From positions 248,001 to 312,000 of the forward strand of contig NIVC01000221.1 in assembly GCA_002269645.1 (NCBI GenBank): a stretch of DNA of 64,000 bases. Reading direction: 5' to 3'. Made by a program: the position numbers and the translations under genes. The notes beneath the pieces are model-generated. The model did not search any database. It saw nothing but the letters and a program-made list of their open reading frames with translations, and had not been told where the DNA came from. Below, one piece after another: positions 1 to 64,000 of the stretch (positions within the stretch are counted from its first letter, which is position 1; each line of letters starts with the position of its first letter). This DNA is from Macrostomum lignano. Its lineage: Eukaryota.

Positions 1-832
1 CTCAGGAGTTTGTTCAAAAGCAGTCTGGTGAAAGAGAGAGAATGAAAAGCGAATTGTTTAGGTTCCGATGGAGGGAAGCGAGGTCTTGTCAGCATTAGAG
101 GCTCAAGTACAAATTTTGTGGTTCTCAATAAACTACACCTCCTGAGTCAACCTTAGCGTTATCCAAATCGCAGAGTAGACAGACCGACAGCTGGAAAAAA
201 TATCAGATAACATTCATAGTAAAAAGAATGAATGTCCAGATATCTGAGTTTGCAACCATTGAAGTTCAGGAAACTGGGAGGCTAGACATCTGACTGGTGA
301 CAGTGAATTTACGGAAAGCGGAAACACTCTCATCTGTAGCAGATTTGCTGCTGGGAAGAAAAACTGGAGCATCTCCCTGATGCCTCTTGTGAGCGCATAC
401 AAAAAACGGAGAAGAAATTTTAGCCGTCTTCCGGCAAATTCACCTGCAGAAATGTGGAAACAGGTTGGAAAAACAAAGCTGTGAGACACATGCTGCCAGC
501 TTCTGTAAAAACTCGCTGCTAAAGAAGCAATTCAAAAATGCTTTTGCAAGCAGGTGATCGCCTCAGTCTCTCCCTGCCTCTTCTTGCCCAGCGTAATTGA
601 CGATGATTCAGTTCTTTTATGTTGGCTGTTTGAAAGCTCGTTAATCGATATTTCAAACACAGTTTGTACTTAAAGTAGCATATCAGTTATCTACACAGAT
701 CTTAGCTCAAAGCGCAGTGATACATGTAGATCTGCAAATAACCTATCAGATTAGCCCACTGAAAAACTATATAAAGCTGTGCAAAGTCGTCTAGTGAGCA
801 GGAGCAAGAAGCCCAGGTATACAATTTTAAAC

Positions 833-1551
833 ATGTTCTACAGACATTCAGTCGTTCTGGTCGCTGTATGCACCTTCTTTGTCCTCGCCGCTGGCAGGGT
901 GATAGAGTTTTCTTACGTTGGCTGCTTTAAAGACGAAGGAAGCAACAGAGCCTTAAACGGATTCGTGGATGTCACAAGCGTTGGCCGATACGGGAACACA
1001 GTACATTCGGCCATCCGTAATAGCGGGATGACCCACGAAATGTGCGGCAGCATTTGCTCCTTGGGCGGATTCCTAGCTGTTTTTCGGGGTGCAGCACCTA
1101 CTGCTACTGCGGCTCATCCTATGGCTCAGTCGGATCAGTCGCTGACAGCCTGTGCAGCACTGTGAGCTCTGGAAACTCCAGTCAAATGTGTGGAGGCAGT
1201 TACAAAAACTCAGTTTTCGCTTTGACCTACCCGAGTGAGTGTTCATACTAAAAGTGTAAACTGTTAGCGACCAATGAATCAACGTGGGCCTATTCCCTAA
1301 ATTATTTCATTTCGCAATTTCAGATAGCAAATGTTTTCAACAGACTGCCAGGCAAACCCTCACAGTGACTGCCTCGCGACAGATCCACTGGACCCGCCCT
1401 ACAGGTTACCTGTGTGATGCTGTGCGAGGCCTCAGCTGAGTGCCAGGCTGTGATTTTCTCTGGCCAGCAGCGCCTGTGCCACCTGCTGAGGTTCGCCTAC
1501 CCGCCTGCACACCTGAGCAGCACCGATGGGGTGTACTATGTTCGTGGCTGA
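833..1551 (+). pseudogene. WSC-PAN secreted protein, subtype A copy 1 (A1), frameshifted
   Basis: Exons 833-1234 and 1324-1551 (GTGAGT donor 1235, TTTCAG acceptor 1323). Versus A2 it has a +4 insertion (~1075) and a 5-nt deletion (~1098) in exon 1 (net -1), an 8-nt deletion in exon 2 (~1400), and one WSC Cys lost (TAC->VSS). Confidence 0.85.
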
Positions 1552-2544
1552 GACTTGAAATAAGAAGATCTATTTATTTAATAGAAGATAAGACGCAAAT
1601 TAAAACCCTACAAATGTGCATGCTTTGATAATGATTTTCAAAATCAAACCTATATTTTTCTCAACAAAACATACTTGACTACAGCTAATCCCCCCATTAA
1701 CTCACGCTGGCACACGGCTTAAGAGTTTTGCACGCCATCAGGGTAAAGCAATGGTACAGCCATCAAGCATGTCTGGGACTTAGTAATGCGAAGACGTCAG
1801 TAGGGTGCCTAGCAGAATGCTAAACAGATTTGCGTCTGCCGGTTCTGAATGTCCGGCAGCAGTTGCCATAAGCGTTCATCAACGGGCTGGTGAATCAGCT
1901 GATACCACGACGAGTGACAGCACTTTTGCGTGCTCGTGCATGGTTCCTGGACACGCTACTGAAACTGGAATTAAAGACACTGCCACGTGACAGAGTCAGT
2001 TTGGGGGGGGCGATTAGCTTTACATGCTTGTGTTTAAACAACAGCTAATTATTGTTGAATTTTTGTTTCCTATAAGTCCTGAACTTGTTGTTTTCCATGT
2101 TCAACTGGTCTTAGAAATATTTTCTGATAGGATCCGTATTTTTGAGAGGTTCTTCTCAAAATACACACGAAGAAATACACGTTTCTGGGCACCACATATT
2201 CTTTTCATCCAACAGGCTTGCAATATTTAAGACTTCAAGTCAGAGGCTCAACTACAATTGTGATTCTCACTGTGCATCTCCTTAGTAACCTTGGCGCTAT
2301 CAACATTGCAGAGTAGACGGAAAGACAGGTAGAAATATGCATATCAGATGCCGTAAGAGACCAATTGAGCTGTGGCTGAAATTTTTTACAGCAGTAGAAT
2401 CAGTGAAAACGTGTTAAAAGCGATGTTTTGAAAAAGAACTTATGAGTAGTCAGAAAATTGTATTTGTTGACTAATCGAACATCGACACTGTATGGCTGAC
2501 GTCATATAGAGCGAAATGTGTAAAAACCGTAAGCTCAGATGGTA

Positions 2545-2990
2545 GCCAGACACTTTATTGCAGATAATTTCGGTGCCAAGACAGTTCGAGTGCCAGAGCG
2601 AGTGGCATCTTTAAAAAGAAGAGTGAGTTGCGGAGAGGTGTTTTTCCTTTGGGCATAAAAAATACAAGCTGGCTACGTATAAAAGACAAAAAAAATCGTA
2701 CTTACAAAAAAGCTAAGAAATGCTAAAAAAGACTCACTTGCACTAACTCGTGTGCAAACTAAGAAATGACAAACCGTGTTAATAATGTGTATCGTTACCG
2801 GCTGTATTGGAAAATACCATTCTAACAAAATTCACCAAAACCTGACGAAGACTATAGAATGCAGAATCCAGATATTTTTCTTTTTAATAAATTTGATTAC
2901 TATGCCATTATTCAGTAGCATAAAAACTAGTATGACATGCACCGAAGTGACTTGGCACCGAAATATTTGGCACCGTCGTATCCAGTTTTC
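2545..2990. mobile_element. Possible MITE with imperfect ~40-bp inverted ends
   Basis: TTTCGGTGCCAAG near 2568 and inverted CTTGGCACCGAAA near 2960, with further GGCACCG copies; no TSD identified. Confidence 0.3.
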
Positions 2991-3769
2991 TATCAGACTT
3001 TTGAGGAGCGTGAGAAAGTTACAGGCCTAATTAGGCTGTTATTACAGTGTACTCTTAATTGTTCTCTGAAGCCTCGTCTGAGCTGATGCAGAGAAATGAG
3101 GAGAAATTCAAGCCGTCACAGGCAAACTTTGCCAGCAGGAATGTAGAAACAGGCTGCAAAATCAAACAGAGCGAGCTGTGAGACACGAATTACTTTCACA
3201 GTCCCTGCTTTGTGTAAAAACTGCGCGTTATAGAAACTCGTAAAACTGTATTTAGTGAGTTTCATATTACCACAGCATCGCCCTCGGTAGATATGTTATT
3301 TCTAAAAATTTTAGCGTGATGGAAAACCCAAACAGAGTGAAGGCCTCTGTTACTATGACTACGGGGGAAACTCAAGTGAAAACTTAAGTAAAAGTGTTTA
3401 TTATCAACACTATGAGCGTACGTTATCAGATCCTCCCGCAAGTTTTCTCTTTTTTCAGCTTTGATTGCTCATAGCTTTGGCTGTGATTTCCGAGATATAA
3501 TTACGACATTTCAAAGAGAGCTCAGACGCTGACTAATATTTACTAACACCCCTTACTTAAGATGGGTGTTACGAACATACGTTAAGCCAACAAACATACT
3601 ATACTTTAAGTAAGACTGGCTCATTACGTACATGCACATGGGCCTTCAGAACCTACACTCCAGGACACCATGTGGACTGTGCTTCTTGCAATTTCTAATC
3701 ACCTAGATGTTCTATTATTTTGCCCTGTCTCCTTTCTGTTTCTGCCTCCGCAAAATATATGTAGCCCTT

Positions 3770-4370
3770 TTCCTTTGCTCATACTCCACCCCCTTGGTTC
3801 GGCAGGCATCTTGGTGATGACCGAACTTCTGTCACTTTGAGCACTGGTGGGGTCAGGTGGGGACACTTTGCCGCCCAGTGAGACTGGGAGCCCAAAGAAA
3901 GCTGGCCCGATCACGAGGATTCCGTGTTTTGGCTGCCTTCTCGTGCTTGACGTCGTGACTTGGTAATTTCACTTTGCTGATGGCGTCTGTTCCTCTCTCC
4001 GCTGTCTCCAAGATGACCGCGATCTTGTGGAAGCTGCTCGGAGAGTCGTCTGGAGCAGGCGTCTCTGAATCTGCGAATTACGGAGCCCGGTCACCAGCTT
4101 GTCTCTCGGTGCTTCATCCAGGATTTTCTCAGTTGTTCCAGATAATGGCTGATGCTCTCGCTCTCGTGCTGACTGCGCCGGTAGAAAATTGAACCTTCTT
4201 CACCACCTTTCAAAGCTTGGGGTTAAAGTGCTCCCGGAGAGTCTTGATGATGTCAAGAGGTCTCCTTCGGCTTCTTTGGGGCCAACAGATCTCGCAACAT
4301 TGTCACTGTTGTAACGTTCGAGAGTCCTGGCATGTCTAATTTAATGAGCCGCTGCTGCGAGCACATTTAT
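3770..4370 (-). mobile_element. gag: Degenerate Ty3/Gypsy (Mag-like) gag fragment
   Basis: Minus-strand peptides LRDLLAPKKPKET, FYRRSQHESESISHYLEQLRK, LDEAPRDKLVTGLRNSQIQRRLLQ and a broken CCHC knuckle CSK*QKFGHHQDAC, with stops and frameshifts. Paralogous copy at ~22510-22970. Confidence 0.7.
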
Positions 4371-4480
4371 GCATACTTTGCTTTCTCTGCTCGACCCTCG
4401 ACTCTATGGGACCGCTCTTTGAGCCATAGATAACAGCATTAAAAGGGACAAATGAAGCAATATAAGTTACAGTTGGAAAT

Positions 4481-4551
4481 GAGTAGGTCCGGATGAAGCT
4501 CTGAGGCTAAGTGGGTCTGGATGAAGCTGTGAGGCTGAGTGGGTCTGGATG
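4481..4551 (+). repeat. Orphan ~2.5 units of the 28-bp stop-codon minisatellite
   Basis: GAGTAGGTCCGGATGAAGCTCTGAGGCTAAGTGGGTCTGGATGAAGCTGTGAGGCTGAGTGGGTCTGGATGA with no exon 2 in front of it. Confidence 0.85.
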
Positions 4552-5070
4552 ATTAAGAGTTTCAAGATAAAATGGTTGAGGTTTACCAGCTAATATTTCG
4601 AATTTTCTTTTTTGCCTAACTAAACGTGCAGTTTTTCTTCTTGTTTTTTTATTCAGATTATTCCAACTTTGCAGGTAGTCTTTTTAGTTGTAATATTCGG
4701 TTGGAATAAACCCTAAGAAACACTCTTTCCTATATTATTCATTCAAAGTCAATTTTGACTCCAATTCAAATACAGTGCCAGAGATTTGCCTGATATTCTC
4801 CTCTTGCTACTCATCGGTAGGCATCTCTCACGCACATCCAGGTGACACCTCAGCCAATCCTTGCACAGCATTGGCTGAATGGGACAGCATGAAGCGTACT
4901 TGCTAAATACTACAAAAGCCAGCGTCTCCTTGTTTTCCACTTCTAATTCTGCTAGGTGGTCCATATTACCATTGGCTTCTTCCAGCAAATATATTGTTTA
5001 GGTTTCTTGCTTGAAACAGAAGAAGCGTCTCAGAAACTGCCGTTCGGCCACTCTCTGGGATTTTTTCCCA

Positions 5071-5906
5071 ATGCTGAAACTCTGCGCTCTGCTGCTCTGC
5101 TGGGCAGTCGGTTCCGGACGCTGCGCCGCTGCTGCGGAGCCGCCTCAACCGTTGGAGTTTCGCCACCTCGGCTGCTACGTGGATGGCGCTGTTGGCAACC
5201 GAGATCTTGTAGGACTGCAGGGGGTCAAAAAGTTCGGACAGTTTGAGACTCACCCTACTAACCCAGCTTTCGCTTTTGACTTCGCCAAGATGACACTGCA
5301 ACTTTGCAGCCAGATGTGCTCTTACGGCCGATTTCGCTACTTTGGAGTTCAGTCTGCGGCCTTCTGCTGCTGCGGCTCGGCCTACGGATCGCACGGCACC
5401 GCGCCGGCTAGCGACTGCAGCAGAGCTTGCAGTGGAGCCCTGTCTCAGATTTGCGGTGGAGAGTCGAGAAATTCGATCTACGAGTTGACTTATTCACCAA
5501 GTAAGCGTTGCGAATTAAAGCAGCTCGTAGAAGTGTAAAGATAGTCTCACTTAGCCAGACGACGTAAAACGCTGCAGATGTTCTAAAGTCGTCCTTAAAT
5601 GTAGTTCGGACTGGGCCATTTCAAATATCAAAACAATTTTTTGTAACCAACCCTTCTGCAGTCGATCCAATGATGCCGAAACTGCCCGTGACGTCTCTGC
5701 CGAACATCACAGCCTCCGCGAGCTCAGTCACCCACAGCAGCGTCTCTGCCAAGAGTGCCATCCAGTGCGCTGCCGCCTGCCAGCGAAGCCCGGACTGTCA
5801 GGACTGCGCCTTCGTGCCTTCGAGCCGCATGTGTCGCCTGCTGAGATTCGCCGCTGTGCCCGCTGAGGTGGCCAGCGAGGCTGATTGGGTCTGGATGAAG
5901 CAGTGA
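5071..5906 (+). CDS. WSC-PAN secreted protein, subtype B copy 1 (B1), 224 aa
   Basis: Exons 5071-5500 and 5662-5906 (phase-1 intron GTAAGC...CTGCAG, 675 nt in frame). Signal peptide MLKLCALLLCWAVG; WSC motifs LGCYVD, MTLQLCSQMC, FGVQ..FCCCG, CSRACSG..QICGG; PAN-like CAAACQRSPDCQDCAF..MCRL. Confidence 0.88.
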
Positions 5907-6240
5907 GGCTGAGTGGGTCTGGATGAAGCTGTGAGGCTGAGTGGGTCTGGATAAAGCTGTGAGGCTGAGTAGGTCTGGATGAAGCAGTGAGGCTGAGTGG
6001 GTCTGGATGAAGCTGTGAGGCTGAGTGGGTCTAAATGAAGCTGTGAGGCTGAGTGGGTCTGGATGAAGCTGTGAGGCTGAGTGGGTCTGGATGAAGCAGT
6101 GACTGAGTGGGTCTGGATTAAGCTGTGAGGCTGAGTGGATTTGGATGAAGCAGTGAGCTGAGTGGGTCTGGATGAAGCTGTGAGGCTGAGTGGTTCTGGA
6201 TGAAGCTGTGAGGCTGAGTGGGTCTGGTTGGAGCTGCGAG
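5877..6240 (+). repeat. 28-bp minisatellite, ~13 units, overlapping the B1 C-terminus and stop
   Basis: Unit GAGGCTGAGTGGGTCTGGATGAAGCTGT; the first unit encodes EADWVWMKQ and its stop spans the unit junction (T|GA). Confidence 0.95.
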
Positions 6241-7053
6241 TCTGTTCGATTTAATGGCAAACACTGATAGGAGTTCTGAATGATAATCCTGACGTACTTT
6301 TAAAAACAAAAGTGATTCATGTATTGGTTCTGTTTCATGTCTTATTATTTATAAAACTATCTAGAATAACAAATGCTATTAAAAGTTTTAAGAGCTTTAA
6401 ATCTTTTATTTTCTCTTAATTGTCCATTGGCAGAACTGTTGTATACGGTATATAAACATATGTTGTGTTATGTGTATTTATAAGCTTTAAATTTTTGGAT
6501 ATTAGTTTACCGTCTATTAAACTAAAACTCCATGGCTAGACTACATGTATATTTTATTCTACGCTTTTCACGTCTTAGGCTATCATTTATAAAGCTATCT
6601 AGAATGACAATTTCAAATCCGAGTTTCGAAGTGTCAAGGTTAAAGAGTTTTAAGTTTTTTCTTTTTGCATTGTTTAGCTACTGTAAAAATTAATGTTTAT
6701 GGTAAAAACTTTAAAATTTTCTGGATACATTACTACTTTACTGTTGTACCATTACGAGTTGTAAGAACTCCATGACTAGTTGACAGTTGGAAAATCATTT
6801 GCAGCCGTACGGCATTTTAACGTTAAATTTTTAAACAAAATTTCAATTCGAGCTAAACGAAGCTCAATTTGGACAATCTAGTGGAGTTCGGTTTTTGCGG
6901 CACTTCAGTTGAAACAAATTCTCTTTCTTACAGGCTAAGTTTTCCGAATTGGAAAATGTTTTCCGACAGTCTATGGCCGAAACCGCTTTTGAGTGGCGAC
7001 TGCGCTCTGATTAAAGCTTCAAGGAAACAGATCAGAGTCACTTTCAGGAGCCA

Positions 7054-7144
7054 GAGAGCGAGAGAAAGAGAGAGAGAGAGGGAGAGAGAGAGAGACAGAG
7101 GGGGGGGGGAGACAGAGAGGGGGAGAGAAAGAGAAAGAGAGAGA
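7054..7144. repeat. (AG)n microsatellite
   Basis: GAGAGA run interrupted by G tracts; related tract at ~31928-31978. Confidence 0.9.
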
Positions 7145-8012
7145 GGTTTCGGTGCCGATCGATGGAAGCGAGCGCTAGTCAGCATCAGAGGCTCAACTAC
7201 CATTGTGATTCTCACTACACCACCTCTCCTGAGTATCCTTGGCGCTATCCACATTGCAGAGTAGACAGTAGAGTGGCAGATTCTTCACTGAGCATAAAAC
7301 AGGAAAATTTCTAAAGCCTATTACGAGCTAATTCTAGGCGTTTGCAAAAATCGAGAAGAAGCTCAAGCCGTCACGGGTGAAATCAACAGCAGGAACGCAG
7401 AAGCAGCCGCTGCAAAAAAACAGCGCTGCACGACATGTCCCCAGCTTTTTCTAAAAAACCCACGCATCATAGAAAAGCTTCAATTTTTCTCAGAATGCAA
7501 AATTCTTCCCAGATGAGTCAGGTACATTAGTGTTAATGAGAAAAGACAAGTTAAACTTACTGTAGTTTTACTACTAAAAATAGCTCATTCAGTGTCCCAC
7601 CGGTTGCGCATTCAACAAGAAAGTACAAGCCGCCAATACACTTTGCTTTAAACTATACGACGTAGAAGACCCATCGATTCATTAAGCAATCACCGATCAC
7701 TGAGCACCGAGAAACAACACTTGAAATGGTTTACCAAACAGGCATCATCACTTTAGCGACGTCTGCACCCTGCCTGCGTCGCTGGCAGTGTTGGTTGAAT
7801 AACTTCTACTACTTTGTTGGAACGCGCTCTGTAATTGGTAGATATTTCATTATATAGTACTTTAGCGCGACGGACATCCAAACAGAGTGAATGCCTCCAC
7901 CATATACTAAAAACGGTCTGTCGGTATCTAGGTAGGTAGAAAGATATGTGATCGATTAGTGATAAAAATGGCTCAACCAATTTTCTCGGAGTTTGATCGA
8001 ATAACTTGAATC

Positions 8013-8212
8013 GCACTTGATAAGCCAAGGATTATTGCACTTGATAAGCCAAAGATTATTGCACTTGATAAGCCAAAGATTATTGCACTTGATAAGCCAA
8101 GGATTACTGCACTTGATAAGCCAAGGATTATTGCACTTGATAAGCCAAGGATTGTTGCATTTGATAAGCCAAGGATTATTGCACTTGATAAGCCAAGGAT
8201 TATTGCATTTGA
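8013..8212. repeat. 24-bp tandem repeat, ~8 copies
   Basis: Unit GCACTTGATAAGCCAAGGATTATT. Confidence 0.95.
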
Positions 8213-8225
8213 CTTCAGATGCCAC

Positions 8226-8590
8226 ATGTTGAAAGACAATGGCTATCTACTGGCGCTGTAGCACAGCTGGCAGTTTCTTAAAATTCTACTTCGATTGAAG
8301 CACCGCTCGCTTCCGATACACGCCTTAGTTCCGAGAAGTCGCTACACTGGACGCCTCGCTGACAGCAAGGAAAAACAGCGATAGAGACCTGCAAGGACTC
8401 GAATGTGTCACGGCGTTTCGCCGGTACACAGTTGACCGCCTTCGTCAAGAGCACGAAAATAACACTGCAGAGGTGTAGCGGTTTCATGCTCGGTTCTGCT
8501 TTTTTGGTGTTCAGGCGGTCGACGAGGGAGAATATGCGGCCCGTGCAGTGACATCTGCAATGGCGCTAACTGGATCATTTCCATCTTGTA
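8226..8590 (+). pseudogene. Highly decayed WSC exon-1 relic
   Basis: With stops and frameshifts it reads SRYTGRLADS, DRDLQGLECV, AFVKSTKITLQRCS and RFCFFGVQA, matching family motifs FRYIGCFVDS, NRDLVGLQGV, FLVRDSSMTLQMCS and RFRYFGVQS in the same order. Confidence 0.55.
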
Positions 8591-8613
8591 AATCACCATT
8601 TGATAGTTAAAAA

Positions 8614-9268
8614 TCCTCAATTTTGAACGAAGTCGAGTTAAATTCGAACCAAAATAGACTTGAATTGAGACATTTCAGTGGAATGTGTTTCTTTGAGGAA
8701 ATTCAATCAATTTAAACGAACTACTTTTCTATTGGCTGAGTTGTCTGAATTGGAAAATCTGTTGAGACAGTCTATGGCCAAAATCGCTTTTAAGAGGCCT
8801 CGGCAGCTCACTAATGCGAACTGATTTTTAGACAATGAGCGGGACGTGTGTCCTGCCAACTGTCTCTACAAGCCATCCTCTTCACCAGCCTCTTCCTTGA
8901 TTTCATTTTCTCCGACAATCTCAGTGTCAAGGCAAATCCTGTCCGCCTCATCTTTATCCGCACTCATGACGATGGCATTTGGATTTCTATCCAATTCGAT
9001 GAGTTAAACAGGCGGTTGGAGTCGCACAATACGAGTATTCCGTCGATTCTGCTTCATTTGAACTTCAATTCAGCGAGCTGTCGCCCCTGAAAAGCGGTTT
9101 TAGCCATAGACTGTGGCAATAAATTTTCCAATTCAGAAAATGTAGTCATTAAAAAAGGGAGTAGCTTATTTGAATTGAATTCCCGTAATAATCAAAATAC
9201 ACTGGATAGGAACTCGATTGAAGTTGTTGTAGTTTGAATTGAACTCGATTTTGTTTAAAATTGAGGGT
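8614..9268. mobile_element. MITE/foldback element with ~190-bp imperfect terminal inverted repeats
   Basis: Left CCTCAATTTTGAACGAAGTCGAGTT...AGTCTATGGCC (8615-8800) mirrors right GCCATAGACTG...AACTCGATTTTGTTTAAAATTGAGG (9085-9268). Partial relatives at ~6840-6995 and ~26470-26790. Confidence 0.6.
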
Positions 9269-9432
9269 AAAATGATGTAATACTCTTATAGTATGGGTAT
9301 TATTTTTTCTATTCATACAAATAATCCATGTGTTTTAGTGATTTACGACTAACATTTATTCAGAGCAAATGGCGTTTTTATTGATACGGCCTAATGATGC
9401 CTAATGACGCATCGCATGATTTGCTTTTAAAT

Positions 9433-9815
9433 CGCGGATCGGCAAACCCCGCCCCACGCGCAACATGCGGCCCGCGCAGCCTCTCTATTCGGCCCTCCGG
9501 TCCTTTAAAACTTCACAACGGCAATCCGGCCCTTATGTGGCTAGTCAACTCTTTATCCCCTCTTCTTTCCCTTCTCTCCCCTCCTCTTTTCTCCTCTTCT
9601 CCTCTTTCCCCTTTCTCTCCCCTCTGTCGGCTTCTCACATTTTCCCTCTCTCCGCTTCTTTCCCCTCTTTCCCTCCTCTCCCGTCTTTCCCCTCCTCTTG
9701 TATTTCCCCTCTTCACTACCTTCTCTTTCTTATCTCTTCTGTCATCCCATCTCTCGACTCTCATCTCTTGTCTCATCTCTCATTTTCCATTCCTCTCCTC
9801 TTCCAGTTATTCAAC
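9433..9815 (+). mobile_element. hAT-Charlie-like MITE remnant with internal CT-rich tract
   Basis: GGATCGGCAAAC...CATGCGGCCCG 5' end followed by a CT-rich tract; right TIR missing; paralogue of 27000-27465. Confidence 0.5.
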
Positions 9816-10140
9816 AATAACTGACTGGTGAATTTTCTCATAAAAGCCTAGACGAAAACGTTTTCACGGCTCAAACGTATTGTCCCCACTCCCTTGTAAT
9901 TCTAGTTGCTAGGGCGAATGTCATCTTTTGGCCCGACATCCTACTCATGCTGCTTGACGAGCGCACAACCCTTGAGGTCAACTCTTTTCACAGCTGCTGT
10001 TGAACTTGTAAATCAAACACGTTCTACCCCGATAATTGGCATCGCAGAGTTTAATTTCACCAAAATACGACTGACGTGATATATTTGCGTTAGAATGTTG
10101 TTCTGAACTGTGAGATTAGTCTGGAGTTCTAGCCTAGTGA

Positions 10141-10500
10141 GGGGGTTGTAGCCTTAGTGGCTAAATTGTCAGACTCACGACAGAAAGGTCGGTAGTTCGA
10201 TTCTCGGCCCGCTCAGAAAAATCTGTGTCCTTGAGCAAGACACTTAATTCTACATTGCTTCAGTTCACCCAGCGGTAAAATGGGTGCCAGCATTAGCTGG
10301 GGTAAATGAGGGTGTGTATGGTGACCCCCCAGTCCTTGGACTGAACAGCCGTACGCAGCCTTCAAATGCGCCGCGCAATAGCTGCGGTTGAGCTGTCGGT
10401 TGCACATCTGGCCATTAAAGCGGGTTTAATTAATTATTAATATTATTGTTATTATTATGACTATTACTACTTATTACTATTATAATAATTATTATTATTA
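10141..10500 (+). mobile_element. tRNA-derived SINE (family 1) with Deu/Nin-like central domain
   Basis: A-box-like TAGCCTTAGTGG, B-box-like GTTCGATTC, central GTGTCCTTGAGCAAGACAC...AAATGGGTGCC and (TTA)n tail. The domain name is from memory of SINE superfamilies. Confidence 0.7.
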
Positions 10501-11265
10501 GGTGGCAGTAACTTAAGTCGTTGTTTCGGTTGCCGTTTGAGTAGTTCCTGCTATAAGCTGAACAGATAATTTTATGTGTAAGAATAGCATAGAATAGAAT
10601 AGAATAGAATAGTAAGAATAGAATAAGAATACGGATGCAACAATTACAACACACTGCACCTTGCTAGCTATCAAAGAATGATGCCTGCTACCCCACCTTT
10701 TGTCCTGACGCGCGCACGCTTAACAGACATGAGACACTCAATTCTTGAGGAAATCTTATGAAAAACAACTGCTGTTGAACTTGTAAATGAAGCGAAATTC
10801 AACCTCTTATCTACACAACACGGAGAAACTGATGCGAAGGCAGTTAAGCCGACCAGTTAAGAAAATAACATCATTTCCTTTTTTGTCTACTTACAAGTAG
10901 CGGTTATAAAAGTTTTAGAATGAAGTCCAAATAGGAGTATTATTTTGTTAGACTTTAGATTAAATACATGTACGAAGTATTTAGCTTTGTGTGGCCTTGC
11001 GCTTCAGTAGCGACTCCAAAGGATACATGAAGCTCGATCTTCAGAATCGAGAAACTGGTAATCTGCTTGCAGCCTTGTCGGGGTTGCTGTCAATTCTGCT
11101 AAAAATGCTGGTTTGTACTCTAAAGATGAACGGCGACTGTGTCCATAAAATTTGACTGCTAGAAGCATTTGACACTGATCAAGTACATGTAAATTACCAT
11201 GCTTTAAAAGCTTGCACGCATATAAATATTATGATACTTAAGTGGCTTGATCTGCGATTGCAATG

Positions 11266-11465
11266 CCACCAACACTCTGTAACACCCCGAGTTGAGAGTG
11301 GCGTGTCTAACAGGCACCAACACTCTGTAACACCCCGAGTTGAGAGGTGGCGTGTCTAACAGGCACCAACACTCTGTAACACCCCGAGTTGAGAGTGGCG
11401 TGTCTAACAGGCGCCAACACTCTGTAACACCCCGAGTTGAGAGTGGCGTATCTAACAGACACCAA
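11266..11465. repeat. 48-bp tandem repeat, ~4 copies
   Basis: Unit CACCAACACTCTGTAACACCCCGAGTTGAGAGTGGCGTGTCTAACAGG; the paralogous site ~28850-28950 has only ~2 diverged units. Confidence 0.9.
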
Positions 11466-12491
11466 CACCCTGGACACACCCCCGACTTGGGCGTATACTT
11501 GGCATCAACACAATGCCATCATAAGCAACACAGGAATATTCTGCCAGGTGGTACACTTAAATGATTCGAGGCTCAAATCCGACAACTCACAAGCGTCTGA
11601 GCGAGGAGCTGCATCGACTGCTCAGCGAGGCGGAATCCATACGAACTGTTGAACTTCCAGAACAAGCAAGAACTTCAGACTGGGTTTGAAGGTTCTGCTT
11701 TCTCTGCGACTCTCACGCATGATTTTCAACCCTAATATAAGCCAGCATATTTTGCAACACTACACAGCACACGAATGGTAGTACGAGTATAGATTAAAAT
11801 ACACTTACATTTATATTAAATATAGTTAGTTGTACACCTCGGGTGGCTTTAAAAATGAGTGTTAATAATTATAATTACTTTCTTCACTGATATTCCTTGT
11901 GGCGATCTTTAAATAAGGTAATTCCTTGTTGCGAATGGATTCCGGGTTTGAATGTATTTTTGAAAAACGATCCAAACTTGCATCGATGAAAATTATCCAA
12001 ACTCAAGATCATTTTTTTCGGCAAAAAATATAAAATCCAGTATAATTTTTGCAGAAAAATTGCTCGATAAATTATAAAAGCACAAATTTGCCTTATTTCG
12101 AATGCATTAGTCAGAACAAGGACATGTAAGATGTCGTGAAATTTGTGCTTAAAACGAGAATTTCCTATCTGACAAATGCATGTTGAAAACCGCCGTGAAA
12201 ACCGCGGCCTTTGAGCAGTAAAAAGCACCGTGAGACTAACTTGTCTGGCAGCGTCCACAACTCTTTTTTAGTGGTCCATGAGGGCAACACGGGCTTACAA
12301 GAGAGCCAGATGCAGCTGATTTCTCACTGGCTCAGGCCCCTAGAAACCAGACAGACATTCTCGAGTCGAGAAGACTCCAGATGCTGTTGCAATCAAAACA
12401 TAAGCCATACAGACAGGGTTCACAGCACAGAGCTAGAATATTCTGAAGAGTCAAAACTTCAAACACTGACCGCAAAGACCAGAGGCATCAA

Positions 12492-13480
12492 ATGTCTTCA
12501 AAAAGCTTTTCTGTCGGTTACTTGCTGATGTGGGCGGCGTTCGGAAGCTGCTTGACTTCTGTGCCGCCTCATCCGACGGCATTCCGCTACATCGGTTGCT
12601 ACGGGGCCTCCGCGGACCCCGACATGGCAGGTCTCGTTGGAGTCGCTACGCTCGGTCCGTATTCGACCTTTTCAGAAAAACCATTTCTTGTACGAGACTC
12701 TTCGATGACGCTGCAGATGTGCAGCCAGATCTGTGCTTATGGGAGATTTCGATACTTCGGTACGAGGTACCGTGCATACTGCTGCTGTGGCAACAGCTAC
12801 GGCTCGTTCGGTCCCGCCCCGGAGAGTGACTGCTCGCATAATTGCTACGGAAACTCATCCCAAATCTGCGGTGGAATTCAGAGGAACTCCGTCTACGAAA
12901 AAATTTATAATCATGGTGAGAGCATTATTCTGAACTTTTCTGAAGCGGATTTGGTTTCTTCTTGCCATGACGGGGAACAATAAGTTATAACGTCAAAAAC
13001 TGTCACCACGAAGCTAGATACCAGTGACAACTTAACCAATTCTCTAACTAACTAAAATTAACTAACTCAAATTAACTAACTCATTTTCTTTTTAAAACTC
13101 TGCTGCGAACACACTCTTGGATAATACAGACTGAATAATTCACAGAGATTTGCCCATATAAATACACTCCAAATATAGTATTTTTAGTTTTGAGGAAATT
13201 TTTTTCTAAATTCTGTTGTAACGCATCTTTTGTAGCTGGCCAAGCAGTGACCAAGCTGCCAGCTTCTGCCATGCCGAGCATCTCAGCTTCACTGAGCTCC
13301 ATCACCCACAGCAGCGTCTCTGCCAAGAGCGCCGTCCAGTGCGCTGCCGCCTGCCAGCGAAGCCCGGACTGTCAGGACTGCGCCTTCGTGCCTTCGAGCC
13401 GCATGTGTCGCCTGCTGAGATTCGCCGCTGTGCCTGCTGAGGTGGCCAGCGAGACTGAGTGGGTCTGGATGAGGCTGTGA
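12492..13480 (+). CDS. WSC-PAN secreted protein, subtype C copy 1 (C1), 222 aa
   Basis: Exons 12492-12915 and 13236-13480 (GTGAGA...TTGTAG, phase 1, 669 nt). Hydrophobic leader, WSC Cys pattern intact (but GCYGA instead of GCFVD), PAN-like exon 2. Confidence 0.87.
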
Positions 13481-13856
13481 GGCTGAGTAGGTCTGGATGA
13501 AGCTGTGAGGCTGAGTGGGTCTGGATGAAGCTGTGAGGCTGAGTGGGTCTGGATGAAGCTGTGAGGCTGAGTAGGTCTGGATGAAGCTGTGAGGCTGAGT
13601 AGGTCTGGATGAAGCTGTGAGGCTGAGTGGGTCTGGATGAAGCTATGAGGCTGAGTAGGTCTGGATGAAGCTATGAGGCTGATTATGTCTGGATGAAGTT
13701 ATGAGGCTGAGTAGGTCTGGATGAAGCTGAGGCTGATTATGTCTGGATGAAGTTATGAGGCTGAGTAGGTCTGGATGAAGCTGTGAGGCCGAGTGGTTCT
13801 GGATGAAGCTGTGAGGCTGAGTGGGTCTGGATGAAGCTATGAGGCTGAGCTGGTCT
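13451..13856 (+). repeat. 28-bp minisatellite, ~14-15 units, overlapping the C1 stop
   Basis: Same unit as 5877-6240, with variants GAGTAGG, GATTATG and AAGCTAT. Confidence 0.95.
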
Positions 13857-14482
13857 GCACTGGCAAGCACTGAGAATAATTCTGAGTAATAATCGTAGCA
13901 GGCTAACAAAAATACACGAGAATCATATTTTGGCAGTGCTTTGAGTGTTTATGAGTGTTTCTAATATCAACTGCAAATCTGAAACTTTAAGCCAGGGTCT
14001 CTTAATTTATTGAGTCGACAAATTGAGAGCCGTTCTGAGACACCTGGACCCAGACAGTGTTGAGTTGACGGGTGTTCATCAGACGCCAATGCAGGACGAA
14101 ACGACAGGCCAGATCCAGTGATTGTGCAGCTTCGAGCGCAGTTGAAGAGAGCCACGGGCCCGATGTGTCAATTGATGACAGCCCGATGGTGATTGTATCT
14201 CAGGAATTTGTTCAAAAGCAGTCTGGTGAAAGAGAGAGAAAGAAAAGATAATTGTTTAGGTTCCGATGGAGGGAAGCGAGCTCTTGTCAGCATAAGAGGC
14301 TCAAGTACAAATTTTGTGGTTCTCAAGAAATTAAATATATATTTCCTTACTATTTGTGAATGACTGTTTATTTATTTCCAGAAGCCTGGTAGATTCAAAT
14401 TTGGATTTTCTTTGATTCTTTTTGCCCTTCTGCCGCGCGCCTCTGACTGTTAGTTCTCACGTTTACTTGGCACCATAGTTAA

Positions 14483-16945
14483 CCTTTTCAAGCCGGAATT
14501 CCTAAATAGAAAGCTCCGTTCCTGCCGGCATGGTCAGCAGAGCTGACCATAGACTATTTCAAGTTTTCAGTGAACTGAATTGCACTGCCACTCCTGCCGA
14601 TAAGCCAGCCATCGCTGGTCTAATCTAGGGTTGAAGGAGAATGTACATTTGGAATGGGTTGCACACACGCTTATCAAAACTGTACAAGACTGGCCATAGA
14701 CAGTCCAGTTTTAGTATATTAAGGGCTGTGCCAAATTCTGTACAATTCTATTCATGTAATTCAAATCAATCCAAATATGGATATTCTGTTGACTTCCGAC
14801 TCCGAAAGTGACGCTGGAATAGCGGAGAACTCCGAGTCGTCTGAGTCGGTCACTATCAGCGAAGTAGAAGACGATTGGCAGTTTGTGGAGCCAGGCGAAG
14901 ACATTGTTGAAGACGGCCCCAGTTTCACTGGAATTTCGGGTGTAAACCCCAGCATTGTCCTTCCCGAAGACCGTGAAGACATCCAATATTTTCTACGACT
15001 GTTTCTAACCGATGAGCTGCTGGATAAGATCGTGGAGTGGACAAAAGCAAAAGCTTGGGCTGAGTATGAGCAGGCGACACATGATGGAGAAGATGTTTCG
15101 AGCTTGCTGAAGTCATGGAAGGACACAAACCGCAGTGAGATATCCAAGCTGTTGGGTATGTACCTGTTCATGGGCATCTCACGGAAGCCGGAACTGCATG
15201 ATTACTGGAGCACCAGTGTCATTCACAGTACTCCGTTTTTTCAATCGCCCAATGGCTTGACCCGTGACCGATTCAAGCAGCTGCTGGCCTTCCTTCGTTT
15301 CTACGATGCACGAGCACCCGCCTCGAACGACCCACTGCACAAGATTCGGCCGCTGCTCCGTCTGGCTCAGCAGCTCTGCGCGAACGTGTACCAGCCGGAG
15401 CAGCAGGTCAGCGTCGACGAGTCCCTGATTCTGTACAAGGGGCGCCTTCAGTTTAGGCAGTACATCCCATCGAAGAGAGCCAGAGTTGGAATTAAAATGT
15501 ACTGCGCCTGTGAGTCTGCATCTGGCTACCTGTATAACTTTCTAGTACATTCGACTGCTGAAGAGAACTCTCATTTTGGCGACGACCTCGGTTGTGACCA
15601 GCTGTCTCTAAGCGAGAAAATCGTAGTGCACCTTTGCAAGGACCTGCTCGGTTTCGGCTATCACCTTTTCGTCGACAAGTGGTTTGCCTCAGTACGGCTT
15701 GCGACTTTTCTGTACGAACGCAGCACACTGCTGACAGCAACTGTTCGAGCCGACCGTGGAGTGCCGTTGGCATTGCGCAGTCAGCAGGTGCCGTTGAATG
15801 ACGTAGTTTTCATGAGGAAGCTGCCAGTGCTGGCCATGAAAATCCTGGAGCGCAAAGAAAGCGGCTTGAAAACATTCTTCATGATCGACACCCACGGCTC
15901 AGCTCAGAAAGTAGCGACGAACCGAATTCGCAAGAATGGTGAAGCTGTGCAAGTGCAGAAAAGCGCCTCGAACCTGCTGTACAACCGCTGCATGGGAGGC
16001 GTTGACCGACTCGATGCCATGCTGAAACCGTACGACAGCTGCCGCAAAACCTACAAGTGGTTTCATAAGTTGGGGTTTCATCTCTGCCTGCTGCTTCTAC
16101 ACAATGCATGGGTTGTATACTCAAAGCACGGTGGCCGGCTGCAGTTCTTCAAATTCCTGGAGAGCTGTATCACCCTACTGGTTGACTCCACGGGACCAGG
16201 AAGACAGCGAACGGCAGCTAGGCAACCAGCGGCGGCCGCAGCTCAGCAGCACTTTCCATCAAAGCTGCCTCCGAGGGAATCGTGCCCGAGGCCGGTGAAG
16301 CGATGCCGCGTGTGCTACCGCAACGGCACTGCGAAGCGCACCGTGTTCTGCTGCAGTGCGTGTCCGAATGCACCTGGACTGTGCCCAAGTCCCTGCTTTG
16401 AACGGTGGCATGTGAATCACTGAATTAAAGAACTCCTTTCACCAGCCGTACTATATAATTCGCGTTTGTATTCGGCATTGACTATTAATTTTTTACCTTT
16501 ATGTTAAGACAAAAATAATTAAATGTCCAACTGCGGCACTCTACCACAATATTGTTCCCTGTATTATTATATGCTACTATACGAGCGTACATGTAGTTGC
16601 GTCTCAAAATCATAAATTTTTGTTGCTTTTGGACAAATATCTTCTTTTGCTTGAACTTTAACTTTAACTTTCCCTTTAACTTTATAGTTCGAAATTAATT
16701 CAACAATAAACTGCATATTTCTTCTGTGCCATTGTTAGTACATGAAAGTTGCTCTAGTGGTCGCTACAGAGTGCTACAGACTGAGTGAGTGCGCTATTTA
16801 TTCCATGGTCAGCTCAGCTGACCATGTTCGGCAGGAAAGGAGCTGCAATTCTGCGCCTCACTGGCCATAGACTACCAATTTTTTTTCTCGTCACCTTCTA
16901 TTCTATGGCTATGGTCAGCTCTGCTAGCCACCCGGCATCTAAGGG
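14483..16945 (+). mobile_element. Full-length piggyBac DNA transposon (2463 bp)
   Basis: TTAA at 14479-14482 and 16946-16949; imperfect 14-bp TIRs CCTTTTCAAGCCGG / CCCTTAGATGCCGG (10/14); subterminal palindromes ATGGTCAGC..GCTGACCAT (~14530, ~16804); inverted TGG..AGCAGAGCTGACCATAG at both ends. Confidence 0.93.
14777..16423 (+). CDS. piggyBac transposase (PGBD4-like), 548 aa, uninterrupted
   Basis: Acidic N-terminus; catalytic motifs VSVDESL, FVDKWF and MGGVDRLD; QYIPSKRARVGIK; C-terminal Cys-rich domain CRVC...CCSAC...LC..PCFERWH. Confidence 0.95.
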   Translation: MDILLTSDSESDAGIAENSESSESVTISEVEDDWQFVEPGEDIVEDGPSFTGISGVNPSIVLPEDREDIQYFLRLFLTDELLDKIVEWTKAKAWAEYEQATHDGEDVSSLLKSWKDTNRSEISKLLGMYLFMGISRKPELHDYWSTSVIHSTPFFQSPNGLTRDRFKQLLAFLRFYDARAPASNDPLHKIRPLLRLAQQLCANVYQPEQQVSVDESLILYKGRLQFRQYIPSKRARVGIKMYCACESASGYLYNFLVHSTAEENSHFGDDLGCDQLSLSEKIVVHLCKDLLGFGYHLFVDKWFASVRLATFLYERSTLLTATVRADRGVPLALRSQQVPLNDVVFMRKLPVLAMKILERKESGLKTFFMIDTHGSAQKVATNRIRKNGEAVQVQKSASNLLYNRCMGGVDRLDAMLKPYDSCRKTYKWFHKLGFHLCLLLLHNAWVVYSKHGGRLQFFKFLESCITLLVDSTGPGRQRTAARQPAAAAAQQHFPSKLPPRESCPRPVKRCRVCYRNGTAKRTVFCCSACPNAPGLCPSPCFERWHVNH

Positions 16946-17224
16946 TTAATAATAGTCTCAGATTGTATCTTTGGCATGTGCAGCTAATTGGCACTGCTGT
17001 ACTTACGAGCGTACTACTACTATCTTTATTATTAGTATTGTTATCATTATATTTGTTAGATTGGGTAAACGCTCAGCACACGCATTGTACCGTCAATTAT
17101 TTTTAATAACAGATTTGAACTTCTGGGTCAGAGAAAACCTAAGTCAGAGTCTTTAGTTTTACATGGTCCTCAGGCCTGAATTCCTCGATTACGACACTAC
17201 ATTTGTATTCACGCTGTACCAGGA

Positions 17225-18370
17225 TTAATATAAACTGTTAATAGCAGGACTGCAGAACAAACTAAACAAGGAAGATATTATTCAGTGCTTTAAACGTTAA
17301 AAAGACCTCAACAGCAATCCCGAAGTTGTTGCCACTGAATACGCAAAACACATCCCAGACAATGAAAAGTGGCAAAGCATTAAAGTTTTCACTTACGGAG
17401 ATCCAAAGATTGATCCTAAAACTAAAATCTTACCACAACCCGATGAACTAGAAAAGGGAGAAAGCACCCGATTGTCTTTAATGACTGCAGGACTGATCCT
17501 CAAAAAAAATCGAAACTTATTTTGCCCGAGTTAGGGACAATCATTGCAGCGTTACAAGCCTATCAGTTTGTCATGATTAGCAAGAAAAAAAGAATTTTAA
17601 TTTAATTTTTCATCATTAAAACTTTTTAGTAAATTGCGCAGGCGAGTCTGTAAGGTTTGACGAAAATGAAGAGCAATTTAAAAGCGGTGGTTCGTTTGGT
17701 TTTTATTGGCATATTAGGGAGGAAGTAAGGAAATGGGAAAAAGTGAAGAGTTGGCGATGCGCCTGCCGTATTTTTTATAGATATGATTTTCTTTTTCCGA
17801 AAAGTTCTAAAAATATTTCTTACAATATAACAAATCTAAAGTGCAGATAAATTACACTTACATATCTTAAAATGGACGCTAAAAATTCTCTTTATGATTC
17901 GAAAGCTGCTGCAGCTCCTCCCAAAGCACCTCCCACAACACCTAGTGAACCTCAACATGAGCAACAGAAACTTTACCCTGTCCTTGCTTGTAACTCTCAA
18001 CAATTCCGATTGGTTAAGATTAAAAAATGCGAGATAACATTGAAAATAATATTAGGCACAAGCACAACACAAAAACCTTAAACGTTACAATAGACACTTC
18101 AGATATTTTGAGTACAGCAATATTGCTTTGCGTCCGTTCTAAAAGGTTCTGCAGCTGCCGCCTCAGTGTTGCTGGCCACCACAATCCCAATTGCCATCCC
18201 ACTTGGCTCCTTTGGATGCTGTATGTATGCGGTCTTATTTCAGCAATTACTGGAGCGCTGACGCGTCACCGGCGAAAGAAACTTAAAAAACTACAGGAGA
18301 AGCAAATAAATGAGAAAGGGCTCACCTCGACGGCTATGAGGAAAGCTAAATTTCTCCTTGATGTTGTCAT
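17225..18370 (+). mobile_element. Decayed coding fragments, possibly Polinton/Maverick-derived
   Basis: Broken ORF at ~17230-17480 and frameshifted ORF pair 17872-18081 / 18027-18407 with LYPVL..QQFRLVKI, a hydrophobic central segment and a basic K-rich tail. The resemblance to a Polinton small ORF is from memory only. Confidence 0.3.
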
Positions 18371-21031
18371 ACTACAGACAGCTGGAAATACAGATATCAG
18401 AAGATAACGTAAGAGACCCAGAGCTGTGACTGAAATTTTGGACAGCAGTAAAATCAGCGAAATCTAGTTGAGAGCGTATGTGTTGAGGACTAACTTGTTT
18501 TGTGAGGAGTGAACCAACTACTAGTGAAAATGTCTACTCAGCAAGATGAAAAAGTCACCGCTCTATGCGCCAGTGAGCAATTTCTCTTTGGCTATTCTAA
18601 AAAAGAAGATGCGAAAAAACTGATCCAGGTTATAAAATGATTTTCGCAGGTAAAAAAATCATTCAGTCAATACTATGAATGTCTGAGTTAGCAACTATTG
18701 AAGTTCAGGAAACTGGGAGGCTAGACATCTGACTGGTGACAGGGAATTTACGGAAACCGGAAGCAACCTGCGAGATACTCTCATCTGTAGCAGATTCGCT
18801 GCTGAGCAGAAAAACTGTAGCAATTCCCTGAAGCCTCTTGTGAGCGCATGCAAAAAGCCGAGAAGAAATTCAAGCCGTCTCCGGGCGAATCCACCAGCAG
18901 GAAGGTGAAAACAGGCTGGAAAAACAAAGCTGTGAGACAAATGCTCCCAGATTTCTCTAAAAACTCGCTGCTAAAGAAGCAAGTCAAGAGCAATGAGTGG
19001 GCGAGGCGAGACGAAAAGTGCCAAGTGCACTGACAAACAACGTGATGATTAATTGTAAGCAAGGTCCAATTGCAGTCACTGCAAACCCAAGGGCAAAAGC
19101 GCCATCAGATCAGAGACGTGCAAGGAGCGCGAGAAATAGACACTAAGCACATGAACGGAGTTCAAATCGCGAACAATAAATACTACATGGATTAACCCCA
19201 CACACGACACCCAACACTCGCGAGTTTGAGACAAGTTTCTAAATGTATTTTGGAATGCAATATTCACCTCGAATGAGTCAGATAAAGTAGTGTGGTTCAG
19301 AAAAGACAGGTTAGTCTTTCGTTGGTTTTTACTGCTCAAACCAGCTTATCCAGTGTTGCCAGTGTTTTATTTCGATTGGCTCAATACAGAGGACCTTCAA
19401 AACCTGCACAGCAGGAAACGATGTTGACTGTATTACTTGCAAGTTCTAACGATCTGGATTTCCATTATTTTCCTTTTCCACCCCTTTCTGTCTGCAAAAT
19501 ATCGGTAGCCTTTTGTTGTCGCTCATACATCGCTTATACACCTAGTGGCTCTGACCAAGAAAGTGCCAAGAAATATAAAATTTAATTGTCAGAGAATAGG
19601 CCATGAAATAGTTTGTTTTCATAACCTCGCCATTTTGTCATTGTCCTTGATTACCATCAGACTAGACGCATCTCCAAGAGTCCAAAGCTGTTTTCTTGAC
19701 TTCGTGTCAGGCAGTAAAGAAGACGCTCATGCCCCAGTCGACTTTTTTTCTCTTGATCGCTGGTGCGCTCGTCAACATCCCTCAATCGATCGCTTTATCC
19801 GTCATCATCTTGAATCAGTCTCCTCCAAGCTCATCCAATAGAATCTGTTCCACCTCATGAGAAGATAATGGTCAGCTTGTTCAAGTTGTTCCACTCTAAA
19901 TGCAAGAGACTGGTCCAGAGGACTGTCTTCCATTTTCAATTCAATGGTGATAAATTCGTGTGTGTCCAAAATTTTGCGTGAGACTGCATGGTAATCTGTA
20001 GTCTAAAAAGAGGCTACGAAATTCGGCTGCTCGGAGCATTTGACTCCACATCGATCAAGTACGTGAAAAGTACAATGCCTTACAAGCTTGCATGTGTATA
20101 AAAGTTTTGATACTTTAGTGGCTTGCTCTGCGCTTTTTATGCCAGCGGGCACCAACAAACTAAAATCCTGATTTAGGTGTATCTTTGGCATCGACACACT
20201 GCCATCCTAAACAGTAGTAATGTCAGGCGACTCACTGATAGACAGGCGCCTGAGCAAGGAGCTGCATCGACTGCTCAGCGAGGCAAAATTCAATCGATAA
20301 TATTAACCTTCTAGCATAGAATGGGTGTGGAGGTTCTGCCTTCTCTGTGACTCTCCGCCTCGCTTCACACTGCTCCCAGAGTTCACACATGGCTCTGTTC
20401 CCATTTCGTCTATTGAAGCTTCTCTCCTCTCAACTGTACATGGAAGAACCTGGGAGACGAGGAGCGCAGGCTTTGGGCTAGTGCTAGGCTGCAGCGAGAC
20501 ATTGTCGACTTACAGTTTACAGCAGTTTACTACACTTTAACAGTTACATGTTAGATAGTAAACCAGAGATACCACTAAAACATGTACTTCAACTTTAAAA
20601 CCCTCAGTTGCTCTCGGTGCCAATAAGGTTGTATTCTTTACTATTGCAAAATATATACTAGCATATGCATGCAAAGTAATCACGGAAGCTATTCGCTTAT
20701 AACTTGAACGGGATTCAGGGCTGAGAGCAAAATAAAAAAATGCTTTTTTAACATACGATCTCTTTGATCTCGGCCTGGCTCTTTTGCCCAGCGTCGTTGA
20801 CAGGTGATTCCGTTCTTTGCTGCCTGTTTGAAAGCTCGTGTATCGAGCTTTTTGGTTACTTAGAGTTCAAACGCACAGTTTGTACTTAAAGTAGCATATC
20901 AGTTATCTACACGGATCTTAGCTCAAAGTGCAGTGATACATGTAGATCTGCAAATAACCAATCAGAGTAGCCCAATGCAAAACTATATGAAGCTTTGCAG
21001 AAGAAAGCGGCCCGGATATACAACTTTAAAC

Positions 21032-21764
21032 ATGTTCTACAGACAGTCAATCGTTCTGGTCGCTGTGTGCACCTTCTGGGTCCTCGCCGCTGGCAGGGTG
21101 ATCCAGTTCTCTTACGTTGGCTGTTTTCAAGACGAAGGAAGCAACAGAGACTTGAACGGATTTGCGGATGTCACAAACGTTGGTGGGTACGGAAACACTG
21201 TATATTCGGCCATCCGTAACAGCGGGATGACCCACGAAATGTGCGGTAGCATTTGCTCGTTGGGCGGATTCCTGTTTTTCGGGGTGCAGCACCAACGGTA
21301 CTGCTACTGCGGCTCATCCTATGGCTCAGTCGGATCAGTCGCTGACAGCCTCTGCAACACTGCGTGCTCTGGAAACTCCAGTCAAAAGTGTGGAGGCAGT
21401 TACAAAAACTCTGTTTTCGCTTTGACCTACCCGAGTGAGTGTTAATACTAAAAGTGCAAACTGTTAGCGACCAATGAATCAAAGCGGGCATATTCCCTGA
21501 ATTCTCTGATTTGATTTCGCACTTTCAGCTAGCAAATGTTTTCAACAGACTGATAGGCCAACCCTGACAGTGACTGCCTCGCGACGGATCCACTGGACCC
21601 GCCCTGCCGGAATCGATGTCACCTGCGTGATGCTGTGTGAAGCCTCAGCCGACTGCCAGGCTGTGATTTTCTCTGGCCAGCAGCGCCTGTGCCACCTGCT
21701 GAGGTTCGCCTATCCGCCTGCCAACCTGAGCAGCATCGATGGGGTGTACTTTGTTCGCGGCTGA
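21032..21764 (+). CDS. WSC-PAN secreted protein, subtype A copy 2 (A2), 212 aa
   Basis: Exons 21032-21434 and 21529-21764 (94-nt GTGAGT...TTTCAG intron, 639 nt in frame). Leader MFYRQSIVLVAVCTFWVLAAG, full WSC Cys set, exon 2 CVMLCEASADCQAVIF..LCHL. Confidence 0.9.
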
Positions 21765-22509
21765 GACTTGAAATGAGAAGATCGATTTATTTAGTAGAAG
21801 ATAAGACGCAAATTAAAATCCTACAAATTTGCATGCTTCGATAATGATTTTCACAATCAAACCTATATTTTTCTCAACAAAGCAAACTTAGCAACAGCTA
21901 ATCCCCCTATTAACTCACGCTGGAACACGGCTTAAGAGTTTTGCATGCCATCGGGGTAAACCAATGGTAAAGCCATCAAGCATGTCTGGGACTTAGTAAT
22001 GCGAAGATGTCAGTAGGGTGTCCAGCAGAATGCTGAACAGATTTGCGTCTGCCGGTTCTGAATGCCTGGCAGCAGTTGTCTCAAGCGTTCATCAACGGGC
22101 TGGTGAATCAGCTGATACCACGACGAGTAACGGCACTTTAGCGTGCTCGTGCATGGTTCCTGGATACGCTACAGAAACTGGAATTAAAGATACTGCCACG
22201 TGACAGCGTCAATTTTGGGGGCGGGCGATTAGCTGTTTCTGAGTGTGTTAAACCGACAGCTAAAAATTGTTAAATTTTTGTTTCCTATAAGTCCTGAACT
22301 TGTTGTTTTCCATGTTCAACTGGTCTTAGAAATATTTTCTGATACGATCCGTATCTTTGAGAGGTTCTTCTCAGAAATACACGTGTTTCTTTCTACGCTT
22401 ATTAGCTTTCTGCTGTGGGCACTACATATTCTTTTATTCTAACAGGCTTGCAATAGAGGCTTAGCTACAATTGTGATTCACACTATCAGCTGTAAACACC
22501 ATTCTGAAG

Positions 22510-22970
22510 AAATTCACCATTTCGGCTGCCTTCACGTGCTTGACGTCGTGAATTATACCTTGCTGATGACGTCTGTTCCTCTCTCCGCTGTCTCCAAGAG
22601 GACCGCGATCTTTTGGATGCTGCTCAGAGAGTCGTCTGGAGCGGGCGTCTTTGAATCTGTGAATTACGGAGTCCAGTCACCAGCTTGTCCCTCAGTGCTT
22701 CATCCAGGAATATATTTTCTCAGTTGTTCCAGATAATTGCTGATGCTCTCGCCCTCGTGCTGACTGCGCCGGTAGAAATTGAACCTTCCTCACCACCTTT
22801 CAAAGCTTGGGGTTAAAGTGCTCCCGGAGAGTCTTGATGATGTCAAGAGGTCTCCTTCGGCTTCTTTGGGGCCAACAGATCTCGCAACATCGTCACCATT
22901 GTAACGTTCGAGGTCCCGGCAGGTCTAATTTAAAGAGCCGCTGCTGCGAGCACATTATGGATACTTTGCT
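22510..22970 (-). mobile_element. gag: Degenerate Gypsy gag fragment (duplicate of 3770-4370)
   Basis: Colinear with ~3920-4370 at high identity. Confidence 0.65.
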
Positions 22971-23149
22971 CCCGGCCGAGTCTTGCTTCCTCTGCTCGAC
23001 TCTAGACTCTGTGGGACCGCTCATGCACATCAAGGTGAGACCTCAGCCAATCCATGCACAGCATTGGTGGTCCATTTTACCATTGGCTTCTTCTAGCAAA
23101 TATAGTGCTTAACTTTTTTACCTGAATCAGAAGAAGCGTCTCAGAAACT

Positions 23150-23447
23150 GCCGTTCGGTTCCGGATGCTGCGTTGCTGCTGCAGTGCCGCCTCAACCGTT
23201 GGAGTTTCGCCACCTCGGCTGCTACGTGGATGGCGCTGTTGGCAACCGAGATCTTGCAGGACTGGAGGGAGTCAAAAAGTTCGGACAGTTTGAGACTCAC
23301 GCTGGTATCCCAGCATTCGGTTTCGACTTCGCCAAGATGACACTGCAACTGTGCAGCCAGATGTGCTCTTACGGCCGATTTCGCTACTTTGGAGTTCAGT
23401 CTGCGGCCTACTGCTGCTGCGGCTCGGCCTACGGATCGGATCGCACG
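23150..23447 (+). pseudogene. Subtype B fragment (B2): no start codon or signal peptide, truncated at the microsatellite
   Basis: Versus B1, a 64-nt deletion (equivalent to 5048-5111, TCGG microhomology) removes the ATG and leader; a GGATC duplication follows, then the exon is cut at 23447. Confidence 0.88.
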
Positions 23448-24551
<1,104 letters not shown>

Positions 24552-24790
24552 TGAACTTTTTGAAGACAGTATCAGAAATTTTTCAGATATATTCTTGTCT
24601 TGCTACTCATCAGTGGTCGATATCTTTTTCCTATTAGGGTGAAACCTCAGCCAATCCTAGCTCAGCATTGGTGGTCAATTCTCCATTGGCTTCTTCCAGC
24701 AAATATACTACCTACCTAAATTTCTTACCAGAACCAGAAGAAGGGTCCTCAGAAACTGTAGTTCGGCCACTCTCTAGTTTTTTTTTCCCA

Positions 24791-25672
24791 ATGCTGAAAC
24801 TCTGCGCTCTGCTGCTCTGCTGGGCAGCCGGTTCCGGACGCTTCGCCGCTGTTTCCGTGCCGCCTCAACCGTTGGAGTTTCGCCACCTCGGCTGCTACGT
24901 GGATGGCGCTGATGGCAACCGAGATCTTGTAGGACTGGAGGGAGTCAAAAAGTTCGGACAGTTTGAGACTCACCCTGGTTTCCCAGCATTTGTCTACGAT
25001 GGCGCCAAGATGACACTGCAACTGTGCAGCCACATGTGCTCTTACGGCCGATTTCGCTACTTTGGAGTTCAGCTCCACAGCTTCTGCTGCTGCGGCTCGG
25101 CCTACGGATCGCACGGCATCGCACCGGCTGGCGACTGCAGCAGAGCTTGCAGCGGGAACTCGTCTCAAATTTGCGGTGGAGCTTACAGAAATTCTATCTA
25201 CGAATTGACTTACTCACCAAGTAAGCGTTCCGGATTAACGCAGCTTGTACAAGTGTAAACACAGGTTGCGTAAATTTAGCGAAGGACGACCTAAAAACAC
25301 TGAACTCTTTTTTCATTAAAATCAGTTCTCATTGGGAGATTTTACAAGCAATATTCGAATTGATTTGACCGATAAAAATATTAACAATAATATTGGCATG
25401 CCATATTTTCAACCAACCCTTCTGCAGTCAATCCGGTGATGCCGAAACTGCCCGTGACGTCTCTGCTGAACATCACAGCCTCCGCGAGCTCCATCACTCA
25501 CCGCAGCATTGCAGCCAGCAGTGCAGTTGAATGCGCCACCATCTGCTACGGCAGCCCGGACTGTCAGGGCTGCGCCTTCGTGCCTTCGAGCCGCATGTGC
25601 CGCCTGCTGAGATTCGCCGCTGTGGCCGCTGAGGTGGCCAGCGAGGCCGAGTGGGTCTGGATGAAGCTGTGA
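24791..25672 (+). CDS. WSC-PAN secreted protein, subtype B copy 3 (B3), 224 aa
   Basis: Exons 24791-25220 and 25428-25672 (GTAAGC...CTGCAG, 675 nt in frame); all WSC and PAN Cys present. Confidence 0.88.
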
Positions 25673-25871
25673 GGCTGAGTGGGTCTGGATGAAGCTGTGA
25701 GGCTGAGTGGGTCTGGATGAAGCTGTGAGGCTGAGTGGGTCTGGATGAAGCTGTGAGGCTGAGTGGGTCTGGATGAAGCTGTGAGGCTGAGTGGGTCTGG
25801 ATGAAGCTGTGAGGCTGAGTGGGTCTGGATGAAGCTGTGAGACTGAGTAGGACTGGATGAAGCTGTGAGAC
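25643..25871 (+). repeat. 28-bp minisatellite, ~8 units, overlapping the B3 stop
   Basis: Nearly perfect GAGGCTGAGTGGGTCTGGATGAAGCTGT units. Confidence 0.95.
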
Positions 25872-26999
25872 TGTTCGAACTAATAGCAAACACTGAAAAG
25901 AATTCCGAGTAAGTAATTATCGTGGCGAACCTATACCAAAAATACACGAGAATCAGATTTTGGCTGCGCGTTATGTCTTATTGTTTATGTAGCTACCTGA
26001 AATAACAACTGCAAATACAAAGTTTCAAGTGTCTTTTTTCTACGAATTTTTCCCTTTTATTTTAATATTTAGCCTGATATCCGACATGAACCACAGACAG
26101 GTATTTGACGACTTGAGTTAGGGTGCATTCTGCATAACGACGTAAATGATGGTCCAGTGAAGCGAAGCAAGAAGGAATATAAAACTGTATCTTGGAGTTG
26201 GTGCAGTGTCGGTAGAAGTTTTTTTGGAATATCTAGCTGAGGTCCTCTTAGCCTTTCGCAAGCTAAAATCAATTTGTAGTTTGCAAGTGACTGTAGCCCC
26301 AAACTTTTCACCTGGAATGAAATACATAATCTCTTCTTTAGCCATTCGGAATTCCAAAAGATGAGGTAAATGGAAATCAGTATAGAAAAACACAAAGCTT
26401 CCGATGTCTCTGATGCATATTGCAGCGAAATACAGGCCTCAAGGGACTGTGTTCTGCTACTGTTTCTCCACAAGCCATCCTCTTCACCAGCCTCTTCCTT
26501 GATTTCATTTTCTCCGACTATTTCAGTTTCAAGACATATCCTGCCGGCCTCATCTTCATGCGCACTCATGGCGATGGCTGTTAGATCTCTATCGAATTCG
26601 ATGAGTTCGATTGATGAGCCGGTTGGAGTCACACAATACTCTATCGACTCTGTTTCTGTTGAACTTCAATTCAGCGGGCTGTCGCCATTGAAAGGTTTTG
26701 GCCATAGACTGTTGGAATGAATTTTCCAATTCAGACACTGTAAGCCTATAGAAAGCAGGTAGTTTGTTTAAATTGAATTATCGTGGGAATGACAATCCAC
26801 TACATTGGAACTTTGTAGTGCTTTTATAGTGTGAGTATTTTTTTGTATTCATCCCAATAATGCATCTGTTTTAGTGACTCACGACTCAGTAACATTTATT
26901 CAGAGCAAACGACTCAGTAACATTTATTCAGAGCAAATGATGTATTTATTGCTTAATGCCTTAAGCCTGCATCTCATGATTTTCTTTTACGAGCTAGAT

Positions 27000-27465
27000 C
27001 ACGGGTTGGCAAAACAAGGCTCGCCGGCCACATGCGGCCCGCGAAGCCTGTTTTATTCGACCCTCGGGTCCTTTAAAACTTCACAACAGCAATCCGGGCC
27101 TCTCAATACTTATGTCGCTTCTCAACTCCTTATCTCCTCTTCTTTCCCCTCTCTTCTCTCCTCTCTCTTCTCTCCCCTCTCTTCTTTCCCCTCTCCTCTC
27201 CTCTCTTTCCCTTCCTCTCCACTCTTTCCCCTCAACTCCTCTTTCCTCTTCCCCTCTCTTCCCTCTTTCCCCTCCGTTCCCCTCTTTCCCTCCTCTCCCC
27301 TTTTCACTTCCTTCTCTTTCTTATCTCTTCTTTCATCCCATCTCTCGACTCTCCTCTCTTCTCTTATCTCTCATTTTTTTCTCTCTCCTCTCCACTCTCA
27401 TCTGGCCCGCAATCATGAGCTGGATTGTTTATCTAGCCCTTGATGAAAAAGTTTGCCGACCCCTG
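27000..27465 (+). mobile_element. hAT-Charlie-like MITE with CT-rich core
   Basis: TIRs CACGGGTTGGCAAA / TTTGCCGACCCCTG, subterminal GGCCACATGCGGCCCG; left flank AGCTAGAT resembles the Charlie target, but the right flank does not duplicate it. Confidence 0.65.
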
Positions 27466-27787
27466 TAACTGACTCGTGAATTTTCTCATAAAAAGCCTCG
27501 AAGAAAATTGTCACGGCTTAAACGCATTGTCCCCACTCCTTTGTAATTCCAGTTGCTAGGGCGAATGCCACCTTTTTGCCCGACGTCCTACTCACTTATG
27601 CTGCTTGACGAGCGCACAGAACTTGATGTCAACTCTTCTCAGAGCTGCTGTTGAACTTGTAAATCAAACACGTTCCACCCCGAGAATTGGCATCGTAAAG
27701 TTTAGTTTCACAAAAGATATAACTGACGCGTTATATTTGCGTTATATTGTCGCTCTAAACTGTGGGATTAGTGTGACGTTCAAGCCT

Positions 27788-28115
27788 AGGTGGTTGTAGC
27801 CAAATGGCTTGATTGTCAGACTCACGACTGAAAGCTTGGGAGTTCGATTCTCGACCCGCTCGGAACAATTTGTGTCCTTGAGCAAGACAATTAAATCTGC
27901 ATTGCTTCAGTTCACCCAGCTGTAAAATGGGTGCCAGCATTAGCTGGGGTAATTTAGTGGTGACCACAGAATATACTGTGGTGGTGACACCCCAGTCCTT
28001 GGACTGAACAGCCGTACGCAGCCTTCAGATGCGCCGCGCAATTGCTGCGGCTGAGCTGTCGGTTGCACGTACATCTGCTCATTAGAGCGGGTGTAATTAA
28101 TGATTACTATTATCA
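27788..28115 (+). mobile_element. SINE family 1 (duplicated copy of 10141)
   Basis: Same body and same flanks as 10141-10500. Confidence 0.7.
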
Positions 28116-29385
28116 TTTTTATTAAGTACGAGTAACGTGTCTCATCTTGGTCGTCGTTTGAGTAATTCCTGCTATAAGCTAAACACAATTTCATGTATAG
28201 CGATAACACACTCATACGGATGCAACAGTTACAACTCTCTGCATCGCTGACTATCCGAAAATAATGCTTGCTACGTCACCTTTCGTCCTGACCTACTCAC
28301 GTGTGACAGACACTCAACTCTTGAGGGAATCTCTTGAGAAACTACTGCTGTTTAACTTGTAAATCAACCGAAATCCAATCCTCTTATCTACACAACACTG
28401 ATAAACTGATGCGAAGGCGTTTAAGCCGATCCGTTAAGAAAATCACATCATTTGCTTTTTTGCCTACTGAAAAGTAGCGGTATAAAAATTTCGGCATAAT
28501 GCCAAAATCAGAGTATCATTTTTTCACACTTTAAATTAAATATTTAGTCTCGTGTGGCCTAGCGCTTTAGTAGCGAGTCCTAAGGATACATGAAGCTCGA
28601 TCTTCTGAATCGAGACACTGCATGGTAATCTGTTTGCAGCTTTGTGGGGGATGCTGTCACAATTCTGTCGAAAATTCTCATTTGTACTCTAAGGAAAATG
28701 GCGAATTTGTCTGTAAAATTTGACTGTCAGAAGCATTTGACTCCCACCGATCAAGTACGAGTAAATTACCATGCTTTACAAGCTTGCATGGATATAAATG
28801 TTATGGTACTTACGAGCTATGTGGCTTGATTTGTGATTGCGGTGTCAGAGGGCAGCAACACCCTGTATCACCTGATTTGGGAGTGGCATGTCTAACCGAC
28901 ATCAACACAGATTTAAGAGTTGCATGTCTAACAGACACCAACACCCTCTTATTCCCCGACTTAGGCGTATCTTTGGTATCAACACACGGTCATCATAAGC
29001 AACACAGGAATATTCTGTTAGGTTGTCCACTTAAATAATTCAAGGTTCACATAAAACAGCTCACAAGCGTCTGAGCGAGGAGACTGATCGAGTGCTCAGC
29101 GAGGCGGAATTCAGTTGAACGTCCTTGACTTAACAGCGTCCTTGAATCAATTTTAGTGGTCCATGAGGGCAACACGGGCTTACAAAAGAGCCAAATGCAG
29201 TTGATTTCTCACTGGCTGAGTCCCCAGGTAACCAGACAGCCATTCCCGAGTGGAAAAAACTCCAGAAGCTGTTGCAATCAAAACATAAGCCGGTAGCCAG
29301 ACTAGTTCTTCACAGCACAAAGCTGGAATATTCTGAAACGCCAAAAACTCCAAACACTGACCGTAAAGACCAGCACAAGCTTCAA

Positions 29386-30326
29386 ATGTCTTCAAAAAGC
29401 TCTTCTGTAGGCTACTTGATGATGTGGGCGGCGTTCGGAAGCTGCTTGACTTCGGTACCGCCTCATCCGACGGCATTCCGCTACATCGGTTGCTTCGTGG
29501 ACTCTGCGGACCCCGATATGGCAGGTCTCGTTGGAGTCACTGCACTCGGTCCGCATTCGACCCATTCAGAAAATCCTTTTCTTGTTCGAAACACTTCGAT
29601 GACGCTGCAGCTGTGCAGCCAGATCTGCGCTTATGGGAGATTTCGGTACTTCGGTACGAGGTACCGTGCATACTGCTGCTGCGGCAACAGCTACGGCTCG
29701 TTCGGTCCCGCCCCGGAGAGTGACTGCTCGTATTATTGCTACGGAAACTCATTCCAAATCTGCGGTGGAATTCAGAGGAACTCCGTCTACGAAAATATTT
29801 ATAATCAGGGTAAGAGTGATTTTTCTGAAGCGCTTGTTGTTTTTCTTGCCATAACGAGGCACAGTACGTTCTAACGTCGTTAAAACGTCAACAACTCTCA
29901 CACGAAGCTGGATGCCAGTAACAAATTAACTATTTCTAAGATGTTCTTTTTAAAACTCTGCTGCAAATGCACACTTTTTGAAAATGCCTATTGAATAAGT
30001 CACAGAGATTTGCCCATATAAATGCGCTCCTATTTGTGACGTAGTTTTTTTACTGAATTCTGTTTTAATTCAACTTTGCAGCTGACCAAACAGTGACAAA
30101 GCTGGCAGTTTCTGCCATGCCGAGCATCTCAGCTTCACTGAGCTTCATCACCCACAGCAGCGTCTCTGCCAAGAGCGCCATCCAGTGCGCTGCCGCCTGC
30201 AAGCGAAGCCCGGACTGTCAGGGCTGCGCCTTCGTGCCTTCGAGCCGCATGTGCCGCCTGCTGAGATTCGCCGCTGTGCCCGCTGAGGTGGCCAGCGAAG
30301 CTGAGTGGGTCTGGATGAAGCTGTGA
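29386..30326 (+). CDS. WSC-PAN secreted protein, subtype C copy 2 (C2), 222 aa
   Basis: Exons 29386-29809 and 30082-30326 (GTAAGA...TTGCAG, 669 nt in frame); canonical YIGCFVD. Only ~1.5 units of the 28-bp repeat (30297-30340). Confidence 0.88.
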
Positions 30327-32484
30327 GGCTGAGTGGGTCTGTTCGATGTAAATGAAAAAAACTGAGAAGAATTCTGAGTAATAATCGTAGCAAACGTCAA
30401 AAGTACACCAGAATTATATTTTGGCTATGCTTTATTGTGTTAAGCAATTTCAAATATCTACTTCAAATTTGAAATTTTAAGAGTGTCTTAATTGATTGAG
30501 TCGAAAAAATCAGTTACATGTAAATTACGTTTTTGGATAGTTATTTGGATAGTTTACCGTCGATTTAACTAAGAACTCCATGGCTAGACTATGTCTTGTG
30601 CTGTGCTTTGGCTAAGGTTTCTGTCTTATTATTTATAAAGCTATCTACATTACTCGTAACAAACGCAAATCCAAGGTTTTAAAAGTTTTAAGAGCTTTAT
30701 TTTATTGTCTTTTCATTTTCTATTTTCAGAACTTTTGTGTATGGTATAGAAAACATATTCTGTTATGTGTATCGAAAATCTCAGCTTTTGAATACTGGGT
30801 TCACCATCTATTTAACCAAGAACTGTATGACTAGAATATGTCTTATGCTATGCTTTGGCTATGGTTTCTGTCTTATTATTTATAAGGCTGTCTATAATAA
30901 CAAATGCAATTTCAAACTTTAAAGTGTCTTTATTTTCTTAATTTGTAAAAAAAGATTTTTAACGGAAATAGACACCTGTTTCCACCTTCTAGCTCGTATC
31001 TATAGGGATAGCTGGTGTTGAGACATCTCAACATCAATGAGCTGAGGTAAGAAGCCCGAGAGGGTTGCTTCACAAACGTGAAATTTCACAACAGCTAAAT
31101 CACCTACTTTCATAAACGCGATACTTCACGAATCATAACCGAAAAAAAATTGCCGTCACTTTCACAACAACTAATTAATGTCTTCAAATTTTACAACCGC
31201 TAAACTTCACTTTAGCTGAATGTCATCTACTTTCTTTTTAGTAGAGCGCCAACTTGGCACAGATACGAGAATGGTAGGTTTTCCTGTTTTGTAATAGTGA
31301 CGAGAAGAGTTTATTTATACATTCGCATTCTCGGGGCCTTCATAAGACAGAAATTTCACATCGTAGAAAACTTACGATATCAAGGACCATGCAGAATTTT
31401 CGGCGTTATGAAATTTCGGTCTTGTGAAAGCGACCCGTCTTCTCTTCCGTAAGTTATGCGAAAAATTTTTTGTGTACCCGAGCTATATCTGCCAATATCC
31501 ACCGGTTGTGTAAGTTTCGCGTTTATGAAAGCAAGTGCTGGTAGCGGTTTTGAAATTTTGCGTTTGTGAAACCCACCCGCCCGGAGATAGAAAAATAAAG
31601 AGAGAGGTTTTGGTGCCGATCGATGAAAGCGATCGAGCGCTTCACGGCAACAGAGGCTCAACTAGCTCGTACCATTGCGATTCTCACTACACCACCTCCC
31701 CCACTGAGTCTTTGGTGCTATCCACATTGTAGAGTAGACAGTAGAGTTGTTGGATTCTTTGCTGAACAGAAAATCTTTAAAAATTGTAGAGCCTCTTCTA
31801 GGCGTATGCAAAAAATCGAGAAGAGGCTCAATCCGTCACGGGTGAATTCGCCAGCACGTGAATGCAGAAACAGGTGCTACTGGGAAATACAGCGCTGCGT
31901 GACACATGCTCCCAGCTTTTTCTCCAAAAGAGAGAGAGAGGGAGGAGAGAGAAGAGAGGGGGAGAAGAGAGAGAGAGTGAGGTTTGGATGCCGGTCGATC
32001 ACAGCGAGCGCTTGACAGCATCAGAGGCTCAACTACCATCGCGATTCACACTACACCACCTCCCCGCCCCCCTGAGTAATCCTTGGCGCTATCCACACAT
32101 TGTAGAGTAGTAGATTCTTTGCTGAGCAGAAAAACTGGAGAAATTGAAAAGCCTCTTCTACGAGCGTAGACGTATGCAAAAAAACAAGAAGAAGCTCAAA
32201 CCGTCACGGGTGAATTCATCAGCAGAAACGCAGAAACAGCTGCTGTTGGGAGCTAAAAGAAAAAACCCACGCATCATCGAAAGCTTCAAAGTGTTTTTTT
32301 TTCAGAATGCGAAACTCTTCCCAGATGAGTCAGGTAAAGTAAATGTTAGATTAGAAAAGACAATTGATAAAAATTACTGTAGTTTTCTACTACTAAAAGA
32401 AAACTTTCTAAAAGTAGTTGCTCATCTGGTGCAATCAACAAGTTAAGACCTTGTTTTATAAACTATAGAAGACACATCGATTCA

Positions 32485-33753
32485 GCGGAGCACCATGCTG
32501 ACATGCACAGTTCGCGCCGATCGCGGTGTCCCAGATGGCCTTCGTGGTATCCAGGGAAACCAAGCTCCAAGCTACATGTTTATGCGCAAAGGAAACGTGC
32601 TAGTGTTGAAAATAGTTGACAGGAAGAGCTCGGGCCTAAAGAAAGTTTACTTCCTTGACACGCAAGGCGTAGCCCAACTTCACCCTGTTCACCGAATCGT
32701 GCGAAACGAACTGATCATCCAGCAGAAGCAACAGACAGTTGTGTCGTACAACAGATTTATGGGTGGTGTCGACAGGCTGGACTCTGCCTTGCAGCCATAC
32801 AACCCATGCCGGCGGACTCAGAAGTGGCCCACAAAGCTCGGCGCGCACCTTTTTCTTGTACTGTCCAGAAATGCCTGGGTTGTGTACCGATAGTGCGGCG
32901 GAGGTACACTGGAGTTTTTAAAGTTTTTGGAGACCATCATCAAGAACTTTATCGACTCCTCTGGACCAGGTCGTGTAAGAGCTGCTCGGGCACAGCAGCA
33001 GCCAGCAGTGGCTCACCAACAGCACTCGCTGAAGCGCATTGAAGCCACCGAAGCGCAAGCCCGACCAACGAAGCGGTGCAGGCAGTGCTACAAGAACGGC
33101 CAGGCCAAGAAAACAGTCTTCTGCTGCGGCTCTTGTGAAGGCAACCCTGGACTGTGCGCAGCCCCCTGCTTTGCCGACTGGCATGCCGCTCAGGTGTAAC
33201 TTAAATTTGTTTTTAGTTTTCAAAGCCAAAGGTAGCTCATTTTTAATTGACAAACATTATGCGGCATAACTTCGGTTTCTCGCTCTAAATTATTTTCCGG
33301 ATTCTTTTAAACTTATAGTAAAAAAATTTCATAATCTGGAAAGGCCCGAAAAAAAGTAACGCAGGCTTAAAAGCATATTGGGCAGTATTAAATGCCTGAA
33401 AATCCAGTAAAAAATTTATTGCAGGAAACCGAATTTATGCCCAAAAGCCATCTGGTTATAAACAGGTTATGTTATTGTTACTGTTTAGCTGTTAAACATT
33501 GTTCATACATTATAGCAATTTATGTTCTTGATTTTTTATGTTTCTTATTAAAAATGACTACATCAGATAGAAAAACTCGTTGACCGTGATCTACAAAATG
33601 TTTTCTGTATAGAAAATAGTCATGGCCTGCTCCGCAGGCCAAAGCCGCAAGCTACGGTTATTTAGACTTATTTTTCGAAACAGCATCGAAATGATTCGCA
33701 AGCCATAGACCATGAGCTATGGCCTGCAGAGCAGGTCACCCGCATCCTCGGGG
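32485..33753 (+). mobile_element. 5'-truncated piggyBac (second family) with defective transposase C-terminus
   Basis: ORFs 32495-32893 and 32927-33199 are in one frame split by a TAG; MGGVDRLD motif and CRQC...CCGSC...LC..PCFADWH; right end ...CCTCGGGG|TTAA (33754-33757). Confidence 0.9.
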
Positions 33754-34276
33754 TTAAGCAATCACCGACAACTGAGCACCGAGCGACAACACTTGAATTT
33801 GATTTACTAAAAAGGCGAGATTTCTTGGAACTTAGGTAAGATATTTAAATCAGACTACTATATGGAAAGGAAAGGGAAGCGCTTGTACGCTTGGGGAAGG
33901 AAGGGAAGGGCTTGTACACTGGGCCAAAGAGGCATGGTAGTAACACGCAGAAAGGCATAATGTCTTCAAAATGAGGACATCTGACTCAGCTCTATTTTTA
34001 GCGCGGCGCTCAACGTAATACTTTTACGTTACTTTTAGTATTAAGAATGGTGGATACTTTTAAACAAATTGATGGGTTTCGGCCTTTCAGCCCCTTGTGG
34101 GGAAGCCTTCGGGCCTCAGGAATAAATCAATTAGTCCTGGCCCCCCACTCCTGTCAGATGGTCAGCCCCATGGTAGCTTGATCGTGTGGCGAGCAGTCTA
34201 GGTCCTATAGCTAAGAGAGGGACAGCGAGAGACAAGCAGGGAGAATTTTGAAGGTAGAAATTAGTTAATCCGCAAA

Positions 34277-34615
34277 GGGGGGCCGTAGCCCAGCGGTAGC
34301 GCAGCTGCTCTGGTGTGCCAGCGACCCAGGCTTGATTCCAAGGGCAGTCACATTAATTTGGGGCTGAATTGGAATCTCGGCTTGGCTCTGCTCGTGCAAT
34401 TAACGGCCTTGAGAGCCAACCCCCCAAGGCGCAGTGAAGTGTACATGCCTAACGATAAAATAAAGTTAGGGCCGCTGTACACTCCTGTGTGAGTGTGTGC
34501 CTGCGTACGTATCCGCGCGCTTGTATGCCTGCTCAGGGGAGTCGGCGGAATGGGCAGTAATGCCTCTCGCCGGTTGTGTGCCTATGTCGCTTAAAGTGCG
34601 CCAGGGTGCACACAC
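34277..34615 (+). mobile_element. tRNA-derived SINE (family 2)
   Basis: A-box TAGCCCAGCGG, B-box-like GGCTTGATTCC; near-identical inverted copy at 39754-40125. Confidence 0.75.
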
Positions 34616-37432
34616 GCTGCCACCAGCCCGTACGTCCTGGCTCACCACACCGGGACTCTCGAAATCGGGCTTCCGACTAGAAGGGGCTTTGCACTTACCA
34701 GCCAACTAGTGTCGTTTTGCTGTCTATCTCGAAGTCATAGCCGATGATAAGGGACACTGCTGGGACTAGATCGCATTGGCCATGCAGGTACAGAGGGGAC
34801 TTGTGCAGGGGATTCTTGCAGTGGTGAGACTATGGGGTAGCTACATGTACTATTACATTGCTAAATACGAGGAAATGTACTTTTGGCTTTCAACGCACCA
34901 ACCAGCCTCTCCTAGCGCTGATGATAGGCTAACTCGAACTTCAGAGACCGCATGATTCATTACCCGAGCGCTTGCCGAACCTAGAGTGCACAAAGTACAT
35001 CTCTAGCGCCGATTCTGCACTATTGGCAATTTCGCTAACTGATTTGATAGATTGATCGACTGAGAACTGCCTTGCCATTGGTCCACTGTGACCGGCGCCT
35101 ACTAGCTTAGCTACTCATCTGAGCCATCGGCAAACAAAGAAATAAAACCGGTAAAATAACTGTCAGATTTAACCTTCTCCTTAGATCACTTCACACCTCA
35201 GATTTGAATTGGAGTTGTAGACTACTAGCAGTATTATTGAATGACTTCTGCCTCAGTAACAGCACTACTGAACAAAATGAGCAAAAGTGTGCGCCTAATC
35301 CAGCTACTGAAACAGGGGGCAGATAAGGAATCACCCAATCAAGCAAGTCTAGGTAGCCTCTCACCCAACCAATCAGAAACTCAACAGCCGGAGACCAGGT
35401 AATCCACAGTGATCGAATCGGCTTAGTGCTTCGCAGCTGTAGACCCGGGATGATGCTGATGTCACAACCTTCGCAGGTAGCTAGCAGGTGATGCTCTCGA
35501 CTTTGATGTTCACTGCTGATGACCGGGGGAATTCGTCCTTGATGATGATGGGGGGAAGTCGCAATCCGGGGATCAAGAAACGACGGTCGAGCTCCGGGAA
35601 CCAGAAGTTGCGTACTGGGCCCGAGCGAGGAAGAGCCAGGTCACAAGAAAGTTGCCGTCCGAGCGGGCCAAAAGCACCGGTTTAAATAGCCGCCAACTGG
35701 ACCGCAGTTTGTTATAATGGAACACGTCGATTCTGATTGGCTGAGCCGATTTGTTAAAATGAGCGTCGAATTTTCTGATTGGCTAAGCTTGAAGAATCAC
35801 GTGACCGGGAGATCCTATCAGTTCTCTCAGGGTCGTAAAAATACGACAGGTGCGGTCATAAATCACTCAAAATCGCTAAATAATGATTTATGACCTTTCG
35901 CGTAGGAATGACAAAAATTAATGAAAAAATATACATTAGAAAGCTCTTATTAAGTAGACAGTGAAGATAATGAAGAGAAATAGTTAATCGCTAATCCCAA
36001 AGTACTTTTAGGGGTAAAACGCATAGCTGTCAAAGCTGTAGTATTGAAGCCGAACAATAGGCCCTGACCTCATAAATCTTGATGGCCTGTCAAAAATGCT
36101 GAAAAAAAGCCATCATTCGCATCCTCTCAGACCATCTGGCGCCAGTCTCAGCACTGAGTGAGGCGCAGGCGGCTGTCAGACCAGCTCAAAAGCGATGATT
36201 TATGACCCAAATAGCTGCGCCTATGTAATTAAAACTACTAGTATGGCAAAATCATATATCTAGTATAAATTCTGTGATAATTCGCATTAAAAGGAGAAAA
36301 ATGTCCTTATACCTGCTGTTAGTAGGCTAGTAAGTTTAGAGCCCATGTGCTAGCGCGTGATTTGAAAAAAGTGCGTCCTCATCAAAATGATTAAAATTTT
36401 ATGGCAAAGCAAACAAAGCATAAAGTAGAAAATAGTCTTTAAACGATTGAATAGTAATTTAATGCATTTGTTGCAGAAGCTAATAGTGAAAATATAAGAA
36501 TGATGTGCGTGATTTTGACGTAGTATTGTTTTTGCTATGTAAAACTATATAAGGCGTGTTAATGATAAGGCAATAAAGGCACGCAAAAATAACTCTTGAT
36601 TAGCTGCTACGCTACGCTGCTAGCTGCTACGCTCGTACAATAGGAAAGTCTGCACCCTTCCTAACCTGCAGAGTTTGTTGGTTAATTGATTTTTACTAGG
36701 TCGGCACGCCCTCCGTCCTCGTTGATATTTCATTATCAAAAATTTCAGCGCGACGGACATCATATGATAGTAAACGGCAAATTTTTTAATGAATTACATT
36801 GCACATTTCAATTATTATTTAAAAACCTATTATTTTTAGGGTTAAAAATGGGATTTATGGGATTTTCATTCAAAGATGGCTATAATTTTGCACAACTCGT
36901 TGGTAGACTGTCGTTGCAGCTGAGGTGGCTATATTTTGTTGAATAAATATTACATACATGTACATGTATCAAAGCAATCAAAGATATTTCAAAGCAATCG
37001 CAGGTACAACTCTTATTCATTAAACTTCCCCAAATGTACTTTCAAATAGGTTGTTACAACAGTTGTTACATGCAGTCTGGCTCAATACAGCGACGTTTAG
37101 AATCTGCGCCTTAAAAACTGCTGGATTCAATCTGCTAGGGCTGCTCTCAGCACCTCATCCACATCTCAAAGTAAAGACATGAGCAGGTGAATAAATAGAT
37201 AATTCAGCTAGATAATAGAGATAAAAGAGCTCTGGCAAACTGTCAGAACGAAAACAGAAGACGTTACTATTTCTTCAGTAGTATATAGAAGGCATTTGCT
37301 TTTTGTTTGCACAATTCTGCAGCAGCGTCTCGTATAAAACTATGGCGAGCAAACAAAAAAAATAATGTATAAAAGTGAGCAACACGAAGAATTTTCCGTC
37401 AATTGTGACAATCCCAGGCATCCAAGATCGCA

Positions 37433-38802
37433 ATGCTTGGGCTAGTGTTTATTCGAGCATCCTGCATCCTGGCTGTTCTGGCAGCCAGTGTGTTCACCAG
37501 AGAGGTCCAGTTCTCCTATGTCGGCTGCTACAAGGACAACTCAGTCAGGGACTTGGACGGACTGGGTGGCGTGAGCAGAATCGGTGAGTTCAGCGTCACA
37601 ACCGGAGTGAAGAGCAACCAGCAGAGTCACGAGCTGTGCAGCAGCGTCTGCTCTCTGGGCGGCTTTCCGTACTTTGGCGTCCAGGTGGGCCGTCAGTGCT
37701 TCTGCGGCAAATCCTATGGATCGCGCGGAGCTGCTGCTGAGAGCGAATGCAGCACCGCTTGCCGCGGAAACGGCTCCCAGACATGCGGAGACGCGTACAA
37801 GAACTCCGTGTTTGCGCTGACCTACCCGAGTGAGTGGCGATATGCCGACTTGCAGCTGGCGATGAGGCTAGCACGAATGGCTATTCTGTTTACTCCTGAG
37901 CACTTTGCTTTGCTAGCGGAGATTCTAGACATAGACAATAAGGTTAAGGCCGTGAGCCAGAGTGAGGTTGATTGAACACTTTCTTCTACCATAGACAAAA
38001 CGTGTCCCGCGAATACAGGGAGCGGAGAATACTCATAGTCTCCGCGAATCCAGTCAATATTCTCCGTTCCTTGCATTCGTGGAATTACACTTCAATAACC
38101 AACTGAAACGAGGAGAATGTCTATGCAGAATCTCCGAGGCAACAGAAAGTACCAAAGGAAAAAATGCGAGCGAAGCGAGCATAGACATTCTCCTCGTTTC
38201 AGTAGATTATTATACATACTTCTCGTTCCTTGTTAGCTTGGTGATTTTGTTTCCTTTTGAAAGTTTTGAAAGGGATTAACGTTTAACCAACAAAAGTAAT
38301 CACCCTTTGATCTTAATTACGTAGTTTCTATCCAATGAATTATTGCTAATCTGATTTCATTTATCTTCTTTCTGCATGTAAGTACCATTACCTTCTTCAA
38401 ATTTACAATTTGGAAGTGACCTACAAAGTTGAAAATCTGGCAACCAGCATCCTACAATTAAGTATAACTGCAGTTAGTAGTCACTGCAGGACTTCAATTA
38501 GCCTGTCTAACGCTCATGCAGCATCTCGCACATGTAATTCAACAATGCTTCAACCGAATTTCGCAGACAAAATCTGCTTCAGAAGGGCTGCCATGCCGGC
38601 CCTGACGGTGGAAGCGACCTGGCTGACCTACTGGAGTCGAGCAGCAGCAGCCGATGTTGGCTTCGTGACTCTGTGCGAGGCCAACCCCGACTGCCAGGCT
38701 GTGATTTTCTCTGGCCAGCAGCGCCTGTGCCACCTGCTGAGGTTCGCCTACCCGCCTGCCAACCTGAGCAGCACCGATGGAGTGTACTTTGTTCGAGGCT
38801 GA
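37433..38802 (+). CDS. WSC-PAN secreted protein, divergent subtype A copy (A3), 210 aa
   Basis: Exons 37433-37829 and 38567-38802 (GTGAGT...TCGCAG, 633 nt in frame); leader, YVGCYKD, full WSC Cys set; exon 2 has F where A2 has its second Cys (DVGFVTLC vs DVTCVMLC). Confidence 0.85.
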
Positions 38803-39269
38803 ATTTCTGCATCGCATATTATAGTAGATCTACTACATTCGGGAATCCCGAATTGACTTTGTCACACACGGAAACGCCTAACAGAATTGCAGCTCTGAGC
38901 AAACTCAACGCAAGTAAATTTTCATACTGAAAATGAGGATATATTAGTCACAATACTGTAATGTCTGCAAAGCAATTAGCTATACGTGAAGCAAAATATA
39001 TTCGATAGAACCTTTAGGCGACTGCTTCTGATTGACAAGGAATCAATAAAAGTTTAATGGATAAAATTTCATGGTGCCTGCAAAGGATCTACGCAAGCTA
39101 CATTTTGAGGAATATTCGAGTGTATTGTGCTGTAGCTATGGTACATGTAGCTATACAGAAATAAGCGCAGCGCAAGCTACAAGTACATTACTACATATGC
39201 AATATTAGTCACTCGCCTCCCTGCTCTCAACATCAGGAGGGACTTTTATACGGCCATCACTGGTCGAGA

Positions 39270-40450
<1,181 letters not shown>

Positions 40451-41384
40451 TACCTCGGCCACCCTCTGACCACCCGGACAACATCCGTGACCTTCGCGCC
40501 TTCGCCCGAGATTCCGGCCGGATGAAGGTCGCCGATGCCTCCTCTGCGAACCTGCCGACTACTGGCGGGGGCTGGGCGCACCCCCAGGGTTAAACCTTGG
40601 GTTTTTTACCTTGGGGTTCCGATGGGGCCTCGCGGCCTATTCGCGGTGCCAGCACACTTCCGTCAGAAGAAAGTAAGTAAGGGGGCAGTCATGCGCAGTC
40701 AGCGCCTGTTAGAAACATGAACTCCATACACCCTTCGTTTCTAGCTAAACGTAGCTCGTAGACTTGCTTCTCGCTTCCCAATCACTCTTGTTTTAATCAC
40801 GTACCGTGCACTTAAACAAAACAAATAAACCTATATTTTACATTCAGCTTCGAAACCTATTAATTAATAATTCTTCGCTTTACCACGGGTGACGGCTCAC
40901 GATTGACACAGTGCTGCTACAGCTACCATGTAGGCCAAAATATAAAAAGCGAACACATGGACAGAAAAAACCCAAACCTAGTGTTGACACTATATTCATG
41001 CACAAGAAGCAAGAAAAACATGCGCCCTACAAACCCTGTGTAAATTTAAAAAAATAGCAGAACCCGCGACACAACAAGACGGACAAGAAAAAAGTGGGAA
41101 CGTGCGTGTTCAATTCCATCCATGTGTTTTTTTAACCAATAAATCACCTAGCTGCTACCTGGCAACCTTTGCAATGGCTTGGTTCGTCAACTTAATTCTC
41201 ACTGATCCTTCGCTTCTTGATTGCAGCTTATCGTCTTCCTTCCCCAGAATCTTCTGCTCACTGACCAAAGCCTTCATCTTACTCGTATTTATTAATGCTC
41301 TTCAAGCAGCAAAGCAGCTGGCGTCCCGCCTCATGGCTATCCAGGTCAATTCCTTCTTTGGGAACGATGGTTTTCTGTGGTTCC

Positions 41385-41611
41385 TAGGGGCGTCGCCATA
41401 GACATTTTGGGGGCGGGGCATAGCCTAGAATTCGTACATGTACATTATTTTGAGAATCGGCGTTGTTAGCAATCATATTGGCATCGCAGGCACTCATTTT
41501 TGGCGCCGCTGCAGGCACCAATTTTGCCGTCACCAATTATGGGGGTGCAGGTGATAGTTTTCTACTGCCTCCCCCCCCGCCCCCTATCCCCCATATGTGG
41601 CGACGCCCCTG
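41385..41611. mobile_element. hAT (Tip100-like) MITE
   Basis: TIRs (T)AGGGGCGTCGCCA / TGGCGACGCCCCTG; TSD not conserved. Confidence 0.55.
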
Positions 41612-41989
41612 GCTTAAGCTTTTCTAAACCGGAGGGACGTGCTCAATCAGAGTTCAAACGTATTCGAACTTTCGCAAGTTCGGATGTTAATTGTCTTTAG
41701 AAAGGAGGAACTTCCGCCACTCAATCGACGGAGCCGACAAAGCGCTCTAGTCTTCACCCACTTAGACATTTGGATTAAGGAATAGGAGTTGCCTTATACA
41801 TGTAGTAGGGGGCCAGCCCAATGGCAAGGGTCTGTAAACTGTATCTCTCTGCCTAGAATTCCACTGAGCATTGACCTGCAGCATTCTTGCTATAGTAGCT
41901 GCCTAGGACATGTGCTGAAAATGCCGATGGGATGTGTGCAAATGATTTGCTCCCTATACAATCCATGGAATTTCCACGACAATGGCAAA

Positions 41990-42430
41990 ATACCAACTCT
42001 TGTTATTTAGGTCCGTACCTAAAAAGCCATCATTTTTTCCCATCATTCTAAACTCTACCCAACTGAACCAAGTATTGAAAGCAACAGCCAAATAACCGAG
42101 TTCGGCCCCGCTTCGACTCAACCACAGGGGCATCAGACCGGTAACCATGCATGGACCTCTCGTTTCATGGCTATTTTGCCAGACATCGTCACCTTCTCCA
42201 GGGAAAAATCCGCAGTGAGGAATGCCCATTCTGCCTCTCCAGTGTCAAGAATGCGGAGCACTTCATCTGTGAATACCCCGCCTTTACTCAGGTCAGGCTC
42301 ACCTACCTCAGCCCAAACTCGGACTTTTCCTGACGTTTTCAGGCCCGAGAATCCCTGCCAGCTCGTCCGCTACCTAAGGGCTACCGGGCGAGCGACCATC
42401 CAGCTCCTGGACTAGCTGCCCGTGGTCGCC
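41990..42430 (+). mobile_element. LINE C-terminal fragment (zinc-knuckle region)
   Basis: [10 protein letters not shown]...[21 protein letters not shown]; related to the TGHGFFQRH segment near 40310. Confidence 0.65.
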
Positions 42431-43054
42431 AAGGGTTAGCGGAATGGGCGGCAAAGCCTCCTCGCTGCATCCGGATGTCGGGAGCCCCCTGCAGCTGAGT
42501 CAAAGAACGAGTTCGATAAAGGCATCAATTGATTACGTTTATTTTGCGACAGCATATTCTTGTAAATATTTTTCAATTGTTTCACATTTTAAAAGAAATA
42601 GTTGCTTCTGTTTATTAACCATTCGAAAAATGCATTCAGAAGTTTAACAGATGAAAAGCTTTAGTAACAAGTCAATCAGTAGCACAGTAAACGATCAAGG
42701 CGTAATAAAAATGCCAGATTAGCTAGTCAAAAATTTCAAAAAAATAAATAATCAAAAAAGTCCATAATGCAATAAGTTCAACTGCAGGAATATTGCACCA
42801 AGAATTTGAAATTTTCACTGTAACTTGAGCTTGAGCTCAGCTGTCATTAACAGTTAATAATCAGTAGCGCCGATTGCCCGGATGAAAGCCAGAAACTAAA
42901 AAGGAAAATTGGGGATTTCACAGATTAGATGACAACACAGATGAAAGCAAAGCACGTTCAGATTATTCTGTAAAATGCATGCAAATTTTCTGCCATTTTT
43001 ATGGAACATTTTACGTTTATTACCAAGTATTTTTAGTTTCTGCATTATATTTTA

Positions 43055-43305
43055 TAATAACAACTGATTACACCCGCCCCAATGAACCAGATGTGCAACC
43101 GACAGCTCAGCCGCAGCTATTGCGCGGTGCATCTCAAGGCTGCGTACGGCTGTTCAGTCCATGGATTGGGGGTCGCCACACACCCTCAATAACCCCATTT
43201 AATTCTGGTACCCATTTTACAGTTAAGCGGATTGCTCAAGGACGCAAATTGCTCCGAGTGGGTCGAAAATGGAACCCCTCGATCTTTCGGTAGTGAGCCT
43301 GAACC
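43055..43305 (-). mobile_element. SINE family 1, reverse copy
   Basis: Reverse complement of the 10141 body (GCTGCGTACGGCTGTTCAGTCC, GGTACCCATTTTAC). Confidence 0.7.
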
Positions 43306-44869
43306 AGATTTTTATTTGGATTAAAAATGAACTTATATATTTTATTAAACTAGTTCCCACTGAATTTTAGAAGTTTTTGATTCTCTTTAAAACTTATTAG
43401 TTTTGCCTTACCTGTTTTGTAAATCTTGACAAAGCAAATTAAGAAAACTAAATTGTGATTTATACATATTTAATATTTTACTATTCAGATGTATTTACTT
43501 TTAAATTCTATAATGAAGTAGAGAAAATTTATTAACTCACTTACCATAGATGCAATAGTATTGTGTATATATATCAATCAGAATTTCTTCTCGTTGATTC
43601 GGTTCATTTCGTATCGAGACAGAGGAACAGAGTTTTAAAAAGCTTCAGTAGATTTGATTGGCTTTTCGATTTGCAACTCATTGTGACGAATGGCCGTAGC
43701 GTATTTCCATTTATATTAATTTAAAAAGGGAAACCAACTGCTTTTAAAGTTGACGATTGAACTTTTAGGTGATGTGAAATTCCTTCTACTTAGAGCTAAC
43801 TACTTTAAATAGTCAATCCAAGATTTGTTAGTGAATCAACCCACAGATTTTTTTGAATGCTAAAATTTGATTTTCGACTGAAGTAACTATAGTGTGGAAC
43901 TACTGGTATGTTATCTTGTTGTTAGAGACGGAGTCACAGAAAATTTATTAAATCACTAATTACGGAGTTTAATGAGATTGAGGACTGCTCTTATTCATTA
44001 AGCTGGGTTTTCGATTCCAATAGTAGTACAAATAGTATAAACTGTAAAATATCAGACAAGATGAAGAAACTATACTGGGTGGTGCAAAACTGTTAATACG
44101 AGTATTTAATTGATGCCTTCAGAGCCCCTGGCCTGGAGCTGGAGCATACCTTGATGATGTAATACATATCCATCTTGGTCCACGCTGCACTAACAGCAAC
44201 CTTCAGACCCTCTTAATTTGGGTTGCGTGCAGCACAGATGTGCCATAACGCCCATAATATTTTAGAGCTGGAAGTGAACTCATTCAAAGCTTATATGAAA
44301 GCTTACATATTCTTTCTTCTAGACTATGTCGGAATAAAGCAGAGTGAAAGCAACAATAATTTGAAAGAAAATTCGAACAGATGATTGCTTAGGAATCGTG
44401 TTATCCTAAAAAATCGGGATGCTTTTTGAGTAAACGGCGGTAGTAACTATGCCTGTACTGTAGTGAGCCGCCAGTTTGGTGTCGCCATTGCCATCGCCGA
44501 TGGGGGGCTGGCTGCCGCTTATTCTAAGTCGCCCCCTTCTCTGCGCTCTTGCTGCAGCCACGAGCTTCTTTGCTGTGGCCTGCTCCTGTCCTGAGGTCAT
44601 GCTAGTGGCCTGTTTCATGACATTGAAAGTCACATGACAAGTCTTGTTTTCTCGAAGTCCTAACACTTGCTGGTCCGTATTTACTGAGGAATCAAGTACC
44701 CCGGGGCCCTTGCCTTCTCTAAAGTAAGAGGTGACCCATGTTCTAAAAATAGACAGTGAGTCACATGGCCCTGTGCACTTTTTACCAGGGACCCCTGCTT
44801 TCGCTCTGGCGGGAAGTGACGTCAGTTCTAAAAATAGAACAAGTAGCGAGGTTTCACGCATATTGGTGC

Positions 44870-45310
44870 ACTGAAGATTCCCAGGCTATAAATACGGACC
44901 TCCTCATCTTTGGTTCAGTCAAGGAGTTTCTCTAGTTCTTAGTTTCTCAGTTTCCGAAGATTTTTTGACAGTTTTAGTGTCCAATCAACTCTTTCCTTTA
45001 TTGGCCTGACTTAACTTAGACGCCCAAGCCTAAAGGAGGCTAACACGGCCTTCCCAACCACCCACTGCCCGGACGCCTTGTTTGTTAATCTTTAAATATG
45101 CACGCTGTGCTGAGTTCGTTGACTTGTTGATTTCGTTCCGACGGGAAGCTCACGTCACCGAAGGTCGAGACCTGAAGTAACTGGTAGCAGCACTACCTAC
45201 GCTATTGGGAGCACAAGAAGACTTCCAAGAGGCGCGAGACTTAAGACAATCTAAATACCTGTAAATCGGGAAGTAAATGCTCTGTACTTCACTGGTGGCA
45301 GCGGTGGGAT
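44870..45310 (+). mobile_element. LTR remnant followed by a perfect tRNA-Leu primer-binding site
   Basis: TATAAATA at ~44887, ...TACTTCA end at 45291, then TGGTGGCAGCGGTGGGAT (45293-45310); no gag follows. The 5' boundary is not resolved. Confidence 0.6.
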
Positions 45311-46663
45311 ACCAAGACTTACCAGGCAAAGCCAGTTCAATCAATGCAAAGCAGACAAATGCTTTAATTGGGATTCAGTTCCAAAAGACGACTAATTAGA
45401 TTAGTTGACAAATTTTATTGCTTGCTTTTCGTGGAGTAGATTGTCATTTTTTCTGATCCATTTATCGTGTTTTTATTGAATTCATCGTCATACGTTCTGT
45501 CGTGTTGCCTATGAATATTCATTCTACAGAAAGGCTATGAAATACTGATACTTGTATTTAGTAGCAATATATTGGATTTTAGCTCTACTTACCTGTATGA
45601 TCCAAGATTAAATTTTACTAAACGAGGAAAGAAATCTTATCAGAACTTTTTTATTACAACGAAACGTAATAGTAAGCATTTTGTTAAATAAAACAAAGAA
45701 TCGCTTTTATCATGTTTTATGTATTTGGTTTTTTACCGCGTATAGGTTAAGTTGTACGCATGTTGTCGTGTTTTTAATAATGCAAAAGTTGGAAAATAGT
45801 TATTTTATTTAAAATTTAGTTTGCGCTTTTGACTAAAATAAAGAATTACGCGTACTACATATTCAGTGCTTGCTGTTGAATGGAGAAAAATTATCGATTG
45901 CGTATTTAACAGCCCATGATATTATAGAACATGCTACTAAAAACAGAAGCAGCCATAAATTCGTTTGAAAAATATTTTTGTTTAAAGTAAAACCTAAATT
46001 CCTGTTGGTGCCGGTTGTCAACTATCAATGCATCTTTACTAACGCTTTCTTCGTCCTGGCGTCTGTTAAAATTACACTGACTGTTTACTGTTTCTAAATA
46101 ACAGTTAATTAAGAAAGCTAAACAGAAGCAAACAATTTACTAACTTAAGGTTAAAAAACCTGCCATAAAACTGCATTTTCATTCAAATACAATCAAATAA
46201 CTTTGTAGACTTAAAACGAGCGGAAAAGAACAGATTAATTAATTAGAAAGTTTTTAGAAATTGTTTAGTTTTGTCAATATTAGCGAATATTATTATTGTC
46301 CCTAAAACAACGTAATTTAGAAAACTAACTGCGTGAATTTTATAAATTTTCAACAAGCGAGCATGGGCAAAAAAATATGCACAACATTTAAAGGGTTGAT
46401 GAGCCCAAGCTTTCATTTTAACAACAAATTGTAATGCAGAATGTTTTTTTTAATTTAGTAGTTACTTAGATTTCTTTTTCACTGGATAAATTGTATCAGC
46501 TGGAACTATAAATTTAAAATTGATGAGTTCATATGTATAAAAATATTAAAAGTTCAAGCTTTGCTGTGTTTCAGCTCATGCTTTCAGTCTTTAGGATGAC
46601 TATATGAATTAATTATTAAAGTATTATATGCTTGGTGTATTATTAGACTGCCTGAGACCGGGT

Positions 46664-63786
<17,123 letters not shown>

Positions 63787-64000
63787 ATCTTATAAGTTCG
63801 GTCTTTGGTATTTACTAAAATTAGGTTTTCAAACCAAATTAGTGGCAAATAAGCAAGTAAGAAGCCCTATTTATGCAAATTAAACTGAATGTGTAATGTA
63901 CCAATTCGTAAGCCTAGAAATTACGTATTCTTTTAAGCGAACTTCGAGTATGGGACTAATTACTTTGGTAAAAAATGAGAGCGTCGTCGTATCGTAAGGC

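What the first reader, a model, noticed from the sequence alone, without database searches (positions are those of the whole stretch)
833..38802. Tandem cluster of secreted two-domain WSC + PAN/apple proteins: candidate diversified lectin/recognition system
Seen: at least nine related loci, all on +, with one architecture (leader + WSC exon, phase-1 intron, PAN-like exon). Six are intact, the rest are in various stages of decay, across three subtypes. Known: WSC domains bind carbohydrates in fungal and animal proteins; PAN/apple domains mediate protein or glycan interactions. Inference: a birth-and-death family of small secreted binders for innate immunity, mucus or adhesion. I do not recognise this minimal WSC-PAN architecture as a described family, but I cannot search for it.
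Basis: partly seen in the sequence, partly recalled or inferred. Interest (0 to 1): 0.82.

Follow-up and report, generated by a model that had tools for sequence, protein, structure and literature searches.

The report
Flatworm cluster of secreted WSC–PAN genes
A 38-kb stretch of the flatworm Macrostomum lignano genome holds a tandem cluster of small secreted two-domain (WSC + PAN/apple) genes from a Macrostomum-restricted, uncharacterised family; the only published expression labels for relatives point to the male reproductive system, not to immunity.

Summary
The window is Macrostomum lignano contig NIVC01000221.1, bases 248001-312000.

On the + strand between 833 and 38802 there are:
- six intact two-exon genes (A2, B1, B2, C1, C2, D1);
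- one frameshifted pseudogene (A1);
- one truncated fragment (Bx);
- one 71-nt relic of a gene's 3' end.

Every intact gene encodes a signal-like leader and a WSC domain in exon 1, then a phase-1 GT..AG intron, then a PAN/apple domain in exon 2. Pfam, structure prediction and Foldseek confirm both domains.

The cluster grew by a roughly 13-kb segmental duplication (A-B-C copied to A-Bx-B-C). It evolves as a mosaic. The WSC exons are saturated at synonymous sites (dS 1.1-2.5). The last 42 codons are near-identical even between contigs (dS 0.04-0.41). In the B1, B2 and C1 genes the final 28 nt of the coding sequence continues as a 3' minisatellite.

Full-length relatives were found only in M. 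lignano. Three paralogues sit in a published orthogroup labelled testis region and germline. Many other WSC proteins of this worm are candidate prostate seminal-fluid proteins.

The birth-and-death family of secreted binders is supported. The immunity, mucus or adhesion context is not. Function remains untested.

The parts
833..1551 (+). A1: pseudogene of the A subtype (WSC exon, intron, PAN exon)
   Evidence: 85-93% nt identity to A2. Has +4 and -5 indels and loss of a conserved WSC Cys in exon 1, and a -8 indel in exon 2.
4482..4552 (+). Relic (2.5 units) of the 28-nt B/C-type 3' minisatellite; the only trace of a ninth locus
   Evidence: TRF; weak tblastn hit to the last 10 residues of the B/C proteins.
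5071..5500 (+). B1 exon 1: leader + WSC domain
   Evidence: Gene model; Pfam WSC 43.2 bits; HMM E=1e-48.
5662..5906 (+). B1 exon 2: PAN/apple domain, ending in a stop codon
   Evidence: Phase-1 acceptor; PAN_1 24.0 bits against a cut-off of 21.4.
5877..6244 (+). 28-nt minisatellite (13 units) that starts in the last 28 nt of the B1 coding sequence
   Evidence: TRF; repeat family D2.
12492..12915 (+). C1 exon 1: leader + WSC domain
   Evidence: AlphaFold2 model of C1 has pLDDT 79; the N-terminal domain matches Kremen1 and Wsc1 WSC domains.
13236..13480 (+). C1 exon 2: PAN/apple domain
   Evidence: PAN_1 25.8 bits. The C-terminal domain of the model matches HGF N domain, plasminogen, factor XI apple domains and the SML-2 lectin.
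13451..13857 (+). 28-nt minisatellite (14.6 units) at the C1 3' end
   Evidence: TRF.
21032..21434 (+). A2 exon 1: leader + WSC domain
   Evidence: Pfam WSC 53 bits.
21529..21764 (+). A2 exon 2: PAN-like domain
   Evidence: PAN_1 17.2 bits, below the cut-off. The model of A-type paralogue P0002 (pLDDT 88) shows a PAN fold.
23157..23447 (+). Bx: fragment of a B-type WSC exon, with start codon and leader deleted and the 3' part missing
   Evidence: 93% nt identity to B1; alignment.
23449..24549 (+). (TATC)275 microsatellite that truncates Bx
   Evidence: TRF.
24791..25220 (+). B2 exon 1: leader + WSC domain
25428..25672 (+). B2 exon 2: PAN/apple domain
   Evidence: PAN_1 22.7 bits.
25643..25873 (+). 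28-nt minisatellite (8.2 units) at the B2 3' end
   Evidence: TRF.
29386..29809 (+). C2 exon 1: leader + WSC domain
30082..30326 (+). C2 exon 2: PAN/apple domain
   Evidence: PAN_1 24.2 bits.
37433..37829 (+). D1 exon 1: leader + WSC domain (divergent A-like subtype)
   Evidence: Pfam WSC 55 bits. Not among the called genes of the GenBank record.
38567..38802 (+). D1 exon 2: PAN-like domain after a 737-nt intron. Phe165 (38662-38664) replaces a conserved PAN Cys.

Best explanation
This is a tandem cluster of a Macrostomum-restricted multigene family. Each gene encodes a small (about 190-210 aa mature), disulfide-rich, secreted protein built from two modules of the PAN superfamily. Exon 1 encodes a signal-like leader and a WSC domain with eight cysteines. 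Exon 2 encodes a four-cysteine PAN/apple domain.

Shown: the domains, the gene structure, the duplication history, the pseudogenes and the mosaic divergence. The cluster arose by a segmental duplication of an A-B-C unit plus local partial duplication. It loses copies by indels and microsatellite expansion. Its 3' end (the last ~126 nt of coding sequence, plus a 28-nt minisatellite in B1, B2 and C1) is kept almost identical among paralogues, most likely by gene conversion or unequal exchange. The WSC exon and the N-terminal half of the PAN exon diverge freely.

Inferred: the proteins act as extracellular binders. The variable WSC / PAN-N-half surface would recognise glycan or protein ligands, and the constant C-terminal PAN half would provide a common scaffold or docking surface. 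The most likely site of action is the male reproductive system (testis or germline, possibly the ejaculate) rather than immunity. That last point rests only on orthogroup-level expression labels of paralogues.
For: Identity of the locus: window 36664-57964 is 100.000% identical to M. lignano NIVC01000221.1.

Architecture:
- Six spliced ORFs with phase-1 GT..AG introns.
- The same two-exon, phase-1 structure right after 'LTYP' in four annotated M. lignano paralogues.
- Pfam WSC 43-55 bits in all six; PAN_1 above the cut-off in B and C types.
- Eight invariant WSC cysteines and a 'CGG' motif; four PAN cysteines, three invariant and one nearly so. This matches the WSC and PAN definitions in PMC9024836.
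- AlphaFold2 models with pLDDT 79 and 88. Foldseek gives probability 1.0 to Kremen1 and Wsc1 WSC domains, and 0.9-0.99 to the SML-2 lectin and HGF N-domain PAN folds.
- Hydrophobic leaders in all six.

Evolution:
- Collinear duplication of 240-14000 onto 18679-30500 at 73-88% identity.
- Pseudogenes A1 and Bx.
- dN/dS 0.14-0.8, so the genes are constrained but not tightly.
- WSC-exon dS 1.1-2.5 against C-terminal-42-codon dS 0.04-0.41, also between different contigs.
- D1 against its copy on NIVC01000782.1: pS 0.17 in exon 1, and 0 of 58 synonymous sites changed in exon 2.

Distribution:
- Mixed-type clusters of at least 7 and at least 4 genes on two other M. lignano contigs.
- In the two member look-ups, the single-unit full-length matches and two long M. 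lignano models carrying WSC+PAN units carried M. lignano names; P0029 (2673 aa, 7 units) carried none.

Expression context: Mlig012529.g1, Mlig011376.g1 and Mlig003596.g1 (proteins P0005, P0004 and P0007) lie in OG0000005. This orthogroup has 92 genes from M. lignano, M. hystrix and M. spirale, and is labelled positional = Testis and neoblast dataset = germline_FACS.
Against: - No expression data exist for the six genes of this window themselves. D1 is not even called as a gene in the GenBank record, and no protein at 90% identity or above to A2 or B1 is in the protein collection.
- The testis/germline label belongs to an orthogroup whose members also carry 'Non-Specific' and 'Other' labels. 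It applies to A-type paralogues only 52-57% identical to A2 and D1. B and C types were not traced to any orthogroup.
- The 'testis region' is a body slice, not an organ.
- Ligand binding is untested. WSC domains of animals have no established ligand.
- D1 lacks one conserved PAN cysteine.
- Low dS at the 3' end could reflect selection on the RNA rather than gene conversion.
- SignalP could not be run.
Confidence: 0.55

Rival explanations
1. One reading: a diversified lectin repertoire for innate immunity, mucus or adhesion, expressed in somatic secretory tissue and selected by microbes.
For: The proteins are secreted two-module proteins of carbohydrate- or protein-binding folds. They evolve by tandem birth and death with moderately raised dN/dS of 0.4-0.8 between recent duplicates. 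The layout of a variable N-terminal part with a constant C-terminal part resembles some invertebrate immune families.
Against: The only traceable expression labels for paralogues are testis region and germline, with no tail or somatic-specific label. No study in the searched literature links Macrostomum WSC or PAN proteins with immunity. No immune-type partner domains are present.
Confidence: 0.15
2. Prostate-gland seminal fluid proteins: made in the prostate gland cells, transferred in the ejaculate, and acting on the partner or on sperm storage, like the other WSC-domain candidates of M. lignano.
For: In the two of three parts of Table S1 of Weber et al. 2018 that I read, about two dozen prostate-limited transcripts have WSC-type best hits. 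Two of them (RNA815_17071.1 and RNA815_32421) align over 207 and 168 aa to an oyster protein named 'Plasminogen', which is compatible with a WSC+PAN layout. Mlig-pro46, with WSCD2 homology, affected sperm competitiveness in one RNAi screen. RNA815_80.4, with two WSC domains, is needed for prostate staining. Several of those genes are also multi-copy tandem arrays.
Against: None of the 18 published RNAi primer pairs maps to the window or to six other M. lignano loci with up to 3 mismatches. None of the Mlig gene ids listed for those transcripts matches the ids of the WSC-PAN paralogues. OG0000005 carries no 'Tail' label. Most of the prostate WSC transcripts appear to have other architectures, such as two WSC domains.
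Confidence: 0.2
3. The cluster is a decaying, non-functional array: gene relics kept intact only because they are young.
For: Two or three of the nine loci are already dead. D1 has lost a conserved cysteine. The genes are not annotated in the deposited record. Transposons are abundant between them.
Against: All six intact genes keep open frames, splice sites, all eight WSC cysteines and dN/dS well below 1 (0.14-0.5) over divergences up to dS > 1. The same architecture is maintained in dozens of paralogues. Per orthogroup OG0000005, it also occurs in M. hystrix and M. spirale.
Confidence: 0.05

Closest known systems
WSC domains of Kremen1 (PDB 5FWS-5FWW) and yeast Wsc1 (PDB 7PZ2); Pfam PF01822
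   Same: Profile match E = 3e-11 to Kremen1 and 6e-8 to Wsc1. Foldseek probability 1.0. Eight conserved cysteines and the CGG motif.
   Different: Kremen and Wsc1 are membrane receptors or sensors with other domains (Kringle and CUB; Ser/Thr-rich stalk and transmembrane segment). The proteins here are about 200 aa, soluble, and pair the WSC domain with a PAN domain. No ligand is known for them.
PAN/apple domains (Pfam PF00024): HGF N domain, plasminogen, factor XI / prekallikrein apple domains, Sarcocystis SML-2 and Toxoplasma MIC4 lectins
   Same: The exon-2 domain has the PAN fold (Foldseek probability 0.9-0.99) and a four-cysteine core. SML-2 and MIC4 show that single PAN modules can be galactose-binding lectins.
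   Different: Sequence similarity is marginal: 15-26 bits, below the Pfam cut-off in A and D types. The C-terminal half is a family-specific, almost invariant motif (C.LLRFA...). There are no protease or kringle partners.
WSC-domain prostate-limited transcripts (seminal-fluid candidates) of M. lignano, e.g. Mlig-pro46, Mlig-pro63, Mlig-pro5 / RNA815_80.4
   Same: Same species, secreted, WSC-bearing, multi-copy tandem genes, reproduction-related.
   Different: They are different genes: no primer or gene-id overlap. Those described have one or two WSC domains with no reported PAN domain. Their expression is in the tail (prostate), while the WSC-PAN orthogroup is labelled testis region.
Multi-WSC proteins of fungi, molluscs and uncultured eukaryotes, some with a PAN_4 domain
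   Same: They share the WSC module. A few metagenomic proteins (P0095, P0149) have WSC repeats followed by PAN_4.
   Different: They are large (500-2700 aa) and multi-repeat, often fused to glycoside hydrolases or oxidases. None of those looked up has the compact leader-WSC-PAN unit.

Membership tests
WSC domain (PF01822) | Score above Pfam's gathering cut-off (27.8 bits) | tested here: met
   43.2-55.0 bits in all six spliced proteins.
WSC domain (PF01822) | Eight conserved cysteines (four disulfides) and the CGG motif (PMC9024836) | tested here: met
   C35, C79, C83, C99, C101, C116, C120 and C128 are invariant in 22 sequences. CGG is present, except CGD in D1. Disulfide pairing itself was not checked.
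WSC domain (PF01822) | PAN-like fold wrapped by a long L5 loop, as in Kremen1 and Wsc1 | tested here: met
   Foldseek E = 1e-7 to 3e-6, probability 1.0, TM-score 0.73-0.76 on the Wsc1 chain.
WSC domain (PF01822) | Carbohydrate binding | not testable with these tools
   Needs recombinant protein and glycan arrays.
PAN/apple domain (PF00024) | Score above Pfam's gathering cut-off (21.4 bits) | tested here: inconclusive
   B1 24.0, B2 22.7, C1 25.8 and C2 24.2 pass. A2 17.2 and D1 15.2 fail. A-type paralogues P0002-P0004 carry precomputed PF00024 hits.
PAN/apple domain (PF00024) | PAN fold: a beta-sheet cradling one helix | tested here: met
   The C-terminal domains of the C1 and P0002 models match SML-2, HGF N domain, plasminogen and factor XI apple domains with probability 0.9-0.99.
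PAN/apple domain (PF00024) | Core of four to six cysteines (PMC9249922) | tested here: met
   Four aligned cysteines (C179, C183, C189, C201 in B1 numbering) are present in five of the six genes. D1 has Phe165 at the first position, while its copy on NIVC01000782.1 has Cys.
Secreted protein | Cleavable N-terminal signal peptide and no other membrane segment | tested here: inconclusive
   Hydrophobic 10-residue cores with Kyte-Doolittle scores of 1.6-2.8, followed by small residues at -3/-1. Residues 1-24 have pLDDT < 50. SignalP was not available.
Birth-and-death multigene family | Tandem or segmental duplicates together with pseudogenes and fragments | tested here: met
   Collinear duplication; A1, Bx and the 4482-4552 relic; mixed clusters on other contigs.
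M. lignano prostate-limited seminal-fluid candidates (Weber et al. 2018/2019) | Identity with one of the screened transcripts | tested here: not met
   0 of 18 primer pairs map to the window or to L001-L006 with up to 3 mismatches. There is no overlap of Mlig gene ids. Only 18 of the 76 transcripts could be tested.
Orthogroup OG0000005 of Brand et al. 2020 (Testis, germline_FACS) | Membership of the genes of this window | not testable with these tools
   Three A-type paralogues are members. The window's own genes have no traceable Mlig_37v3 ids, and the stored supplement is cut.
Invertebrate immune lectin repertoires | Induction by, or binding to, microbes | not testable with these tools
   No such data were found in the searched literature.

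The most novel reading that the evidence does not exclude
The family is a modular recognition system of the male reproductive tract. A hypervariable binding face (the WSC domain plus the N-terminal half of the PAN domain) is repeatedly re-assorted, through recombination in the intron and at the 3' minisatellite, onto a constant C-terminal 'handle'. That handle docks on one common partner, for example on sperm or the female antrum. The near-identity of the last ~126 nt of coding sequence across contigs, and its amplification as a 28-nt 3'-UTR array, would then be a built-in device for concerted evolution, or an RNA-level control element, in a sexually selected gene family.
Probability: 0.12. 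Interest if true: 0.7.

Novelty: new variant of a known kind. Interest (0 to 1): 0.42.

Why it matters
Macrostomum lignano is a model for sexual selection and sexual conflict in hermaphrodites. WSC-domain proteins make up a large part of its candidate seminal-fluid repertoire, yet no ligand or mechanism is known for any of them. This cluster defines a compact, experimentally tractable WSC-PAN subfamily of about 200 aa with two exons. It has clear subtypes, it appears absent from the deposited annotation of this contig, and the split between a fast-diverging binding part and a homogenised tail can be tested directly. If the reproductive expression is confirmed, the family would be a good system for studying how secreted reproductive binders diversify. 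If it is not confirmed, the family is an ordinary lineage-specific lectin expansion.

Tried and rejected
1. Different species. The best protein identities (54% for A2, 84% for B1) and 82-94% DNA identity to four M. lignano loci first suggested another Macrostomum species. I rejected this when window 36664-57964 proved 100% identical to NIVC01000221.1. The lower identities are to paralogues.

2. More than eight WSC loci. The six-frame HMM scan gave only marginal extras, at 8359-8475 (E = 0.076) and 19104-18922 (E = 0.33). I do not count these.

3. Link to published seminal-fluid genes through primers. There were no hits.

4. Per-gene expression labels. The stored supplements are cut, additional gene ids were not found, two other papers gave no held supplement files or no matching ids, and no main text mentions the gene ids.

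5. RNA structure in the minisatellite and 3' coding region. The z-score was -0.03. There were no Rfam families or tRNAs in the window.

6. An apparent 78%-identity replacement of D1 exon 1 relative to its homeologous copy. This was mostly gapped upstream sequence; exon 1 is 92% identical in protein.

7. Exact look-ups of window ORFs in the contig collection found nothing. I therefore modelled C1 and the paralogue P0002 instead.

Full report
**What is there.** The window is eukaryotic DNA at 29-52% GC, with transposons and microsatellites.

I searched it with the WSC and PAN exon translations (tblastn) and with family HMMs over all six reading frames. Both searches find eight WSC exons and seven PAN exons. 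All lie on the + strand between 833 and 38802, and nothing comparable lies elsewhere.

Six loci splice into uninterrupted ORFs:

| Gene | Exon 1 | Exon 2 | Intron |
|---|---|---|---|
| B1 | 5071-5500 | 5662-5906 | 161 nt |
| C1 | 12492-12915 | 13236-13480 | 320 nt |
| A2 | 21032-21434 | 21529-21764 | 94 nt |
| B2 | 24791-25220 | 25428-25672 | 207 nt |
| C2 | 29386-29809 | 30082-30326 | 272 nt |
| D1 | 37433-37829 | 38567-38802 | 737 nt |

Each gene has a single GT..AG intron in phase 1.

The remaining loci are dead:
- A1 (833-1551) is a pseudogene. Relative to A2 it has +4 and -5 indels and a Cys-to-Ser change in exon 1, and a -8 indel in exon 2.
- Bx (23157-23447) has lost its start codon and leader through a 64-nt deletion. 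It runs into a (TATC)275 microsatellite.
- A 71-nt relic of the B/C-type 3' minisatellite at 4482-4552 is the only trace of a ninth locus.

**What the proteins are.** Four lines of evidence agree.
- Pfam. The WSC domain scores 43-55 bits in all six proteins, against a cut-off of 27.8. PAN_1 passes its 21.4-bit cut-off in B1, B2, C1 and C2 (22.7-25.8 bits). It falls short in A2 (17.2) and D1 (15.2).
- Alignment. An alignment of 22 family members shows the eight invariant WSC cysteines, the CGG motif and four aligned cysteines in the PAN part, three invariant and one nearly so. These are the features that define the WSC and PAN cores in the Wsc1 structure paper.
- Structure. AlphaFold2 models of C1 (pLDDT 79) and of the A-type paralogue P0002 (pLDDT 88) each show two domains. 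The N-terminal domain matches the WSC domains of Kremen1 and yeast Wsc1 with Foldseek probability 1.0. The C-terminal domain matches the SML-2 lectin, the HGF N domain, plasminogen and factor XI apple domains with probability 0.9-0.99. A profile search of PDB sequences agrees.
- Leader. Each protein starts with a hydrophobic leader and has no other hydrophobic segment. SignalP was not available.

D1 carries Phe165 where the family has a conserved PAN cysteine. Its copy on another contig has Cys at that position.

[quoted passage not shown] A KH-domain exon at 47206-47958 (minus strand) led me to contig NIVC01000221.1 of assembly GCA_002269645.1. Window 36664-57964 is 100.000% identical to that contig over 21,301 nt, which makes window position x equal to contig position x + 248000.

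D1 lies inside the fetched stretch but is not among its called genes. No protein at 90% identity or more to A2 or B1 is in the protein collection. These copies therefore appear to be unannotated. Paralogues elsewhere are deposited as hypothetical or WSC-domain proteins.

Four annotated paralogues have the same two-exon, phase-1 structure, with the intron right after 'LTYP'. This supports my gene models. Two other contigs carry mixed-type clusters, with at least 7 genes in 36 kb and at least 4 genes in 20 kb.

I also ran a full HMMER search of 1.84 billion representative proteins. In the two member look-ups, the single-unit full-length matches and two long models carrying WSC+PAN units (P0031, P0112) carried M. 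lignano names; the top hit P0029, which holds seven such units, carried no name. The other top hits I looked up were large multi-WSC proteins of fungi, cephalopods or uncultured eukaryotes, a few with a PAN_4 domain. Only the best 150 hits are listed, so weaker two-domain relatives in other taxa cannot be excluded.

**How the cluster evolved.**
- Duplication. Self-comparison shows a collinear segmental duplication. A1-(relic)-B1-C1 (about 240-14000) corresponds to A2-Bx-B2-C2 (about 18679-30500) at 73-88% identity. Bx is a further partial copy, 93% identical to B1.
- Recent duplicates. Nei-Gojobori estimates give dN/dS of 0.4-0.8 between recent duplicates.
- Mosaic divergence between subtypes. 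The mature WSC part has dS 1.1-2.5 and the N-terminal half of the PAN exon has dS 0.6-2.8. The last 42 codons have dS of only 0.04-0.41 and dN 0.04-0.11. This also holds between genes on different contigs.
- D1 and its copy. D1 and its copy on NIVC01000782.1 differ at pS 0.17-0.21 in exon 1. None of 58 synonymous sites differs in exon 2. The flanking sequence is 96-98% identical.
- Minisatellite. In B1, B2 and C1 the last 28 nt of the coding sequence is the first unit of a 28-nt minisatellite of 8-15 units; C2 keeps only about one extra unit. The same array follows paralogues on other contigs.

The simplest reading is recurrent gene conversion or unequal exchange confined to the 3' end, possibly promoted by the minisatellite. 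Selection on the RNA is the alternative. A fold test gave no sign of RNA structure (z = -0.03).

**What it most likely does.**
- Paralogues are labelled testis and germline. Supplementary tables of Brand et al. 2020 place three A-type paralogues (Mlig012529.g1, Mlig011376.g1 and Mlig003596.g1) in orthogroup OG0000005. This orthogroup has 92 genes from M. lignano, M. hystrix and M. spirale, and none from M. pusillum. Its M. lignano members carry the labels 'Testes', 'Non-Specific' and 'Other' in the positional RNA-seq, with a final label of Testis. They carry 'germline_FACS' in the neoblast/germline data set and no 'Tail' label.
- Other WSC proteins are prostate candidates. WSC-type best hits account for about two dozen of the prostate-limited seminal-fluid candidate transcripts of Weber et al. 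2018 in the two of three table parts I read. WSC-bearing candidates have given RNAi phenotypes in prostate staining and, inconsistently, in sperm competition.
- No direct link to this window. None of the 18 published primer pairs maps to this window or to six other loci, and no gene ids overlap.

I therefore favour a reproductive role: male germline or testis, and less likely prostate. The proteins would be secreted binders whose variable WSC / PAN-N-half face recognises glycan or protein ligands. This step is inference from paralogues at orthogroup level. No evidence bears on immunity, mucus or adhesion either way.

**Comparison with what is known, and novelty.** The modules are ordinary members of the WSC and PAN families. 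The compact leader-WSC-PAN unit, its restriction to Macrostomum as far as I could search, its mixed-subtype tandem clusters and its homogenised 3' end are not described in any paper I could find. However, paralogues have been in sequence databases with automatic domain names since the genome papers. That WSC proteins are prominent in this worm's reproductive secretions is already on record, mostly in supplementary tables and brief remarks. I rate it a new variant of a known kind, of moderate interest.

Noticed in passing
window 5877-6244, 13451-13857, 25643-25873 (relic at 4482-4552); also L002 10721-11219 and L003 1722-2134: A 28-nt minisatellite (GAGGCTGAGTGGGTCTGGATGAAGCTGT) follows the B1, B2 and C1 genes; C2 has only about one extra unit. 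Its first unit is the last 28 nt of the coding sequence, encoding EAEWVWMKL plus the stop codon. It is conserved at paralogues on other contigs. No RNA structure signal was found (z = -0.03).
   Followed up: partly
last 126 nt of every intact gene, e.g. window 5781-5906, 21639-21764, 38677-38802: Synonymous divergence of the last 42 codons is 5-40 times lower than in the rest of the gene, even between paralogues on different contigs. I could not decide between gene conversion and selection on the nucleotide sequence.
   Followed up: partly
window 53605-62823: An LTR retrotransposon that looks intact. It has 777-bp LTRs that are 99.87% identical (53605-54381 and 62047-62823), a gag-like ORF at 54628-55689, and protease / reverse transcriptase / integrase ORFs at 56102-58792 and 58777-60189. 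It is probably a recent insertion. The homeologous contig lacks most of it.
   Followed up: partly
window 14777-16423 (+) and 32495-33199 (+): A full-length piggyBac-type transposase ORF of 548 aa (DDE_Tnp_1_7 E = 2e-69, plus the zinc finger) lies between C1 and A2. A decayed second copy lies between C2 and D1.
   Followed up: partly
window 47206-47958 (-): An exon of a KH-domain, Sam68/KHDRBS-like RNA-binding protein with a Gly/Arg-rich tail. It is annotated in GenBank as BOX15_Mlig023338g2. It was used to identify the source contig.
   Followed up: yes
window 37930-50955 against L006 (NIVC01000782.1): A second copy of the D1-to-KH-gene region exists on another contig at 91-96% identity (homeologue or divergent haplotype), with its own intact D1 copy.
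   Followed up: partly
window 34277-34614 and 39782-40125: Two inverted copies (94% identical) of a ~340-bp repeat flank the D1 gene. Copies also occur near the D1 homeologue. Probably a dispersed repeat; its significance is unknown.
   Followed up: no
window 38662-38664: D1 has Phe165 (TTC) at a position where the other aligned family members have a PAN cysteine. The copy on NIVC01000782.1 has Cys. D1 may have an unpaired cysteine or be on its way to decay.
   Followed up: partly
window 48000-54000: A markedly AT-rich stretch (GC 0.29-0.33 against 0.40-0.50 elsewhere) lies between the KH gene and the LTR element.
   Followed up: no
window 8013-8212, 11267-11482, 60875-61340: Further tandem arrays: units of 24 nt (x 8) and 48 nt (x 4.5), and a 9-15-nt Ala/Pro/Gln-coding array downstream of the pol ORFs, inside the LTR element.
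   Followed up: no

Follow-up and report, generated by a model that had tools for sequence, protein, structure and literature searches.

Tandem repeats at the ends of genes are known from the 40-bp VNTR in the 3' UTR of SLC6A3 and the 28-bp VNTR of HRAS1. Repeats can also be found at the edges of gene conversion. In IVS2 of the human G-gamma and A-gamma globin genes, a (TG)n stretch reportedly bounds a conversion tract, a finding that is attributed to Slightom et al. in 1980. Yeast minisatellites are said to change in size by out-of-register gene conversion (SDSA), as Paques, Richard and Haber reportedly found in 2001. In the VSG genes of trypanosomes, upstream arrays of 70-bp repeats and a conserved 3' coding/UTR end delimit duplicative gene conversion. 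For the BEX, WEX, and GASP genes, a chimaerism of coding and non-coding sequence that is sustained by gene conversion has been described (PMC1274310). There, as at the Macrostomum lignano locus described here, conversion is limited to part of the paralogues and the remainder diverges; unlike the M. lignano case, it concerns another region and another organism and involves no minisatellite.

The window, the whole 64-kb stretch of DNA that was analyzed (M. lignano NIVC01000221.1:248001-312000, forward strand), contains a cluster of small two-exon genes with WSC and PAN/Apple domains. Their best protein matches are WSC-domain proteins of M. lignano. Exon 1 encodes a hydrophobic N-terminus followed by the WSC domain (PF01822, 46-55 bits), and exon 2 encodes a linker followed by the PAN/Apple domain (PF00024, 28.5 bits against a cut-off of 21.4). 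The WSC cut-off of 27.8 was exceeded in exon 1 of B1 (46.4 bits) and in A3 (55.1 bits), a gene located at 37433-38802. The exons of B1 are the following.

5071 to 5500, forward strand: B1 exon 1, signal-peptide-like N-terminus and WSC domain (Pfam WSC, 4.8e-12), with a GT donor at 5501
5662 to 5906, forward strand: B1 exon 2, linker and PAN/Apple domain (Pfam PAN_1, 1.4e-6, 28.5 bits), with a phase-1 intron upstream

In the gene models, the introns of B1, B3, C1, C2, and a paralogue on another contig are GT-AG and of phase 1. The part of exon 2 that precedes the repeat is exactly 215 nt in all five genes. The PAN_1 match aligns to profile positions 12-56 of 76, and 20 profile positions remain for the last 20 residues. 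One family protein, P0007 (BOX15_Mlig013640g1), could be tied to a public contig, NIVC01000038.1, and is 52% identical to the B1 protein. Its AF2 model has a predicted strand at WVWM, where pLDDT is below 50 (mean pLDDT 51.9); with such low values it was set aside as a test of whether EAEWVWMKL is the final strand of the PAN domain. A segmental duplication relates the region of about 1-14000 (A1, B1, C1) to 18700-30500 (A2, a partial B2, B3, C2). A KH-domain gene is also present in the window at 47206-47958 on the reverse strand, and a 21,301-bp M. lignano locus that contains it matches window positions 57964-36664 at 100.000% identity.

The end of B1 exon 2 runs into a tandem repeat.

5877 to 6244, forward strand: B1 minisatellite, 13 units of 28 bp (to 6237) and a 7-nt stub

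TRF identified a period of 28 bp, 13.2 copies, 90% matches, a score of 596, and the consensus GAGGCTGAGTGGGTCTGGATGAAGCTGT. This unit consists of the codons for EAEWVWMKL and one further T, and its first copy is in frame with B1 and coincides with the last nine codons of the gene. Unit 1 (5877-5904) continues the reading frame of the PAN exon and is translated as EADWVWMKQ; T5904 and GA at 5905-5906 of unit 2 together form the stop. The preliminary description had taken the unit to be the gene's own last nine codons plus stop, and TRF, the parsing of units, and translation all bear this out. As was also claimed there, TGA is present in every frame of the unit, at consensus positions 6, 20, and 28 running on to 1-2, which is one per frame. 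The AAGCAGTGA variant, which places Gln in the unit (A at unit position 26), was found in B1 units 1, 4, 8, and 10; the recurrence of the ..KQ* variant that had been reported at about 5981, 6093, and 6147 corresponds exactly to units 4, 8, and 10. By its anatomy of several head-to-tail 28-bp units, the array is a minisatellite. Since the rotation in which a tandem repeat is written is arbitrary, a stop that is completed by the next unit amounts to a stop codon that is part of the unit. The duplication boundary of the unit has a GA microhomology.

When the window was searched with the consensus, allowing up to three mismatches, 35 matches were found against 0.00 expected. All were on the forward strand, and they occurred in only five places. 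In addition to the B1 array, these are the following.

13451 to 13857, forward strand: C1 minisatellite, 14 units and a 17-nt stub (14.6 copies), with TGG changed to TAG in six units
25643 to 25873, forward strand: B3 minisatellite, eight units and a 7-nt stub (8.2 copies), six of the units matching the consensus exactly
30297 to 30341, forward strand: C2 array, the coding unit and a 17-nt partial second unit (1.6 copies)
4475 to 4556, forward strand: orphan array of about 2.9 units, upstream of B1 and without an attached PAN exon

The consensus search found no 28-bp unit near the ends of the A genes in the window (1551, 21764, and 38802). The copy numbers that had been given earlier for each gene, with none in subtype A, are confirmed (13.2, 14.6, 8.2, and 1.6). 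Beyond the window, an array follows P0007 (L001 10721-11225) with 17.8 copies in the same phase and a consensus that is identical at 28 of 28 positions. Neither this array nor the orphan had been noted in the preliminary description. The arrays of 13.2, 14.6, 8.2, and 17.8 copies have TRF scores of 427-851. The phase is the same after five genes on two contigs, and the flank beyond the L001 array is unrelated to the flanks in the window. The sample consists of six arrays from one assembly of an inbred M. lignano line.

The ends of the arrays furthest from the genes can indicate how they are related. B1 and B3 have a common distal junction, GAG[T/A]CTG followed directly by TTCGA. The distal junction of C2 is GGGTCTG followed by TTCGA, and C1 has an identical 17-nt stub. 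These shared junctions and stubs imply that the B and C arrays are of common origin, and they make a contraction the more likely origin of the C2 array. The 1.6 units of C2 were also considered as an ancestral proto-repeat; this was rejected, as one clean 28-bp duplication cannot yield 45 nt of periodic sequence. The dS between C1 and C2 is only about 0.1, yet they carry 14.6 and 1.6 copies, so copy number turns over quickly between recent duplicates. This variation is between paralogues of one assembly and not between alleles.

The arrays are thus similar in several respects to the gene-end VNTRs. Both are located where a transcription unit has its 3' end and consist of head-to-tail units of 10-60 bp; both are also G-rich and strand-asymmetric, change quickly in copy number, and have variant units interspersed. 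However, the M. lignano unit is made of the last 27 coding nucleotides and the stop, and its first unit is translated and under selection. Unlike single-locus VNTRs, the M. lignano array is also in phase in at least five paralogues.

The origin of the unit can be inferred from family members without an array. Complete C-termini in the M. lignano family are either EVASE[AT]EWVWMKL, with single-residue variants, or similar to EAQWVWVKP. The A-type genes end in ...STDGVYFVRG*, with a stop at the position equivalent to that of the B and C genes. The nonapeptide and the stop position are therefore common to family members that lack the array, which indicates that the coding sequence is ancestral and the array derived. 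It is possible to imagine the reverse, in which a mobile-element or satellite fragment was captured at the end of a gene and the coding sequence came to run into it. The orphan array could be taken as a sign of this, since its 2.9 or so units are located apart from any PAN exon and inside an indel, a stretch of about 409 bp (4418-4826) that is missing from the duplicated A2-B2 spacer. However, the nonapeptide and stop position of the array-less members (the ...GVYFVRG* and EAQWVWVKP types) count against it. So does the distribution of the unit, which does not resemble that of a satellite carried by a transposable element; 35 of 35 matches are on the forward strand, at four gene ends and one orphan, and a scan of metagenome contigs for the 28-mer gave no matches. 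It is unlikely that the array is a captured satellite or transposon fragment, and the full scenario of capture with read-through is given very little credence. No description of a minisatellite made of terminal codons and a stop, or of this array, was found in the literature, which is weak evidence of novelty. A minisatellite that is derived from coding sequence, carries its own stop, presumably lies in the 3' UTR, and is in phase across a gene family may be new.

The coding sequence just before the array is unusually similar among the paralogues.

5787 to 5906 in B1, forward strand: GC-rich coding block that is homogenised across the family and covers about the last 34-40 codons, CAFVPSSRMCRLLRFAAVPAEVASEAEWVWMKL

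Nucleotide identity between B and C genes is about 71-72% in exon 1 and 67-75% at the start of exon 2. It rises to 95-99% over the 75 bp that precede the array and falls to 73-84% in the 200 bp past it. By the Nei-Gojobori method, dS for B against C amounts to 1.35-1.74 in exon 1 and to 0.04-0.14 over the last 34 codons; for comparisons with the L001 gene, the values are 1.1-1.8 and 0.24-0.31. The 3'-biased homogenisation that had been proposed is therefore found at synonymous sites, and the drop in dS at these sites indicates homogenisation and not selection on the protein. The block is a tract of concerted evolution, with higher synonymous identity than its flanks. Its GC content is 67-70% and its GC3 is 79-88%, compared to a GC3 of 60-70% in exon 1 and a GC of 28-40% in the flank. 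This composition fits biased gene conversion.

One gene has a mosaic structure within exon 2.

5732 to 5882, forward strand: C-type conversion tract in the B-type gene B1, defined by informative sites, with a 5' breakpoint at 5719-5732

Among the sites that separate B3 from C1 and C2, where the latter two agree, B1 is B-type at 22 of 25 up to exon-2 position 58 and C-type at 21 of 22 from exon-2 position 71 onward. This switch identifies B1 as a mosaic with a breakpoint at window positions 5719-5732. The distal junction of the B1 array is B-type, and therefore the 3' end of the tract must be within the homogenised block or the array. Mapping of tract ends relative to the array, which had been suggested earlier, thus succeeded for the 5' end; the 3' end could be placed only between exon-2 position 125 and the distal junction. 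This is the sole conversion tract that is datable.

The position of the array beside the block raises the possibility that it serves as a homology cassette that promotes recombination, by initiating or anchoring ectopic exchange, and drives homogenisation of the block. A number of observations are consistent with this. The homogenised zone adjoins the array and stops at its distal edge; in the flank, identity has dropped as described above and nothing is left for the L001 gene. The 3' end of the C-to-B1 tract is in the block or the array. With the arrays counted in, several pairs of paralogues have longest exact matches of 63-98 bp in place of 24-37 bp; for B3 and L001 the increase is from 24 to 98 bp. 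With these longer exact matches, the array may contribute to ectopic pairing. The sense strand is G-rich with a GC skew of about +0.6, and such skew favors R-loops and breaks, as in immunoglobulin switch repeats. Homogeneity is highest in the units proximal to the coding sequence, and human minisatellites beside hotspots have a similar polarity.

However, the A genes do not need an array to be homogenised.

38687 to 38802, forward strand: terminal coding block of A3, homogenised with those of A2 (21649-21764) and A1 (1414-1551), without an array

The last 116 bp of the A2 and A3 coding sequences are 96.6% identical, and a blastn alignment of the two fails over most of the gene. Their dS falls from 2.28 in exon 1 to 0.12 for the final 38 codons. 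Identity drops to 23-28% straight after the stop codon, and the island ends exactly there. It is equal to the B/C island in size, in strength, and in the position of the domain at which it starts (the ...DCQ... motif). Homogenisation of A3 and A2 without an array had been set beforehand as the observation that would speak against a requirement for the array, and it is what was found. The array is dispensable for homogenisation of the 3' block. As an initiator of recombination it is not necessary, since the same island of about 116 bp is present in A2 and A3, and the earlier proposal that the array drives homogenisation is not supported. The block is also neither longer nor tighter where arrays are present, and any effect would be one-sided, since the downstream flank is not homogenised. 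It is rather unlikely that the array initiates or anchors exchange to the extent of driving homogenisation. The presence of array-less A genes beside array-bearing B and C genes provides a built-in control for the question of whether minisatellites promote ectopic conversion or result from it.

The human gamma-globin genes are similar in that tandem duplicates share a sharply bounded converted segment with one edge at a repeat that was proposed as a recombination initiator. There the repeat is an intronic dinucleotide, whereas the M. lignano repeat is a 28-bp minisatellite derived from coding sequence and, judging from the A genes, is dispensable. The VSG genes are also a large secreted or surface family with variable bodies, in which repeats or conserved end-blocks supply homology for exchange. 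However, VSG exchange is programmed antigenic variation with an expression site and the repeat is upstream; in M. lignano the repeat is downstream. It is conceivable that the array is a selected cassette, protected by its stop, that lets dispersed paralogues of a fast-evolving family of secreted proteins exchange, across contigs, the ends of 3' exons and perhaps whole PAN modules of the kind exchanged in B1. This is considered improbable. If it were true, copy number would set the recombinogenicity of each paralogue, and the locus would be a metazoan analogue of repeat-bounded cassette exchange.

The condition of individual units can indicate how the arrays turn over. If moved into the coding slot, an intact C-terminus and stop would be given by 8 of 13 units in B1, 6 of 14 in C1, 7 of 8 in B3, and 12 of 18 in L001. 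Thus, 12-57% of the units in an array would break the C-terminus. Non-coding units contain premature stops, indels (26- and 27-nt units), and about 10% divergence. The array had been called a damage-free cassette, and this was overstated. Many of the units would truncate the protein, including the six C1 units in which TGG has become TAG, and the decay of units means that the term is true only for in-register exchange that spares unit 1. That so many units would yield a shortened protein in the coding slot also argues against the array as a promoter of exchange.

It had been claimed that turnover reaches the coding unit. This was found in two of the four arrays, where the variant of the coding unit is also the commonest internal variant: B1, in which A26 is shared with three other units, and L001, in which A4 is shared with six others. 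By a rough estimate, the prior chance of such a coincidence is about 1-3% in each of these two arrays. The claim does not extend to C1 and B3, in which the variant of the coding unit is not the commonest internal one. From the shared variants, exchange with unit 1 does seem to occur. The L001 array contains alternating GAGACTTAG units. Degeneracy grows with distance from the coding sequence when the arrays are pooled (Spearman rho 0.43, p 0.002, n=49). Interspersed variant units, higher-order structure, and polarity were each found (B1, L001, and the pooled arrays). The near-uniform B3 array, with its six consensus units, points to a recent expansion. Different arrays share nine unit variants against 7-10 by chance, which is no significant signal of exchange between arrays and is a further point against an array that anchors ectopic exchange.

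The reading that is favored, and that is considered probable, is that the array is a near-neutral 3'-UTR minisatellite that was born from a gene-conversion island and is churned by it, mainly as a passenger and not a cause. The ancestor of the B, C, and P0007-type subfamilies would have undergone a tandem duplication of the 28-bp end, nine codons and a stop, of a WSC and PAN gene for a secreted protein. With a stop inside the unit and TGA in all frames, the protein would be unaffected at any copy number, and this would leave the array free to expand and contract. The array would be located at the 3' edge of an island of about 115 bp, at the end of the coding sequence, in which paralogues repeatedly convert one another. 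Gene conversion depends on sequence identity. The C-terminal part of the PAN domain is probably under purifying selection that sustains enough identity for ongoing conversion, and the rest of the gene would have escaped. The last 28 bp of the island would simply have happened to be amplified in B, C, and the P0007-type gene. Copy number could then change rapidly through out-of-register repair synthesis or unequal exchange in the course of conversion, and the same conversion events could homogenise the units proximal to the coding sequence and occasionally swap variants with the coding unit. The yeast minisatellites that reportedly change by SDSA are similar, in that conversion through an array explains expansion, contraction, and polar homogenisation; by this analogy, the same may apply in M. 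lignano. We infer the repair mechanism, the neutrality, and the location of the array in the mature 3' UTR. Two observations appear to count against the array as a by-product: the exact matches that it lengthens and the identical consensus on two contigs. The identity at 28 of 28 positions would need either exchange between loci through the arrays or a constraint at the nucleotide level.

Another reading makes the array a functional element of the 3' UTR, with several sites for an RBP or small RNA, or a rheostat of UTR length that sets the expression of each paralogue. The tuning of UTR length that had been suggested earlier would be a matter of arithmetic. In favor of a functional element are the identical consensus and the constant sense-strand orientation of the array, which precedes candidate poly(A) signals (ATTAAA at 141 nt past the B1 array, AATAAA at 80 nt past the L001 array). 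The fold z-score is -3.3. However, the predicted helices consist of wobble-rich pairings from one repeat to another, with interruptions, which any repeat would be expected to form, and single units decay freely by indels, stops, and about 10% divergence. An array of 1.6 units suffices for C2, and the A genes need none. No Rfam family was matched anywhere in the window. A role as a functional element is regarded as quite unlikely.

The passenger reading makes the locus a clean natural case of a tandem repeat that was born in coding sequence at no cost to the protein. The cost is avoided because the unit carries its own stop codon. The locus also provides an island of concerted evolution of about 115 bp that persists at the ends of genes that are otherwise saturated with substitutions. 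As the evidence stands, it is a well-documented curiosity and does not reveal a new mechanism. The prostate and seminal-fluid candidates of M. lignano include transcripts with a WSC domain (PMC6953679, PMC4490696, PMC5977470 Table S1). The published Mlig-pro46 and Mlig-pro63 primers had no match in the window or in the other family loci that were examined. The genes of the cluster are possibly seminal-fluid proteins, which is a lead only. If the family does correspond to these WSC-type candidates for seminal-fluid proteins, the exchange of PAN modules that is evident from the mosaic would be relevant to the diversification of reproductive proteins.

A minus-strand ORF at 5724-6260 (178 aa) extends over the B1 array and could be read as a real gene for a repeat protein. 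Such an ORF is permitted by the consensus unit, whose minus strand is free of stops in all frames. However, this is a mechanical outcome of the composition of the unit, and neither a start context nor a homologue was found for the ORF. It is lost in C1; CTAT variants there introduce TAG on the minus strand, and the list of ORFs contains none of 90 aa or more at that array. A real antisense gene is scarcely credible, and the ORF was rejected as a mechanical by-product that is not preserved in C1. A minor observation, left out of the evidence, is that GCTGAGTGG presumably resembles the bacterial Chi site and the core of minisatellites.

Copies of the 28-bp repeat, which consists of the last nine codons and the stop, are not confined to the ends of genes. 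An orphan array is present upstream of B1, and a partial B-type gene is found in the duplicated segment. These and other tandem repeats and mobile elements of the window are as follows.

Tandem repeats, partial gene copy and mobile elements (window positions)
4475-4556, within 4418-4826: orphan array, ~2.9 units of the 28-bp repeat, PAN exon absent
8013-8212: minisatellite, 24-bp unit x 8.3
11267-11482: minisatellite, 48-bp unit x 4.5; the duplicated segment has a matching one at 28851-29110
14777-16423: intact piggyBac-type transposase ORF, 548 aa, with DDE_Tnp_1_7 (2.3e-69) and a zinc finger
23184-24549: B2, partial B-type gene copy and microsatellite
53605-62823: Ty3/gypsy-type LTR retrotransposon; LTRs of 777 bp, long ORFs for gag and pol
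60956-61218: minisatellite, 39-bp unit x 6.7, within ORF 60404-61658

The orphan array precedes the start codon of B1 by ~515 bp, and an AATAAA is located 149 nt downstream of the array. The ~409-bp stretch that holds it is absent from the duplicated spacer between A2 and B2. This array may be a relic, or it may be the 3' end of another family member that was copied ectopically.

B2 retains part of a B-type exon 1 (23155-23438), which is 94% identical to B1 and passes directly into a 1.1-kb (TATC)275 microsatellite (23449-24549). Neither exon 2 nor a 28-bp array was found between B2 and B3 in the window. Tandem repeats are generally abundant in the region.

The WSC exon of A1 differs from that of A2 by indels of +4 and -5 nt (1073-1099), which together shift the reading frame. 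This probably marks A1 as a pseudogene, unless the assembly itself contains indel errors at this place. Despite the frameshift, the terminal block of A1, the homogenised end of the coding sequence, is still homogenised with those of A2 and A3. In P0014, a Macrostomum lignano family member taken from UniRef as a protein sequence only, the terminal block is read in the +1 frame (…RRCARRGRQRGPVGLGEAVSLTVNK…) and is followed by unique sequence. This suggests that the subfamily ending in EAQWVWVKP would possess no array, with a second unit that is partial at most.

The piggyBac-type ORF is positioned immediately downstream of C1. Downstream of C2 (32495-33199) are two neighbouring ORFs whose translations are similar by eye to the C-terminal part of this transposase. 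The two LTRs of the Ty3/gypsy-type element (53605-54381 and 62047-62823) are 99.87% identical, and the element is probably a recent insertion. The ORF containing the 39-bp minisatellite is situated between them.

A recent genome duplication is known for Macrostomum lignano. Consistent with it, a second contig (NIVC01000782.1:191070-213311) is ~87-96% identical to window 37270-51757, a stretch that takes in A3 and the KH-domain gene; the second contig stops short of where the B and C genes would lie. A3 is also flanked on both sides by a 340-bp inverted repeat pair (34277-34614 and 39782-40125), the copies of which are 94% identical and ~5.2 kb apart.

Follow-up and report, generated by a model that had tools for sequence, protein, structure and literature searches.

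Partial-gene concerted evolution by interlocus gene conversion is known in tandem duplicates, the classic case being the human fetal globin genes HBG1/HBG2, whose converted tract reportedly ends at a (TG)n simple repeat, as Slightom, Blechl and Smithies are said to have found in 1980. The gene cluster of Macrostomum lignano described here resembles HBG1/HBG2 in that a discrete intragenic tract is homogenised between neighbouring paralogs while the remainder diverges, in that the tract adjoins a simple tandem repeat believed to initiate or terminate exchange, and in that detection relies on the incongruence of adjacent segments. Unlike the globin tract, the Macrostomum tract forms the 3′ end of the coding sequence (CDS) and is common to deep subtypes (exon 1 dS above 1), on other contigs as well, and the repeat beside it is a minisatellite of 28-nt units, the first of which is coding and includes the stop codon. 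Among the MHC genes of birds and fish, homogenisation within a genome affects the 3′ exons and the UTR, whereas diversity persists in the peptide-binding exon. The Macrostomum family likewise combines a variable and a constant part, with conversion in one and diversification in the other, but its boundary falls within one exon and one protein domain, and its variable part shows no sign of balancing or positive selection (dN/dS 0.4–0.5). As for the repeat, the human minisatellites MS32 and CEB1, studied by Jeffreys and co-workers in the 1990s, are reportedly unstable arrays with polar, flank-initiated conversion. Similarly, the Macrostomum 28-nt arrays contain interspersed variant units and range from 1.6 to 17.8 copies, with array variation concentrated at the gene-side end and similarity apparently highest beside the array. 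However, the human events are allelic and were seen directly in sperm, whereas the Macrostomum exchange is between paralogs and inferred, and an array-less Macrostomum subfamily (A/E) behaves alike. The mechanism is textbook knowledge, and the Macrostomum cluster is a new example of an ordinary kind of genome evolution.

The gene family and its cluster

Eight members of a Macrostomum-specific family are clustered in the window, that is, in the whole 64,000-nt stretch of DNA that was analysed (Table 1). The family encodes small, secreted WSC–PAN lectin-like proteins with two domains. In this family, exon 1 encodes a signal peptide and the WSC domain, exon 2 encodes the PAN/Apple domain, and the intron is in phase 1; B1, B3, C1 and C2 are all intact, with two exons and a phase-1 GT-AG intron. 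Both domains exceed the Pfam gathering score (WSC, 4e-11 to 4e-13; PAN_1, 9e-6 to 9e-5), and the N-terminus of the family protein is hydrophobic. An AF2 model of a family protein has a pLDDT of 84, and Foldseek matched it to the WSC domains of Kremen and Wsc1 (E 1e-6 to 5e-5), with weaker matches to the apple domains of FXI/kallikrein. The best M. lignano protein matches are at 87–89% for B3 and at 62% for E. A unit with genes A, B and C has been segmentally duplicated, and the two resulting blocks (block 1, ~1–14000; block 2, ~18700–30500) are ~84% identical.

Table 1. Family members, constant tails and tandem repeats in the window
Feature	Position	Strand	Description
A1, A-type paralog	833–1551	+	Pseudogene with +4 and −5 nt indels in exon 1; constant tail 1441–1551
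Solo minisatellite relic	4480–4552	+	2.6 units, upstream of B1, no exon 2 adjoining
B1, gene	5071–5906	+	Exon 1 5071–5500 (signal peptide and WSC), intron 5501–5661, exon 2 5662–5906 (PAN/Apple-like)
B1, product			Translation, 224 aa, intact; Pfam WSC 4.7e-11, PAN_1 3.4e-5
B1, C-type conversion patch	about 5732–5860	+	Last B-type site 5719, first C-type site 5732/5736
B1, constant tail	5787–5906	+	Zone 3, SPDCQ... to stop
B1, minisatellite	5877–6244	+	28-nt, 13 units (GAGGCTGAGTGGGTCTGGATGAAGCTGT)
C1, gene	12492–13480	+	Exon 1 12492–12915, exon 2 13236–13480; 222 aa, intact
C1, constant tail	13361–13480	+	
C1, minisatellite	13451–13857	+	28-nt, 14.6 units, rich in GAGTAGG variant
A2, gene	21032–21764	+	Exon 1 21032–21434, exon 2 21529–21764, intact; A/E-type constant tail 21654–21764
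B2, B-type exon-1 fragment	23155–23446	+	Without start codon and signal peptide
(TATC)275	23449–24549		Truncates B2
B3, gene	24791–25672	+	Exon 1 24791–25220, exon 2 25428–25672; 224 aa, intact
B3, constant tail	25553–25672	+	
B3, minisatellite	25643–25873	+	28-nt, 8.2 units, 98% uniform
C2, gene	29386–30326	+	Exon 1 29386–29809, exon 2 30082–30326; 222 aa, intact
C2, constant tail	30207–30326	+	
C2, 28-nt repeat	30297–30341	+	Only about 1.6 units (array collapsed or never expanded)
E, gene	37433–38802	+	Exon 1 37433–37829, exon 2 38567–38802, intact; tail 38692–38802

Homogenisation of the 3′ end of exon 2

As the initial annotation had stated, the B and C genes differ strongly in exon 1 and are nearly identical between B1 and C1 over the 3′ ~180 nt of exon 2. 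Between B and C, exon 1 is 58.9–60.1% identical in nucleotides and ~51% in amino acids, with a dS of 1.1–1.5, and the first 66 nt of exon 2 reach a dS of 1.4–1.6; in the last 117 nt of exon 2, only 3–7 sites differ (dS 0.04–0.12). This fall in dS from exon 1 to the tail, more than ten-fold, bears out the earlier proposal that non-allelic exchange has homogenised the 3′ part of exon 2 between subtypes. In the final 180 nt of the CDS, B1 and C1 differ at 9 positions (95.0% identical), as many as C1 and C2, and B1 and C2 differ at 10 (94.4%); B3 differs from each of B1, C1 and C2 at 26–29, as the 60 nt in its middle belong to another type. In addition, exon 1 and 5′ exon 2, 480 nt in all, contain 147 subtype-diagnostic sites, compared with 0 in the last 117 nt (P about 3e-19). 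All 147 back (B1,B3)(C1,C2) and 0 back a grouping of neighbours, and in line with the initial reading, exon 1 with 5′ exon 2, the middle zone and the tail give incongruent relationships. GC3 is 0.79–0.87 in the homogenised zones versus 0.60–0.62 in exon 1 (Fisher p 0.002–0.02), a GC-biased signature that we count in favour of conversion. The variable/constant organisation described initially is present in the sequence, but its boundary is situated inside exon 2 and inside the PAN domain, after the PAN helix, and not between the domains.

Comparison with other paralogs bears on the age of this pattern. M. lignano paralogs on other contigs have a dS of 1.2–2.7 in the exon-1 core versus 0.04–0.33 in the tail, and in the M. 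lignano D gene, identity climbs gradually and is perfect across the last 60 nt; exon 1 of the B-, C- and D-type paralogs that share the tail is saturated with substitutions. The constant tail is judged from these divergences to be family-wide and mostly of the same age as, or older than, the segmental duplication. It was not made after that event, because deep paralogs on other M. lignano contigs share it, and because its dS of 0.04–0.12 is comparable with or slightly below the exon-1 dS of the duplicated copies in the window (0.14–0.20; C1–C2 0.14, B1–B3 0.20). Within subtypes, the tail dS is 0.12 for C1–C2 and 0.08 for B1–B3. The older of two layers of exchange comprises the last ~117 nt of the CDS, the 28-nt minisatellite beginning within these nucleotides and, to a weaker degree, about 75–300 nt of 3′ flank, all common to B-, C- and D-type paralogs; the 3′ flanks of the copies are 66–83% identical, and the introns are unalignable. 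Exchange after the segmental duplication, as originally claimed, applies to at least one event, the patch in B1 described below, but not to the constant tail as such. As the divergence of the tail otherwise about equals that of the duplication, the “ongoing” exchange of the initial annotation is demonstrated only for this single patch.

Nucleotide-level selection on the tail, acting on an RNA element, a small-RNA target or codon usage, might produce the same uniformity with no exchange, and it would suit a tail that is kept in every family member, including those on other contigs, and whose 5′ boundary in both subfamilies is the DCQ codon, with A/E similarity that ends exactly at the stop codon. 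However, young paralog pairs show normal tail dS, which argues for exchange, not constraint, as the cause: in young M. lignano A/E-type pairs the mean tail dS is about 0.26, based on few sites, against about 0.31 in exon 1, and the tail values of the window pairs C1–C2 and B1–B3 given above likewise stand at 0.12 against 0.14 and 0.08 against 0.20. Moreover, RNA folding of the tails is not unusual (z +1.4 and +0.6), the tail sequences differ between the two subfamilies, and constraint cannot make the C-type middle zone of B1 or the mosaic M. lignano protein P0004. We therefore regard such selection as an improbable substitute for exchange. A mixing of reads from different copies during assembly or polishing, which would make the exon-2 ends alike in silico, is scarcely credible; the shared stretch is indeed short (100–190 nt) and adjoins a repeat array, a setting that is hard for read mapping and polishing, but every copy has private tail differences (8 singletons in 117 nt), the arrays are unlike in length and variant content, and the longest exact B1–C1 identity is just 100 nt. 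In addition, the same architecture with nearly the same tail is found on four contigs of the M. lignano assembly GCA_002269645.1 and in proteins from a different annotation. Homogenisation of the tail (the last ~120–190 bases of the CDS) by non-allelic gene conversion is well supported, and the best explanation of the locus, which we hold with good confidence, is a two-layer non-allelic conversion that keeps the 3′ end of exon 2 homogeneous and leaves exon 1, like the 5′ third of exon 2, to diverge on its own.

The C-type segment of B1 and its probable donor

The younger layer consists of about 105–130 nt of C-type sequence that B1 received after the duplication. B1 differs in the middle zone from B3 at 22 of 60 positions and from C1 and C2 at 3 of 60 each. 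Similarity to C begins at about nt 67 of exon 2 in B1 and at about nt 126 in B3, whose middle zone (25498–25552) is of the ancestral B-type; this B-type zone 2 was also observed in an M. lignano B gene (L004:..4038) and in the M. lignano proteins P0001-3, 5 and 6. Along the alignment, the pattern string of B1 passes from SSS… through 3333… to NN. The 100-nt stretch without any difference between B1 and C1 spans 5761–5860, and the patch as a whole differs from C1 at 2 positions in about 129 nt. A home-made GENECONV-type permutation of polymorphic sites yielded p = 1e-4 for the run of 14 matches between B1 and C1 and p = 4e-4 for that of 9 between B1 and C2, consistent with the conversion signature claimed initially.

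The patch is bounded by the original paralogy on both sides, with B-type sequence up to 5719 and a 3′ flank unlike that of C1, as in a non-crossover. The 3′ flank of B1 is only 66–71% identical to any other copy (68% to C1 and 71% to B3), so the flank was not co-transferred, and the 3′ end of the exchanged tract falls somewhere in 5835–6244. These flanks also bear on the alternative that B1 is a chimera from unequal crossing-over of B and C genes, with no conversion patch, which we consider very improbable. A crossover would fit the one clean 5′ switch point (5719–5732) and the other signs of unequal exchange in the cluster, namely the B2 fragment, the solo relic and the variable array lengths; however, an equally recent event of this kind predicts a B1 3′ flank ~98% identical to that of C1, whereas the observed flank is no closer to C1 than to B3, and collinearity downstream of B1 is retained (8841–11390 with 26443–28962).

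Two diagnostic sites in the tail had been taken to group the genes by physical neighbourhood in both blocks. Their placement was confirmed: CAGGACTGC is located at 5799 (B1) and 13373 (C1), with an unrelated match at 17245, and CAGGGCTGC at 25565 (B3) and 30219 (C2), the first site being A at 5803/13377 versus G at 25569/30223 and the second T at 5834/13408 versus C at 25600/30254. They are the only sites with a B1=C1 versus B3=C2 pattern in 657 aligned CDS columns (codon alignment). The grouping itself holds for one block, as GAC and TGT occur only in B1 and C1. Since GGC and TGC, found in B3 and C2, are carried by five of five M. lignano tails, B3 and C2 share only ancestral states, and block 2 gives no evidence of exchange. 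The two sites are 31 nt apart and both lie inside the 100-nt B1–C1 identity run, contiguous with the C-type segment of B1, and thus one event suffices. The neighbour grouping has a bootstrap support of 86% when the last 117 nt are used, but of 47% with the last 177 nt, a stretch that also includes a site of the subtype pattern (5756) and one of a cross pattern (5760, B1 with C2). Neighbourhood grouping, which rests on two sites, is weaker than homogenisation.

Because B1 and C1 share the two derived sites, the donor of the patch was most probably the neighbour C1, 7.6 kb downstream, although it could be a C-type copy outside the window. Neighbourhood would be irrelevant if the patch came from such a distant copy or if the two sites were parallel mutations, a reading that is unlikely but keeps some weight. 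There are only two sites, both transitions; B1–C2 shows just one difference more than B1–C1 over 180 nt, and site 5760 places B1 with C2. In addition, a second B/C mosaic, P0004, has an exon 1 of another lineage, which indicates that mosaics recur or spread. On the other hand, neither site is a CpG, two parallel changes had a probability of 0.003–0.03 in simulation, the two are closely spaced within a perfect run that adjoins the C-type zone, and the derived states occur in 0 of 5 M. lignano tails. The sequences thus show a single post-duplication event into B1, most probably from C1, and not two neighbourhood groups, and the initial interpretation is partly supported.

The minisatellite, the A/E subfamily and the meaning of the tail

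All copies of B/C/D type, both those in the window and those on four M. lignano contigs, have an array that begins inside the last nine codons. In B1, the last 9 codons are formed by unit 1, at whose junction with unit 2 the stop TGA is positioned, and the C-terminal protein variants (SEAEW/SETEW, KL/KQ) match variants of the repeat unit. Neither this overlap of the minisatellite with the stop codon nor the parallel homogenisation of the A/E tails was mentioned in the initial annotation. The homogenised tract adjoins the array in all B/C/D copies, and its 5′ ends are nested (~nt 67 and ~nt 126; gradual in D); the B3/C boundary is a step with no gradient. We propose that, when breaks are repaired or replication slips within or next to the unstable minisatellite, a paralogous copy may serve as template, so that tracts would begin at the 3′ end and extend 5′ over variable distances. 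The similarity left by conversion would then permit more conversion, and the upstream part would diverge where protein-level selection allows; with the loss of homology, the boundary would stabilise.

The A/E subfamily has its own homogenised tail, of a sequence different from that of the B/C/D tail. The tails of A2 and E differ at 4 of 111 sites (dS 0.12), compared with a dS of 2.3 in exon 1; E has no minisatellite, and homology stops at the stop codon. That the 5′ boundary of the tail is at the identical DCQ codon in both subfamilies hints that selection, rather than tract mechanics, sets the boundary. A dependence of homogenisation on the array is contradicted by the A/E genes, which lack one, and by C2 with its residual repeat, as both are homogenised. 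Since the A/E tails became homogenised without a minisatellite, the array probably helps homogenisation but is not essential, and the case for its role is circumstantial. It is doubtful, though conceivable, that the last three PAN strands, the stop codon and the 28-nt minisatellite form a dedicated recombination cassette, in which ectopic repair, initiated by the array as a built-in element, would keep one protein face uniform genome-wide and leave the WSC half and the PAN helix free to diversify. As transgenesis and RNAi are available in M. lignano, the role of the array is open to experiment.

Many prostate-limited candidate seminal-fluid transcripts of M. lignano (~0.7–1.1 kb) are annotated with a WSC domain (Weber et al. 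2018, PMC5977470, Table S1; Patlar et al. 2019, PMC6953679), and the best hit of one candidate is oyster plasminogen, a PAN-containing protein (PMC5977470; PMC6953679). The window genes resemble these candidates at the annotation level, being small, secreted, composed of WSC and PAN and of matching size. The family may include seminal-fluid proteins, which is a functional lead and no finding.

The cluster provides a clean, quantifiable case of partial concerted evolution, passing from saturated divergence to near identity within one short exon, with a dated patch event in B1 superimposed on an older homogenised tail. The exon-2 sequences of the family do not report gene history, which is relevant to Macrostomum annotation and trees, and short reads will map ambiguously to the tail and array. 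If the recombination cassette were real, this would be a lectin-like family, possibly of the seminal fluid, with a genetically enforced constant/variable architecture, in which repeat turnover would rewrite the C-terminal residues. If the family does include seminal-fluid proteins, its conserved and diverging halves would bear on the evolution of reproductive proteins under sexual conflict.

Genes and elements of the window

Self-comparison of the window (GC ~43%, eukaryotic sequence) revealed a segmental duplication whose block 1 (~1–14000) and block 2 (~18700–30500) are collinear with ~84% identity, and a tblastn scan recovered eight members of one gene family (A1 to E in the table). The intron of B1, B3, C1, C2, A2 and E is a phase-1 GT–AG intron; the signal peptide and WSC domain lie in exon 1 and the PAN/Apple domain in exon 2, with scores for both domains above the Pfam gathering thresholds. 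For a Macrostomum lignano relative, protein P0007, the AlphaFold model (pLDDT 84) gave structural matches to WSC domains (Kremen, yeast Wsc1) and weaker ones to the apple domains of factor XI. The family genes match solely M. lignano proteins (87–89% identity for B3, 62% for E). In exon 1, dN/dS is 0.4–0.5; selection is relaxed, and positive selection is not demonstrable at these values. Several WSC-domain proteins of similar transcript size are among the prostate-limited seminal-fluid candidates of M. lignano (PMC5977470 Table S1; PMC6953679), an annotation-level resemblance that provides a lead only to a possible seminal-fluid role.

Family members and other elements, with window-relative positions
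Feature	Position	Description
A1	833–1551	pseudogene; 4-nt insertion at ~1073, 5-nt deletion at ~1098, Cys codon lost relative to A2
Solo minisatellite relic	4480–4552	2.6 units of the 28-nt repeat, inside a ~350-nt stretch (4418–4768) absent from block 2
B1	5071–5906	intact, two exons
C1	12492–13480	intact, two exons
piggyBac-type transposase ORF	14777–16423	intact, 548 aa (DDE_Tnp_1_7 2e-69, C-terminal zinc finger); just downstream of C1
A2	21032–21764	intact, two exons
B2	23155–23446	exon-1 fragment without start codon, interrupted by the (TATC)n array
(TATC)n microsatellite	23449–24549	~275 units, 1.1 kb, 98% pure; cuts off B2
B3	24791–25672	intact, two exons
C2	29386–30326	intact, two exons
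piggyBac-type fragments	32495–33199	related transposase; downstream of C2
SINE-like copies	34277–34614 and 39782–40125	tRNA-like 5' end, 94% identical, inverted orientation; flank E
E	37433–38802	intact, two exons
KH/STAR-type ORF	47206–47958, minus strand	resembles RNA-binding protein; RG-rich tail
Ty3/gypsy-like LTR retrotransposon	53605–62823	young; 777-nt LTRs, 99.87% identical
gag of this element	54628–55689
pol of this element	56102–58792 and 58777–60189	two overlapping frames
3' ORF of this element	60956–61218 (repeat)	39-nt coding repeat

The unusual length of the (TATC)n array reflects either a real expansion or an assembly problem. The inverted repeats around E, considered as transposon ends, proved instead to be two tRNA-derived SINE-like copies, and the KH/STAR-type ORF has no relation to the conversion finding.

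Homogenization of exon 2 and the B1 patch

The initial annotation had described exon 2 as homogenized between subtypes B and C, and our alignment of B1, C1, B3 and C2 agrees with that description, including the motif positions. In exon 1, B and C share 59–60% nucleotide and ~51% amino acid identity (dS 1.1–1.5), compared with a dS of 0.14–0.20 for same-subtype pairs, and the first 66 nt of exon 2 (zone 1) are equally divergent between the subtypes. Over the next 60 nt (zone 2; 5727–5786 in B1), B1 differs from C1 or C2 at 3/60 positions and from B3 at 22/60. The final 117 nt, which run from SPDCQ through the stop (zone 3, the constant tail), show 3–7 differences in all six pairs (dS 0.04–0.12); they correspond to the last three strands of the P0007 model, with the boundary lying just past the PAN helix. 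Sites separating B1 and B3 from C1 and C2 number 147 in the 480 nt of exon 1 plus zone 1, against none in the 117 nt of zone 3 (P ~3e-19). Ordered along the gene, the 261 polymorphic sites form a long subtype run, a run of B3 singletons, two sites grouping physical neighbors, and private changes. GC3 is 0.60–0.62 in exon 1 and reaches 0.79–0.87 in the homogenized zones (Fisher p 0.002–0.02), an increase expected under biased gene conversion.

An assembly artefact could also leave near-identical tails, but this is unlikely, since private differences and a separate repeat array persist in each copy, and the same architecture recurs on four M. lignano contigs of GCA_002269645.1 and in a separate protein annotation. 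The homogenization of exon 2 between subtypes seen in these sequences is real.

The zone 2 of B3 is the B-type norm, being present in five M. lignano B proteins and, at the nucleotide level, in the B gene of contig L004; C-type zone 2 is present in M. lignano as well (L003:2101, minus strand). Therefore, it is B1 that gained C-type sequence. Protein P0004, with a B3-like exon 1 and a C-type zone 2, is a second mosaic. B1 is B-type through 5719 and C-type starting at 5732/5736; within 5732–5860 it departs from C1 only at 5756 and 5760, and the two are identical from 5761 to 5860. Past the array, the 3' flank of B1 has 68% identity to that of C1 and 71% to that of B3. The sharp 5' switch, the near-identity inside and the dissimilar 3' flank indicate a patch of ~105–130 nt rather than a crossover, and this patch is several-fold younger than the segmental duplication.

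The further claim, that exon 2 groups by physical neighborhood (B1 with C1, B3 with C2) rather than by subtype, was overstated. Only two sites in the whole CDS, as assembled, follow the neighbor pattern (5803/13377 vs. 25569/30223 and 5834/13408 vs. 25600/30254), and both fall within the B1 patch. Polarized with the M. lignano tails, GGC and TGC, found in B3, C2 and 5/5 of these tails, are ancestral, and GAC and TGT, unique to B1 and C1 in this comparison, are derived. The grouping is thus plausible for B1 and C1, which share two derived sites, and unsupported for B3 and C2, which share ancestral states. Two parallel hits at these sites have a chance of 0.003–0.03. Bootstrap values for the neighbor topology are 86% in zone 3 and 47% in zones 2 and 3 combined, and over the last 180 nt B1 has 9 differences from C1 and 10 from the distant C2. 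Two candidate markers were discarded: the variant maps of the B1 and C1 arrays are uninformative, as variant content differs between the arrays and the variant GAGTAGG common to both also occurs in the B3 array and the solo relic, and the 3' flank has no neighbor-pattern site, B1 being simply an outlier.

The simplest history would be that C1, once split from C2, gained two substitutions, that conversion then copied C1 sequence into B1, and that private changes accumulated afterwards. The placing of the exchange after the duplication was likewise overstated: the comparisons show one later patch, in B1, over an older, family-wide homogenized 3' module.

A shared derived GAG CTG (E-L), in place of the GAG GTG of all other copies, was also observed in the tails of a B-type gene on L004 (~3920–4038) and a C-like exon 2 on L003 (~2220–2101, minus strand); this may represent another cross-subtype exchange, across different contigs. 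The C-like copy on L003 carries an in-frame stop inside its first repeat unit.

Conversion, constraint and the A/E subfamily

The comparison set comprised five M. lignano relatives, whose DNA lies on four contigs of GCA_002269645.1. Between subtypes, all B/C/D-type copies have a dS of 1.2–2.7 in the exon-1 core and 0.04–0.33 in the tail, a contrast that by itself could reflect a constrained nucleotide sequence. Constraint is disfavored, however, because recently diverged M. lignano A/E-type pairs gain synonymous changes in the tail (mean dS ~0.26) about as fast as in exon 1 (~0.31), because the tails lack unusual RNA folding (z +1.4 and +0.6, not above the exon 1 control), and because constraint cannot yield mosaics such as B1. 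In the C1–C2 pair, dS is 0.12 in the tail and 0.14 in exon 1. Gene conversion was the right kind of explanation.

A2 and E, with an exon-1 dS of 2.3, differ at 4 of their last 111 nt (dS 0.12); the switch falls at the homologous DCQ codon, and they are no longer similar beyond the stop codon. Since this DCQ boundary is common to both subfamilies, we suggest that selection on the protein may determine in which regions homology, and with it conversion, can be maintained. Fixed differences between A/E tails (AAC/GTG in the window, AGY/GAC in M. lignano relatives) were dropped as a signature of concerted evolution, because the M. lignano copies form an exon-1 clade and a change on its stem branch explains them. 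Although A1 is a pseudogene, its 111-nt tail still closely resembles the tails of A2 and E. Contigs L003 (NIVC01000622.1) and L004 (NIVC01003252.1) carry mixed clusters of A/E-tail and B/C/D-tail genes in both orientations, and several of their gene pairs are near-identical across contigs, as expected of duplicated or homeologous regions. Another sequence, L001, shares with the window nothing but the tail and array.

A minisatellite within the coding sequence

A 28-nt minisatellite unit (GAGGCTGAGTGGGTCTGGATGAAGCTGT) starts within the coding sequence; its first copy supplies the codons for the final nine residues (…EAEWVWMKL, of which WVWMKL is a PAN-fold β-strand in the structural model), and the stop TGA falls where units 1 and 2 meet. 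On four M. lignano contigs, no B/C/D-type copy lacks the array. Unit counts are 13 in B1, 14.6 in C1, 8.2 in B3, ~1.6 in C2 and 17.8 in the M. lignano D gene, and C-terminal protein variants (A/T in SEAEW, final L/Q) correspond to unit variants found inside the arrays. B1 begins to resemble C at about nt 67 of exon 2 and B3 at about nt 126; in the distant D gene, the similarity increases gradually and is perfect over the last 60 nt. The ~75 nt past the array retain 80–83% identity among B3, C1 and C2, and the introns are unalignable. The array and this similarity pattern are consistent with conversion tracts anchored at the array; since A/E tails were homogenized without one, homogenization does not require it. 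The solo relic may be what is left of a B-type copy that was deleted; a decayed exon 2 was sought beside it and not found.

Literature searches returned no report of gene conversion in this family, nor of the 28-nt minisatellite. The family offers a fresh example of a well-known process; what is unusual here is that, in all members of one tail class, both the C-terminus and the stop codon are encoded by a minisatellite.
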